Assembly: GCF_964204865.1 (NCBI RefSeq)
Contig: NC_135262.1
Span: 4,712,001 to 4,776,000, forward strand
Source of the DNA: Styela clava
Lineage: Eukaryota
DNA length: 64,000 nucleotides
Reading direction: 5' to 3'
Shown here in pieces: positions 1 through 64,000 of the stretch (its first letter is position 1; every line of letters starts with the position of its first letter). A program made the position numbers and the translations under genes. The notes under the pieces were generated by a model. The model ran no database searches, was not told where the DNA came from, and saw only the letters and a program-made list of their open reading frames with translations.

Positions 1-443
1 CATTAAAACTATTCTGTTTACTTCTCATTCCACATGCTGTAAAGAGGTTGTAGCTTGGTTTATAATAAAATTATATGAGAATATAACAATCTGTTATATT
101 ATTATCATCTATTTATCAACTGCCTTAGAATAATCATACAGTTTGCAAAAATCAAATTCACCATAAAAAGGAATGTTGCTAATCCGCAACCATGTTGGAT
201 AATATCAACATCTATCAAAACCAGAAAATATCAGATTAAAATGCAAATAAACTAAAAAATATGAATAAAGTTGAATAAATCAAATAAACAAGTCTAACTG
301 ATTAAATGGAGAAAGTATGGGAACTTCAAGTAGAAACTAATGTATATAAGCATATATGGTAGACAATATATGCAAGACTAATAATGTTTATCTCTGTTGA
401 AACATTAAAATTTTCCTTCGGATACACAACATCATCTGTCAAC

Positions 444-2060
444 TCAATACAGTGGAATTCTTACTGCAACTGAGGCTGTAGACACAATCTCCATATCAGT
501 CAAGTCAGTCACTTTCTCCCATTGATTTTTATCAAAATTGTACTTTTCAATAGAATAAGGGCCAGATGTATGTCCAACAGCAAACAAGTTGTTGCTGACA
601 ACACAAAGGCTGAACTCATTTCTTGGAATTGTCATTGAAGAAAGATTTGTCCAATTATTATCATCTGGATTGAAAAATTCAGTACCGGTACTTGATATCC
701 CATTCCACCCACCAGCAACATAGATTCGATCATCATATACGGCTGCAGCAGGAGTTTGTCTGCCAACATTCATTGGTTTCACAGATGACCAAGATCCTAA
801 TGACGAAGAATATTTATCAATACTTTTGACTCTACCACTTCCTCCAATGACATAAATCTCATCTCTGAACGTAACTAATGCACTTTCAATGAGTTTGAAA
901 CCAGAACACTCAACATTCTCCCACTTGTTTTCATTGTTATTGTATCGCTCCATTGTGTTATTCCCACCAACATAAACGAAGTTGTTATGAACTGCAGCTC
1001 TAATATATTGTCCATGATCATTCATCATACTCTCCATCTCAGTCCAACTTGATTCGGCTTCATATACATTCACACGATAAACCTTTTTCCCTGGCAGAAG
1101 AACAAAAACAAATTTCTGCGAACAGACTGCAGTGTATTTGCCACTCAGCATGTTTTCATTGAGTTGTTTCAAATTATTGAATGTTTCCTCGACTGGACAA
1201 TACACTTGAACAGCTTTAAATTTCTTATCAAAAAGTAAAACACCTTCATCACAAAGAGGAGACGACGAACATACATCTACTTCCACATCTTTATTAAGTG
1301 ATTTATTAGACAAGAACAATAATTTCATGAATTCTGCAGAACTTGAGCAAAATGAATCATTTCTGGCTAAATATAGTCCATAAGTGGTGGAAATTTTGTC
1401 AATATTGAGCTTTTTAACCATTTCTATAAATTGCCCAGCTCGAGACTTAGTATCAGCTTTGATCCATTGCAGGAGTATTTTCAGTTTAGAATCTTCGGAA
1501 TAAGATGATTTGTGAGAAGTCGTTAGAAACACAACATATTCTTTATCAAGTTTGTTAAATTCCGCTTTTTTAGCTATTGATCCAAGATGGCCAACAGCAT
1601 ATTCATCACATGATTGTTCTAAACCCTTTAGATTGAACTTTACAGCGAGTTGTCGAATACCGAAGAATGATTTTGGTCCCAAACTCGCTTTGAGAAATTC
1701 TGTGATTTTCTCGCAAAATCTTGACAATTGCATGATATTTGCAGCATGGAGTAGTTGTTCACATTTCTCCAAAGTAATTAAAGCATTTCCAGTGTAAATG
1801 TAATCAATGCAAACTTTCACAGAATCGACATCAACTTCCTTCATATCAACAATCCCTGTGTTGCTTTCCAAATTATCATGAGACAACATCGCATCAAAAT
1901 AATCAGAACCAGCTGACATTACATTCTTATGAACTGGAAATTCTTCGTTTCCAACCTTGATTGTAAAATCAGAAAGTCGTTTTTCTTTCCTCATATCATC
2001 AAGCTTTTGCATCATCAAATTATTGTGTTCATTATCTTGAATTCCAAAATCAGCAGCCAT
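444..2060 (-). CDS. BTB-BACK-Kelch (KLHL-like) protein, subfamily A copy A1, intact single-exon ORF (538 aa)
   Basis: BTB (SDFTIKVGNEEFPVHKNVMSAGSDYFDAM...IDYIYTG), BACK (SEDSKLKILLQWIKAD) and Kelch repeats (IYVIGG...Y...W; IYVAGG...W) in one ORF. Confidence 0.93.
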   Translation of the reverse strand: MAADFGIQDNEHNNLMMQKLDDMRKEKRLSDFTIKVGNEEFPVHKNVMSAGSDYFDAMLSHDNLESNTGIVDMKEVDVDSVKVCIDYIYTGNALITLEKCEQLLHAANIMQLSRFCEKITEFLKASLGPKSFFGIRQLAVKFNLKGLEQSCDEYAVGHLGSIAKKAEFNKLDKEYVVFLTTSHKSSYSEDSKLKILLQWIKADTKSRAGQFIEMVKKLNIDKISTTYGLYLARNDSFCSSSAEFMKLLFLSNKSLNKDVEVDVCSSSPLCDEGVLLFDKKFKAVQVYCPVEETFNNLKQLNENMLSGKYTAVCSQKFVFVLLPGKKVYRVNVYEAESSWTEMESMMNDHGQYIRAAVHNNFVYVGGNNTMERYNNNENKWENVECSGFKLIESALVTFRDEIYVIGGSGRVKSIDKYSSSLGSWSSVKPMNVGRQTPAAAVYDDRIYVAGGWNGISSTGTEFFNPDDNNWTNLSSMTIPRNEFSLCVVSNNLFAVGHTSGPYSIEKYNFDKNQWEKVTDLTDMEIVSTASVAVRIPLY

Positions 2061-5000
2061 GTTGAATTTATTATGATAAGCAAGAGCGCTAAATATAATC
2101 TTTCTTAGCTGTAATAAATTAAATGTTGATCAAATATTTTTGTGCTCATTCACTAACTTAACATATTTTCCTATTTTCATAAACCCGGAATACAAATTGA
2201 AATAATGACTGAAATTTGTGTTTTCAAGAAAAAAAAAATTAAAATCAAGAAATACCTCATAAACAATAAAAACATTTAAACACAAAACCTGCATTTGTCA
2301 TAAAAATTATACCTGAGCTATAAAACTGAGAATGAAGTACATGCCGCTACTATTCAAAAAACGTCAGACTTTACATATTTGCTTGAATGGTAAAAGATTT
2401 ATCTAGTGACTAATCTGATAAACAGGGTATACGAATATCGAACACCTGCCCCACATATGAATTATTATTTTACAATGTTACTAAAAACAAGGCAAAAATA
2501 TATTGAAGCAAAATGAGTAGCTGAAATTTCAGGCCTTCAAACTCAGAACACCATGCCACCACATATATAGGACTTTTAAATCATTTGGCATTTCAGGTTC
2601 AGGTTGGCATTTTCTACCAAATATTCCCTGTCATAGCTTAACACAGACTTATTAGAATCGAAAAAGTCAATTCCATTTTGTACGTATAAGTCTACACAGA
2701 CTACAAAACCAAAATTATATCAGACAAAAGATTTCAGTACGACTGTTTACACATATAGTTACAAACAATACATTGCTATTTCGTCACTTTCTGAAAATTC
2801 TATACATACACCTACTGTTACTCAAGGAATACAAAAGGTTTTATAATTAAACACAAAGCAGTTTCTGAATCATATATAAAAAAAGAAAGTTGAATTAAAT
2901 TCTCACTCCAGATCTCAAAGAGTCTAATGTCTGACATTTACCCCAGTCCAAAACATCATGACATGTTTAATGATAAAAATCTTAAAACAATAATGCCTGA
3001 ACTACCTTTTCGAAACAAGACCTACAAATCATATTCTGTTACAGTCAATTGCATACATATCATAGAATTGTAAAACAATGGAAAGCCATGTGTGGTTCAA
3101 CTCAATGTCATACAAATGCAAAATGTCAACTTCAAGGCGATGCATTTGCACAAAATATCAATGAGAAGCAAATGAACATGATTTTTCAACAAAAGTTGCA
3201 AACAATAGAGGAGGCAAAATGTTTGAGATTTAGTCATTGGAAATACTTGATGAAAATGTTTGAATGAACCTTCAGCTAACGTTGCCTAAAAAATTATTTG
3301 TAAGAATATTCAAATAAAAATCAAGTTGTTCAGATTTAAATATTTTTAAAATTCCTGCTTTGCAACAAACCCAGACTAGTTGCTTGTTTCATAGTGTCTA
3401 AAATATCTTATGAAGGACATCATCCACCAATATCATTAAAACATGAATAAACCTACACATAGTTTTTAACAGGTCGAAGTTTACTTGCAACCTTTCAATT
3501 ATTATTCCCACTTTCGAGGGATGTGGAACTTTCTTTAAGCAATATATATGCTAAACAATATGGGTTAAAACATAAAAATATGGTTGAGAATGGTTAACCG
3601 GTTAATCAATTAACCGATTTTAGCTAATTAACGGTTACGATTGATTTTAACTGTTAAGTGACTCAGGTAAAAATCATCTTTAGGATGTACAATTTCTTCA
3701 ACAATGATTACGTCATTGCAAATTTATCTCCTGTGGCGTTTAATTCAAAAGAATATCATTAACTGTATTGATTAGGACCCAATGAATGGGAAAAATAATT
3801 GAAGTACCAAGGTTGCTGAATATCAAAATTTGAAAATGATAAATTCAGAATCAGTTTTCGGTCAAAATATATTGTTTTATATATTTTATTGAATGGAACT
3901 ATCACTATCCGTGAATAATTTTGAGCGATACTGGGATAAGATCACCATCACGCTAAATTGCTTTGGAGCCATAACAAGCTAAATTATAAATTATTATGTC
4001 AAAAGCTACGCTGCGGTTAACCGGTTCATTTTATTCGGTTAACGGTTAAAGTATTTTCCCTGAAATTCTCACACTACATACAGATAATCCTCTGGTCACC
4101 CTTTTTTAACTGAAGTTATTTCACAATATAGCACGATGAAATGCATTAACCTAACACGGTGATCTGTATCTAGCATATTGAATGTGACAAGCTAATCAAA
4201 AAATACATGAAAATAATAAAGTCACTGTATCAGAAAAAGAAGTATCATTTGAACAAATAAAGGAATGTTAATCACTGTGAATGCTCTTAATGTTATCAAT
4301 ATTTTTTATAAGTGTCTACATACACAAGTCGGTTGGACAATCAAGGGCTATAATGTTTCCTCTATGATGTGTGATTGAATATGAATGTTTATGAGCGCGT
4401 AATGCATTTAAAAACATCGATCTTCTGAAGCTTTTTGATAACTAAAACATGACTGGGTGGGTATCATCTTTAAACTACATTTACCTATGTGCACTACGCT
4501 TATCGCAATTTTAGTCTGCATAGAAAAGCCGAGAAGATTGATTGTCTACGAAACTTTAACATAAAATCACATAGATATGAGCTATTGAGGGTGAACAAAA
4601 ATCATACTTGGAGAAGCTATGGACACAATGAAATTGTTAAATCAGATAATTCAATGTAAACTAGCTGCATTTAAACACCTCAAAACAATTTCAACCATTA
4701 ATTAAAATAATATGCCACAATCAGAAATACCAACTCAATAAAGTGACTCATAGTGCCATTGTTCAATTTAGTGAATACAGACGCCCATATTGGAATGGAA
4801 AGATTCACGCAAACATTTCAAAATTAAAACTATTCCCAAAGCATTGAAACCTATATGTAATATTGTGAATCTTTCAAAACAAGTTTACAATAAATCCTGA
4901 TAGTTTTTATTAATATTTTGTCATTAAGGTTAATTTTTGTTTGATACTGCAGATTGTCTTTGATTGCCAATATCCACACCATGAAGTTCAATATTTCTTC

Positions 5001-5293
5001 AATATTCAAACACTATTTAAATAGCTTAACAGTATTTTAATATCTGTAATAGACAATATACAATGAAGAAATAGAAGATCATAATTCATTTGTTAGAATA
5101 CATGAAATCACAGCGGAAAAATACAAAATTTTACTGCATGAAATGAACTTTTACTTTTATCAGGTACATATAATGTTGTCAGTTTCAAATCCATGCTGGC
5201 CACTTCAACCTTGCAATAATAAAATTAAACAATACCAAAATTAGAAGATCTTAGTACTACTAAGTTAAGTAGATCACATTTAGGAATCATAAT

Positions 5294-5795
5294 TAGGGCT
5301 GGTAATTTGAGGGAAGACACTGTAACCGGTTAACTGCAGCGTGACGTTTCAAACAATAATTTGTAATTTAGGCTTGTTGCGTCATAATGGTCCCAAAGTA
5401 TATTCGCGCGATCTTAATCCGGCATCGCTCTAATTATTCACGAATCGAGGTAGTTTCATGATCGCTCTGCTGCAAGAGTGGTTCGGATATATGGAAGTAT
5501 TTTAGTAAAACCCGATCCCGATATTAAATGTCATTTATGTGACAAATTTTTAAGTGCTCGATGTGCAGATTCAACTTTAAGATATCATAAAGAAAAACAG
5601 CATCAACTGCGCACTTGTTGGATGACATTAAATATACCATTTTGCAATAAAATCTTGAACAATGTATTTCGACCTGAAACTGATTCTGATTTTATCATTG
5701 TCAAATGTTCATAATCAGCTATCTTAATACTCATCTTCATACAATTATTTGATTTATTTCTCACAACCAAATAACCGGTTAACTAATCCCAGTAG
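5294..5795 (+). mobile_element. Decayed hAT-like element with a BED zinc-finger remnant; related inverted copy at about 3590-4076
   Basis: SDIWKYFSKT / frameshift / IKCHLCDKFLSARCADSTLRYHKEKQH; TAACCGGTTAA subterminal motifs; interrupts a conserved intergenic module. Confidence 0.55.
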
Positions 5796-7111
5796 TAAAC
5801 ATAATCATTCGCATATCAAATTCACTGCATATATGGAAATAAAACACAAAAATCAGAATCACAAATTCAAGAAAATAGCATTAGAAAGTTAAAAGCTCAA
5901 ATAATATTGACAAATTTCAAATGAAATCGGTTTGTAGTTGCTACATATGGAGTATCAGGACTCAGCTATATATGAAAATATCAGGAACACAATGCCCATG
6001 TTTCCAGTTCAGGATATGAATACATAAGCAAGCTTTGTGTAATAATGTCTGATGAAAAAATTTTGAGCAAAAGTAATTCAGATTTGACCGCATATTTTAC
6101 TATGGTACATTTTCCCCAAGAAAATGACCTTTATGTATTTTTCTCTTCCAGCAGTTTCCCTGGCAGTGTAAATGGGAGTCATTTCACGTCTTGTGACAAC
6201 CCCCTATTTATTAACCTATCCGCAGGAAGGAATCATTTGTATATATCTGTCAGTAGTTGCTAATGAACTATCTTGCTTGTATTAAAAATATTAATCCGAT
6301 ATATCAATATCGGATAAACATACAGTATGAGACTATCCCTTCATCATAATAAAAATGAATGTTACAAATGCTGGATAATATCATCATCAATGAACTAGTA
6401 TTGTACACATTTTACAGTGAGAGAAAATAATGGATCGAAATAGAAAAAAATAATAATACCAGCACATGAAATGCTATGATACCATAATGATGACAATTTT
6501 TGAGCAAAAGTAAATAGGGTTTGAACACATGCTATGGTAGGTTTTTCTAAAGAACCTCCGTATGTGTAATTTTCTCTTCCAGTCATTTCCGTGACAGTGT
6601 AAATGGGAATCATTTCAAGTCTTGTGTCAACCTCTATTTATTGACCTATCTGCAGGAACAAAGAAATTTGTATTTAACCGTAAATAGTTGCCTTCGACTA
6701 TTCTGTGTCAATACCAATTCAACACACCGTAAAGGGGTTGGCGCTTGGCTTTGATTAAAAAAAAAATTATATTACAATCAGTTATAATATTATCATCTAT
6801 TTATCAACTGCTTGCTGACAATTATACAGTATGAGAATATCAATTTACCATAAAAAGGGATGTTACTGGTTGACAACCATATTAGATAATATCACCATCC
6901 ATCAAAAATATATTTCATTTATTTACATGGCAGAAAATTTTGGAATGAAATGGAAAAACAATAAAAATAGCACATCAGTAAAAGTTTGAATAAACGCGAA
7001 AGTTAAAAGTTGAGTTTCACAAACAAGTCTGACTGATAAACGGAATAAATTCTACAAACGGCAAGGAAAATATTACTAAACACAATTATCTCTGCTTTGT
7101 AAACAGTTTTT

Positions 7112-8734
7112 TCATAGACAGTCAAACCAATACAATGGGATTCTTATTGCAATTGAAGCGGTGGTCATAATCTCCATATCAGTCCAATTCTTCCATTGTT
7201 TTTCAGGATCATACTCTTTAATAGAATAAGGCTCAAACTCTATTTCAACAGCAAACAAGTTTTTATTCACAACACAAAGGCCGAATTTGTCTTGTGGAAT
7301 TGACATAGAAGCAACATTTGTCCAAGTATTATAAACTGGATTGAAGAATTCAGTACTTGATAAGTAAGATGACCCATTCCACCCACCAGCAACATAGATT
7401 CGATCATCATATACAGCCGCAGTAGGAGTTCGTCTGCCAACATTCATTAGTTTCACAGATGACCAAGATCCTATATGTGGAGAATATTTAGCAACTCTTT
7501 TACCTCTATTATAGCCTCCAATGACATAAATCTCATCTCCAAATGTAACTAATGCATTTTCATCGGGTTCGATAGTAGAACACGCAACATTCTCCCAATT
7601 GTTTCCATTGTTGTTGTATCGCTCCATTGTTTTCTTCCCACAAACATAAATGAAGTTGTTATGAACTACAGCTCTGATACATTGTCCATGCTCTTTCATC
7701 ATATTCTCCATCTCAGTCCAAGTTGATTGAGCTTCCCATGCACTGACACGATAAACCTTTCTGTTTGGTAAAAGAACAAAAACAAATTCCTGCAAACAAA
7801 CTGCGGTGTATTTGCCACACAGCATGTTTTCATTGAGTTGCTTCAACTTATTGAATGTTTCCTCGATTGGACAATACACTTGCAAAGATTTAGATTTCTT
7901 ATCAAAAAGCAAAACACCTTCATCATAAAAGGGAGAAGACGGACATACATTTACTTTTTCAATCTTATCACACGATTTATCGGCCAGGTACAATAATTTT
8001 ATGAATTCTAGAGACTTCGAGCAAAACGAATCATTTCTGGCTAAGCATGATCCATAACTGCTAGAAATTTTGTCAATTTGGAGCTTCTGAACCATTTTTA
8101 TAAAATACTCAGCTCGAGTTTCTACCTCAGCTTTGATCCATTGTAAAAGAACCGACAGTTTAGAATCTTCTGAATATGATGACCGTTTGTAGGTGATTAA
8201 AAACATAACATAATCTTTATCAAGTTTGTTGAATTCTACTTCTTCTGCTATTGATCCAAGATGGATAACACCATATTCATCACATGATTTTTCTAAGCCT
8301 TTCAAATTGAACTTTTCTGCGAGTTGTCTGACATAAAAGAATGATTTGGAACTCAAATTTTTTTTGAGAAACTCTGCGATTTTCTCGCAAAATCTTGACA
8401 ATTGCATGATATTTGCAGCATGGAGTAGTTGTTCACTTTCCTCCAAAGTAATTGAAGCATTTCCAGTGTAAATGTAATCAATGCAAACTTTCACAGAATC
8501 GACATCGACTTCCTTCATATCAACAATTCCTGTGTTGCTTTCCAAATTATCATGAGACAACATCGCATCAAAATAATCTGAACCGGCTGACATTACATTC
8601 TTATGAACTGAAAATTCTTCGTTTCCAACTTTGATTGTAAAATCAGAAAGTCGCTTTTCTTTCCTCATATCATGAAGCTTTTCCATCATTAAAGTATTGT
8701 GTTCATTATCTTGAATGCCGAAATCAGCAGCCAT
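7112..8734 (-). CDS. BTB-BACK-Kelch protein, copy A2 (540 aa); small in-frame deletion in the last blade and a 5-aa C-terminal read-through
   Basis: Close paralog of A1. It ends PLYWFDCL because the paralogous TGA reads TGG. The last blade is YDPEKQWKNWTDME versus YDLDENQWEKVTDLTDME. Confidence 0.9.
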   Translation of the reverse strand: MAADFGIQDNEHNTLMMEKLHDMRKEKRLSDFTIKVGNEEFSVHKNVMSAGSDYFDAMLSHDNLESNTGIVDMKEVDVDSVKVCIDYIYTGNASITLEESEQLLHAANIMQLSRFCEKIAEFLKKNLSSKSFFYVRQLAEKFNLKGLEKSCDEYGVIHLGSIAEEVEFNKLDKDYVMFLITYKRSSYSEDSKLSVLLQWIKAEVETRAEYFIKMVQKLQIDKISSSYGSCLARNDSFCSKSLEFIKLLYLADKSCDKIEKVNVCPSSPFYDEGVLLFDKKSKSLQVYCPIEETFNKLKQLNENMLCGKYTAVCLQEFVFVLLPNRKVYRVSAWEAQSTWTEMENMMKEHGQCIRAVVHNNFIYVCGKKTMERYNNNGNNWENVACSTIEPDENALVTFGDEIYVIGGYNRGKRVAKYSPHIGSWSSVKLMNVGRRTPTAAVYDDRIYVAGGWNGSSYLSSTEFFNPVYNTWTNVASMSIPQDKFGLCVVNKNLFAVEIEFEPYSIKEYDPEKQWKNWTDMEIMTTASIAIRIPLYWFDCL

Positions 8735-10722
8735 GTTAAACTTGATACAGTAAGCAAAATTATTAACTTTAATCTTATTTAGCTGTAATATGAAATGAAT
8801 ACATTTTCAATATTTTTGATTTTTATCTACACTAAATTATTACATTTCATTGTTTTATACTCACACACGGATATAAAGAACGGATAAACAGAAATTTATA
8901 TTTTAAAATAAATTTTTCCCAAGATTTAGTGCTTTGGAAACAAAATGAAACATCCAACACATAACTTGCTATGGCCAGAAGGTAATACATGATCTCGATA
9001 AATATGAATGAATGGGATGGCTGAGCTACTCGTAAAGTGAAGCTGTTTGGCATATTTACTTTAAATAATTGAATATTTATTTATTAAGTTGATATGTAAA
9101 CAAAGCCACCCAGGGAATAATAAATTCTAACTATATTTACAAAAAAAAGCTCTTTGTTCTGAGAATACAGTTCCAAATATTCTGAAAGCTTCTAGCAATC
9201 AAATAGCAGTCGACGAGTGGTTGGCGAAGCCTTATCGAGTCAAATCATATGGTCAGTCCCTACGGATAGGTATACGAGTATAATTCATTTTGTCTGATAC
9301 GAGTTCCTGCTCATTACTTTGTTATCACATGCTAAATATTTGGTACTCCTGAAGTATGTGTACCAAAATGGCGGACACCGGAATGTAGTACCGTATGTTT
9401 ACCAGGTTAGGGATAGGCCATAATTTTAGGTACAAATACTACGCGGGTCACTTCTCTATTCCACGAACTCGTGAAAGAATTAAAATAAGGAACATTGGAA
9501 AAATGCAAACATTCGAAATTAAAACTATTCAAATTAAAACCCAAATGTAAGTTTTCCGAATCTTTCCAATGTAAATTTACAATAAATCCCTTCTTTTTTT
9601 ATTAGTATTTTGTCATTAGATTAACGTTTTGTTTGAAACTGCAGATTGCCTCTGATCGCCAATATCCACATCATGAAGCTGATGTCGCGCTATATTTTTT
9701 TTGATATTTAAACACTATTTCGATAGGTTAACAGTATTTTAATATCTGTAATAAACAATATACAATACATTAATAGAAGATTATAACTCATTTGTTAGAA
9801 TACAAGAATTTACAACAAAAAATAATTTTTATTACATACAATGAACTTTCACCTTTATCGGGCACACATATACAATGTTGACAGGTTCAAAGCCATGCCC
9901 GCCATTTCAACTTGCTATAATAAAAATGGACAATACCAAACTTTGAAAAAATTGCACCACTAAAGTAAGTAGATCATTGGGCTCTTAGCTGGAGCCCTGC
10001 TCCGAGCTAAATATAAAAGCATCTCTTAAAAAGGCTAGATTCAACTTTTGCAACAAAATTTAAACTTATATTAGAAACTTCAGAAGATCAATAACTAATT
10101 TAGTAATCATTATCACGTGCATTGAATTTCTGTTGCATAAATAGTAATAAAACACAAAAACAAATTCAAGGAGAATATATTCCAGCTGTTTCCTTGACAG
10201 TGAAATTCGAATCATTTCAAGTCTTGTGTCAACCACTATTTATTAACATATTTGCAAAGAGGAGGAATTTGGATATAACTGCCAGTAGTTGCAATAAAAC
10301 TATTCTGTTTACTTCTCATTCCACATGCTATAAAGGGGTTGACACTTGGTTTGTATTGAAAATTTATTAGTATATAACAATCTGTTATATTATTATCATC
10401 TATTTAACAACTGCCTTAAATATTCATACAGTATGCGAAAATCAAATTCACCATAGAAAGTAATATTACTAATCCGCAACCATGTTGGATGATATCAACC
10501 TATATCAAAAACACAAAATATCAGATTAAAATGCAAATAAACTAAAATATATGAATAAATTAAATAAACAAGTCTAACTGATTAAACGGAGGAATTGTGG
10601 GAACTTCAAGTGGAAACTAATGTATAAAAGCATATATGGTAGATAATACATGCATGACTAATAATGTTTATCTCTGTTGAAACATTGAAATAGCCTTTTT
10701 ATACATAACATCTACAGTCAAC

Positions 10723-12336
10723 TCAATACAGTGGGATTCTTACTGCAGTTGAAGCAGCAGACATAATCTCCATATCAGTCAAATCAGTCACTTTCTTCCA
10801 TCGATTATTATCAAGATCGTATTTTTCAATAGAATAAGAGTCAGATCCATCTCCAACAGCAAACAAGTTGTTGCTGACAACACAAAGGCTGAAATCATCT
10901 CTTGGAATTGTCATAGAAGCCACATTTGTCCAAGTATTATCATCTGAATTGAAGAATTCGGTACTTGATAGATTGGAATCATTCCACCCACCAGCAACAA
11001 ATATTCGATCATCATATACAGCTACCCCAGGAGCTCGTCTGACAACATTCATTGGTTTCACAGATGACCAAGATCCTACAGATGGGGAATGTTTATCAAC
11101 TTTTTCACCTCTTTTAATGCCTCCAATAACATAAATCTCATCTTTAAATGTAACTAATGCACTTTCACTGGGTTTGATATTAGAACACTCAACATTCTCC
11201 CACATGTTCTCATTATTGTATCGCTCCATTGTGTTATTCCCACAAACATAAATGAAGCTGTTATATACTGCAGCTCTAATATATTGTCCATGATCATTCA
11301 TCATACTCTCCATCTCAGTCCAACTTGATTCGGCTTCCCACACATTGACACGATAAACCTTTTTTTCTGGCAGAAGAACAATAACAAATTTCTCCGAATA
11401 AACTACAGTGTACTTGCATTTTGGCAGAAAATCAATGCAGTATTTCAACTGTGTCAATTTTCTTTCAATTGGTTGATACAAGTTCATACATTTGGAGTTC
11501 ATATCAAAAAGCAAAATGCCTCTGTGAATGAGAGGAGAGTGTAAAGGGACTGTAACTTTTAGATTTTGATGAGGTGATTTATCAGCCAAGTACAATAGTT
11601 TCATAAATTCTGCACAACTTGAGCAAAATGAATCATTCATAGCTAAATATGATCCATAACTGGTAGAAATTTTGCCAATGTTGAGCATCTTCACAATTTG
11701 TAAAAAATATTCAGCTCGAGACTCAGTATCAGCTTTAATCCATTGTAGCAGAATCTCGAGTTTGGAATCTTCCGAATATGATGACTTATCATGAGTCAGC
11801 AAAAACTCAACATAATTCCTATCAAGCCGATTAAATTCTTCTTCTTTTGCTATTGATCCAAGATAAATAACAGCATATTTATCACATGATTCTTCTAAAT
11901 CTTGTAGATTGAATTTTACTGCGAGTTGTCGGATAATGAAAAATGATTTTGGTCCTAGATTCCCTTCGAGAAAATCTGCGATCTTCTCACAAAGTCTTGA
12001 CAATTGCATGATATTTGCAACATGGAGTAGTTGTTCACTTTTGTCCAAAGTAATTGAAGCATTTCCAGTGTAAATGTAATCAATGCAAACTTTCACAGAA
12101 TCGACATTGACTTCCTTCATATCAACAATTCCTGTGTTGCTTTCCAAATTATCATGCGACAACATCGCATCAAAATAATCTGAACCAGCTGACATTACAT
12201 TCTTGTGAACTGGAAAGTCTTCGTTTCCAACTTTGATTATAAAATCAGAAAGTCGCTTTTCTTTCCTCATATCATCAAGTTTTTGCATCATCAAAGTATT
12301 GTGTTCATTATCTTGGATGCCAAAATCAGCAGCCAT
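10723..12336 (-). CDS. BTB-BACK-Kelch protein, copy A3, intact (537 aa)
   Basis: Same architecture as A1; full ORF from MAADFG to RIPLY. Confidence 0.93.
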   Translation of the reverse strand: MAADFGIQDNEHNTLMMQKLDDMRKEKRLSDFIIKVGNEDFPVHKNVMSAGSDYFDAMLSHDNLESNTGIVDMKEVNVDSVKVCIDYIYTGNASITLDKSEQLLHVANIMQLSRLCEKIADFLEGNLGPKSFFIIRQLAVKFNLQDLEESCDKYAVIYLGSIAKEEEFNRLDRNYVEFLLTHDKSSYSEDSKLEILLQWIKADTESRAEYFLQIVKMLNIGKISTSYGSYLAMNDSFCSSCAEFMKLLYLADKSPHQNLKVTVPLHSPLIHRGILLFDMNSKCMNLYQPIERKLTQLKYCIDFLPKCKYTVVYSEKFVIVLLPEKKVYRVNVWEAESSWTEMESMMNDHGQYIRAAVYNSFIYVCGNNTMERYNNENMWENVECSNIKPSESALVTFKDEIYVIGGIKRGEKVDKHSPSVGSWSSVKPMNVVRRAPGVAVYDDRIFVAGGWNDSNLSSTEFFNSDDNTWTNVASMTIPRDDFSLCVVSNNLFAVGDGSDSYSIEKYDLDNNRWKKVTDLTDMEIMSAASTAVRIPLY

Positions 12337-13239
12337 GTTGAATATAATACAGTAAACTAGTATGATAAATTTAATCTTTTTTCTTTAAAGAAATTTAATA
12401 TTGATCAAATAATTTTGCTTCTTTTATTCACTAAATTATAATATTTTCGTGTTTCGTACACTCATGTATACGAAATTGAAGAATATAAGAAATAAAGTTT
12501 TTGTGTTTTGATAAAATAAAAAACCAAGCAATAGCTCAAAAACAATGAATAAACCAAAAAACCTGCAGTTGCCATATAAAATGATACTTAAGCTCAAAAA
12601 CCAGAGGAAATAGAATAGCTGATTTTATTTACATTTATTTAAAATGGCAACGCTGATTACTCTGCGTGGGGTCGCAAGTTCCAATCCCAGGGATTGGAAT
12701 TCATATGCTATGTTTCAGGGATAGTTATGTGCGACAGGATTGCTGGACGAGAGGCCGTAGTTCGCCATATGGTTGAGCCGTTTTATCAACTTTCCTCTCC
12801 TAAAATGTGAATCCTAACCTAACCTTCTGTGATTCCTAACCATGTGAATCCAAACATGTTTTTTATTGGTCAGGTAATGTACTCAAATGTGTGATACCAA
12901 ATCTTACACAGAAAACAAGAGTGCAGATGGGACCACAACCACCAGTCAGTAACGTGAAGCACATAAAGACAGTGAGAAGTCCAGTAACCCTCTAACATAA
13001 AACCTGGTGTAACAAGTTCCAATAAAACCATAACTAAGACTTACATTGATATTGTTCTTCAATTTTGATCTGTACAGAATTTTGTAAAAAAACATGCTTA
13101 AGACATTGAAGTTTTAAGCATATAGTGGATTCAATAAACTACAAGTGCAATGCGCTTGCTATATAAAAAGAATAGAAACTCAGAACATATTATTTACACA
13201 TATTTAGATGAGAATATTTGTATTTCCTATAGAAAACAG

Positions 13240-13418
13240 GGCGCTCCAGTATGTGTACCAATATGGAGGTAACTAATTTTGTTCGACTACTTTACATCAA
13301 GTTGTGTAATGGAACTGAAGCCTATGGGAAGGGAAGGGGGTATATTCACTTGGCTAACACAGACAGTCCCCGAAATTATGGCCTAACCCTAACCTGGTAC
13401 ACATACTACAGGAGTACC
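13240..13418. mobile_element. MITE family M1 (Merlin-like), copy with perfect TSD
   Basis: Ends GGCGCTCC...AGTATGTGTACCA / TGGTACACATACTACAGGAGTACC; 8-bp TSD GAAAACAG. Empty paralogous site at about 52545. Confidence 0.78.
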
Positions 13419-14586
13419 GAAAACAGGTTACCTAGCCACTTTTAGTCATGTTACAGAATTGAAAGATGCCATGAAAATGGCTCAAACAATAAGAAAATAC
13501 CATAAGTCAATTCAATAAACCAGTGACTCAGACGTACAGTACCGCAAGCCTAATCTGATGAAAGATTGATTACCTTGTACTGTACAACTACAAGGTCGAC
13601 CGAATACTGCAAAAGTGGCTGATTAGCACCCTTTTGACGTACAGGGCTTACACATAATGAATTGTACCAAATATTTGCTGTTAGTGGAAAACAACGAAGC
13701 AAACAACCCCCTCCCCCAAGACCCCCCCCAGTACATAGGCTACCTGTACGCTACACAGCAATGAGAACATGCTAATTGGTTCGTGTATTATGTATTATGC
13801 TGGCTGGCTGAACGCCAAAACGGGACTTTTGATCGACCGGTCAGGGCGCCGGGACAAGACGTTGAAAAGCGGGACAGTCCCGCCTAAAACAGGGCTAATT
13901 TAGTAAGCCTACATAAAGCATATCAATGAGTCCTCTGATGCTGAGTTGCTCCCTTTTGAAAATTTTGTTCGTTAACTTTGTGGCCACCTTTGACAGAGTA
14001 TTTGCCCCGGGATTGAAGCTTCCACTAAGATTATTACTGCAACTAGCAAGGAGGGAGTGCGGTTATTGCAGATAAGGGATACTAGAAGTCATCAGCAGTT
14101 TGGCGTGTGATGACAATGTTTGAATAATTTTAGGGGGTCGAATGATTCAAGATTGTGTGATTTATCCGGGCCCTACTAGTAAATCGGGTTAGTTGTTTTA
14201 TAGGCAGTTTTATACTGTACATGTTATGGCTGTAGTATAAAAAGGTATCACTGGGTGTTGGCATAATAAAGTTTTCTTCAGTTTAACAATGTCTTACTAC
14301 TCCATTCTAGAATAACAAGATTTGAGGAAATAATTGGGCATTAATATCATACAATTCTTTATGTGGTTCACCTGAATGTTATTATAACAAAAATTCGTTA
14401 CTGTAATGTGCAGATAGCAATTATAATCGAGCTAAGATCCTTGCACAAATATATAAGGGTTAAAATAATTGAACAAATAGTTTCCATAAAATACAATGAA
14501 GTTCTACAGAAAAAAAAGTTTTATCAACGAGCAAGTGCAACATATTGTAACAACTCTTATTAAAAGTCAGGGATAAATGAAAGTAT

Positions 14587-14804
14587 GGTACTCTCGTAGT
14601 ATGTGTACCAGGTTATAGTTAGGGCATAATTCCTTTATGTTTCTCCTTATTTTAGTTCTATTACGAGTTCGGGTACTGTCTGTGTTAGACAAGTGAATAT
14701 ACATACCCCCTGTCCATAGGTTTCAGTCTCTTTAAACAACTTGATGTAAAATAGGCGAACAAAATTAGTTACCTCCATATTGGTACACATACTTCTGGAG
14801 CGCC
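14587..14804. mobile_element. MITE family M1, opposite orientation
   Basis: GGTACTCTCGTAGTATGTGTACCA ... TGGTACACATACTTCTGGAGCGCC; TSD GAAAGTAT / AAAAGTAT. Confidence 0.75.
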
Positions 14805-15025
14805 AAAAGTATTTACCCACTGCTTGCACATGGTACATAAAATCATATTGACCATGGTGACCAAACACCTTACAATATTAGCTTTGATTTTTGTTTTTTT
14901 TGCATGGAAGTAAAAGGGCACAATTACACACATGGCCTACCATTTGTATCAACTTTTAATAATAACGTGTAGGTATTATATCAATTCCTATTGAATCCAA
15001 TAAGTTCTCACCCACTGCATTCACA

Positions 15026-16582
15026 TTAAACTGGCATTGTGATAGCTACAGTGGCCGCAGACATGATAGTTATATCTGGAAAATCAATTTTATCCCACAA
15101 GTTCAAATCAAAATTATACTTTTCTGCAGAATGTGATGTTCCTTTATCCCCTACCGCACATAATTCATTACCAATAACAGACAGCCTGACTTCGTCTCGT
15201 GGAATTCTCATACAGGCTAAATTAGTCCAGGTATCACTGTGTGGGCTGAAATATTCCAAACTAGACAATGATGTGCCTCTTAGGTAACCGAGCTGTATTC
15301 ATTGAACTGACCGTTGACCAAGAATTATCATGAGGTGAATATTTTTTAACGTGTTTCATTCTTTCTCCTTTATCAATACCTCCAATAATATAAATAAAGT
15401 CGTCTAACTCAACTACAGCGCAATCAACAATTCTCTTATTATCACATTTCACTTGCTTCCAGGTATTTTCAAGATGATTGTAACGCTCCATCACATTATT
15501 TCCAACAACAAAAATAGAATTTTTATATACTGTAGCAGATAACCTGTTGCCATGCTCTAAAATCATTTCTTTCATCTCAATCCAAGTAGAGTGTTCTTCA
15601 TGTATATTGATGCGATAAACTTTCTTATTTCCAAACATAAGATATAAATATTCTTTCAAAACAACTGCAGTATATGACCCCGTAATCATCTGATCATTTA
15701 GTAGTCTCAACTTGGTCATTTGATTTTGATTCAGTTCAAAAACTTGAAGAAAATTTGTCGATTTGTCGAAAATAAGTAATGCAATTGTCATTGTTGAATA
15801 TTCAGCAACTGTCACAGGTGACTCTTTCACTCCGAAGGTATCAGCCATTGATAGCAAGAAAGTATTCATGCAATATGCAGATTCTTTACAAATTTGATTG
15901 TTTAGCTAAATAGTGTATGTATTTGGGAGTTATCTTATTAATATTAACACAATGCAACATTTCTGTTAAATGTTTTTGACGATTTTCAACATCAGTTTCA
16001 ATCCACTGCAGAAGAACAGCAAGTTTTGCATCTTCAGAATATTCAACAATATTTATTCCCACAAGTAATGAAACATACTTCATATCAAGGCTTTTGAATT
16101 CTTCTTCATTTGCAATTGCACCAAGACTTTGAAAAGCAAAAATATCACAGATTTGCTCTAGGCTTTGAATATTGAATTTCAATGCTATTTCTCGGATTCT
16201 GAAAAATATCTTGGGATCCAATTCAGTTTCAAAAAACTCAGCTATCTTATCACAAAGTACTGATAACTGCATCAAAGTTGCAACATGGAATAGTCGTTCA
16301 CTTTTTTCCAAAGTAAGTGAAGCTTTTCCAGTGTAAATGTAATTGATGCAAACTTTACAGATTCCTCATTCACATCCTTCATTTCAACTATTTACTCTAT
16401 TACTACTTTCCAATGTATCGTGTGAAAACATGGCACCAAATAATCTGACGGGAAACTCGCGTCGTGAAACTCCTCTTCTCCCACTTTTATGATAAAATCA
16501 CATGACTGTTTTTCCTTAAATCAAGTCTTTCAATCATTCTGGCGTTGTGTTTAATAATATCAATGCCCAAATCACATTCCAT
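15026..16582 (-). pseudogene. BTB-BACK-Kelch pseudogene, subfamily B copy B1
   Basis: Fragment ORFs 15026-15268, 15261-15869 and 15886-16311 are collinear with 53851-55447. The ATG of MECDLG is at 16582. Lesions: indels in BTB (about 16390-16520), a 2-nt deletion near 15900 and a 50-nt deletion near 15290 that removes an IFVAGG motif. Confidence 0.88.
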
Positions 16583-16971
16583 TTTTATTGCCTATATATG
16601 AATTGACTGCAAGATTTTAATTTCTAAATATTTCGATAAAATATGTTTATTTTACACAAAGGATCAGGGAGACTGGGAATAGGTATTGTCAAATTACCAG
16701 TGACGCTAAATGAAGTAAAGTGCAATTTATTTATATTCCAAATGATCACTTTTACTTTATACTGATAAAAGAAGGTAGCCTACTGAGATTATTATCAAAA
16801 GTCAAATTTAGTTGAACGATTTTTATAAAATTGTTGGTCAGACTATTTAATGTGCCATAATCAGTTATTGCAGGACATTTGCAACTTATTTAAATAACTA
16901 CATCTGAACAAGCTGAAATTCCCGAGCTTTACTAAGAAGTAGGTGCATAATCTCATTTTCATTTGAAAAAT

Positions 16972-17168
16972 GGTACTCCCGTAGTATGTGTACCAGGTAA
17001 GGCCATAATTTTATTCCGATTTTCCTTATTTCATTTCTTATTACAAGTTCGGGGACCGTATGTGTTAGCCAAGTGAATATCCCCCTTTCCCATAGGTTTC
17101 AGTCCCTTTACATAACTTGATGTAAAATAGGCAAATAAAATTAGTTACTTTCATATTGGTACACATAC
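16972..17168. mobile_element. MITE family M1, one end truncated (duplicated at 55811-56010)
   Basis: Same internal sequence as 14587-14804; shared by both segmental duplicates. Confidence 0.7.
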
Positions 17169-18685
17169 ACATACAAAATACACAGCTCTATATCAACCAA
17201 TATCTTTTCTTATTTCAACAACTAATATATAACATCGAGTCCATGCTTCCGAAAACAAATAACAGGCTAACTAATCCCATACCTGTCATGGACTGGTAAC
17301 CGGACGAGAAACTGTGATTCGCCATATGGTTAAGACGTCTTATCTTTTCTCAAGGATAAATATGTAAATCCTATCTGAAACCTATAACAGTACGGCACAC
17401 TATACAGATCGAGAGACATGTTCTCGTTTTAGAGAATCCCATTTGGCCAATGAACAAACACCCCTCTTTGGGGGGACGTCTGGCCCCTCTGGACATTGTT
17501 GTCTCTCAATATCTGTGAAAAACAGTAAAATGAAAATGCGCAAAAAACTACAAAGGAGCGCAATCTAAAAATGTCATCATTGAATTCCTTAAAAAAAAAA
17601 AATTTACAAAAAAAATAAATTTTTACCCTGGCATTCGAGAGTTTTTAGCAAAAATCGTAATTTTGTTCACGTGACGGCCGCGATTAATTTAGATTATTAT
17701 CGAAATAACATGGTGCGATATGAGGCATCTGCCGTCGTGCTCCCCTCATTTTTGAGACACATGCAGTGTTTGTTTTATTGAATCAAATGATGGGACATTC
17801 TTGGAATTTGGATAGTGTGCCCTACTGAATATAGTTTTTATGTGCAATATGTTTCAAGTTGAAATATTCAATACCGATGCTCCTCTGATTGGACTAAAAT
17901 AAACCCAGATGTTTTAGCTGAGGTTCGTAGTATCTTTTACCGATTACCAAATGTCCAAGTATGTGTTTGATCCACATCAATTTATACAAATCCATATTGT
18001 AAATATTAAACTCCTATACAAATGACTGTATTGCTTTGTTTTAAATATAAAATTGTGCGGGTCTAGTGTAGTTTCGTACCTCAAGTACACAGAAGTACTT
18101 GGGGTACAAAACCACGCGAGACACAATTGTGCTACCATTCCAATGAAATTGAAATAAAATCCAAGTATCAAAGTTAGATAATATACCGTACCCCTGAGGC
18201 CCTGAACTTTAACAATGATAGGAAATCAAATTTTGAATTTCACTAAATCAGGGAAACAGATTAACTTATCAGGCCCCATCCAGTCATGTCCAATTCAATG
18301 AATTCAAAACTTGACCCAACTTCTAAAAATGACCCAGAACTGGTACGGTACCTGAAATATCTACTTTCAATTAAAGCATAGATCAAATGCTTGAATAGAA
18401 GCTATCCCTGTCCGGTCGTGTCTGCCATTACAAAACTGGCAATTGCAGCCGACATTACTGCTCTGATAACTAAACTACGCTAACTTCTGCTTTTGCTGCA
18501 TCATCGATATGTTTACACAGTTACGCATGAATGACGTGGGGCGTGGCTTAAGACTGTTTCCAAGACAACGACTTCCGCAACAATGCCTCATCAGCAAGAA
18601 GTCATCGACATCGAGTTTTAGCAACCGCTCAAACGATTTTATCCCGTATACACGTTTTTGAGCGTAGTGGTAAGCATTAGATCGT

Positions 18686-18962
18686 TTTACTTATCGATCT
18701 TAATCGGTATGTTATAGTATGTTGATAGGTATTTGTCTGTTTGTTTGTCTGTCAGATACACGCGATATCTCACCAAAGCGAGGTTGAATCTGATTCATCA
18801 TATTTCGGACCAGAAGCCTATTGGTTTTGGATGAATTATGTCGTATAATTAGCGAGTTATTAATTAATTAGTGATGGGACACGCGGTGTCGCTATCGAGT
18901 CAAAGCAAAGGATACACGTCGCTAAATCGATAAGTCGGCGGTCTCCGATCGCTATCTCGTTT
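18686..18962 (+). mobile_element. HINE/DINE-1-like (Helentron-associated) non-autonomous element
   Basis: Subterminal inverted repeats ACTTATCGAT (18689) and ATCGATAAGT (18926), a GTYT microsatellite and a 3' hairpin GCGGTC-TCC-GATCGC. It is inserted in a T run and absent at the paralogous site at about 59100. Confidence 0.62.
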
Positions 18963-19308
18963 ATAGATTTGCTAGCTATTTGTCAGTTTTTTGTTACTGA
19001 AATTGAGATTTAAATTGAATACTGCTCATTTTGTTTAACCGTTTTTATTTAGTCTATCTGCAGTAATCAAAAATCATCCCCGATGAAGTAGCGACAAAAA
19101 TGGCTAAAATTCGCTATAGTAGTTTCAAATGAAAGGTGGTTAAGTATTTTGAATCAAAACAAAAACAACATAACAACAAAACGATCGTTATGTTCACTAC
19201 GTGTCCAATAAGTTTGAACTTGCCATTAGTTGGAAAAGATTAACCCGAGCATGTATGGTGTTGGAGGGCTTTCAACTGATCATGCATTTACGAAACCTTC
19301 GATATTAT

Positions 19309-19460
19309 GACTCAGTCAGTAGTTTATTTTTCACCAAAATGAAAAATGAACATTTACTTGATGCAAACAAAAACTAGTGGGAAAGACATGAAAATGGCAT
19401 TTCATGGTGGAGAGTGACACCAAAAAACAATATTGGTTATCGAGCAGCGACACCCTTGAT
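19309..19460 (-). mobile_element. Decayed CR1/L2-type LINE 3' end
   Basis: AATAAA plus a (CTGA)-like tail on the minus strand, and the TATCGAGCAGCGACACC motif. Confidence 0.45.
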
Positions 19461-20843
19461 AAATGTCTATCTTTGATAAAGGTAGAATATAAAGAAGTCG
19501 AATAAATATATGCAATTGAAAGAATGAATGTCCAAAAACCAAAACCGTTACAAAAAAGGGACCCAAAAATCGTCATATATTCAATGACATTCTTGTTTTT
19601 TGTGTACAGGTCACCTTCGTTTCAGGAATGTTCGGTTGAAAAACGAAAGAGAAGTACCCTTGAAATTCGCACTGCTTTCTCGTCCTGCCTTTTCCAAATT
19701 ATGACCATGTTTTTTGCAGTCACTTTTGAAAACAAGCATCATGTCATGATCTTCCGTTCCATCGAACGTCTTGTAAGTATACATAGAATGTGGGGCATTT
19801 GAATGATTCTCTAGTTATATGCCACGGGCTTACATATTTTCTCTACGCAATGTACAAGAGGGATACTGCGCCTCAAACGACGCAAGCTTGCTTTGGAAAT
19901 TCTTTATTTTTCCAAACCTCCACTTGGTAAGTCAGACCATGGTATTTTGAATTCCATGTTAAGTTATAAACAAGCATCATAGCATGCCATGATTTACCTA
20001 TCAACCAAACCTCTTGTGTTTATACAAGAGAATACAGGGAATTATTTCAGTGCTATGTCTCGGGCACTGCGCTTCAGAGATCGCGAACTGGATTCACCTG
20101 ATACAGACGAGTTTATTTCTCGTCAACAAGTGCCCGTGCCATCAACCAGATGTAACCCCTTTCTCACTTTCTGTGCCGTGATATTCTGCGAGTGTGCTGT
20201 GGCGTCCGCGAACGAAATAGATCTTTCAAATGCTTTCAGCGCAATGCATTTTTCAAAAACAAGCAATTATTCTTGGAATCTAGAAATGTAGAAAAAACTC
20301 GATGCAACAAAAAATAAATACGCGAAGTCAACAAAGGATTGTATTGCTGCACAGAAAATTGGATTCCGTACCTTTGGGGAAATAAATGGCGGGATGGTCC
20401 AAACCCACACCCGCAGTCTGCATGGGGCCCGCAGTAACATTATCTGTTCTTGACCAGTTGCCCCCATATTGCTGCCCTTTTTACCTATTCATGGCAGTAT
20501 TGTGACCCGGAACAATACAAAAATTATTTTATGGCCCTCGAAGCCGACAACCTTGGACCACACTGAATTAAACAAAAATGTATCAAACAACGGCAAGTTT
20601 GCAATTATTCCTCATCGAATTTATTAATAAGCCCGAAATTACATATATCCAGCAATTTTTCTTAGGTTTGATTCGTATCGAAATGATCTTACGATTTCAA
20701 ATGGCCAAGCCTAGCCCCATGACTGTATATATATATATATATATACCTTAGCTCTAATCGTTCTTCATAATTGTCCCCGATGTTAATTATCTATAAACTA
20801 CAGGATGTTAAAAAAGTTACGCAAACTTAAGGTAAAATTTTTC

Positions 20844-21072
20844 GGTACTCCCGAAGTATGTGAACCAAGATGGCAGACACCGGAACGTAGTATATATGTG
20901 TAACAGGTTAGGGTTAGGACATAATTTTCCCTATTTTAGTTCTATTACGAGTTCGGGGACTAGCCAAGTGACTCCTACAGTATTGGTACCCGAAATTATG
21001 GTCAAACCCTAACCTTGTACACATACTATGTTCCGGTGTCCGCAATCTTGGTTCACATACCTCGGGAGTAGC
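20844..21072. mobile_element. M1-related MITE with long (~80 bp) terminal inverted repeats; a partial relative lies at 9342-9500
   Basis: GGTACTCCCGAAGTATGTGAACCAAGATGGCAGACACCGGAAC...GGTTAGGGTTAGG is mirrored at the right end. Confidence 0.72.
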
Positions 21073-22390
21073 GAATTTTCGTCATGGCAACGGTAAAAAA
21101 AGTAACTGTCAAAAAGCTTCAGTCGTGAAATGTTTGAATGGCATTTCACAGTAACTCAATATTGTTAAAAGGTGTCAGTCGTTAAATATGTTTTAAGTAG
21201 CATTTCATCTCAACTTCTGTTACTTTTTTTCCACCATGTATACATATATATAATTATTAAACAAATGTTCGTGTGAACGCTTCCCAAAACTTCGAAAATT
21301 GCGTTGTTGCTCCAGCTTTCAAAAACTGCGGCGCGCCGACCCCGGCAAAAGTACAATCCCTCCAGTTTCCTGTCAAGAAAAATTTTTCATAGATAATTGG
21401 ATAGCAATATGAGGTAAACGCATTTCAGCATTTATAATGAAACAAGCTATGTCTTGATACAGATTACTTGCTGATTGATATATTTCCGGCAAAAACACTT
21501 CACGGAAAACTACGAATTATTAATTAATTATTCATTTAAAGTTTTTGCGTTCGGAATGATTTGAAAATTTGAATTTTCAGTGCAATCGCGTTCTTCGAAG
21601 CCAAGGGCCCAGAACATGACACGAAAGAATTATCTGTCCTCTGTTTTATAATCCCAAGATGTTTGGTCCATTCTTTAAAAGTAAAAGATCTTATAAAGAC
21701 ATTCCAGATGCCATTTTTCCGCTACGTATACAACAATTCTACCATTCACCACTGAAATTATTTACAGACTAGTTTGGGAAATGCCGATTCAGCTGCAGGA
21801 GTAATTAATTTCAGATGGAAGCTTTGTTTCTTTCTGGGCTCCTGGCGTTTTTGCCCCCAAAATTTTGAGCAACAGCAAAACACGGATTTTTTTCACTGTT
21901 CAATCTTGGCGAGCTCCCATTCTCCAGATCGTATGTACAAAAGCTGATTTAAAATGCACGGCAATCAATTAAGTAGCAGCACCCACAAAACGTGAAGACT
22001 CACAAGCAATACAAGCTCTTGGTATATTAGCTAGTAACTTTTGCTTTCGAGTGGCAATTCCCTTTCACACAGGATTCGATACACTAAACTTGCTAAAGTC
22101 TTAATTATTTCAAAACTTCCCCCTCTGTCTACTTTCCGACACAAAGTATACCGCACTATCACCCTTCAATGTGTCTGTCCTACAATGGTGTAGGCCTACA
22201 CAAAGAGATGAATATATTTTAGCATTTCTTATAATTTCACTTGTCTGTTTTTGTTAATTCCTAAGTTCATGCATCTGAGGTTCAACCTTTTTTACTGCGA
22301 CATCCCGCCCTATATAATATATATATATATGTTTTGCCCGAATATAATAATAATATAACCATGATAGATGCTTGAACACCTATTTCGCGA

Positions 22391-22613
22391 AAACGATAGC
22401 ATCGAACGGCACATCCTGGAGAATGAAACTGAAGGTAGGAGAGTCTGAGGTAGGCCAGGAATAAGGATGCTAGAATGGATGTGCAAGGCAATAGGTGTCA
22501 ACAATACCAACGGACTCAGAGAAAAAGCAATGGACCGCAGCTTATGGAGATCACTTATGAAGACCATGATTTTATCTACGGCATGAACATGCCACGATGC
22601 TAGAAGAGAGAGA
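22391..22613 (+). mobile_element. 5'-truncated RTE-clade LINE 3' end
   Basis: Translates as NDSIERHILENETEGRRV*GRPGIRMLEWMCK...KAMDRSLWRSLM, the RTE-type C-terminal GRP...W...DR..WR motif, followed by a GA-repeat tail. Confidence 0.7.
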
Positions 22614-22777
22614 TGCCCAAATGTCTATTTTGAGCATAAAATTTCGCGAAACCACAATAAAATAGACAAGCAATGGAGATACAATATAATAGTAGGCACT
22701 ACAAATATAAAGTAAAGGTAAATATTTACACGGTAAATCGTATTTTATACAAGCAAACCAATCAGTAAGAAGAATAT

Positions 22778-23071
22778 TTAGGTCGATTTCAAATACAGAG
22801 ACACGGTAGCGGATGGTTCTATGTTCAAATTTTCAAGCTCTGTAACATTGCTCCAGTTCCCGTTACAGAATTCATACTTCTCAGTACCTTGGACTGATAG
22901 TCTATTACCTATCGCAAACAGCGAGTTATTTACAATACACAAGTTAAACCCATCTCTAGGAATTGTCATCGACGGCAAGTTTGTCCAATTGTTAGTTTGT
23001 GGATCAAAGTATTCACAACTTGACAATGATTTGGCAGTGTCGTATCCACCAGCGACATAAATTTTTCCATT
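22778..23071 (-). pseudogene. 3' part (last Kelch blades) of subfamily C BTB-Kelch gene, split by a LINE
   Basis: NGKIYVAGGYDTAKSLSSCEYFDPQTNNW...SLYLKST continues exactly from ...RQIPGVAVY at 29326. Confidence 0.88.
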
Positions 23072-23215
23072 TTTTCCATTCCATTCATTATTCGCTATTT
23101 GATTAAGCATTACGCACCTGTTTAAGGTTATAGAATAGTATAAATAAATATAAGTTACATAAAATTTCTACATAAGTAAATCTGCTCCAGTTTGACCTGA
23201 TTCTGTTCTATCGGT

Positions 23216-24262
23216 GTGACTCAAATAATGGATCAAAGAAATGATGTGTTCGAAGCTAGTTTCCTATATGAAAGTGAAACAGCACCCAAGTCACCTACAA
23301 GTTACAGTAGATTCTCAACATCTGGCAGGGATCCGTCACTTTCTACAACATCAGAGCTTGACTCATCTGTGAACCTACAGCAAGTCCAACTGCCCCTGTA
23401 TAATATTAATGATCTCCTTCAATCCAGGGAGGAATTACTCATCACAAAAATGCTCAACTCCATTGAAGCTGTTGTAGATAAAAAGCTTGGTCAAATAATG
23501 CCATCATATTTGGACAAACAAACTAAGAACATAGAGAAGATGTGCAACAAAAATGAAGAAGTGTTACTCAGTCTAGCTAAGTCTCAAGAACAACTCACTG
23601 TTAGACTTGGAGCTATTGAAAAAAATAATTCTGAGATGAACCAATCATTAAGTGATATGAAAACTGCTCATAGTAATTTTCAAAAAATCCAAGCAGAAGA
23701 TAAAGAAAAGATTACAAAACTTGAAGCTCTGGTATCTCAACAGATGGCTGCAATAACAAAGTTGCAACAAAGTCTGTCAACTATGGAAGAAGAGCTTGAA
23801 AACGTGGCTGAGGCCCAAGAATATTCAGAACAGTACGGAAGGCGCTTAAATCTTGAATTTGTTGGGTTACCCTATCAAAAAAATGAAGACACCAATCAAA
23901 AAGTAATAGGAGTTGCCAAAATGATTAATGTTAAACTTAATAGTGAAGACATTTCTACCTCTCACCGACTTGTTGCTGGCAAAAGATCTCCTATAATTGT
24001 TCGCTTCTGTAGGAGGGACAAAAGAAATGAGCTATTTCGAAAAAAAGCTGGTCTTGTCAAGGAAAATGGAGGTAAATCAATTTTTATTAATGAAAATTTG
24101 ACGGAGTGGCAAAAGTTCCTTTTTAATGAAGCTCGCTCGTTAAAAGATAAATTTAAATACAAGTTTATATGGACACATTCTGGAAATGTTTATGTTAGAA
24201 AAAATGAGTCGGCTAAGAGTCTAAAAATTTTAAATGAGATCGATTTGGACAAAATTCGATGA
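23216..24262 (+). CDS. LINE-a ORF1p (coiled coil + RRM + CTD, L1-ORF1-like)
   Basis: Heptad-rich region followed by EQYGRRLNLEFVGLP...DISTSHRL...PIIVRF...IFINENLT...YKFIWTHSGNVYVRK. The first ATG is at 23228. Confidence 0.85.
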   Translation: MTQIMDQRNDVFEASFLYESETAPKSPTSYSRFSTSGRDPSLSTTSELDSSVNLQQVQLPLYNINDLLQSREELLITKMLNSIEAVVDKKLGQIMPSYLDKQTKNIEKMCNKNEEVLLSLAKSQEQLTVRLGAIEKNNSEMNQSLSDMKTAHSNFQKIQAEDKEKITKLEALVSQQMAAITKLQQSLSTMEEELENVAEAQEYSEQYGRRLNLEFVGLPYQKNEDTNQKVIGVAKMINVKLNSEDISTSHRLVAGKRSPIIVRFCRRDKRNELFRKKAGLVKENGGKSIFINENLTEWQKFLFNEARSLKDKFKYKFIWTHSGNVYVRKNESAKSLKILNEIDLDKIR

Positions 24263-24304
24263 TAATCTATTTTGTAATCATATCGCTTATTATCATGAGG
24301 TCAT

Positions 24305-27300
24305 GTGTATTTTTACTCTACAATTGTAATAATGTCACTTTTTAAAAAGTGCAAAGTTTGTCATACTATAATCACAGATGATGTCAATCATATTTCTTGC
24401 AATCTATGTCTTGAGAGTATTCATTTTGCCTGTTCTAAACTAACCCAAGAAAGGTTCCATTTGTTGATAAATTCTAGCTCACCCTATTATTGTAATCTAT
24501 GCCTAATAAACAGTCTACCTGTAATGGCTGCAATAGAAAACCAATGCTATCCCACCTCAAAATTAAATGATGTAGATGATTGGGCTACCGGATGCGATTA
24601 TATTAATTCGAATGAAGTTGTTGGAAAATTGCTAGAAAATTGCCAAACTACTTTTAATATTCTCCATTTTAATGTAAGGAGCTTACAAAAAAATAGTCTT
24701 CAAATTGAGTATTTAATAGGTCCCAGTAAAAGATTGCCTGACATAATAGGTGTCTCCGAAACCAAACTGGGAGAGGCCTCTCCAGATGTTCCCATTATGG
24801 GATATGATTTTATACGTAAAGATTCCTGTACTAAAGCAGGAGGAGTAGGTTTATATATTCTAGAATGTATCAAATATCACATACGTGTTGATCTTAGCTT
24901 AAATTTAGTGGGATGCGAAGACTTATGGATTGAAATCGATCAGTCTGGACTTAACTGCAATGCCAAAAATCTTATTATTGCAGTCATATATAGGCACCCA
25001 TCATATAAATATGATGTTTTTTTAGATAAATTTATACAAGCTCTAAATTTAGTGAATTCCAGTGGAAATTGTACATATATTATTGGGGATTTTAATGTTG
25101 ATTTGATGAAATATCAATTAGACAATAATGTCACCAGGTATGTGGACAGCATCCACTCTTGTGGTTTTCTATGCGGCATTAACAAACCGACACGCGTAAC
25201 TGAAACAACAGCTACTTTATTAGACCATTTTTATTTCAATAGAGTAGAATATAAAACAATTACTAGTATTATAAAATATGACATTTCTGATCATTTTCCT
25301 GTCCTGGCTCACATACATCTAGCATGCCAGAGGTACCAAATTAAAACACGTAGACGTGACTATAGTAATTATAATCCTGAAAATTTTGTTGACCATTTGA
25401 GTCTTGTAATCGAAAAAGATCTCTCATTTTCCTATGACATCAACAAAAAATTTAATTCACTTTTGAATTTAATAAAGTCTGTGGTAGACCAGCACATTCC
25501 TCTCCAAAGCAATTTAAAGGAATGTAAACTTAAGCTTAAACCCTGGATCTCGAAGGATCTTTACAAGTCCATTAAAACCAAACATAAAATGTATAGTAAG
25601 TGTTGTAAAAGCAAATCTCAAGTAAAGATAAGAGAATATAAAAAATATAGGAATAAATTATATAGGAATCTTGCAAAGGCTAAACAAGAATATTATAAAA
25701 CCGTTCTTTCTAGCTGCCAAAAAGATATGGCAAAAACATGGATTCACATTTGTGAAATAATTGGCAACTCCTCTAAGAAAAACAAGCTGCCATCTCATAT
25801 TATAGTGGATGGTAAGAGAATTACTGATGGAAATGCCATTTGTTGTACACTGAACCAACATTTTTTGGAAGTCGGTCCTAAGCTTGCATCTAAAATAGGT
25901 CCAGCTTTGAATAGTCACATGAATAATCTTGGGCCAAGCGTCAAAGAGTCTTTCTTTCTTCGTAGCACCACCTCACTAGAAATAGAAAAACAAATTGATA
26001 AATTGGATGTTAAAAAAGCTGTAGGCAGCGATGAAATACCTGTAAGACTTTTCAAAACTGCCAAATATGTTTTATCTCCCATTTTATCCAAGCTTTTTAA
26101 TCAAAGTTTTCATGAAAGTGTGTATCCAGATATATTGAAAATAGCCAAAGTAGTGCCACTTCACAAGAAAGGATCCAAGCATGACCCAAACAATTATAGG
26201 CCAATCTCCCTACTGTCACAAATTGCCAAGATATACGAAAAAATTCTGTATAATCGACTAAAATTTTTTTTTTGATAAAATGGGAACTTTGAGTCAATCC
26301 CAGTTTGGTTTCCGGAACAATTACTCCACTGAGTTAGCTATAACTAGGCTTAAAGAAATAATAATAGAAAACAGTGCAAATAATAAGGTCACCTGTGCCA
26401 TATTTTTAGACCTTGCGAAAGCTTTCGATACTGTAAATCATCGTATTCTACTGGAAAAACTATATCATTACGGCATTCGAGGTAAAGCATTTCGTCTGAT
26501 CTCATCATACCTAAGTGGCCGTAAGCAATATGTTGAAAATGGGGAGAATATTTCTGGAATGGGCCTCATTAAATGCGGAGTGCCTCAAGGTTCGACAATA
26601 GGCCCATTGTTATTTCTGTGCTATATAAATGATTTGCCTGCTGCCTCTTCCTTCTTTTCAACCCTATTTGCGGATGACACTTCTCTGTTAAAATCTGCTT
26701 CATGCGCATCTGAACTTCAAACTTCTGTGAATTTCGATCTCCATAAGGTGGACAAGTGGTTGAAAACAAATAAATTATCTCTAAACTATTCCAAAACAAA
26801 ATTTATGCTGTTTTGTAGCAAAAAAAGAGATATTACAACCTTTAGAGTAACCTTAGGCAATAACATAATTGACCGCACCAAAAGTATTAAATATCTTGGG
26901 GTTACAATAGATGACAAATTGAGCTGGAAGGCACATATTGCCGATTTGTCTAAGAAATTATCTCAAACTGTTGGAATATTTTACAGACTCAGGTATATTT
27001 TGAACCCTGAAACACTCAAATTGGTCTACTATAGTTTATTTCACTCGCGATTACAGTATGGTATACTTAGCTGGGGGTCGACAAATAAGTCTCTATTGCA
27101 GCCAATACAAGTTTTGCAAAATAAAATTTTAAGATGTATGGCATTTTCAGAAAAAACTCACATAACCAATTTTCAGCTGTATCGACAGTTTAATATCTTA
27201 CAGCTGTGTGAAATGCATACACTTGAAATAGCCAAGTTCATGCATCGGCATGAAAATGGCCTTGTTCCCATTGCTTTCCAACACTATTTCACTAGGCTAC

Positions 27301-27518
27301 AAGATGTACATAAATACACCACTAGGTCCCAAAAAAATAGGTCATATTTTACCCCTCATGTAGCCACGGAGTTTGAAAAAAGATCACTGAAATATAGCGG
27401 TGTCCAGGTCTGGGGCATTGTACCACCTGACATCAAAAATTGTTCAGCATATACTTTCAATAAAAATATGAAAAAATTCTTGTTATCCAAGTACCCTGAT
27501 CCGTATACTTCTGTTTAA
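24305..27518 (+). CDS. LINE-a ORF2p (PHD finger - apurinic-like endonuclease - reverse transcriptase), one +1 frameshift in a T10 run at 26264-26273
   Basis: APE motifs: FNVRSL, GVSETK, GDFNVD, LLDHF, SDHFPV. RT motifs: NYRPISLL, FLDLAKAFDTVNH, GVPQGS, LFADD, KYLGV. Removing one T fuses 24305-26275 with 26280-27518. Confidence 0.88.
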
Positions 27519-27564
27519 TATACTGTAATTGCCGTTTTATGCTGCTAAAAGTTATTGTGCAATA

Positions 27565-28795
27565 AATGATGAACTGCATATTAATTGCATATCTAGTTGG
27601 GCATACTTAATTGTGGAACACGCATTAATATTCCATTTCTATTTCAAGTATTTATGAATCTTTATGAATGTTGGTGATTGTCAGTGTGTTTCCCAAGCTT
27701 CCATCTCGTAAATTAATTTATTATCCTTTTCATATTGTTAAAATTCACTGTATAAGAAGTGATGAAATGAACATTTAATTGTGGATCATACATTGATACT
27801 CCATTTCTAATTCAAGTATTTATAAATCGTTATGAATGTTGGTAGCCACTATACAGTATTCAGTGATTGTCACTGTGTTTTTTCCATGCTTTCATTTCAT
27901 AAATTAATTTACCTAATAACCTTTTTATATTGTTGAAATTCATTTTGTAACAAATGAACAGCATATATAATTGGGGGCCATACATTAATATTCTAGTTCT
28001 ATTTCAAGTACCCTTGGTGTGAATGTTGTTAGCCTCTTTGTAAATCAATTTATCAACCTATTTACATGTTAAACTAATTATATAATAAGTGATGAACTGC
28101 ATTATCAATAGCATATTTAATTGTGAATCATACATTGATACTCCATTTCTAATTCATATTTTTATAAATCTTTATGAATGTTGGTAGCCACCATACAGTA
28201 TTCAGTGATTGTCACTGTGTTTATCCATGCTTTCATTCCGTAAATTAATTTACCTAATAACCTTTTTATATTGTTAAGATTCATTTTGTAACAAATGAAC
28301 TGCATATATAATTGTGGGCCATACATTAATATTCTAGTTCTCTTTCAAGTACGCTTGGTATGAATATTTGTAAATGTTGTTAGCCTCTTTGTAAATTAAT
28401 TAATTTATTAACCTATTTACATGTTAAACTAATTATATAATAAGTGATGAACTGCATTATCAATAGCATATTTAATTGTGGATCATACATTGATACTCCA
28501 TTTCTAATTCATATTTTTAAAAATCTTTATGAATGTTGGTAGCCACCATACAGTATTCAGTGATTGTCACTGTGTTTTTCCATGCTTTCATTTCGTAAAT
28601 TAATTTACCTAATAACCTTTTTATATTGTTAAACTCATTGTGTAACAAGTGAGCTGTATATTTAATTGTGGATAATACATAAATATTCGAATCCTTATTC
28701 AAGTATGTATAAATACTTATGAATGCTGGTAGCAATTAAACAATATTCATCGATTGTTATTATTTTTCCCCTGCTTCTTCATGTGAACTAATTAA
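27565..28795 (+). repeat. Tandem array of about 7 diverged 150-190 bp monomers arranged as a ~350 bp dimer in the LINE-a 3' UTR
   Basis: Anchor TTGTGGATCATACATTGATACTCCATTTCT at about 27779, 28121 and 28476, alternating with variant anchors at about 27611, 27971, 28312 and 28666. Confidence 0.85.
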
Positions 28796-29323
28796 GGTGC
28801 CAAAAGGAGTCAAATGATACTTTTACGTCATGCACTCCATTACTGAATCTGTGATGATATTATTATTTTCTTGTCCCTATCTTTCAATTTTTGATCTCGG
28901 TCTGTGTCCAATAAAAAAAAAAGCTTTTTTTAAATCTTCGACTGTTTTAATTCTTTCATTGGACATGATCGGTTACATCGGTACATGACCTCTCAAAATC
29001 CTAAATTGCCCTTTGATAACTTTAATAATAATAACTTTAAATTGCCGACTCATTCACTCATTTCTTTATCTTATATATATTTTATTTAATCCCATTTGCA
29101 TTTACCCATGGTACTATATTATGCCATGATAACCTTATATACAGCATTTACAAAAGGGTCGGGAGCCTAGATGACCTTAATCGGTCCTGCACACTGACCC
29201 GCACAAAACAATAATCAATCGCTGTTTATTACTGATGAAATATTTTCTTCATTATATTATTATCTATTATTGTTTATATTAGTGTTGATTTTGTTTTTGT
29301 GGCAATAAATCTCACTCTCTCTC

Positions 29324-30663
29324 TTATAAACAGCCACTCCTGGAATCTGTCTTGCAACGTTCATCGACCTCACCACGTTCCAGCAGGATGATGCTGGGCA
29401 GTATCTGTTGACAGATCTTAAATTCCCACTATGTGTGGAATTTGTATGGCCACCTAAAACATAGATAAATCCCCCACACTCTGCCAAAGAACAATAAGAG
29501 CACACAACCGCGATTTTGTCAATTTTGGTTGATATGTCATTCGTGAGATTATATTTTTCAATCAAGTTATCGCCAACAATATAAGCAAAATCTTTATAAA
29601 CAACGACCTTCAGAAACTGCCTGTGAGAGAATTTAGTGTTTGCCCTTGCTGACCAATTTGTGAATCCATTAACATGAAACGCACATTGATATACTTTTGC
29701 AGAACTCGTAAAAACGAACAAATTTTGTCTCCAAACAACAGCTGTAAAATTGTTAAAGCTATATCTCAATGAATTTGTGGAATTCGTGCTTTTTATATTT
29801 GGTTGGAATGTTCCCATACTCAACTGATTTTTATCGAAAAGTATCAAAGTGTTATTTGCAGCCGGAGCATGCATAGGAATCGCTACTGGTTCCCCTTTGG
29901 TTTTAGAAAACATTAGAATCAGCATTTTCATGTGGTCTGTTGATTCTTGAAAGATCGGATATTTTTCAGACAAATATGTCGCATATTCAGAAGATACTTT
30001 TGAAAGTTGCATCAATTTATCCATTTCGACGATGTACTTTTTACGGTTCTCAGGGTCAGTTTTAATCCATGTTAGAAGCAAAGAAAGTTTAGAATCTTCC
30101 GAGTAAGATATATTGTTCCGTCCAACTAGTATTGAAATATATTCAAAGTCTATCTTATTGAACTCTTCTTGATTTGCCAAGGCTCCGAGATTCAAGAAAG
30201 CGTAATCGTCACAATATTTTTTTAGCGTTGGTTGGTTTAAATTATTCGCGATTCCTCTGATTGGAAAAAATGATTTTGGATTCAACTTATTCTTCAAGGA
30301 CTCAATTATATTGTCACAAAGTACTGACAATTGCATAATGCTGGCAGCATGGAAAAGCTCTTCACATTTTTCCAGAGTAATTGAAGCCTCCCCAGTGTAA
30401 ATGTAATCAATGCAAATTTTCACAGAATCGACATCGACTTCTTTCATATTAACAATTCCTGCGTTGCTTTCTAAATTATCATGAGACAACATCGCATCAA
30501 AATAATCAGAACCAGCGGAGATTATGTTTCTGTGAACCAGGAATTCTTCACTTCCTACTTTGATTGTGAGATCAGAATGACGCTTTTCTTTCCTCATATT
30601 ATCAAGCTTTTTCATCATCGATGTATTGTGTGAATTCTTATCAATACTCAAATTGAATGCCAT
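29324..30663 (-). pseudogene. 5' part (BTB, BACK, first Kelch blades) of subfamily C BTB-Kelch gene, split by a LINE
   Basis: ORF 29260-30663 is KLHL-like up to GVAVY, then runs into antisense LINE tail sequence (KRESEIYCHK...). Confidence 0.88.
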
Positions 30664-31923
30664 AGTTCAAGCTTCACAACCTTTTCGATTATATTTTAAA
30701 TAGGAGATGAAACAAAAATCTGAAAAATGAAAAAAAAATCGTCTATCTGCATATTATAGATGAGAAAGTATAAATCATTTGACTTCATATATTTCAATTC
30801 AAGTTGAATCTGAAAAAACGATATTAATATTGAACCTCAATATATATCGTAGGCTTAATCGTTTCGTGATGCCAAAATTAAACATTTTATTAAACCAACT
30901 ACTCTTTGCATGGTCATAGTAGTCAGTGCAAGCATAGGAACATATTGATCTGGCGTGTCACAGAAAAATAGAGAATGTTCAAAAATATTTTTATGACAGA
31001 CTTTAGTGATATGATATGTATAAGTGTGGTATATATAAATGTAAGAAGTTATATGGCACAATAGGATCTTCAAGGTTTAGTTGTAGTTGTTCTATTACTC
31101 AGATTAATTCAGAGCCCGAAAATGGAATTCAAATATATGGTCAGATCCTACGGCTAGGTATATGAGTATAATGTATCTTTCATCAGCCACAATATACAAT
31201 ATTTCCAGGTTCGAAGACATACCCAGCACTTCAACCTATAATAAAATATACAATAAAACTGAACGATACGAAACACAGGATATCTAGTATTACTACTGTA
31301 TATCATTATCAGTTAGTGGGTTCTTGAATGGAGCCTTGTCCTGAGCTAAGAAGTAACTCATGGAAAAGGCAAACTCCAAATCACGGAATAGAATTCAAAC
31401 TTATATTTGAAACTAAGAACATCATCAAATAATTTAATAATCATAATCATGTGCATATAATTATTGCTGCATAATTTATATAGAAAATAAATTTGAAACA
31501 TAACATCAGTAAGAATATATTGTAAAGTTTAAAGTTATAAGAGTAAATTAATATCGATGAATTTTGATCGGTTCTGATTTCAGGATATGAACGCATGAGC
31601 AACCTCTGCGTATTGTTGAGTTCTTGCTTTAAACAAACTTATATTAAAAAATTTGAAAGTACTATACTACTATACTATACTAACCAGTTTTGTTAATATC
31701 ATCAAATATTCATCAACTGCGGTTAAACACATCCTAAACCTATAAAAATGATTGTTTACAGATTGGAAACCATGTCCGTATAATATTAACACACAACAAA
31801 GATGCATATTTCATATATTTACAGTGGAAGAAAATATCAGAATAAAATGAGAACAAATTAAAAATTACATAAACAAGTTCGACTGATTAATAACGTTTAT
31901 CATACATAGCCTCTACAGTCCAC

Positions 31924-33539
31924 TCAATACTGTGGGATTCTTACTGCAATCGAAGCAGTAGACATAATCTCCATGTCAGTCAAATCAGTCACTTTCTCCC
32001 ACTGATTTTTATTAAGATCGTACTTTTCAATAGAATGAGGTTCAGAAAAATTCCCAACGACAAATAAGTTTTTGTTAACAATACAAAGACTGAATTCAAC
32101 TCTTGGAATTGTCATTGAAGCAAGATTTGTCCAAGTATTATCATCTGGATTAAAGAATTCAGTACTTGATAGAACGGTCTCCCAATACCCACCAGCAACA
32201 TAGATTCGATCATCATATACGGCTGCAGCATGAATTCGTCTGGCAACATTCATTGGTTTCACAGATGACCAAGATCCTACAGGTGGAGAATATTTATCAA
32301 CTCTTTTACCTGCTTCACCACCTCCAATGACATAAATCTCATCTCTAAATGTAACTAATGCACTTTCATTAGCTTCGATACTAGAACACTCAACATTCTT
32401 CCACTTGTTTTCATTGTTATTGTATCTCTCCATTGTGTTATTCCCACAAACATAAACCAAGTTGTTATGAACGGCAGTTCTGATATATTGTCCGTGATCA
32501 TTCATCATACTCTCCGTCTCAGTCCAACTTGAATCGGCTTCCCCTAAATTGACACGATAAACCTTTCTGTCTGTAAAAAAACAAAAACAAATTTCTCTAA
32601 ATAAACTGCAGTGTATTTATCACTCAGCATGTTCTCATTGAGTTGTTTCAACTTATTGAATGTTTCTTCTACTGGGCAGTACACTTGCACAGATTCAGAT
32701 TTTTTATCAAATAGTAATAAACCATCATCTGATAACGGGGTGAACAAAGGAACAGTTACTTTTTCATCCTTAACATTTGATCTATTAGCCAAGTATAATA
32801 ACTTCATGAATTCTGCAGACTTTGAGCAAAAAGAATCATTTCTGACCAAATGGCATCCATAACTAGTTGAAATTTCATCAATTTGGAGCTTCTCAACAGT
32901 TTCTATAAAATACTCTGCTCGGGACTCGGTATCAGCTTTGATCCATTGTAAAAGAACTTTTAGTTTTGAATTCTCTGAATATAATGACCACTTACAGGTG
33001 ATCAAAAACACGACATATTCTTTATCAAGTTTGTTGAATTCCTCTTCTTTTGCTATTGATCCAAGATGGCCGACAGCATATTCATCACATGATTCTTCTA
33101 AACCTTTCAAATTGAACTTTATTGCGAGTTGTCGGATAATGAAGAAAGATTTAGAACCTAAATTTGCTTGGAGAAATTCTGCGATCATTTCACAAAATCT
33201 TGACAATTGCAATATATTCGCAACATGGAGTAGTTGTTCACATTTCTCCAAAGTAAATAAAGCATTTCCAGTGTAAATGTAATCAATGCAAACTTTCACA
33301 GAATAAACATCGACTTCCTTCATATCAACAATTCCTGTGTTGCTTTCCAGATTCTCATGAGACAACATCGCATCAAAATAATCGGAACCGGCTGACATTA
33401 CATTCTTATGAACTGGAAATTCTTCATTTCCAACTTTGATTGTAAAATCAGAAAGTCGCTTTTCTTTCCTCATATCATCAAGCTTTTGCATCATCAAATT
33501 ATTGTGTTTGTTATCTTGAATGCCAAACTCAGCAGACAT
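31924..33539 (-). pseudogene. BTB-BACK-Kelch copy A4, single 1-nt frameshift near 32573
   Basis: ORFs 32544-33539 and 31924-32508 are collinear with A1. CCA (Pro of VLLP) is reduced to CA next to an A6 run, so an assembly error is possible. Confidence 0.8.
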
Positions 33540-34850
33540 TTCGAATTTGTTACAGTAGGCAAAAGTAATGAATTTATTCTTTTTAGATCTAATAAGAAAT
33601 GAATATATTTTTGATTCCTAACTCCACAAAATTATTAAGTACATTTCCTTATTTTATACTGACTCACGGATACAAGGAACAGAAAAATAGAAATTTATAT
33701 TTTAAAAATAATTTAGTCAATTGGAAGATCTTGTACTACTAAGGTAAGTAGATCATTATTACTAATCGGGTTCTTGGCTGGAGCCTTGTTCTAATTTTAA
33801 GATATAAAAGCACCTCATTAAAAGGTAAAATTCAATAAAATATAACAAATAAAATTCCAACTTATATTAAAAATACATGAAATCGCAATGTAAAATACAA
33901 AGTTCTACTGTATGAAATGAACTTTCACCATTATCAGGCAAATATATACAATATTTCTAGGTCTAAAGACATGCCCACTATTTCAACCTATAATAAAATA
34001 CACAATAAAACTGGACGACACCAAACTCTGGATATCCAGTATTACTAGTTTAGTAGATCCTTATCAGTTAGTAGGTTCTTGTATGGAGCCTTTCGCTAAG
34101 AAGCGAAATCAACTCATAAAAAGGCAAAATCCAACTCATGGAATAAAATTTAAAATAAAACTTAATAAGTTCATGACCAAATTCAGAAATCCTTATCATG
34201 TGCATATCGTATTTGCTGCATATATAGAAATAAAACACAAAAATCAGAATAAAAAATTCAATAAAAAAAAGTTTGAAAAAATACAATAGGTTTTAGGTTT
34301 TATAGTTGCTACATATGGAGTATCAGTACCGAGCCATGTACAATATTTTAAGAACACAATGCCCATGTTTACAATTCAGGGTATGAATTTTTGAGGAAAG
34401 GTAAAAATGATTTTCAAACCCATTCTATGGTAAATTGGAGATATGTCCGATTCAAGATATAAACGCATGAGCAAGCTCTGTAAAATTTCGACCGAGAAAA
34501 AATTTGTTTGAGCAAAGGTACATAAGATTTAAACACATGGTATGGTAGTTTTTCCAAAGACAATCTGTTTGAATAATTTTCTCTTCAAGTTGTTTCGCTG
34601 ACAGTGTCAATTTCAATGATATCAAGTCTTGTCCCAATCCCCCCCTTTGTACATATCCGACAGCAGTTGCTAATAAACTATTCTTATGAACTACCGGTAC
34701 CTTAATTGTATTAAAAAATATCAATGCGATATATTAATATCGAATAACCATACAATATGAGAATATCCCTTGAATGAAAACTTGAATGAATTACATTAAC
34801 AAGTCTGACAGTTTTTTGAATGAATAAAATGTACAGACTACAGGATTAGA

Positions 34851-35723
34851 CTAGAACACTCCACATTCTCCCAACTACTTTCATTGTTGTTGTATCGTTC
34901 CATTTTGTTATTCCCACAAACATAAATGAAGTTGTTTTGAACTGCAGCTCTAATATATTGTCCGTGATCATTAATCATACTCTCCATCTCAGTTCAACTT
35001 GATTCAGCTCCCCATACATTGACACAATAAACCCTGCTGTTTGGAAGAAAAACAAAAACAAATTTCTTGAAATTAACTGCAGTGTATTTAACACTCAGCA
35101 TATTTTCATTCAGTTAGTTTAACTTAAACTTATTAAATGTTCTCTCCAGTGAGCTATATACTTGCACATCTGTAGATTTCTCGTCAAAAAGTAATATACC
35201 ATCATATGATAAAGGAAGGGACAATAAAACATTAACTTCGTAATCTTTATCAATTGATTTATTAGCCAATAATTTCATAAACTCTGCAATAATTGGGCAA
35301 AAAGAATCCTTTCTAGCTAAATAAAGTCCATAACTTGGAGTAATTTTGTTAATGTTGAGCTTTTTCACCATTTCGACAAAATGCTCAGCTTGAGACTCAG
35401 TATCAGCTTTGATCCATTGTAAGAGAACCGACAGTTTAGAATCTTCTGAATACAATGACAATCTACAGGTGATCAAAAACATTACATAGTCTTTATCAAG
35501 TTGTTGAATTCCTCTTCTTTTGCTATGGATCCAAGATGGCCGACAGCATATTCATCACACGATTCTACTAAACCTTTTAGATTGAACTTTACTGCGAGTT
35601 GTCGGATAATGAAAAATGATTTGGGTCCTAGATTTGCTTCAAGAAATTCTGCGATCTTCTCACAAAATCTTGATAATTGCATATTACTTGCAACATGGAG
35701 TAGTTGTTCACATTTCTCCAAAG
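34851..35723 (-). pseudogene. Internal fragment of a subfamily A gene (copy A5), truncated at both ends and frameshifted
   Basis: Homology runs from LEKCEQLLH (35723) to ENVECS (about 34851). There is no BTB N-terminus or last Kelch blades; frame breaks occur near 35495 and 35113. Confidence 0.85.
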
Positions 35724-37576
35724 AATGTTCATTAGAAGCATTATAATGGCCCATGATAAAGATACTTTAACCTTAGATGGTGATCTGTTGTATCTAGCAT
35801 AATGAATGTGAAAACCTAATCAAAGAATACAAAAAAAACCCACAAGAGTCAGTGTTTTAGTAAAAAAGTGCCATTGTAAACACAAAGGAATGTTAATTAC
35901 TGTTAATGCTTTTAATGGTACCGAGATTTTTTAAAAGTGTCTACATACAAAAGCCGGATTAGACAATCACGGGCTTCGGTTTCTTCGGTGATATGTATAA
36001 TAGAACAATTGAATAAGTACGAATGGTTATGAGTGCGTAATACATTAAAAAACATCATCTGCTGTGTGTTTTGGAAACTAATACAACACTGGGTAGTCAA
36101 CATATTTAAACAACATGTTCTCATGTGCTTATCAAAATTTTAGCCTGCATAGTAGGGTCAATCAGATTAATTATCTAAAAAACTTAGAAGCTCATAAAAT
36201 GAACTAATGAGGGTGGACAAAAATCTTACTTGAAGAGACAATAGACATAATGAAACTGCTAAATCAGATAATTCAATGTAAGCTATCTGCATTCAAACAC
36301 CTCAAGACAATTTTAATCTTCGATTAATAATTCAAATTATATACCAGAATCAGAAACCCAAACAAAATAAAGTGACTCATGGTGACATTGTGTGATTTAG
36401 TATATACAAACGTCCATATGGAAATGGAAAGATTCATGCAAACATTCAAAATTAAAACTAATCCAAAACATTGAAACCTACGGTAAATGTAATATTGTGA
36501 ATCTTCCCAATATAAGTTTACAATAAATACTAATATTCTCTATTAATAGTTTGTTATTAAGATTAATGTTTAGTTTGATACTGCAGATTTGATTGCCAAT
36601 ATCGCGGGCCGGATTACTCAATATTATTCAATACTATTTCAATAGGTTAACAGTATTTTAATATCTGTAAGAGACAGAAGACAATATACAACGCATTTAT
36701 AAAAGATCATAATGCATTTGTGGAAATACACGAAATGGTATATATATAAAATGTTGTCACGTCCAAAGACATGCCCGCCACTTCAATCATGCTACAATAT
36801 AATTGAACAATACCAAACCGTAAAGATCCAGAACTACTGATGTGGTAGATCAATATTACTTTGTTAGTTCTTGGTTGAAGCCTTGTTGTGAACTAAGATA
36901 TGGAAGTGCCTCATAAAAAGTAAAAGTTAACTCATAGAATAAAATTTAAACCATTATTTGAAACTTCTGGAGATCATCACATAATTTACAGAAATGAAAA
37001 AATCAAGAAATTCTTCAAACAGGAATCAATATTAAATGATAGATATTACGTGTCATGCATTATAAAAATATTGCATAAAAATTTTTAACCACGAAAACAG
37101 ATTTTTCATCTACAGCTGAGGTCGGAAACCTTTGGTCGCTCATTTTATGCACTTAGCATAAAATTTTCTGCATTTTTTGCCATTTGTTTAATTATATTTA
37201 AACTATAATCTTATAAACGAGTAATTGTGCATTTTATTCTTGTTAGATTATAATGTAATTTACCGTAGTCTACACGTGTCTCACAATAAATTATGTTACG
37301 TAAAGAATACAATCGACAGCTCGCCATTGGTTTGTGGCAGCTAAAATGTCAGTCGCCATGGTTTTGGTCAAAGCGGCCATGGTTTGGAAATCTTGCCATG
37401 GTTTTGCGGCAGCCTCAGACGCCACAAAATACTTGAAATTACACTTGTGATTTGAGATTATTCCTGACGAGAATGTCATCAAATTTCAAAAAACTCGCTG
37501 AAGACCATCAAGCTCATCCAGTTCAATAAAAAACTATGAACTATGATTTGTCTTCTTGTTTATTCAGTCTGTAATA

Positions 37577-37983
37577 CAGGGGTTGGCAACCTTTTGTCGC
37601 TCGCGGGCCAAAATTACGGGTCGCAAGTCATTGGCGGCCACACATATTTTTAGAAAGTTGACAACCGAACGGATAATATTCATTGTATCAAAGAATTCCA
37701 TTTCAATATTTTTCGGCACCATCGAACCCTTTGCACTTAGCATCAACTTTTCTGCATGTTTTGCCATTTGTTTAATTATAATTAAAGTGGATGCTCATAA
37801 ACGAGTAAATATGCATTTTATACTGTTATATTATATAATATAATTTAGTCTACGTGTGTCTCACAATAAATTATGTTACGTAAAGAATACAATTGCCAAA
37901 ACAAACGTTTTGTTACTATAATTCAGTGAAGCATCGCGGGCCAGGTTATATTACTCATGTAGGGCTGTAGGTTGCTGACCCTT
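37577..37983. mobile_element. hAT-type MITE immediately 3' of A6; partial duplicate at about 37125-37315
   Basis: Ends CAGGGGTTGGCAACC / GGTTGCTGACCCCT with GCGGGCC subterminal motifs; no clear TSD. Confidence 0.6.
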
Positions 37984-37994
37984 AATCTACAGTC

Positions 37995-39611
37995 TCAATA
38001 CAGTGGGATTTTTACTGCAATCGAGGCAGCGGACATAATTTCCATATCAGTCAAATCAGTCACTTTCTCCCATTGATTTTCATCAAGATCGTACTTTTCA
38101 ATAGAATAAGATCCAAATATATTTCCAACAGCAAACAAGTTGTTGTTGACAACACAAAGACTGAAATGAAATCTTGGAACTGTCATCGAAGTCACATTTG
38201 TCCAAGTATTATCATCTGGATTGAAGAATTCAGTACTTGATAGACTGGACCCATTCCACCCACCAGCAATATAAATTCGATCATCATATACGGCTGCAGC
38301 TGGAGTTCTTCTGCCAACATTCATTGGTTTCACAGATGACCAAGACCCTACAGATGGAGAATATTTATCAACTTTTCTAGTTGCATTATAGCCTCCAATA
38401 AAATAAATCTCATCTCTAAATGTAACTAATGCTCTTCCATTGGGTGCGATACTAGAACACTCAACATTCCCCCACTTCTTTTCAGTGTTGTCATATCGCT
38501 CCATTGTGTTATTCCCACAAACATAAATGAAGTTGTTATGAACTGCAGCTCTGATGAGTTGTCCATGATCATTCATCATACTCTCCATCTCATACCAACT
38601 TGATTCGGCTTCCCATACATTAACACGATAAACCTTTTTTCCTGGCAGAAGAACAAAAATAAATTTCTTTAAACAAACTGCAGTGTACTTGCATTTTGGC
38701 AGAAAATCAATGAGGTATTTCAACTGAGTCAATTTTCTGTTAATAGGTTGGTACAAGTTCAAATGTGTGGTGTTCGTAAAAAAAAGCAATATGCCTTTCT
38801 CGGTGAGGGTAGAATGTGAGGGAATGTTTGCATCCCTGTCTTTACCAGGTGATTTATCGGCCAAGTACAATAATTTCATGAACTCTGCAGAACTTGAGCA
38901 AAGGGAATCATTTCTTGCTAAATGAGAACCAAAACTAGCCGAAATTTCACTAATATCCAATTTCTTCACCATTTGCACAAAATCTTCAGCTCGTGTCTCT
39001 ACGTCAAATTTGATCCATTGTAGCAGAGTCTTGAGTTTTGAATCTTCCAAATATGATGACATATCATGAGTCAGCAAAAACTCAATATAATTTTTATCAA
39101 GCTGATTGAATTCTACTTCTTTTGCTATGGATCCAAGATGGCCAACAGCATATTCATCACATGATTGTTCTAAACCCTTTAGATTGAACTTTACAGCGAG
39201 TTGTCGGATAACGAAGAATGATTTTGGTCCCAAACTCGCTTTGAGAAATTTTGTGATTTTCTCGCAAAATCTTGACAATTGCATGATATTTGCAACATGC
39301 AGTAGTTGTTCACATTTCTCCAAAGTAATTGAAGCATTTCCAGTGTAAATGTAATCAATGCAAACTTTCACAGAATCAACATCGACTTCCTTCATATCAA
39401 CAATTCCTGTGTTGCTTTCCAAATTATCATGAGACAACATCGCATCAAAATAATCAGAACCAGCTGACATTACATTCCTATGAACTGGGAATTCTTCGTT
39501 TCCAACTTTGATTGTAAAATCAGAAAGTCGCTTTTCTTTCCTCATATCATCAAGCTTTTTCATCATCAAATTGTTGTGTTCATTATCTTGAATGCCAAAA
39601 TCAGCAGCCAT
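37995..39611 (-). CDS. BTB-BACK-Kelch protein, copy A6, intact (538 aa)
   Basis: Full ORF from MAADFG to KIPLY with BTB, BACK and Kelch motifs. Confidence 0.93.
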   Translation of the reverse strand: MAADFGIQDNEHNNLMMKKLDDMRKEKRLSDFTIKVGNEEFPVHRNVMSAGSDYFDAMLSHDNLESNTGIVDMKEVDVDSVKVCIDYIYTGNASITLEKCEQLLHVANIMQLSRFCEKITKFLKASLGPKSFFVIRQLAVKFNLKGLEQSCDEYAVGHLGSIAKEVEFNQLDKNYIEFLLTHDMSSYLEDSKLKTLLQWIKFDVETRAEDFVQMVKKLDISEISASFGSHLARNDSLCSSSAEFMKLLYLADKSPGKDRDANIPSHSTLTEKGILLFFTNTTHLNLYQPINRKLTQLKYLIDFLPKCKYTAVCLKKFIFVLLPGKKVYRVNVWEAESSWYEMESMMNDHGQLIRAAVHNNFIYVCGNNTMERYDNTEKKWGNVECSSIAPNGRALVTFRDEIYFIGGYNATRKVDKYSPSVGSWSSVKPMNVGRRTPAAAVYDDRIYIAGGWNGSSLSSTEFFNPDDNTWTNVTSMTVPRFHFSLCVVNNNLFAVGNIFGSYSIEKYDLDENQWEKVTDLTDMEIMSAASIAVKIPLY

Positions 39612-42600
39612 GTTGAATTAGTGACAGGAAGCAAGAGTGATAAATATAATATTTTTTACCTGTAAAAAATCAAATATTGATCAAATATTTTTGTGCTTAT
39701 GTCCACTGAATTAATATATTTTTCTATTTCATAAACCCTTGAGAGCAAATTGGAAGAATAAACAACACAAAAAATAATTTTTCATGAAATTAAGGAAAGT
39801 AAGGAATAATGTTGTTTGTGAAGCCAATATTAGAAGTCGCATGACAATAAAAAAGCCTCAGGACTCACTGGCCGATGTTTTATAACATCGAATGATTCAA
39901 AACCAAACCTTGTTTGAAAATCATAATGATTCAATCGATACTTGATTGAAGACTCAAAAAATATGGTCAGGCCCTATGGCTAGTTGTATAATTTATTCTG
40001 TTCCAGCGCCTCGCTTTGTTGTCACGCGCTAAATATCTAGGGTTGAATTTAGGCCAGTTCGATTCCCACATAAATTAGGCTATTAATATAAAATGTTCAT
40101 TAAAAGCACAACTCACAAAGTATAGAAAGCAGCAGTATATATGTAACAGACTCTTATGAATATTACAAAATAAGAATGCTACTACGAAAACAGTATACCC
40201 TTTGAATACAGTCAAATATTTTTGGGTTATGACATACAGTACATATAATCCTCTCGTAGTCCTTTTTCTACAAAAGATCTTTCACAATATAGCATGATGA
40301 AATGCTTTTTTAACCTAACACGGTGATCTGTATCTAGCATACTTAATGTGACAAGCTAATCCAAGAAGGCATAACTGTTTCAGGAAAATAAGTGTCATTG
40401 AACAAACAAACAAAGGTATGTTAATTACTGTGAATGCTCTTCCTGTAACCATGATTTTTTAAAAGTGTCTACATACAAAAGCTGGTTGGACAATCAGGGG
40501 CTATAATGTTTCCCCGTTAATGTTTATAATAGAACATGCATAGGTGGATGAACATGAATGGTTAGGAGTGCGTAATACATTTAAAAACATCGATTAAATT
40601 TTAGCATTAAATTTTAATCACAGATTGTAAAAAAATTAAAACTGACGATACTGCAATATCACCATGCAATCTAATGGGCCACTGTCTGCAAATTGTAAAC
40701 TTTCTAAATTTAAATTTCGGCCCTAGCGTCGTGCATGACAGTCAAAACCATCAACCCAGACAAGTGCCTACATTATCTATATAATTTGTGATGTAACAAT
40801 GTGATCAAATCTGTTCTTTGGTGAATGACATTTTTTATTTCATGTTCGCCACGTTTGCATTGTTTTCTGCAATTGATTATTTTATAAATTGATTTATTAG
40901 ATTATAGAAACCCAGATGTACATCCTTTGTATACTGTTTATCAGTAGTATACCCTACCTGGGTTTGAAAAACACTGCTACAGAAACAATGAAATTACTAA
41001 ATCAGAGAATTCAATGAAAGTTGGCTGTATTTGAACACCTCAAGACAATTTCAAATTAGACACAAGAATCAGAAATAACAACTCAATAAAGTGACTGATA
41101 ATGACATTATTCAATTTAGTAAATACAAACTATCATATTGGAATGGAAAGATTCATGAAAACATTCCAAATTAAAACTATTCCCAAAGCATTGAAATCTA
41201 TGTAATTTTGTCAATCTTTCCGATATAAGTTTACAATGAGTCCTAATAATTTTTTTAATATTTTGTCATTACCGGTAATATTAATGTTTAGTTTGATACT
41301 GCAGATTGTCTTCGATTGCCAATATCCACATCATGAAGATGGAGTCGCTCAATATTTCTTTAATATTCAAACACTATTTCAATAGGTTAGCAGTATTTTA
41401 ATATCTGTAATAGACAATATACAATGCATTTATATAAGATTATAATTCATTTGTTAGAATACCCGAAATCACAGCAAAAAATACAAGGCTTTTCTAATTA
41501 TGAAATGAACTTTACTTTTATCAGACACATAAATACAATGATGGAGAGCAAGTATATCTTAGGTTCAATCCCACACTATGATAAAATTGGACAATACAAA
41601 ACTTGGAAGATCCAGTAGTAATAATGTAGCAGATCATTATTAATCAAAGAGCCTTGTTCTGTGTTAAGATGTTAATGTACCTCATTTTTACATGGAAGCA
41701 AAAAGGTAAAATTCAAGTCATGGAATAAAATTTGAACTCATACTTAGAAGATCATCAAATAACTTAATAATCACCATTCACCTTAATCAGTCACATATAT
41801 ATATATATACAATGTTGTCGGGATCAAAGCCATGCCCACCACTCCGAACATGATATAATAATATTGGACAATACCAAACCCGGAAAGATTTTGTACTACA
41901 AGGGTAAGTAGATCATTATTACTCATTGGGTTCTTGGCTGGACCCTTGTTCTGAGCTAAGATATAAAAGCACCTGATAAAAAGTTAAAATTCAACTTTTG
42001 TAATAAAATTAAAACTTGTATTAGGGACTTCAGGAGAATATCAACTCATCTAGTAATCATTATTGTGTGCATAGAATTTTTGGGCATGGATATTAATAAA
42101 AAACAAACACCAGAAATACAAATAAAAGAAGAACATGTTCCAGCTATTTCCCTGACAGTGTAAATTTGAATCATTTCAGGTCTTGTGTCAACCCCTATTC
42201 ATTGACCTATCTGCAGAAAAGAGAAATTTGTATATATCTGTCAGTAGTTGCTTACAACTATCTTGTGTTAATACTCATTCAACACACCATAAAGAGGTTG
42301 GGATTTTGCTTTGATTAAATATAAAAAGGTATATAACCATCATGTATACTATTATCATTTATTTATAAACTGTCTTCGAATGATCATACAATATAATATC
42401 CGAATAACAATTTACCATAAAAAGGGAATGTTACTGATTGGAAACCATGCCTGTTAATATCACCATTCATCAAAAAATATATTTCATTTAAAAACAACGG
42501 CAGAAAATTTTGGATTAAAAATGAAAAACAACAAAAATAGCACATTAGTAAAAGTTAAGTTGCATAAACAAGTCTGACTGATAAACTGAATATATTCCAC

Positions 42601-42638
42601 AAACTGCAAAAAAAAGTTATTCCTAATAACGATTACAG

Positions 42639-44263
42639 TCAATACAGTGGGATTTTTGCTGCAATCGAGGCTGCGGACACAATTTCCATATCAGTTAAAT
42701 CAGTCACCTTTTCCCATTGATTTCTATCAGGATCATACTTTTCAATAGAATAAGGCCCAGATATATGTCCAACAGCAAACAAGTTCTTATTAACAATACA
42801 AAGGCTGAAATCAACTCTTGGAATTGTCATCGAGGTCATATTTGTCCAAGTATTACATTCTGAATCATAGAATTCAGTACTTGATGTGGGGGTGTTAGTT
42901 TTGATACAAAACCCACCAGCAACATAGACTCGATTACCATATACGGCTGCAGCAGGAGCCCATCTGGCAACAGTCACTGGTTTCACAGATGACCAAGATC
43001 CTCCAGATGGAGAATATTTATAAACTTTTTCACATCTATTACCGCCTGCAATAACATAAATCTCATCTTTAAATGTAACGAATGCACTTCCATTGGGTTT
43101 GATATCAGAACAATCAACAATATTCCACTTGTTATCATTGTTATTGTATCGCTCCATTGTGCCATTTCCACAAACGAAATGAAGCTGTTGTGAACTGCAG
43201 CTCTGATATATTCACCATGATCATTCATCATACTCTCCATCTCAGTCCAAGTTGATTCAGTTTCCCATGCATTGATACGATAAACCATTCTGCTAGGCAA
43301 AAGAACAAACACAAATTTCTTGAAAAAAACTGCAGTATATTTGGCACCCAGCATGTTCCCATTAAGTTGTTTCAAATTATTGAATGTTTCCTCGATTGGA
43401 CAATACACTTGAACAGCTTTAGAATTATTATCAAAAAGCAAAACACCTTCATCAGAAATAGGAGAAGACAGAGATACATTTACTTCTTCATCTTTATTAA
43501 GTGATTTATTAGAAAAGTATAATAATTTCATGAATACTGCAGAACCTGAGCAAAATGAATCATTTCTGGCTAAATATAGACCATAACTGGTAGAAACTTT
43601 GTCAATATTGAGCTTTTTAACCATTTCTATAAAATGCTCAGCTCGAAACTCAATATCAGCTTTTATCCACTGTAAAAGAACTTTCAGTTTAGAATCTTCG
43701 GAATATGATGACCTTTTGTAGGTGATGAAAAACATAACATAATCTTTATCAAGTTGGTGGAATTCCTCTTCTTTTGCTATTGATCCAAGATGCCCCACAG
43801 CATATTTATCACACGAGTCCTCTAAATCCTTCAAATTAAACTTAACTGCGATATGTCGGATGATGAAGAAAGATTTAGGACCTAAATTTGATTTGAGAAA
43901 TTCAGATATCTTTTCACAAAATCTTGACAATTGCATGATATTTGCAACATGGAGTAGTTGTTCACTTTTCTCCAAAGTAATAGAAGCGTTTCCAGTGTAA
44001 ATGTAACCAATGCAAACTTTCACAGAATCGACATCGACCTCCTTCATATCAACAATTCCTGTATTGCTCTCCAAATTATCATGAGACAACATTGCATTGA
44101 AATAATCTGAACCGGCTGACATTACATTCTTGTGAACTGGAAATTCTTTGTTTCCAACTTTGATTGTAAAATCAGAAAGTCGCTTTTCTTTTCGCATATC
44201 ATCAAGCTTTTGCATCCTCAAGTTATTGTGTTCATTATCTTGAATGCCAAAATTAGCAGCCAT
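42639..44263 (-). pseudogene. BTB-BACK-Kelch copy A7, single 1-nt frameshift near 43176
   Basis: caaacgaaatgaag here versus caaacataaatgaag in paralogs. ORFs 42983-44263 and 42639-43157 together cover the full protein. Confidence 0.82.
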
Positions 44264-45559
44264 ATTGAATTAGTTACAGTAGACAAGTGTGATAAATATA
44301 ATATTTCTTAGCTGTAATAAATTGAATGTTGATAACAAAGTAAATATTTTTGTGCTTGTTCACTAAATTAATATATTCCTCTCATTTTCATACACCCAAG
44401 ATACAAATTGAAATAATGACTGAAATTAATAATTTTCGAAATCAAATACCTTGTGAACAATAAAAACAATCAAACACAAGACCTGCAATTGCCAGAAAAA
44501 TGATACCTGGGCTATAAACCTAAGGATGACCTACATGTCGCTACTATTTGAAAAACGTCATACTTGGCTTATTCACATATTTGCCTAAATGGCAAACGAT
44601 GTCTCTAATGACTAAACTGATAAACACGGTAGTCAAATATCAAGCATCACATATGAATTATTATTTTACAATGTTACTAAAAACAAGCCTGAAATATAAT
44701 GAAGCAAAATGAGTAACTTGAGCTTGAGTCTCAGGCCCCAGAGGTCCATGTCATCACTTATATATGGTAGGTCTTTTAAATCATTTTCAGGTTGGCGATT
44801 TCTTTCAAATATTCCTTGTCATGGCCTAACACAGACTTAGCTTATTATAAACAAAAAGTCAATTCCATTTTGTACGAATGAGGCTTCAAATAAAAATAAG
44901 CTGAATAATATCAGACAAAAGAGAGTCACCACGATTGTTTACACAACATAGTTCCAAACAATACATCGCTATTTCGTTGCTGTCAGAAACGCTTTTTGTT
45001 ACTCATGGAATACGAAAGATTTTATATTCAAGCACAAAACTGATACTGAATCAAATATGAAAAATAAAAGTTGAATAAACTTTTTTCTTCACATATCAAA
45101 GAGTCTAATAAAGGGGTTCTCAAACAGAGAGGCGCGCCCTACATGGGGGGCGTAGACAATTTTCTGAGTGGGCGTGAAGCTGATTGAAATTGAAATTTTT
45201 TGTTATATTTGATCTTGACTGCCTTATTTTGTATATTTACTTTTTTTTATTGTTTAAAAATTGCAGAGAGCTGTTGTGCTTGTATCCTTGTTATTTGTTC
45301 CACTTATGTATTTTCAAGATGTTTTTTCAACAAAACATACTTTTGCCTTAAAAACCGTTATTTGTGGCAGGTTAACAGTATTTTAATATCTGTAATAGAC
45401 AATATACAATGCATTTATAAAAGATCATAATTTATTTGTTAGAATACATGAATTTGCAACAGAAAAATACAAAGTGTTACTACATGAACTAAACTTTAAC
45501 TTTAATCAGTCACATAAATACAATGTTGTCAGGTTCAAAGCCATGCCCGCCATTTCAAC

Positions 45560-45770
45560 CAAGTCAAGTCAAGTTTATTTTTTCCAACCAGTAAAAAGAG
45601 TAAGTTTTACACAAAAAATACGAAGAGAAAAGATAATCACACAATTTGACTGGGGAAGGGAAGCCGCGAAGAATCAAAGGTGTTCATCGAGCAGCGACAC
45701 CCAAGGATCTAATATCTAATTAAAAAGATCGAGAAGCTCAGTTTGTCGAGAGTATAGCTTTTTTACTGTA
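45560..45770 (-). mobile_element. 5'-truncated CR1/L2-type LINE 3' end
   Basis: Minus strand ends AATAAA(CTTGA)n and shares the CATCGAGCAGCGACACC stem-loop motif with LINE-b. Confidence 0.6.
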
Positions 45771-45830
45771 TACTATTATGATATAATAAAATTAAACAAT
45801 AACAAAATTGAAAGATCTTGTACTACTAAG

Positions 45831-48105
45831 CAGGGATGGCCAATACCGAATAGTTCACTATTTCGAATACATTCGAAATTATTTTTTTCGAATATGAAAT
45901 TTCGAATACTTCGAAAATAAAATCCACTAATTGAAGCTTATCTAAATGTATGTAGGAATTTCCATACAATAAGCAATGGAATAACTGCTATCTACAAGTT
46001 ACAACCTAGCTATATTACCAGGCATTTCATATTTGCAGATATATATTTTATATACCATGAGTCATGTTAACAGAATTGAATTAATACGACAATAGTGGTA
46101 TCGATGATGGATTTGAATATTTGCGCAACACAAAATCACCCTAGTAAAACGGCCATACTTTTAAATACCAACCATTATCCAGATTATTTGTCGAAAAGCG
46201 GGATAAAGTATGAGGTATTTTTCCGACTTGTGACAATTTTTTCGTGAGTACGAAAATACGAATCAAAACTTAATTATATTTGGGAACTTTACCACACATT
46301 TTAAGTCCGCAGATCGCCGTTGTATGTTTCAGTAATAATACTTTTATTATTTTATAAATATGAAAATAGGAATCAAAAACTATTTATAATCGGGTAGTTT
46401 ACCACACATTGTAAGTCCACAGATCGCCGTTGTATTTTGTAAATACGAAAATAGGAATCAAAAATTAATATTAATCGCGAGTTTGCCACACAATTTATGT
46501 CCACAGATTGCCGTGATATTGTGCCGAATATAATTAGTTTTGATTCTTATTTTCGTACTCACGAAAAAATTGTCACAAGTCGGAAAAAGAATTTATATTT
46601 TATCCCGCTCTTGGGAACTAATTTGTATAATGGTTGCCATTGGTTTGTATTTAAAAGTATGGACTTTTTACAAGGATGATTTTGTGCTGCGCAAAATATT
46701 CGAATCCATGACCGATACCACTACTTAAAATGCCTTACCGTGTTAATTTAATTCTATTATCATAACTCAAATGTTGGTAAATCGGGCAGTTTACCACACA
46801 TTTGAAGGCCACAGATCGCCGTTGCATTTTAGAATTATTAGTTTTATTATTTTGTAAACACGAATCCGAAATTAATTACAATTGGGCAGTTTACCACGTA
46901 TTTCATGTCCACAAATGCCAGTTGTATTTGGCATTAATACTTTCATTATTTTATCAATATGAAAATAGGAATCAATATATATAATAATTTCCGTCAGTTT
47001 ACTACACATTTTATGTCCACAGATAGTCGATACAACCATGAGTTACGTTGAACAGAATTAAATTAATACGGCATGACATTTTAAATGCTGGTACCAGTCA
47101 TGGATTGGATTATTTTGCGCAACAAAAAATCATCCTGGAAAGGATGAATACTTTTAACTATCGTTATCAGAATTATTTGCCTAAAATTATTTTCTAATAA
47201 ATCGACTTGTTTTTCCAACTTGTGACAATTTATTCGATATCGTAACAATTACGGCTATAATTACCGTATTTCCCGGCTAATAAGTCCACATGGCAAATAG
47301 GACGATGTCTATTTTTAGCACTCAAAAAAAGGGTTTTTCCATATAGGCCTCCAATAAGACGGGTAGAAAAATTCGCTAATAATTTTATATGTTTAGAACC
47401 AGATCATGTTAGTTTGGTAGAATCATACTCACAGAATTAACTATTTTTAACAATTGAGCGGTGGATTTAAGTTGTAAAGCGGCAATCATTTTGGACAACC
47501 TATTAACCCGAATGTTGAAATAATTTTGGAATGTGATAAGTACTACACTGTACGTCCACGGGTTATTTCACAGCTGTGTTTTCCTGTCCCTGTCGTGTTT
47601 TGCTGAATCGGCAAAACGAAAGGGTCACAAATCACTTTATCTTGGTGGCCGTGTTTCTCTTCAAAGTAACGATAACCAGCCTGCAATCAAATATCATGAT
47701 TGGCAGACCCTAAGACCCAAATATAAGGTTACACAAATCATGCTTGAGAAGACTCATGCGAATAATAAGCAGGCCACATAGAAATAAAAGAAACATACTT
47801 TCTCAATTTTTCGACGTAATGGAAATGAATTTGTAAATTAAAAGCCTCGTACACGAATGTCGGCAATGTCCACCCACGCAAACGTGCAAATGTGTCGCAA
47901 CACTATGCGACGTACGGTCGCACAGAATATAAACAATCAAAGTGCCGATTTAAAAAGTCGTTTAAAGATTCCCGTAAAACGAAGCACCACGTTTACGGCG
48001 AAAAGTGGCTACTATTCGGAATTATTCGAAAATCAGCCGAAAAGGTATTCGAATACCTTGATATTCGAATACATTCGAATATTCGATTCGTTTTGGACAA
48101 CCCTG
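45831..48105. mobile_element. Non-autonomous hAT-type DNA transposon (2.3 kb) with internal inverted and tandem repeats
   Basis: TIRs CAGGGATGGCCAA / TTGGACAACCCTG and a perfect 8-bp TSD CTACTAAG (45823-30, 48106-13). Empty paralogous site at about 33736; subterminal TTCGAATA motifs. Confidence 0.85.
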
Positions 48106-48964
48106 CTACTAAGGTAAGTAGATAGTTATTACTCATTGGGTTCTTGGCTGGAGCCTTGTTCTAAGCTAAGATATGAAAGCACCTCATGAAAAAGGCAGAC
48201 TGCAACTCACGGAAAAAAATCAAATGTACATATAATGTACATATAATTATTGTTGCTATATTTATATAGAAATAAAATATTAAACACTACGTCAGTAAAA
48301 ATATATTATAAAGTAAATTAATATTGATGAATTTTGAATGAAATCGGTTTTGTAGTTGCTTCATATAAGCATCGCACCATATATACAAATTTTAAGTACA
48401 CAAAGCCCATATTCCCAATTCAAGATATGAATGCTTTAGCAAGCTCTGCCGATTGTTAACTGATAATAAATTTTTGAGCAAAGGGTAATAAGATTTAAGC
48501 ACGTGCTATGAAAGGGTTTTCAATAACAATCTGTTTGTATAATTTCCTCTTCTAGCTGTTTCTCTGATATTTTGTTCCCCTGACAATCTGTATAAAGTTG
48601 TTTTATCAATGTCATCAATTATTTATCAACTGATTTAAATAATTATACAATATGATAACATCACTTGCTGCACACAATGAAACACAGCCAGTAAAACAGC
48701 ACACAATAAAAATGTATGTTTCATATAATTACAGTGAGAGGAAATTGAAATGAGAACAAACTAAAATATGAATAAACTTGATTAAATTACAAAAGCAAGT
48801 CCAACTGATTAAATGGAGAAATAATGGGAACTTCAAGCAGAAACTAATGTATATAAGCATATATGGTAGATAGTAAATAATATATGCATGCCTGTTGAAA
48901 CATTGAAATACGGTACCTTTTTCATACAAAACATCTACAGTCATACACAATTCATTAGAATTGT

Positions 48965-49172
48965 GGCGCTCCAGAAGTACCAATATGGAGGTAACTAATT
49001 TTGTTCGCCTATTCTACATCAAATCGTGTTAAGGGACTGAAACCTATGAGCCGGGGATATATTCACTTAGCTAACACAGACAGTATCTGAACTCGTAATA
49101 GAAATAAAATGAGGAAAATTGGAATAAAATTATGACCTAACCCTAACCTGATACACAAACTACAGGAGTACC
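48965..49172. mobile_element. MITE family M1 inserted at the last codons of A8
   Basis: GGCGCTCCAGAAG ... CTACAGGAGTACC abutting the Ile-Pro codons of A8. Confidence 0.75.
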
Positions 49173-50779
49173 GGAATTCTTATTGCAATCGAGGCAGTGG
49201 ACATAATCTCCATATCGGCCAAATCAGTCACTTTCTGCCACTGGCTTTTATCAAGATCGTACTTTTCAATAGAATAAGCGCCAGATGCATTTCCAACAGC
49301 AAACAAGTTGTTGTTAACAACACAAAGACTGAAAACAAATCTTGGAATTGTCATTGAAGTAAGATTTGTCCAAGTATTTTCATCTGGATTGAAGAATTCA
49401 GTACTAGATAGAACGGACCCATTCCACCCACCAGCAATATAGATTCGATCATCATATACAGCTGCAGCAGAAACTCGTCTGCCAACATTCATTGGTTTCA
49501 CAGATGACCAAGATCCTACAGATGGAGAATATTTATCAACTTCTGCATCCCTGTTACGACCTCCAATAACATAAATCTCATCTCTAAATGTAACTAATGT
49601 ACATTCAAAGGGTTCGATACTAGAACACTCAACATTCTCCCACTTGTTTTCATTGTTCTCGTATCGTTCCATTGTGTTCTCCCCACAAACATAAATGAAG
49701 TTGTTATGAACTGCAGCTCTAATATATTGTCCATGATCATTCATCATACTCTCCAGCTCAGTCCAACTCGATTCGGCTTCCCATACATTGACACCATAAA
49801 CCTTTCTGTTTAGCAGGAGAACAAAAACAAATTTCTTCAAATAAACTGCAGTGTATTTGCCATCTAGCATGTTCTCATTGAGTTGTTTCAACTTATTGAA
49901 TGTTTTGTCTATTGGGCAATACACTTGCAAAGCTTTGGATTTCTTATCAAAAAGCAAAACACCTCCATTATGAATAGGGGAAGACAAAGTAACAGTTACT
50001 TTTTCATCCTTTTCGGGTGATTTATTTGCCAAGTACAGTATTTTCATGAAATCTGCAAAACTTGAGCAAAACGAATCATTTCTGACTAAATATGACCCAT
50101 AACTGGTAGAAATTTTGCCCATGTTAAGCTTCTTCACCATTTCTATAAAATACTCAGTTCGAGACTCAGTATCAGCTTTGATCCACTGTAAGAGAACCGT
50201 CAGTTTAGAATCTTCTGAATATGATGACCACCTACAAGTGATCAAAAACACGACATAATCTTTATCAAGTTCGTTGAATTCTGCTTCTTTTGTTATAGAT
50301 CCAAGATGGATAATAGCAAATTCATCACATGATTCTTCTAAACCTTTCAAATTGAACTTTATTGCGAGTTGCCGAATGATGAAGAACGATTTAGGACCCA
50401 AGTTTGCTTTGAGAAATTCGGCGATTTTTTCACAAAATCTTGACAATTGCATGATATTTGCAACATGGAGTAGTTGTTCACATTTCTCCAAAGTAATTGA
50501 AGCATTTCCAGTGTAAATGTAATCAAATCAAACATTCACAGAATCGACATCGACTTCCTTCATATCAACAATTCCTGTGTTGCTTTCCAAATTATCATGA
50601 AACAACATCGCATCAAAATAATCAGAACCAGCTGACATTACATTCTTGTGAACTGGAAATTCTTTTTTTCCAACTTTGATTGTAAAATCAGAAAGTCGCT
50701 TTTCTTTCCTCATATCATCAAGCTTTTGCATCATCAAATTATTGTGTTCATTATCTTGAATGCCAAAATCAGCAGCCAT
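49160..50779 (-). pseudogene. BTB-BACK-Kelch copy A8, in-frame nonsense codon (TGC Cys to TGA at 50528-50530); the terminal stop is supplied by a MITE
   Basis: ORFs 50528-50875 and 49160-50491 are in the same frame. The paralogous ATG is at 50779. The C-terminus is IPVLL* rather than IPLY*. Confidence 0.85.
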
Positions 50780-51254
50780 GTTGAATTTATTACAATAAGC
50801 AAGTGTGATAAATATGATCTTTTTTCTGAAAATGAAATTTAACATTGCTGAAATATTTTTGCTTCTCATATTCACTAAATATAATATTTTTGTGTTTCGT
50901 ACAAAATTAAAGAATATAATAAATGAGTGTTTCGATAATAATTTTTCAAGATCAATTCGGAAACTATGAACAAATCACAACTAATTATCACAGATATAGC
51001 TTAGTATATACAAAAAAAAAAAGTCAACTCCATTTTGTACCATTAACATTTCTATCATCAGGATAAAAAAAAAATAGTTTATTATTAAATATATAAAAAA
51101 ATATGATATCGATCAATGAATTTGCTTTAAAAAAATTGATCCATATGTTTGTTACAACAAGAGTTGAGTTGAGTGTACATAGGAATGGTAAACCATAACC
51201 AGACAGTAACATGAACCAACCTAAGACAGTGAGAAGTCCAGCAACCCTCTCATA

Positions 51255-52326
51255 CAGTGGTTCCCAACCCTTTTCGGGGGATCGCAGAACAAAATTATTT
51301 TATGTGCGACTTTTTTTTCTATAAAATCCTAATCAGTGGTGGAAAAAATAAATTTGTTTATAGACGGAAAAATTAAAAACGAGAAACAATGGAAACTAAT
51401 TTTTAAGTCCTTGGGTTGACTAATCCCAAACTAAAGTCTCCCTCTTCAGAACACTTTTATCAACAAAACCAATTGATTCTCAACCTCTTTTTATTGTCTT
51501 CCCCCTTTACATATTTACAGATTTATTCCTCCCTCCCTCTCCATGAATACTATATTATTTATTGAATTTCTTATTGACTGCTCCCCAATGTAATAATGCG
51601 CAAGCTGCATTCTCATTTTTTTACAGTTTTTGATCATCACAAAAAATGAATTAATATTTGTGCTACACAAAGCGAAGTACATATATATAAAAATAGTAAA
51701 ATTCCTATCTTGAGCAGAATTCTTCCCCGGTTGGGAAGCATTGCAATGGATGTATAATTTTACCCCTTGTGCGTTTGAATATTATTTGACAAGAAACTTT
51801 GTGGTCATGGCAGTAAATTTTTGTAGAAGTGGCAGCTTCAAATTTTCATCTAATACGTTTTTAATTTTTTTGATGGCATGTACATTTCGCAACTGTAAGG
51901 GCCCTCGTTTTCATTCCCTAATATCAATTCAATTGTTGGAAATTTAAAATCTACAGAAGGCAAACTCTCTATGGAATGAGTAACATAAAAGTACGAGTTA
52001 TGCATTTTCCAGGACTGCCCAGGCCGATTTTGACTCCTGGTATTTTCCGGTCGAAAGCCAATCCAACCCCATTAAGTCGGTTTGAAAAGTTAAGTCTTGT
52101 AAATCGGCCTAATAAATAAAAATACGATACTCAGCAAATAGTATTGAGTGCTCTCAAAGACAGTTATAAAAAAATTTAATTTTAGGGATAACATGGTAAT
52201 TTAAAATAATTGATAGTATTTGAATTGATTCAAGATACATATTTTACAGAAACGCACCAAATCTTAATATCCTTTCTTCTGAAGGACCTTATTATTATCC
52301 GGGCAAAAAAAGTTGGGAAACCACTG
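51255..52326. mobile_element. Non-autonomous hAT-type DNA transposon
   Basis: TIRs CAGTGGTTCCCAAC / GTTGGGAAACCACTG; TSD CTCTCATA / CTCTAATA. Absent from the paralogous site at about 12990. Confidence 0.82.
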
Positions 52327-52880
52327 CTCTAATACATAAAAAATATAACTAGGACTTTAAAATTATTCTTTAATTTTTACCAGTACAAAATTTTTCAAAA
52401 AAACATGCTGAAGAAATTGAAGTGTTAAGCATATAATGGATTCAATTAACTACAGCTGCAATGCACTTGCTATATAAAAAGAACAGAAACTCAGAACATA
52501 TGGATTCATACATCTTAGATGTGAATATTTGGATTTTCAATAAAAACAGGTTGAAAGAACTGTCTGGAATTGGTAACAGATTATTAAAAGAATGAAACAT
52601 TTAAAAACCTTATGAAACTAAATGAGTAAGCTTAAATTGACAGTTTCGACACTGGGATAAATTATCAAGGATAGTATTATTAATTTTAAACATGGATTGA
52701 AAACTGCCATGATAGAATATACAAATAGGAATTCATCGTTATAATAATCCATTGATATCACTGCGTCAAAAAAAAATATAGCAATATGATATATGAATAG
52801 GAATCACTGGAACGGTAGTGATACAAAACATATAATGGGTGATTATTGGGTTATTATCTTGAGGGTTGTTATCTGATTTT

Positions 52881-53095
52881 GGCGCTTCAGAAGTATGTGT
52901 ACCAGTATGGAAGTAATTAGTAATAAAGTCATTTTTTGCGCCTAATTTACATCAAGTTGTGTAAAGGGACTGAAACCTATGAGCAGGGGGTATATTCACT
53001 TGGCTAATACAGACAGTCTCGGAACTCATAATAGAACTAAAATAAGGGAAATCGGAATAAAATTATGGCCTAACCCTGACCTGGTACACACACTA
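52881..53095. mobile_element. MITE family M1, right end eroded
   Basis: GGCGCTTCAGAAGTATGTGTACCA... with the same internal sequence as other copies. Confidence 0.7.
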
Positions 53096-53850
53096 TTTTT
53101 ATATCAACTGGCCAGCTGAATGTACTGGTACATTATAATGTTTTAAAAAATGACAAATATATATTTATGCAAATACATCAACAATGGTAATTACCTCTGT
53201 TGAACACTAAAAGTATGCAAGTCGTTGTTAACGATACAATAGTCAATTTCATCTCTCGTATTGTCATAAAAGTCACCTTTGACTGGGATTTACTTCACGA
53301 TTAGAACTTTTACTAAGATTATTTGTGCACCCAGCAAGGAAGGAGTGGAGTTACTGCAAATTATGGTTTACTCCCAGTCATCAGCAGTTTGAAATGTGAT
53401 GACAATGTTTGAATAATTTTAACAGGAATAATTCAAGATTTGGAGGCCAATTAGTTATGGTAATGTGCCAATAGCAATCTTTATCGAGCAAAGATCATTG
53501 CAAAAAATTATGATATGAATGATCAAAATTGAACAAATATTTTCCATAAAATACAACAAAATTCTACAGAAAATAACTCCAAACTAGGCTAAATCAGTTT
53601 ATCAAATATAGCTGTTGAGATTTCACAAATATCAAGTAATATTATCATGCTATGTCAAAGGCCAACGATATTTAACAATATTTGCTTCAATTTGCGTTGT
53701 AATTATTTTTTCACAATAGGTAAAATGGAACAATTATGCTCTAGGACTTCATTTATATCTAGAGTTTTATTAACGTGCAGGTGCAACATATTATAACAAC
53801 TCTTAGTGAAGGTCGAAGATAAATAAAAGTATTTCCCAACTGTGTGTACA

Positions 53851-55447
53851 TTAGACTGGCATTGTGATAGCTACAGTAGCCGTAGACATGATAATTATAT
53901 CAGGAAAATCAATTTCATCCCACAAGTTCAAATCAAAATTATACTTTTCAGCAGAATGTGGTGTTCCTCTATCCCCTACTGCATATAATTCATTACCAAC
54001 AACAGACAGCCTGAATTCGTCTCGCGGTATTGTCATACACGCTAAATTAGTCCAGGTATCACTGTGTGGGCTGAAATATTCCAAACTAGACAATGCATCG
54101 CCCAAGTAACCTCCAGCCACGAATATTTGTTCTCTGAAGACAATAGCAGCAGGTGTCTGTCGAGCTGTATTCATTGAACTGACCTTCGACCAAGAATTAT
54201 CAAGAGGTGAATATTTTTTAACGTCTTTCATTATTTTTTGTTTGTTATCAAGACCTGCAATAACATAGATAAAGCGGTCTAACTCAACTACAGCACAATC
54301 CCGAATTATCTCATTATCACATTGCACTTGTTTCCAGCTATTTTCAAGATGATTGAAATGCTCCATCACATTATTTCCAACGACAAAAATCGAATTTTTA
54401 TATACTGTAGCAGATAACCTTTTACCATGATCCGAATTTGTTTCTTTCATCTCAATCCAAGTGGAGTGTTCTTCATGTACATTGATGCGATATACTTTCT
54501 TATTTCCAAACAAAACATATAAATATTCTTTTAAAACAACTGCAGTATATGACCCTGTAATCATCTGATCATTTAGTGGTCTCAACTTGGTCATTTGATT
54601 TTGATTCGGTTCAAAAACTTGAAGAAAATTTGTCGATTTGTCGAAAATAATTAATGCATTTGTCATTGTTTAATATTCAGCAACTTGTACAGGTGACTCT
54701 TTCACTCCAAAGGTATCAGCCATTGATAGCAAGAAAGTATTCATGCAATATGCAGATTCTTTACAAATTTGATTGTGCTTAGCTAAATAGTGTATGTATT
54801 TGGGAGTAACCTTACTAATATTAACACAATGCAACGATTTTCAACATCAGTTTCTGCAGAAGAACAGCAAGTTTTGCATCTTCCGAATATTCAACATTAT
54901 TTGTTCCCACAAGTAATGAAACAAACTTCACATCAAGGCTTTTGAATTCTTCTTCATTTGCAATTGCACCAAGACTTTGAAATGCAAAATTATCACAGAT
55001 TTGCTCTAGGCTTTGAATATTGAACTTCAATGCTATTTCTCGGATTCTGAAAAACATCTTGGGATCCAATTTAGTTTCGAGAAACTCAGCTATCTTAGCA
55101 CAAAGTACTGACAACTGCATCAAAGTTGCAACATGGAGTAGTTGTTCACTTTTTTCCAAAGCAATTGAAGCTTTTCCAGTGTAAATGTAATCAATGCAAA
55201 CCTTTACCGATTCCACATTCACATCCTTCATTTCAACAACTCCATTACTACTTTCCAATGTATCGTGTGAAAACATGGCAACAAAATAATCCGACGCTGC
55301 CATCATAATTTTTTTGTCAACGTGAAACTCCTCTTCTCCCACTTTTATGATAAAATCACATGACTGTTTTTCCTTCCTCATTAAATCAAGTCTTTCCATC
55401 ATTGTGGCATTATGTTCATTAATATCAATGCCCAAATCGCATTCCAT
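53851..55447 (-). pseudogene. BTB-BACK-Kelch pseudogene, subfamily B copy B2
   Basis: ORFs 54821-55447 and 53851-54666. Relative to B1 it has 7-nt and 22-nt deletions at about 54835-54855 in the BACK region, causing a frameshift. Confidence 0.88.
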
Positions 55448-55810
55448 TTTTATTGCTTATAATAATTTTTAAAAATACTGATAAAATATGTTTATTTTAC
55501 ACAATGGATCAGGGCGACTGGGAATAGATATTGTCAAATTACCGATGACACTAAATGAAGTAAAGTGCATTTATTTATATTCCAAATGATCACTTTTACT
55601 TTACACTGATAAAAGAAGGTACTGAGATTATTATCAAAAGTCAAATTCAGTCGAACGATTTTTATAAAATTGTTGGTCAGACTATTTAATGTGCCATAAT
55701 CAGTTATTGCAGGAGATTTTCAATTCATTTGAATAACTACATCTGAACAAGCTGAAATTCCCGAGCTTAACTGAGAAGTAGGTGCATAATCTCATTTTCC
55801 TTTGAAAAAT

Positions 55811-56010
55811 GGTACTCCCGTAGTATGTGTACCAGGTTAGGCCATAATTTTATTCCGATTTTCCTTATTTCAGTTCTATTACAAGTTCAGGGACAGACCG
55901 TATGTGTTAGCCAAGTGAATATCCCCCTTGCCCATAGGTTTAAGTCCCTTCACATAACTTGATGTAAAATAGGCAAATAAAATTAGTTACTTTCATATTG
56001 GTACACATAC
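55811..56010. mobile_element. MITE family M1 (duplicate of 16972-17168)
   Basis: Near-identical sequence and flanks to 16972-17168. Confidence 0.7.
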
Positions 56011-56919
56011 ACATACAAAATACACAGCCCTATATCAACCAATATCTTTTCTTATTTCAACAACTAATATATAACATCAAGTCCATGCTTCCGAAAACAA
56101 ATAACAGGCTAACTAATCCCATACCCGTCATGGACTGGTAACCGGACGAGAAACTGTGATTCGCCATATGGTTAAGTCGTCTCATCTTTCCTTCAGGATA
56201 AATATGTAAATCCTATCTGATACCTATAACATTACGGCACACTATACAGATCGAGAGACATGTTCTCGTTTTAGAGAATCCCATTTAGCCGATGAACAAA
56301 CACCCCTCTTTTGGGGGACGTCTGGCCCTCTGGACATTGTTGTCTCTCAATATCTGTGAAAAACAGAAATTGAAGTTGCGCAAAAAACTACAAAGAAGAG
56401 CAATCTAAAAATATCATCATTGAACTCCTTGAAAAAAAAAATTACAGAAAAAATAAATTTCTACAGAGGCATTCGAGAGTTTTTGGCAAAAAATTGTAAT
56501 TTTGTTCACGTGACGGCCGCGATTAGCATGGTGCGATATGACGCATCTGCCGTCGTCCTCCCCTCATTTGTGAGACACATGCAGTGTTTGTTTTATTGAA
56601 TCAAATGATGGGACATTCTTGGAATTTGGATACTGTGCCCTACTGCATATAATGTGCAAATATGTTTCAAGTTGAAATATTCAATACTGATGCTCCTCTG
56701 ATTGGACTAAAATAAACCCAGATGTTTAAGCTGAGGTTCATAGTATCTTTTACCGATTACACAATGTCCAAGTATGTGTTTGATCCACATCAATTTATAC
56801 AAATCAATATTATAAATATTAAACGCCTATACAAATGACTATTGTATTGGCAGTATTGCTTTGTTTTAAATGTAAAATTGTGCGGGTCTCGTATAATTTC
56901 GTACCTTAAAGTACTTCTA

Positions 56920-57251
56920 GTGGGCGTAGCATAACAATTTTTGCATATGTCAATATTAACCCCCAACTAACAGTGTCATCCCAAAAATACGTTACTATGA
57001 TGTCACAGTGACATACATAATAAGGCAATCACCCGAAATCGAGGAAGATATTTCTCTCATTTTCTCGCTGCAAAGCTATGAGAGAGATCGCTGCCGTTAG
57101 CGAGTTCTTTATTGTCGGCGCAGATGCCATTTCGGACAAACGTAGTTATACTTTGACAAGCTCTATGACGTGATTGTGACGTCATTTTTGGATGGCGTAG
57201 TCAGGTGGGGGTTAGGATTGACATTTGCAAAAATCGTTATGCTACGCCACC
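56920..57251. mobile_element. MITE with ~45-bp TIRs
   Basis: GGCGTAGCATAACAATTTTTGCATATGTCAAT..AACCCCCA is mirrored at 57205-57250. Absent from the paralogous region at about 18090. Confidence 0.65.
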
Positions 57252-57276
57252 ACAATTACTTGAGGTACAAAACTAC

Positions 57277-57447
57277 GGTGACCGTACATTTGAACCCATG
57301 CGTATATCCGCGGGTTCAAGCTATATCCGGAGGCTAAAACTATTGGGTTAGGGTTAGTATGGGTTCAAATACCCGTAAAACAAAAAAATTTACATAGTTG
57401 CAATAGTATGCAGGTGCAATTGCCGTGGGTTCAAATGTACGGGAACC
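57277..57447. mobile_element. MITE family M2 (GG...CC termini, 9-bp TSD)
   Basis: TIR GGTGACCGTACATTTGAACCCA / TGGGTTCAAATGTACGGGAACC; perfect TSD CAAAACTAC. Empty site at about 18107. Confidence 0.78.
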
Positions 57448-57629
57448 CAAAACTACAGGAGACTCAATTGTGCTACCATTCCAATGAATTCGAAATAAAA
57501 TCCACGAATCAAAGTTAGATAATATGTCCCTGGAAATAAAATTCAAGATGATGGGAAATCAAGTTTTAAATTTCACTAAAGCAGTGAAACAGATTAACTT
57601 ATCTGGCCCATCCAGTCATGTCAGCATGT

Positions 57630-57752
57630 CTAACTAATCCCATACCCGTCATGGAATGGTAACAGGACGAGAGTCCGTGATATGCCATATGATTAAGCCG
57701 TGTTATCGGCTTTCCTCTCCCCCGGAATAAATAAGTAAATCCTATCCTATCT
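57630..57752 (+). mobile_element. SINE-like repeat 3' part; other copies at about 12645-12800, 17268-17376 and 56110-56218
   Basis: Shared core GGACGAGAGGCCGTG..TCGCCATATGGTTAAGCCGT...AAATCCTATCCTAT. The 12645 copy has a B-box-like GTTCCAATCC. Confidence 0.5.
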
Positions 57753-58069
57753 ACTTCAATGAATTCAAACTTGACCCACTTCTAAAAAGAAAAACGACCC
57801 AGAATACGGTACCTAAGTTGGTACCTGAAATAATCTCCTTACAATTGAAGCATACACCAAATGCTTGAACAGAAGCTATCGCCGTCTGGCCGTGTCTGCC
57901 ATTACAAAACTGGCAATTGCAGCCCACATTCAGGATAACTATGGTAACTTCCGCTTTTGCTGCATCACAGATATGTTTACACAGTTACGCATGAATGACG
58001 TGGGGCGTGGCTTAAGGCTGTTTTCAGGACAACGACTTCCGTAACAATGACTCTTCAGCAAGGGGTCAT

Positions 58070-59011
58070 CAGCTCCGTGGCCCACCGGTGGGCCGCCACG
58101 CATCTCAAAGTTGGCCGCAAACTCTGTGTTAAATTATTTGTAATTCTATACTTTGATTTAGAATTGAAATTATTTGGACATTTAATAGGATAGCAATGCT
58201 TTTCTCATCAGGATCCCGATCAATTCCATGAATTTAGACGCTCGGTCGTGCGGGTAGAAACAACTTTCTAGTTAAAACTAGTTAATATTATTTTATAATC
58301 ATTGCCATCGGTGACAGATGCTAAAGATAATGAAGGATTGAATCCACATACCAAAGTTTTTGATTGAAAAGCGGATGTAAAATACCAAAAAAGAAAACAC
58401 CCTAGGTTTTGTTTTAAAAGGCCCGCGAGTAAATGCTTTTTAGACATCTTAAATCGCAAAATTCCGCGGGGTTGGGTTTCATTTAGTTGAGTCGCCTTTG
58501 AAGATTTTGCCAATTATCGGTAAATACGAACCGAGAGGTATAGTCGGACAAATTGTCACACATCTTGGATTGAATACTTTGCGGAATTGAGATTGGTAGT
58601 CTTCGGGATTTTAACGCAGACCCTGGGATTTTTTCAACGGCCGTATCTTATAAATATTCTTAAGTGGAAGTTAGTGCTGAAAAAAAAGCTTAAAGTTTAC
58701 AAAGCCTAAGATTGCAAAAATCCGAATCCGATCTATTTATAATCGCATATTTTATGTCCACAGATTGCCGTGGAGGTTTTTTGTAGTGGTAGTGCTTTTA
58801 TTTTACCGTAAGTATAGGCAAAATCTAGTTACGATGACCACAATTAAATTAGGATGGAAAGACATTTTAAATGCTTGCATCAGCCATGGATTGAATATTT
58901 TACGCATATACTTTGATATTTGATTCGTTTTGGACAACCCTTCCTCGACTTATTTTAGCCTTCAAAAAAACGTTATGAAAGTGGGCCACGATATAAGGTT
59001 GAGAAGCACTG
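58070..59011. mobile_element. Composite hAT-like insertion containing pieces of the 45831-48105 family
   Basis: Absent at the paralogous site at about 18610. Right end GGTTGAGAAGCACTG; GTGGGCCAC motifs; internal GATTCGTTTTGGACAACCCT and TTTATGTCCACAGATTGCCGT. Confidence 0.5.
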
Positions 59012-59954
59012 GGCTACATAACGGTTGAAGTTTTAGCAACCGCTCAAACAATTTATCCCTTAGACACATTTTTAAGCGTAGTGGTGAGCATTGGATCGTT
59101 TTTTTTTATTAAATAGATTTGCTAGCTATTTGTCAGTTTTTTGTTACTGAAATTTAGGTTTAAATGGAATACTACTCATTTTGTTTACCCGTTTTTATTA
59201 CTATAGCTGCGGAATTCAAAAACCATTCCCTATGAAGGAGCGACAAAAATGGCTAAAATGTAATTTTTCAGGGACAGGTGGTCAAATATATTGAATCCAA
59301 ATAAGTATCAGATTCAGATTCAGATAATTTATTTCTATCATGCAAGAATTAACACAAAATTTAAAGCACGAAAAATTGACAAACGTGTATAATGACAATC
59401 GTAAAAAATTAAATATACACATCAGAATTCATACAAGTGAGAGATTCATAGCAATAGATAAGGAGTCGCGAAAGACTGTGACAGTCATCGAGTCAGCGAC
59501 ACCTGTGGGCTGGAGATTTAGAGGGAATGACAAAAAAAAAATTATACAAATTTAATCAATCATAATTGACAGAGAAACAAAATCACAAAATACCACCAGA
59601 GTAATAATACACGCGACAGCGCCCTCGTGGGGTTCAACTGTGCGTTCATGGACCGTAACAAGAAATGAATGAAGCTCGTTGCTAGCAGCGATCAAAAGCT
59701 GGTTGTTGTAGCCTACTGAGGCATATTGGATACGAAAGGTGGGGACCATTTTATTAGTGGAGTAGGATCACACAAAAAATAACTGGATATGGTAACAGCA
59801 AGAATTCAAGTAACTCGGAATTTGTACGGAACAATATCCCATCACAGTACCGGTAACAGGGCGAGGCATCAAGACCGGAAGGGTGCCGTACGTTACGGAG
59901 ACTATATGAACGTATATACCGGTACTGATATATACAATACGCCAGGAAAGGAAA

Positions 59955-62915
59955 TCATATTATTTGAAAAGCTGACGGATCAAGTATATAGCCGCCTAGG
60001 TATACCTTTTTCAATGCTTGTTTGTATGCATCGTAATTCATGTTTCGAATACTATCAGCCAAAGAGTTCCATAATTTAACACCTAAATATTTTATTGAAT
60101 TTTGTGTTAGTTTGGAGGTGAAACGATGCACATAGTAAGAACCATGGGTAGAAGACCGTGTACTATGTGAATGAATATTACTTTGCTTATAGAAATAATG
60201 AGTAAATGTGACAGGGAGTTTATTGTTATGATGTTGATGCATCAGTTTCAGTACCTCTATTTTATGAATATCTGTCAGTTTTATAATTTGAAGTTCATGG
60301 TAGATTGGATTGAGTTGTTCGCGACGTCCACTACCAGAAAGAGCACGGATGGCTCTATTTTGGATAATCTCGATTTGATGTAATAGAGTTCTATTGGCTG
60401 AACCCCATGCAATAATGCCATATTGAATGTGGGTTTGGAATAGAGAATGGTAAATCATACGGAGAGTTGTTACAGGTACAAAGTGCCTAAGTTTGTACAG
60501 TATTCCAACCGATCTAGATAGTTTAGCAGCCAAGTTCATTATGTGAATATCCCATTTCAATTGGCTATCCAAAAATATGCCCAAATATTTGTAAGAACTT
60601 ACATTTTCTAATCTAGTGTTGCCAATATCAATCGAAAATTTGGTTTGAGTTTTATGTTTATTTGGTGAAATAAGCATAGTTTTGGATTTGTCGACGTTTA
60701 TAGATAATTTATTAGCCTTCATCCAATTAGCTACTTTTACTATTTCAGAGTTCACTCTTGAATGAAGAGCAGGGAGAGATTTGTCGCTAACGAGGAGATT
60801 GGTGTCATCCGCGAATAATTTTGAGAGGAATGATGAACAATGGGCGAGATCGTTGATGTAGATCAAAAATAATAAAGGCCCCAAATTAGATCCTTGTGGG
60901 ACCCCGTGTGTCACAGGTAAGACGCACGAGCAGTAGTTTCCTACTTGAACGTATTGAGTTCGATCACTTAAATAACTATGGAGGAGTTTATTAGGTAATC
61001 CCCTGACGCCATAATGCCACAACTTGTTCATTAGGATATCATGATTGACAGTGTCAAAAGCCTTCTTCAGATCGACAAAAATTGCACTCACAAATTCTTT
61101 CCTTTCTAATTTGTCATAGATATAAGAAATTGTATCTAAAATTGCGTGTGATGTGGACTGATTGTTTTGGAAGCCAAATTGGTGTTTGTTTATTACATTA
61201 TGTTTTGTGAAAAAATTGGTCAACCTAATGTGAATTAGACGTTCAAATATTTTATTAATTGAAGAGAGGATAGAAATTGGCCTATAGTTTGAAACAATTT
61301 TTTTGTTACCAGATTTGAAGAGCGGTATCACTCGAGCGACTTTGAGTGATGAAGGGAAGATTCCAAATGCGAGGGAGCAGTTGAACAATTTCACGAGAAA
61401 AGGCGCGAGCAGTTCAGCAACGAATTTTAGGAAGCGAGGTGGGATGTTATCCGGGCCAACTGCCTTTCTTTCCTTCAAATTCAGAATTTCCATCATTAAT
61501 TCGGATTCAGTGGCCAAAGTCATGAAAATGGATTTACTAACACGGTTACAAAGAAATGGCCTAAAGTCACACATATCATTGGAAAACTTGGCTGCCAAGT
61601 TAGATCCGACCGTAGAAAAATACTTATTGAATTCAGCCGCGATTAAGCAACCGTCTTTCAGTATACTGCCATTTTCAAGACAGATTTCCTGAATTATTTG
61701 TTTATTTGAGTTATTTTTTGTGGTTGTAAGTTGGTTTATAATTTGCCATGTATACCTTGGATTGCCCTTGTTCTGAGAGATAAGATTTTGGTAGTGAATT
61801 TGCTTCGCTTTTTCTAATGCGGAAGTAAGTGTGTTTCGATACTTCTTAAAGTATGACCGTTGCAGAGCGTTGCCACATAAAAAATGGGTTTTAAATAACT
61901 TATTTCTATGTCTCGTACAATTGATCAACCCTTTGGTTAGCCATGGCTTTAACCTTAACCGTTTTTGCCGACGTGATAGTTGTCGAAGTGGGGCATGCCG
62001 ATCGATGGTACTAACGAATGACTGTATGAATTCATCAAATATGCTGTCAAAGTTCTCAGCGTTTAAACTAATTGTGGCAAATCGATTATTTATGCTGTTT
62101 TGAACTTCAGATCGAAAGGCATCAATTGAGAACCTTGACATATCCCTTGACAATATACACTCCTTCGTTTTTATAGGTTTGATGCCACTTAAACAGCAAA
62201 GGATGGGATAATGATCGGTTACGTCAGAAAGAACAACATAAGATTCTATTTTTAAGTGCCTTGAATTGGTATACATGTGGTCAATAAGGGTGGCTGAGGT
62301 GGGGCTGACCCTTGTGGCTTCAGATATTATAGAAATAGCATTGTGTGACACAAGCATATTGATATAGTTCATAATTTGAGTATTGATAACAGCTGAAAAT
62401 AAATTAATATTGAAGTCACCTACAATGAGAAATTTTTTATTAGCCAATTTGGCCAGGGATGGTTCGAATATGTTCGTAAAATCAGAAATATCGTTGCGTG
62501 GGTGTTTGTAAATGACACCAATTACCAGTTTGTCAGTGGCATTTTCTAAAACAATTTCAAACCATAAGTTTTCGCAGTTAGGATATTGAACGCTATTTTC
62601 TACGGTTACAGTAAACGTAATATCGTTTCTGATATAGGCGCCTACACCTCCTGCTCTAGTAGCAGATGGTGCGTGGATAAAGTTATATCCATCAATGCCT
62701 ATGTTGGAGGAAAAATTATTAACTAGTTTGGTTTCGCTTATAGCTATTATGTGTGGGGGTACGGACAAGTGCGATAACAGAAAAGTTAATTGATCGAGAT
62801 TTTTATGGATAGAACGAATATTCATATGAAAAATAATCAGATCAGTAGACGTACATATGGAATTCAATTTTGAAACTTCGATACTGTTGCAAACAAAATT
62901 ACAGTTATTGGGCAT
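59955..62915 (-). CDS. LINE-b ORF2p, APE endonuclease + reverse transcriptase (986 aa)
   Basis: Motifs MNIRSI, AISETK, GDFNIN, LIDHM, TDHYPI, NYRPISIL, FVDLKKAFDTVNH, GVPQGS, LFADD, KYLGI. Confidence 0.93.
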   Translation of the reverse strand: MPNNCNFVCNSIEVSKLNSICTSTDLIIFHMNIRSIHKNLDQLTFLLSHLSVPPHIIAISETKLVNNFSSNIGIDGYNFIHAPSATRAGGVGAYIRNDITFTVTVENSVQYPNCENLWFEIVLENATDKLVIGVIYKHPRNDISDFTNIFEPSLAKLANKKFLIVGDFNINLFSAVINTQIMNYINMLVSHNAISIISEATRVSPTSATLIDHMYTNSRHLKIESYVVLSDVTDHYPILCCLSGIKPIKTKECILSRDMSRFSIDAFRSEVQNSINNRFATISLNAENFDSIFDEFIQSFVSTIDRHAPLRQLSRRQKRLRLKPWLTKGLINCTRHRNKLFKTHFLCGNALQRSYFKKYRNTLTSALEKAKQIHYQNLISQNKGNPRYTWQIINQLTTTKNNSNKQIIQEICLENGSILKDGCLIAAEFNKYFSTVGSNLAAKFSNDMCDFRPFLCNRVSKSIFMTLATESELMMEILNLKERKAVGPDNIPPRFLKFVAELLAPFLVKLFNCSLAFGIFPSSLKVARVIPLFKSGNKKIVSNYRPISILSSINKIFERLIHIRLTNFFTKHNVINKHQFGFQNNQSTSHAILDTISYIYDKLERKEFVSAIFVDLKKAFDTVNHDILMNKLWHYGVRGLPNKLLHSYLSDRTQYVQVGNYCSCVLPVTHGVPQGSNLGPLLFLIYINDLAHCSSFLSKLFADDTNLLVSDKSLPALHSRVNSEIVKVANWMKANKLSINVDKSKTMLISPNKHKTQTKFSIDIGNTRLENVSSYKYLGIFLDSQLKWDIHIMNLAAKLSRSVGILYKLRHFVPVTTLRMIYHSLFQTHIQYGIIAWGSANRTLLHQIEIIQNRAIRALSGSGRREQLNPIYHELQIIKLTDIHKIEVLKLMHQHHNNKLPVTFTHYFYKQSNIHSHSTRSSTHGSYYVHRFTSKLTQNSIKYLGVKLWNSLADSIRNMNYDAYKQALKKVYLGGYILDPSAFQII

Positions 62916-62972
62916 CTAGGTTAAGGGAATACCATCATGAATATTTGCTAGTAAAATAATATAGCAACTGAC

Positions 62973-63884
62973 CTATTTGATGAATGATAGATCATTTTCA
63001 TTTCTGATTTGTCTTGCGTTAGTATCGTCATTTTTCTTGACAAAAATTTTGCCATTACTAGTCCATAGATATTTGTAACCACATTGTCTTTTTCGCTCCC
63101 TTGCTTGAAAATACAATGATCTTGCTGTTTTAGTTAGGTTCTCCACTATGAATATTTTGTTGAAGTTGAAAAAATTATTTGGATCTTTTGCTGTTCTCAG
63201 GTTTTTCCGGCTTTTAATTATGTTGGTTCGGACTCTCCTCGATGTGAATCGAGCAATTATTGCAGAAGATTTTTCTGAGTTGTCATAAGCTAGTCTGTGT
63301 GAATTATAAATGTCTGCAGTTGTTATGGTCACTCCAATTACCTTGGACAGTTTGCATACAAGCAAGTCGGTGTTTTCATTTTTTTTATAAGTGATACCGT
63401 GAAACTCGAGACATTCTAGTCGAGATCTTCTTTCTTGATCTTCGACGCGAGCTTCCAGGTCATCACATTCATCTTCGAGCTCCTCCACTAGTTCTTCTAG
63501 ATCTTGAATCTTTTTTTGCTGCTTTTTAACCATGTCTTGTGTGGATTTAAGTGTTTTATTAATAGAGTCAAATTTATCTGACAAGAATTTTTGACTTTCT
63601 CCAAGGTCACTCTGAATTTTGGCTATCACACCGAGCTCGCTTCGCATTTCTTTCATTGAAGAATCCAGGGAACTCAAGATGTGTTCAAAATTAGACGTTG
63701 CGACTTTAGAAGAATCCGATTGACTGGATGGTGATGGTTTGGTTGTCAAGCATTCATCAATCATTGAGGGCAATTGTATTAATACTTGGCGAAGAATGGT
63801 GTTGGTGATCACTGCCATGAGTGTGCTGTCTTCCTCCTGTGATGTGCTAGGCGATTCAGGTTTTGGTCGCTTGGAAGAATCCAT
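62973..63884 (-). CDS. LINE-b ORF1p (coiled coil + RRM + CTD)
   Basis: EDQERRSRLECLEFHGI...DIYNSHRL...IIARF...IFIVENLT...YKYLWTSNGKIFVKK; homologous to LINE-a ORF1. Confidence 0.87.
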   Translation of the reverse strand: MDSSKRPKPESPSTSQEEDSTLMAVITNTILRQVLIQLPSMIDECLTTKPSPSSQSDSSKVATSNFEHILSSLDSSMKEMRSELGVIAKIQSDLGESQKFLSDKFDSINKTLKSTQDMVKKQQKKIQDLEELVEELEDECDDLEARVEDQERRSRLECLEFHGITYKKNENTDLLVCKLSKVIGVTITTADIYNSHRLAYDNSEKSSAIIARFTSRRVRTNIIKSRKNLRTAKDPNNFFNFNKIFIVENLTKTARSLYFQARERKRQCGYKYLWTSNGKIFVKKNDDTNARQIRNENDLSFIK

Positions 63885-64000
63885 ACTCTATGCCTGGTAT
63901 ATTATACGATGTTTCAATAATATACAGAATGTAGAAGAAGGATGTTTTCTATGGTACTCCGATCTTGGTCATCAGTACAGGCAGGCGAAGCATAAGACTA

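Follow-up and report, generated by a model that had tools for sequence, protein, structure and literature searches.

A tandem BTB-BACK-Kelch array in the tunicate Styela clava, with a BTB domain homogenised between paralogs and candidate positively selected loops on the Kelch propeller

A 64,000-nucleotide stretch of Styela clava DNA (hereafter the window) carries, at 444-55447, a row of same-strand genes whose predicted proteins look constant at one end and variable at the other. The initial annotation saw here a Cullin-3 adaptor repertoire in which a constant BTB domain supports diversified substrate-binding Kelch loops. The question raised by this locus is what makes the BTB uniform and the loops variable: selection, or copying between paralogs combined with relaxed constraint. 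The reading that we favour, with a probability of about 0.62, is that of an intronless BTB-BACK-Kelch family with birth-and-death turnover, a BTB domain evolving in concert, selected loops and a candidate role as an adaptor repertoire.

Using the intact copy at 37995-39611 as tblastn query, we recovered 11 BTB-BACK-Kelch loci, all on the minus strand, with Pfam matches to BTB, BACK and Kelch_1. The count of 11 paralogs in 55 kb thus stands, but the decay of the array had been overlooked: only four loci hold intact ORFs, and the remaining seven are broken by frameshifts, by a stop, by truncation or by an inserted LINE. The features of the window are as follows.

444..2060, minus strand: A-type BTB-BACK-Kelch gene, intact, 538 aa (ORF; Pfam BTB, BACK and three Kelch_1; 76% identical to the copy at 37995)
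7112..8734, minus strand: A-type, intact (540-aa ORF); its C-terminus is altered, with AVE in place of AVG, 3 aa missing from strand D of blade VI and a tail of 5 aa
10723..12336, minus strand: A-type, intact, 537 aa (ORF, tblastn, alignment)
15029..16517, minus strand: B-type pseudogene (tblastn pieces in frames -1, -3 and -2; two TGA stops; degenerate N-terminus)
22796..23071, minus strand: C-terminal piece (blades V-VI) of a C-type gene, severed by a LINE (tblastn)
23216..27518, plus strand: LINE retrotransposon inside the C-type gene (Pfam, ORFs); ORF1 has a Baculo_FP_2nd domain (Pfam), and ORF2, with PHD-like, endonuclease and reverse-transcriptase domains, is broken into two ORFs
29260..30663, minus strand: the C-type gene's N-terminal portion (aa 1-442), running on into LINE-derived sequence (ORF, tblastn)
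31924..33539, minus strand: A-type with a single 1-nt deletion beside an A-run (codons LPGKK, ~aa 322-326; alignment)
34847..35745, minus strand: A-type fragment limited to aa 89-388, frameshifted and interrupted by two stops (tblastn)
37995..39611, minus strand: A-type, intact, 538 aa, the reference copy that was folded and used for read coverage (AF2, Foldseek, contigs from RNA-like runs)
42639..44263, minus strand: A-type pseudogene whose sole lesion is the loss of 1 nt in blade III (FIYVCG; alignment)
49160..50779, minus strand: A-type pseudogene with one nonsense codon, TGC>TGA, at codon 84 in the BTB (alignment)
53851..55447, minus strand: B-type pseudogene, with a BTB-BACK ORF (54821-55447) and a Kelch ORF (53851-54666) in different frames, with a TAA (ORFs, tblastn)

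The window takes in two thirds of the full array, which extends upstream of it and spans 87 kb of contig C17 (4.681-4.767 Mb) with 16 loci, 8 of them intact. The family genes are intronless and lie in tandem arrays; here whole units of 4-7 kb are duplicated, with identities between copies of 80-85% in genes and 65-80% in spacers, and the array grew by such whole-unit duplication. The copies also have in common an upstream block of ~150 nt (39612-39760, minus strand, in the reference copy; 65-80% identity), within which a conserved TTATTACAG ~48 nt before the ATG is a candidate splice or trans-splice acceptor. An Rfam scan of the window gave no match. Of 619 first-look candidates genome-wide, 82 match at E ≤ 1e-10; they lie in arrays on contigs C17, C1, C10 and C18 and put the size of the family at no fewer than 80 loci. 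All named close matches are S. clava "kelch-like" proteins, and the next named matches reach at most 27% identity. This supports the earlier view of a lineage-restricted, tandemly expanded family, as judged among named sequences, further relatives at 30-52% identity being present among Logan and ENA proteins.

Broken copies in a tandem array might be errors of the assembly, the array itself being intact. The 1-nt deletion of the copy at 31924..33539 adjoins an A-run, as is typical of long-read errors; this copy may be a young pseudogene, or else its indel stems from the assembly. None of the other lesions is a homopolymer slip: they comprise the TGC>TGA change, a substitution with a deletion in ATTTATG, the B-type copies spread over several frames with several stops, the 900-nt fragment and the 6-kb LINE insertion. 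Beyond the window lies another C-type copy, whose break is of a different kind. From these lesion types we reject assembly error as the source of all lesions, bar possibly that of the copy at 31924, and consider it very improbable that the array is really intact. Copies are continually lost through frameshifts, stops and LINE insertion, in a process of birth and death, and with seven of the 11 window copies dead this arm may be heading for loss.

Profile matches and predicted structures show that each protein combines a BTB domain for dimerisation, a helical BACK domain and a Kelch propeller of six blades, in line with the BTB-Kelch architecture proposed from the first reading. In the reference copy the BTB covers residues 1-126, the BACK ~127-250 and the propeller 270-538. 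Pfam recognises the BTB (PF00651, E 1e-22 to 1e-23, residues 20-126) and the BACK (PF07707, E 6e-10 to 1e-9, residues 133-227), for which the AF2 model has a BTB fold and helices at 131-250, respectively. By DSSP, the AF2 models (pLDDT 88.9 for the copy at 37995-39611 and 87.1 for the other) contain six four-strand blades with the C-terminal strand closing the ring; Kelch_1 is recognised in blades IV-VI only, blades I-III being degenerate. The best full-length Foldseek matches are the KBTBD2-CUL3 and KLHL22-CUL3 complexes; the propeller matches KLHL12 (TM 0.82) and Keap1 (TM 0.81), and the best BTB-BACK sequence match is KLHL3 (E 3e-23). The same BTB-BACK-six-blade-Kelch architecture is thus found in vertebrate KLHL/KBTBD proteins (KLHL12, KLHL3, Keap1, KBTBD2), from which the S. 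clava genes differ in their low identity (only 20-28%), in being intronless and arranged in tandem arrays of tens of copies, in having only three Kelch motifs found by Pfam, and in a Cullin-contact residue discussed below; orthology to any single KLHL was not established.

The near-identity of the A copies over their first ~115 residues is real (dN 0.039 for residues 1-115). Its cause within the array, however, is not a stronger constraint on the protein: dN/dS is alike in the BTB (0.22) and the BACK (0.23), and dS is 3.8 times lower in the BTB (0.18 versus 0.67). Equal dN/dS at lower dS points to concerted evolution rather than extra constraint. The low-divergence BTB island measures 345 nt and lies between diverged flanks: third-position divergence, 0.10 in the BTB, rises to 0.26-0.42 over the 200 nt upstream and to 0.30 over the BACK. 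These comparisons show that the near-identity arises mainly from concerted evolution, the BTB being kept uniform by copying between paralogs. The possibility that gene conversion accounts wholly for the BTB identity, which the initial annotation had named as a challenge to its own reading, is thus largely borne out, except that comparison between subfamilies does show long-term constraint: A and D (a sister array described below) share 72% identity in the BTB, against 42% in the BACK and 42-44% in the other domains. The island is a clear example of concerted evolution limited to one domain, and a caution against reading stronger protein constraint into every "constant domain" of a paralog alignment.

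For the variable end of the protein, the loop strings first quoted after VIGG (SGRVKS, YNRGKR, IKRGEK, GEAGKR, YNATRK, GNRCEK and RNRDAE) all occur in the alignment, as do those after VAGG, the RQTP/RRTP and RNEF/QDKF sets and those after AVG. Three of the seven "A" loop strings come from broken copies. Within blades III-VI variation is indeed concentrated in the loops, with dN 0.395 in BC loops versus 0.118 in strands, but the highest amino-acid divergence overall falls on residues 241-315 (the end of the BACK, the linker and blades I-II; dN 0.29-0.38), where dS is high too. Most of the protein is under purifying selection in the intact copies (dN/dS 0.2-0.4). By structural class, dN/dS is 0.40 in strands, 0.61, without excess, in the bottom loops (AB, CD), 0.67 in all top loops pooled and 1.07 (0.68-1.75) in BC loops, a class value indistinguishable from neutrality.

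Site models nevertheless detect a small class of codons above neutrality in the Kelch region (2ΔlnL 33.4 for M1a/M2a, 40.8 for M7/M8 and 30.9 for M8a/M8), with ω ~4.5-5.3 (about 4-5 in round terms) on 4-5% of codons, as computed with code other than PAML or HyPhy that keeps relative branch lengths fixed. Seven sites have a posterior above 0.8 (351, 408, 435, 454, 456, 457 and 498), and every one maps to a BC or DA loop of the model, as assigned by DSSP strand boundaries and the Keap1 alignment; note that sites 454-457 lie in an indel-rich loop of uncertain alignment.

How far can relaxed constraint and gene conversion account for this pattern? Redundant duplicates would be decaying, the loops would vary as the least constrained part of the propeller, and shuffled old variants would mimic repeated substitution, with no adaptive diversification. 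The whole-loop dN/dS near 1 is what this would give, and half of the array's copies are broken, as are most of those in the window. Recombination is also detectable (PHI-like test, P<0.002), with nearest neighbours that switch from segment to segment, which shows the copies to be mosaics that exchange sequence, and recombination inflates site-model tests. Neutral loops, however, give a dN/dS of 1 and not a class at 4-5, and the likelihood-ratio tests hold when each segment of ~100 codons is given its own tree and when pseudogenes are removed. With separate trees, the only significant segments are blades III-IV (p 0.0066) and V-VI (p 1.4e-5), against p 0.88 for the BTB, 0.056 for the BACK and 0.39 for residues 251-345; the 8 intact copies alone give p 1.6e-4 and 4e-6.

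A tree-free test, which recombination cannot inflate, gives the same picture. Taking 4-fold sites of the same region as the neutral reference, 12 of 79 second codon positions in the top loops exceed the 95th percentile of 4-fold-site diversity where 4 are expected (p 5e-4), as compared to 0 of 129 positions elsewhere, and the bottom loops, although equally exposed, are without such sites. An earlier version of this test on the window's array, with whole-gene 4-fold sites as reference, was negative; that reference was set aside because the high-dS BACK region inflates it.

The same genome holds two sister arrays of the family, one on C1 (23.02-23.30 Mb) and one on C17 (4.43-4.48 Mb), the latter called D. 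Both share with the window's array 31-48% identity, the same organisation and the same hot loop positions. The C1 array is younger (BTB dS 0.08), almost all intact and far stronger in its selection signal, whereas in the window's array, which is older (dS 0.3-0.7), half of the copies are dead. For the 21 C1 copies the 2ΔlnL values are 305, 357 and 269, the tree-free test gives p 8e-6, BC-loop dN/dS is 1.37 (P(≤1)=0.058), and BC or DA loops contain 18 of the 19 propeller sites under selection, at positions partly homologous to those of the window's array. That the same repeat positions are hot in an array with hardly any broken copies argues against relaxed constraint with conversion. On the other side, many hypervariable C1 codons take discrete multi-nucleotide states that reappear in copies that are not sisters, as shuffling would produce, and only ~12 sites, about half, are retained under a dual-rate (FUBAR-like) grid, which we treat as a caution and not as a test because the synonymous rate is unidentifiable at saturated codons. 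D adds a weak replicate: M7/M8 gives p 3e-4, with sites 456 and 499, but M8a/M8 falls short of significance (p 0.085), no signal comes from the tree-free test, and whole-loop dN/dS is 0.70. On balance we regard relaxed constraint with conversion as an unlikely account of the loops. By these codon comparisons, a few BC- and DA-loop positions of blades III-VI are shown to change faster than synonymous sites, and positive selection in the window's array is moderately supported; the claim of selection at loop sites is retained for this small codon class and lost for the BC loops as a whole.

The variable positions correspond to the GG+1 and R+1/R+2 repeat positions, which form the substrate pocket in Keap1 (PMC6891428), in agreement with the proposal that hypervariability falls on BC- and DA-loop positions lining such a pocket. 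Sites 408 and 498 align with Keap1 Tyr525 and Phe478, and site 435 with Asn414, adjoining Arg415. By analogy with Keap1, the loop face is likely the substrate-binding face, and loop changes would retune specificity and so yield a repertoire of receptors with different targets.

Whether these receptors would act through Cullin-3 depends on the BTB. In KLHL3 the Cul3 contacts include the φ-x-E motif of BTB helix α3.1, and A77, M78 and E85 are all required for Cul3 binding (PMC3616122). The KLHL3 motif M83-S84-E85 aligns to N63-L64-E65, so that the Glu is kept and φ is Asn, invariantly so in the A, D and C1 types (N-L-E or N-V-E). This absence of a large hydrophobic residue at φ in all three subfamilies would fit proteins with a BTB-Kelch fold that are not Cullin-3 substrate adaptors but, for example, scaffolds, decoys or inhibitors whose targets would be bound and not ubiquitylated, or that assemble only with each other via the homogenised BTB. 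We find this improbable, given that A57, M58 and E65, matching KLHL3 A77, M78 and E85, are conserved, that a hydrophobic Leu or Val adjoins the Asn, and that the BACK/3-box helices are present. The Cul3-bound state of the best full-length fold matches, the five cullin loci of the genome (counted for the cullin family as a whole) and the standing of the BTB as the best-conserved domain between subfamilies speak in the same direction. The proteins are putative substrate receptors of a Cullin-3 RING ligase.

Tentative evidence of expression comes from one gene at low depth. In three RNA-like runs from two studies (their RNA status being a guess made by software), contigs lie on the body of 37995-39611; one, of 573 nt, matches at 97% identity in the segment most divergent between paralogs, heterozygosity in S. 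clava being 1.72% (PMC7540406). The unique flanks have none of these contigs, though a DNA run covers them at 8-24x.

Adaptor families with fast-evolving substrate domains are known in nematodes and plants (F-box, MATH-BTB) and also in vertebrate TRIMs, which represent a different ligase class; such nematode expansions were reportedly described by Thomas in Genome Research in 2006. TRIM5 and the B30.2 domains of fish finTRIMs, with a known antiviral role, carry positively selected surface loops in an E3-linked recognition domain and belong to multigene arrays; the S. clava genes share loop selection in such arrays and differ in fold and in ligase class (RING-TRIM in the former). C. elegans MATH-BTB and F-box and grass MATH-BTB adaptors likewise expanded in tandem within their lineages, keep a conserved cullin-docking domain beside a fast-evolving substrate-binding domain, and include many pseudogenes (PMC4091423, PMC8120010). 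Unlike these, whose substrate domain is MATH or FTH/FBA, the S. clava proteins have a Kelch propeller, their host is a chordate, and concerted evolution is shown to account for most of the constancy of their docking domain. Poxvirus BTB-Kelch proteins such as vaccinia A55 are also intronless and bind Cul3 (bioRxiv 10.1101/461806), and A55 is among the BTB-BACK sequence matches (6i2m, E 2e-13). The S. clava array is instead host chromosomal DNA with interspersed host LINEs, and a poxvirus-like viral origin was dropped, viral proteins being no closer than cellular KLHLs.

The literature searched yielded nothing relevant on BTB-Kelch expansion in ascidians or elsewhere, the S. clava genome paper makes no mention of BTB or kelch, and a BTB-Kelch version of such adaptor repertoires in a tunicate is absent from that literature. 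What the window carries is one of the family's older arms, already half decayed. Should the loops prove to diversify adaptively, the family would offer a tractable example of how receptors diversify on a well-understood fold, with pocket positions taken from the Keap1 and KLHL12 structures and substrates searched for by pull-down. A more speculative and rather doubtful extension is an intracellular "variable receptor" system on Cullin-3 adaptors: hundreds of BTB-Kelch genes with a head made interchangeable by gene conversion (perhaps such that any two members dimerise), pockets varied both by selection and by the swapping of loop or blade cassettes between paralogs, pseudogenes acting as donors, and fast-evolving foreign or selfish proteins (viral, transposon-encoded or non-self) tagged for degradation. 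If that were true, the sister group of vertebrates would have, in S. clava, an innate recognition repertoire based on ubiquitin.

A tblastn search with the intact gene at 37995-39611, which serves as the reference copy, found 11 BTB-BACK-Kelch loci within 444-55447 of the window (G000:C17:4712001-4776000, in an assembly of 377 Mb), all on the minus strand, which agrees with the 11 same-strand paralogs of the initial annotation. Intact copies carry a BTB domain, a BACK domain and three Kelch_1 repeats (Pfam), the BTB-Kelch architecture that had been proposed and that AlphaFold2 models also display. The initial annotation was accurate yet incomplete, as it missed that over half of the copies here have decayed; only 4 of the 11 loci are intact:

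444-2060, minus strand: A-type gene, intact
7112-8734, minus strand: A-type gene with an altered C-terminus, intact
10723-12336, minus strand: A-type gene, intact
15029-16517, minus strand: B-type copy spread over several reading frames
29260-30663 and 22796-23071, minus strand: C-type copy in two pieces, split by a LINE at 23216-27518
31924-33539, minus strand: A-type copy with a single lesion, a 1-nt deletion adjoining an A-run
34847-35745, minus strand: fragment with stops
37995-39611, minus strand: A-type gene, reference copy, intact
42639-44263, minus strand: A-type copy with a single lesion, a 1-nt deletion within FIYVCG
49160-50779, minus strand: A-type copy with a single lesion, TGC to TGA at codon 84
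53851-55447, minus strand: B-type copy spread over several reading frames

The deletion at 31924-33539 could be an assembly indel. The whole array comprises 16 loci over 87 kb, half of them intact (8/16); the part upstream of the window adds four further A copies, all intact, and one more copy of C type (L021, G000:C17:4680858-4682249), with an ORF of 467 aa, the same length as the LINE-split copy. L021 carries a different lesion, a short deletion and frameshift after EYFDPQT in blade V, and the array's two C-type genes are therefore both dead.

Two LINE-type retrotransposons are present in the window, at 23216-27518 (plus strand) and 59955-63884 (minus strand), both with an ORF1 containing a long coiled-coil region and an ORF2 with endonuclease and reverse-transcriptase domains. 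ORF1 of the former matches Pfam Baculo_FP_2nd (E 1e-11) and its ORF2 is broken into two; ORF2 of the latter (59955-62915, 986 aa) is intact. The LINE insertion is followed, just past its 3' end and within the interrupted C-type gene, by a 355-nt tandem repeat (27773-28688, 2.6 copies, 91% identity).

Copies are 80-85% identical from the stop codon to a point ~150 nt ahead of the ATG, and their spacers are 65-80% identical, indicating that whole units were duplicated. Related arrays lie at 4.43-4.48 Mb on the same contig (the D array, 46-48% identity), at 23.02-23.30 Mb on contig C1 (the C1 array, with about 40 loci at 31-34% identity), and also on C10 and C18; over the whole genome, the 619 first-look candidates included 82 matches at E<=1e-10. 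The nearest named proteins are exclusively Styela clava "kelch-like protein N" entries (66-78% identity), followed by proteins of Pristionchus, Branchiostoma and insects at 21-24%, so that the proposed lineage-specific expansion holds among named sequences. No description of this family was found in the literature searched.

The BTB had been described as constant, and residues 1-115 of the A copies are indeed nearly identical (dN 0.039). Stronger constraint does not account for this: dN/dS is near equal in BTB (0.22) and BACK (0.23), while dS is 0.18 in BTB (bootstrap 0.13-0.24) versus 0.67 in BACK (0.53-0.84). Third-position divergence is 0.10 in BTB, compared with 0.30 in BACK and 0.26-0.42 over the 200 nt preceding the ATG, which makes the BTB a 345-nt island of low divergence between diverged flanks. 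The main cause of the near-identity is concerted evolution, most simply read as gene conversion that recurred within the BTB alone or whose traces survive only there. Recombination is detected by a PHI-like test both over the whole gene (P<0.002) and within the Kelch region (0.002), the nearest-neighbour copies differ by segment, and residues 255-310 form two clear haplogroups. The low BTB dS is repeated in the C1 array (0.084, with BACK at 0.24); by the same domain comparison it is absent from the D array. Over the long term BTB constraint is real, since the A and D subfamilies share 72% identity in the BTB versus 42-44% in other domains.

The best BTB-BACK sequence match is KLHL3 (E 3e-23), in which A77, M78 and E85 are all needed for Cul3 binding (PMC3616122); these align with conserved A57, M58 and E65. 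The phi residue of the phi-x-E Cul3-contact motif, M83 in KLHL3, aligns with Asn63, next to Leu64, and the motif (window 39417-39425, minus strand, in the reference copy) reads Asn-Leu-Glu, or Asn-Val-Glu in C1, in all A, D and C1 copies, whereas KLHL3, KLHL11 and KBTBD2 have Met/Phe/Leu-Ser-Glu. Cul3 binding is thus plausible from the aligned residues, through a non-canonical motif. The genome holds five multi-exon cullin loci.

Contigs of sequencing runs were compared with 36500-42400, which covers one gene; for some of these runs the RNA label is a guess by the software. Three such RNA-like runs from two studies gave contigs on the gene body (38076-39651), including one of 573 nt with 97% identity over the BACK/linker segment, which comes from the gene at 37995-39611 as paralogs there differ by 15-30%. 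Its mismatch fits the 1.72% heterozygosity of Styela clava (PMC7540406). Unique intergenic bins have 8-24x coverage in a DNA run and none in these RNA-like runs. The data suggest, at most, that one intact copy is transcribed at a low level. A 433-nt contig of run X1 (38721-39167) lacks 14 nt near 39029, which would shift the frame; another individual's null allele or an artefact of that run's assembly may explain it. In the block upstream of the gene (39612-39760) and its equivalents at the other A copies (alignment A3), a conserved TTATTACAG some 48 nt ahead of the ATG, with a purine-rich stretch after it, looks like a candidate splice or SL trans-splice acceptor; RNA-like contig coverage ends in the bin closing at 39651, near TTATTACAG. 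Directly 3' of the gene, a high-copy repeat (37091-38075) reaches a summed contig depth of 1,800-17,000 in the DNA run versus 8-24 in unique flanks, is abundant in RNA-like runs too, and contains a 166-nt direct repeat (37148-37313 and 37732-37893, 86% identical).

AlphaFold2 was used to model the reference copy (pLDDT 88.9) and one C1-array copy (87.1); each model comprises a BTB, a helical BACK and a propeller of six blades that the C-terminal strand closes. Foldseek gives full-length matches to Cul3-bound KBTBD2 and KLHL22, and propeller matches to KLHL12 (TM 0.82, 28% identity) and Keap1 (TM 0.81). In Kelch propellers, the BC and DA loops lie on one common face. When the model defines the strand boundaries, dN/dS is 1.07 (0.68-1.75) in BC loops (dN 0.395), 0.49 in DA loops (dN 0.179), 0.61 in bottom loops and 0.40 in strands (dN 0.118); the loops taken as a class are about neutral.

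The loop strings quoted initially are all present in the alignment. Site models were run in codon-likelihood code of our own (GY94 with F3x4), which fixes relative branch lengths at those of M0 or of an IQ-TREE nucleotide tree. For codons 331-551, 2dlnL was 33.4 (M1a/M2a), 40.8 (M7/M8) and 30.9 (M8a/M8), and 4-5% of codons had omega 4.5-5.3. All seven sites with posterior >0.8 (351, 408, 435, 454, 456, 457 and 498) fall in BC or DA loops, where the variation had been located. As recombination inflates such tests, they were redone on five segments with one tree each, giving M1a/M2a p of 0.88 (BTB), 0.056 (BACK), 0.39 (residues 251-345), 0.0066 (blades III-IV) and 1.4e-5 (blades V-VI); for blades III-VI of the 8 intact copies alone, p was 1.6e-4 (M1a/M2a) and 4e-6 (M8a/M8). 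A tree-free test, comparing second-codon-position with 4-fold-site diversity in the same region, placed 12 of 79 top-loop codons above the 95th percentile of 4-fold sites (4 expected, p 5e-4) and none of the 129 codons outside the top loops. Positive selection in this array is thus moderately supported, by segment and without a tree, but not for the BC loops as a class.

In the C1 array it is strongly supported: 21 intact copies gave 2dlnL of 305, 357 and 269, with 4-5% of codons at omega 5-6. BC or DA loops of the array's own model contain 18 of 19 selected propeller sites, BC-loop dN/dS is 1.37 (0.92-2.06) and the tree-free p is 8e-6. Caution is called for, as only about half of the C1 sites survive a dual-rate grid. 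Many hypervariable C1 codons recur as identical multi-nucleotide states in non-sister copies, so short loop cassettes are seemingly exchanged between paralogs; at the codons of residues 364, 392 and 441 (numbered as in copy L027), for example, there are a few discrete states (such as GGA, CAG and GAA), 2-3 nt apart. Selection has a weaker signal in the D array, with p of 3e-4 for M7/M8 and 0.085 for M8a/M8, and the tree-free test was negative there.

Hot positions common to arrays are 408 (blade IV, first after GG), 454-457 (blade V BC loop), 435/436 and 481/482 (first and second after the DA-loop Arg), and 391/392. By HMMER alignment to Keap1 (chain numbering minus 7), 408 corresponds to Tyr525, 498 to Phe478 and 435 to Asn414, which adjoins Arg415. 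The Nrf2 pocket of Keap1 comprises Tyr334, Ser363, Asn414, Arg415, Phe478, Arg483, Ser508, Tyr525, Ser555, Tyr572 and Ser602 (PMC6891428), that is, in each blade the first residue after GG or the first or second after the DA-loop Arg. The repeat positions that line the pocket of Keap1 are those at which the Styela clava BTB-Kelch family varies.
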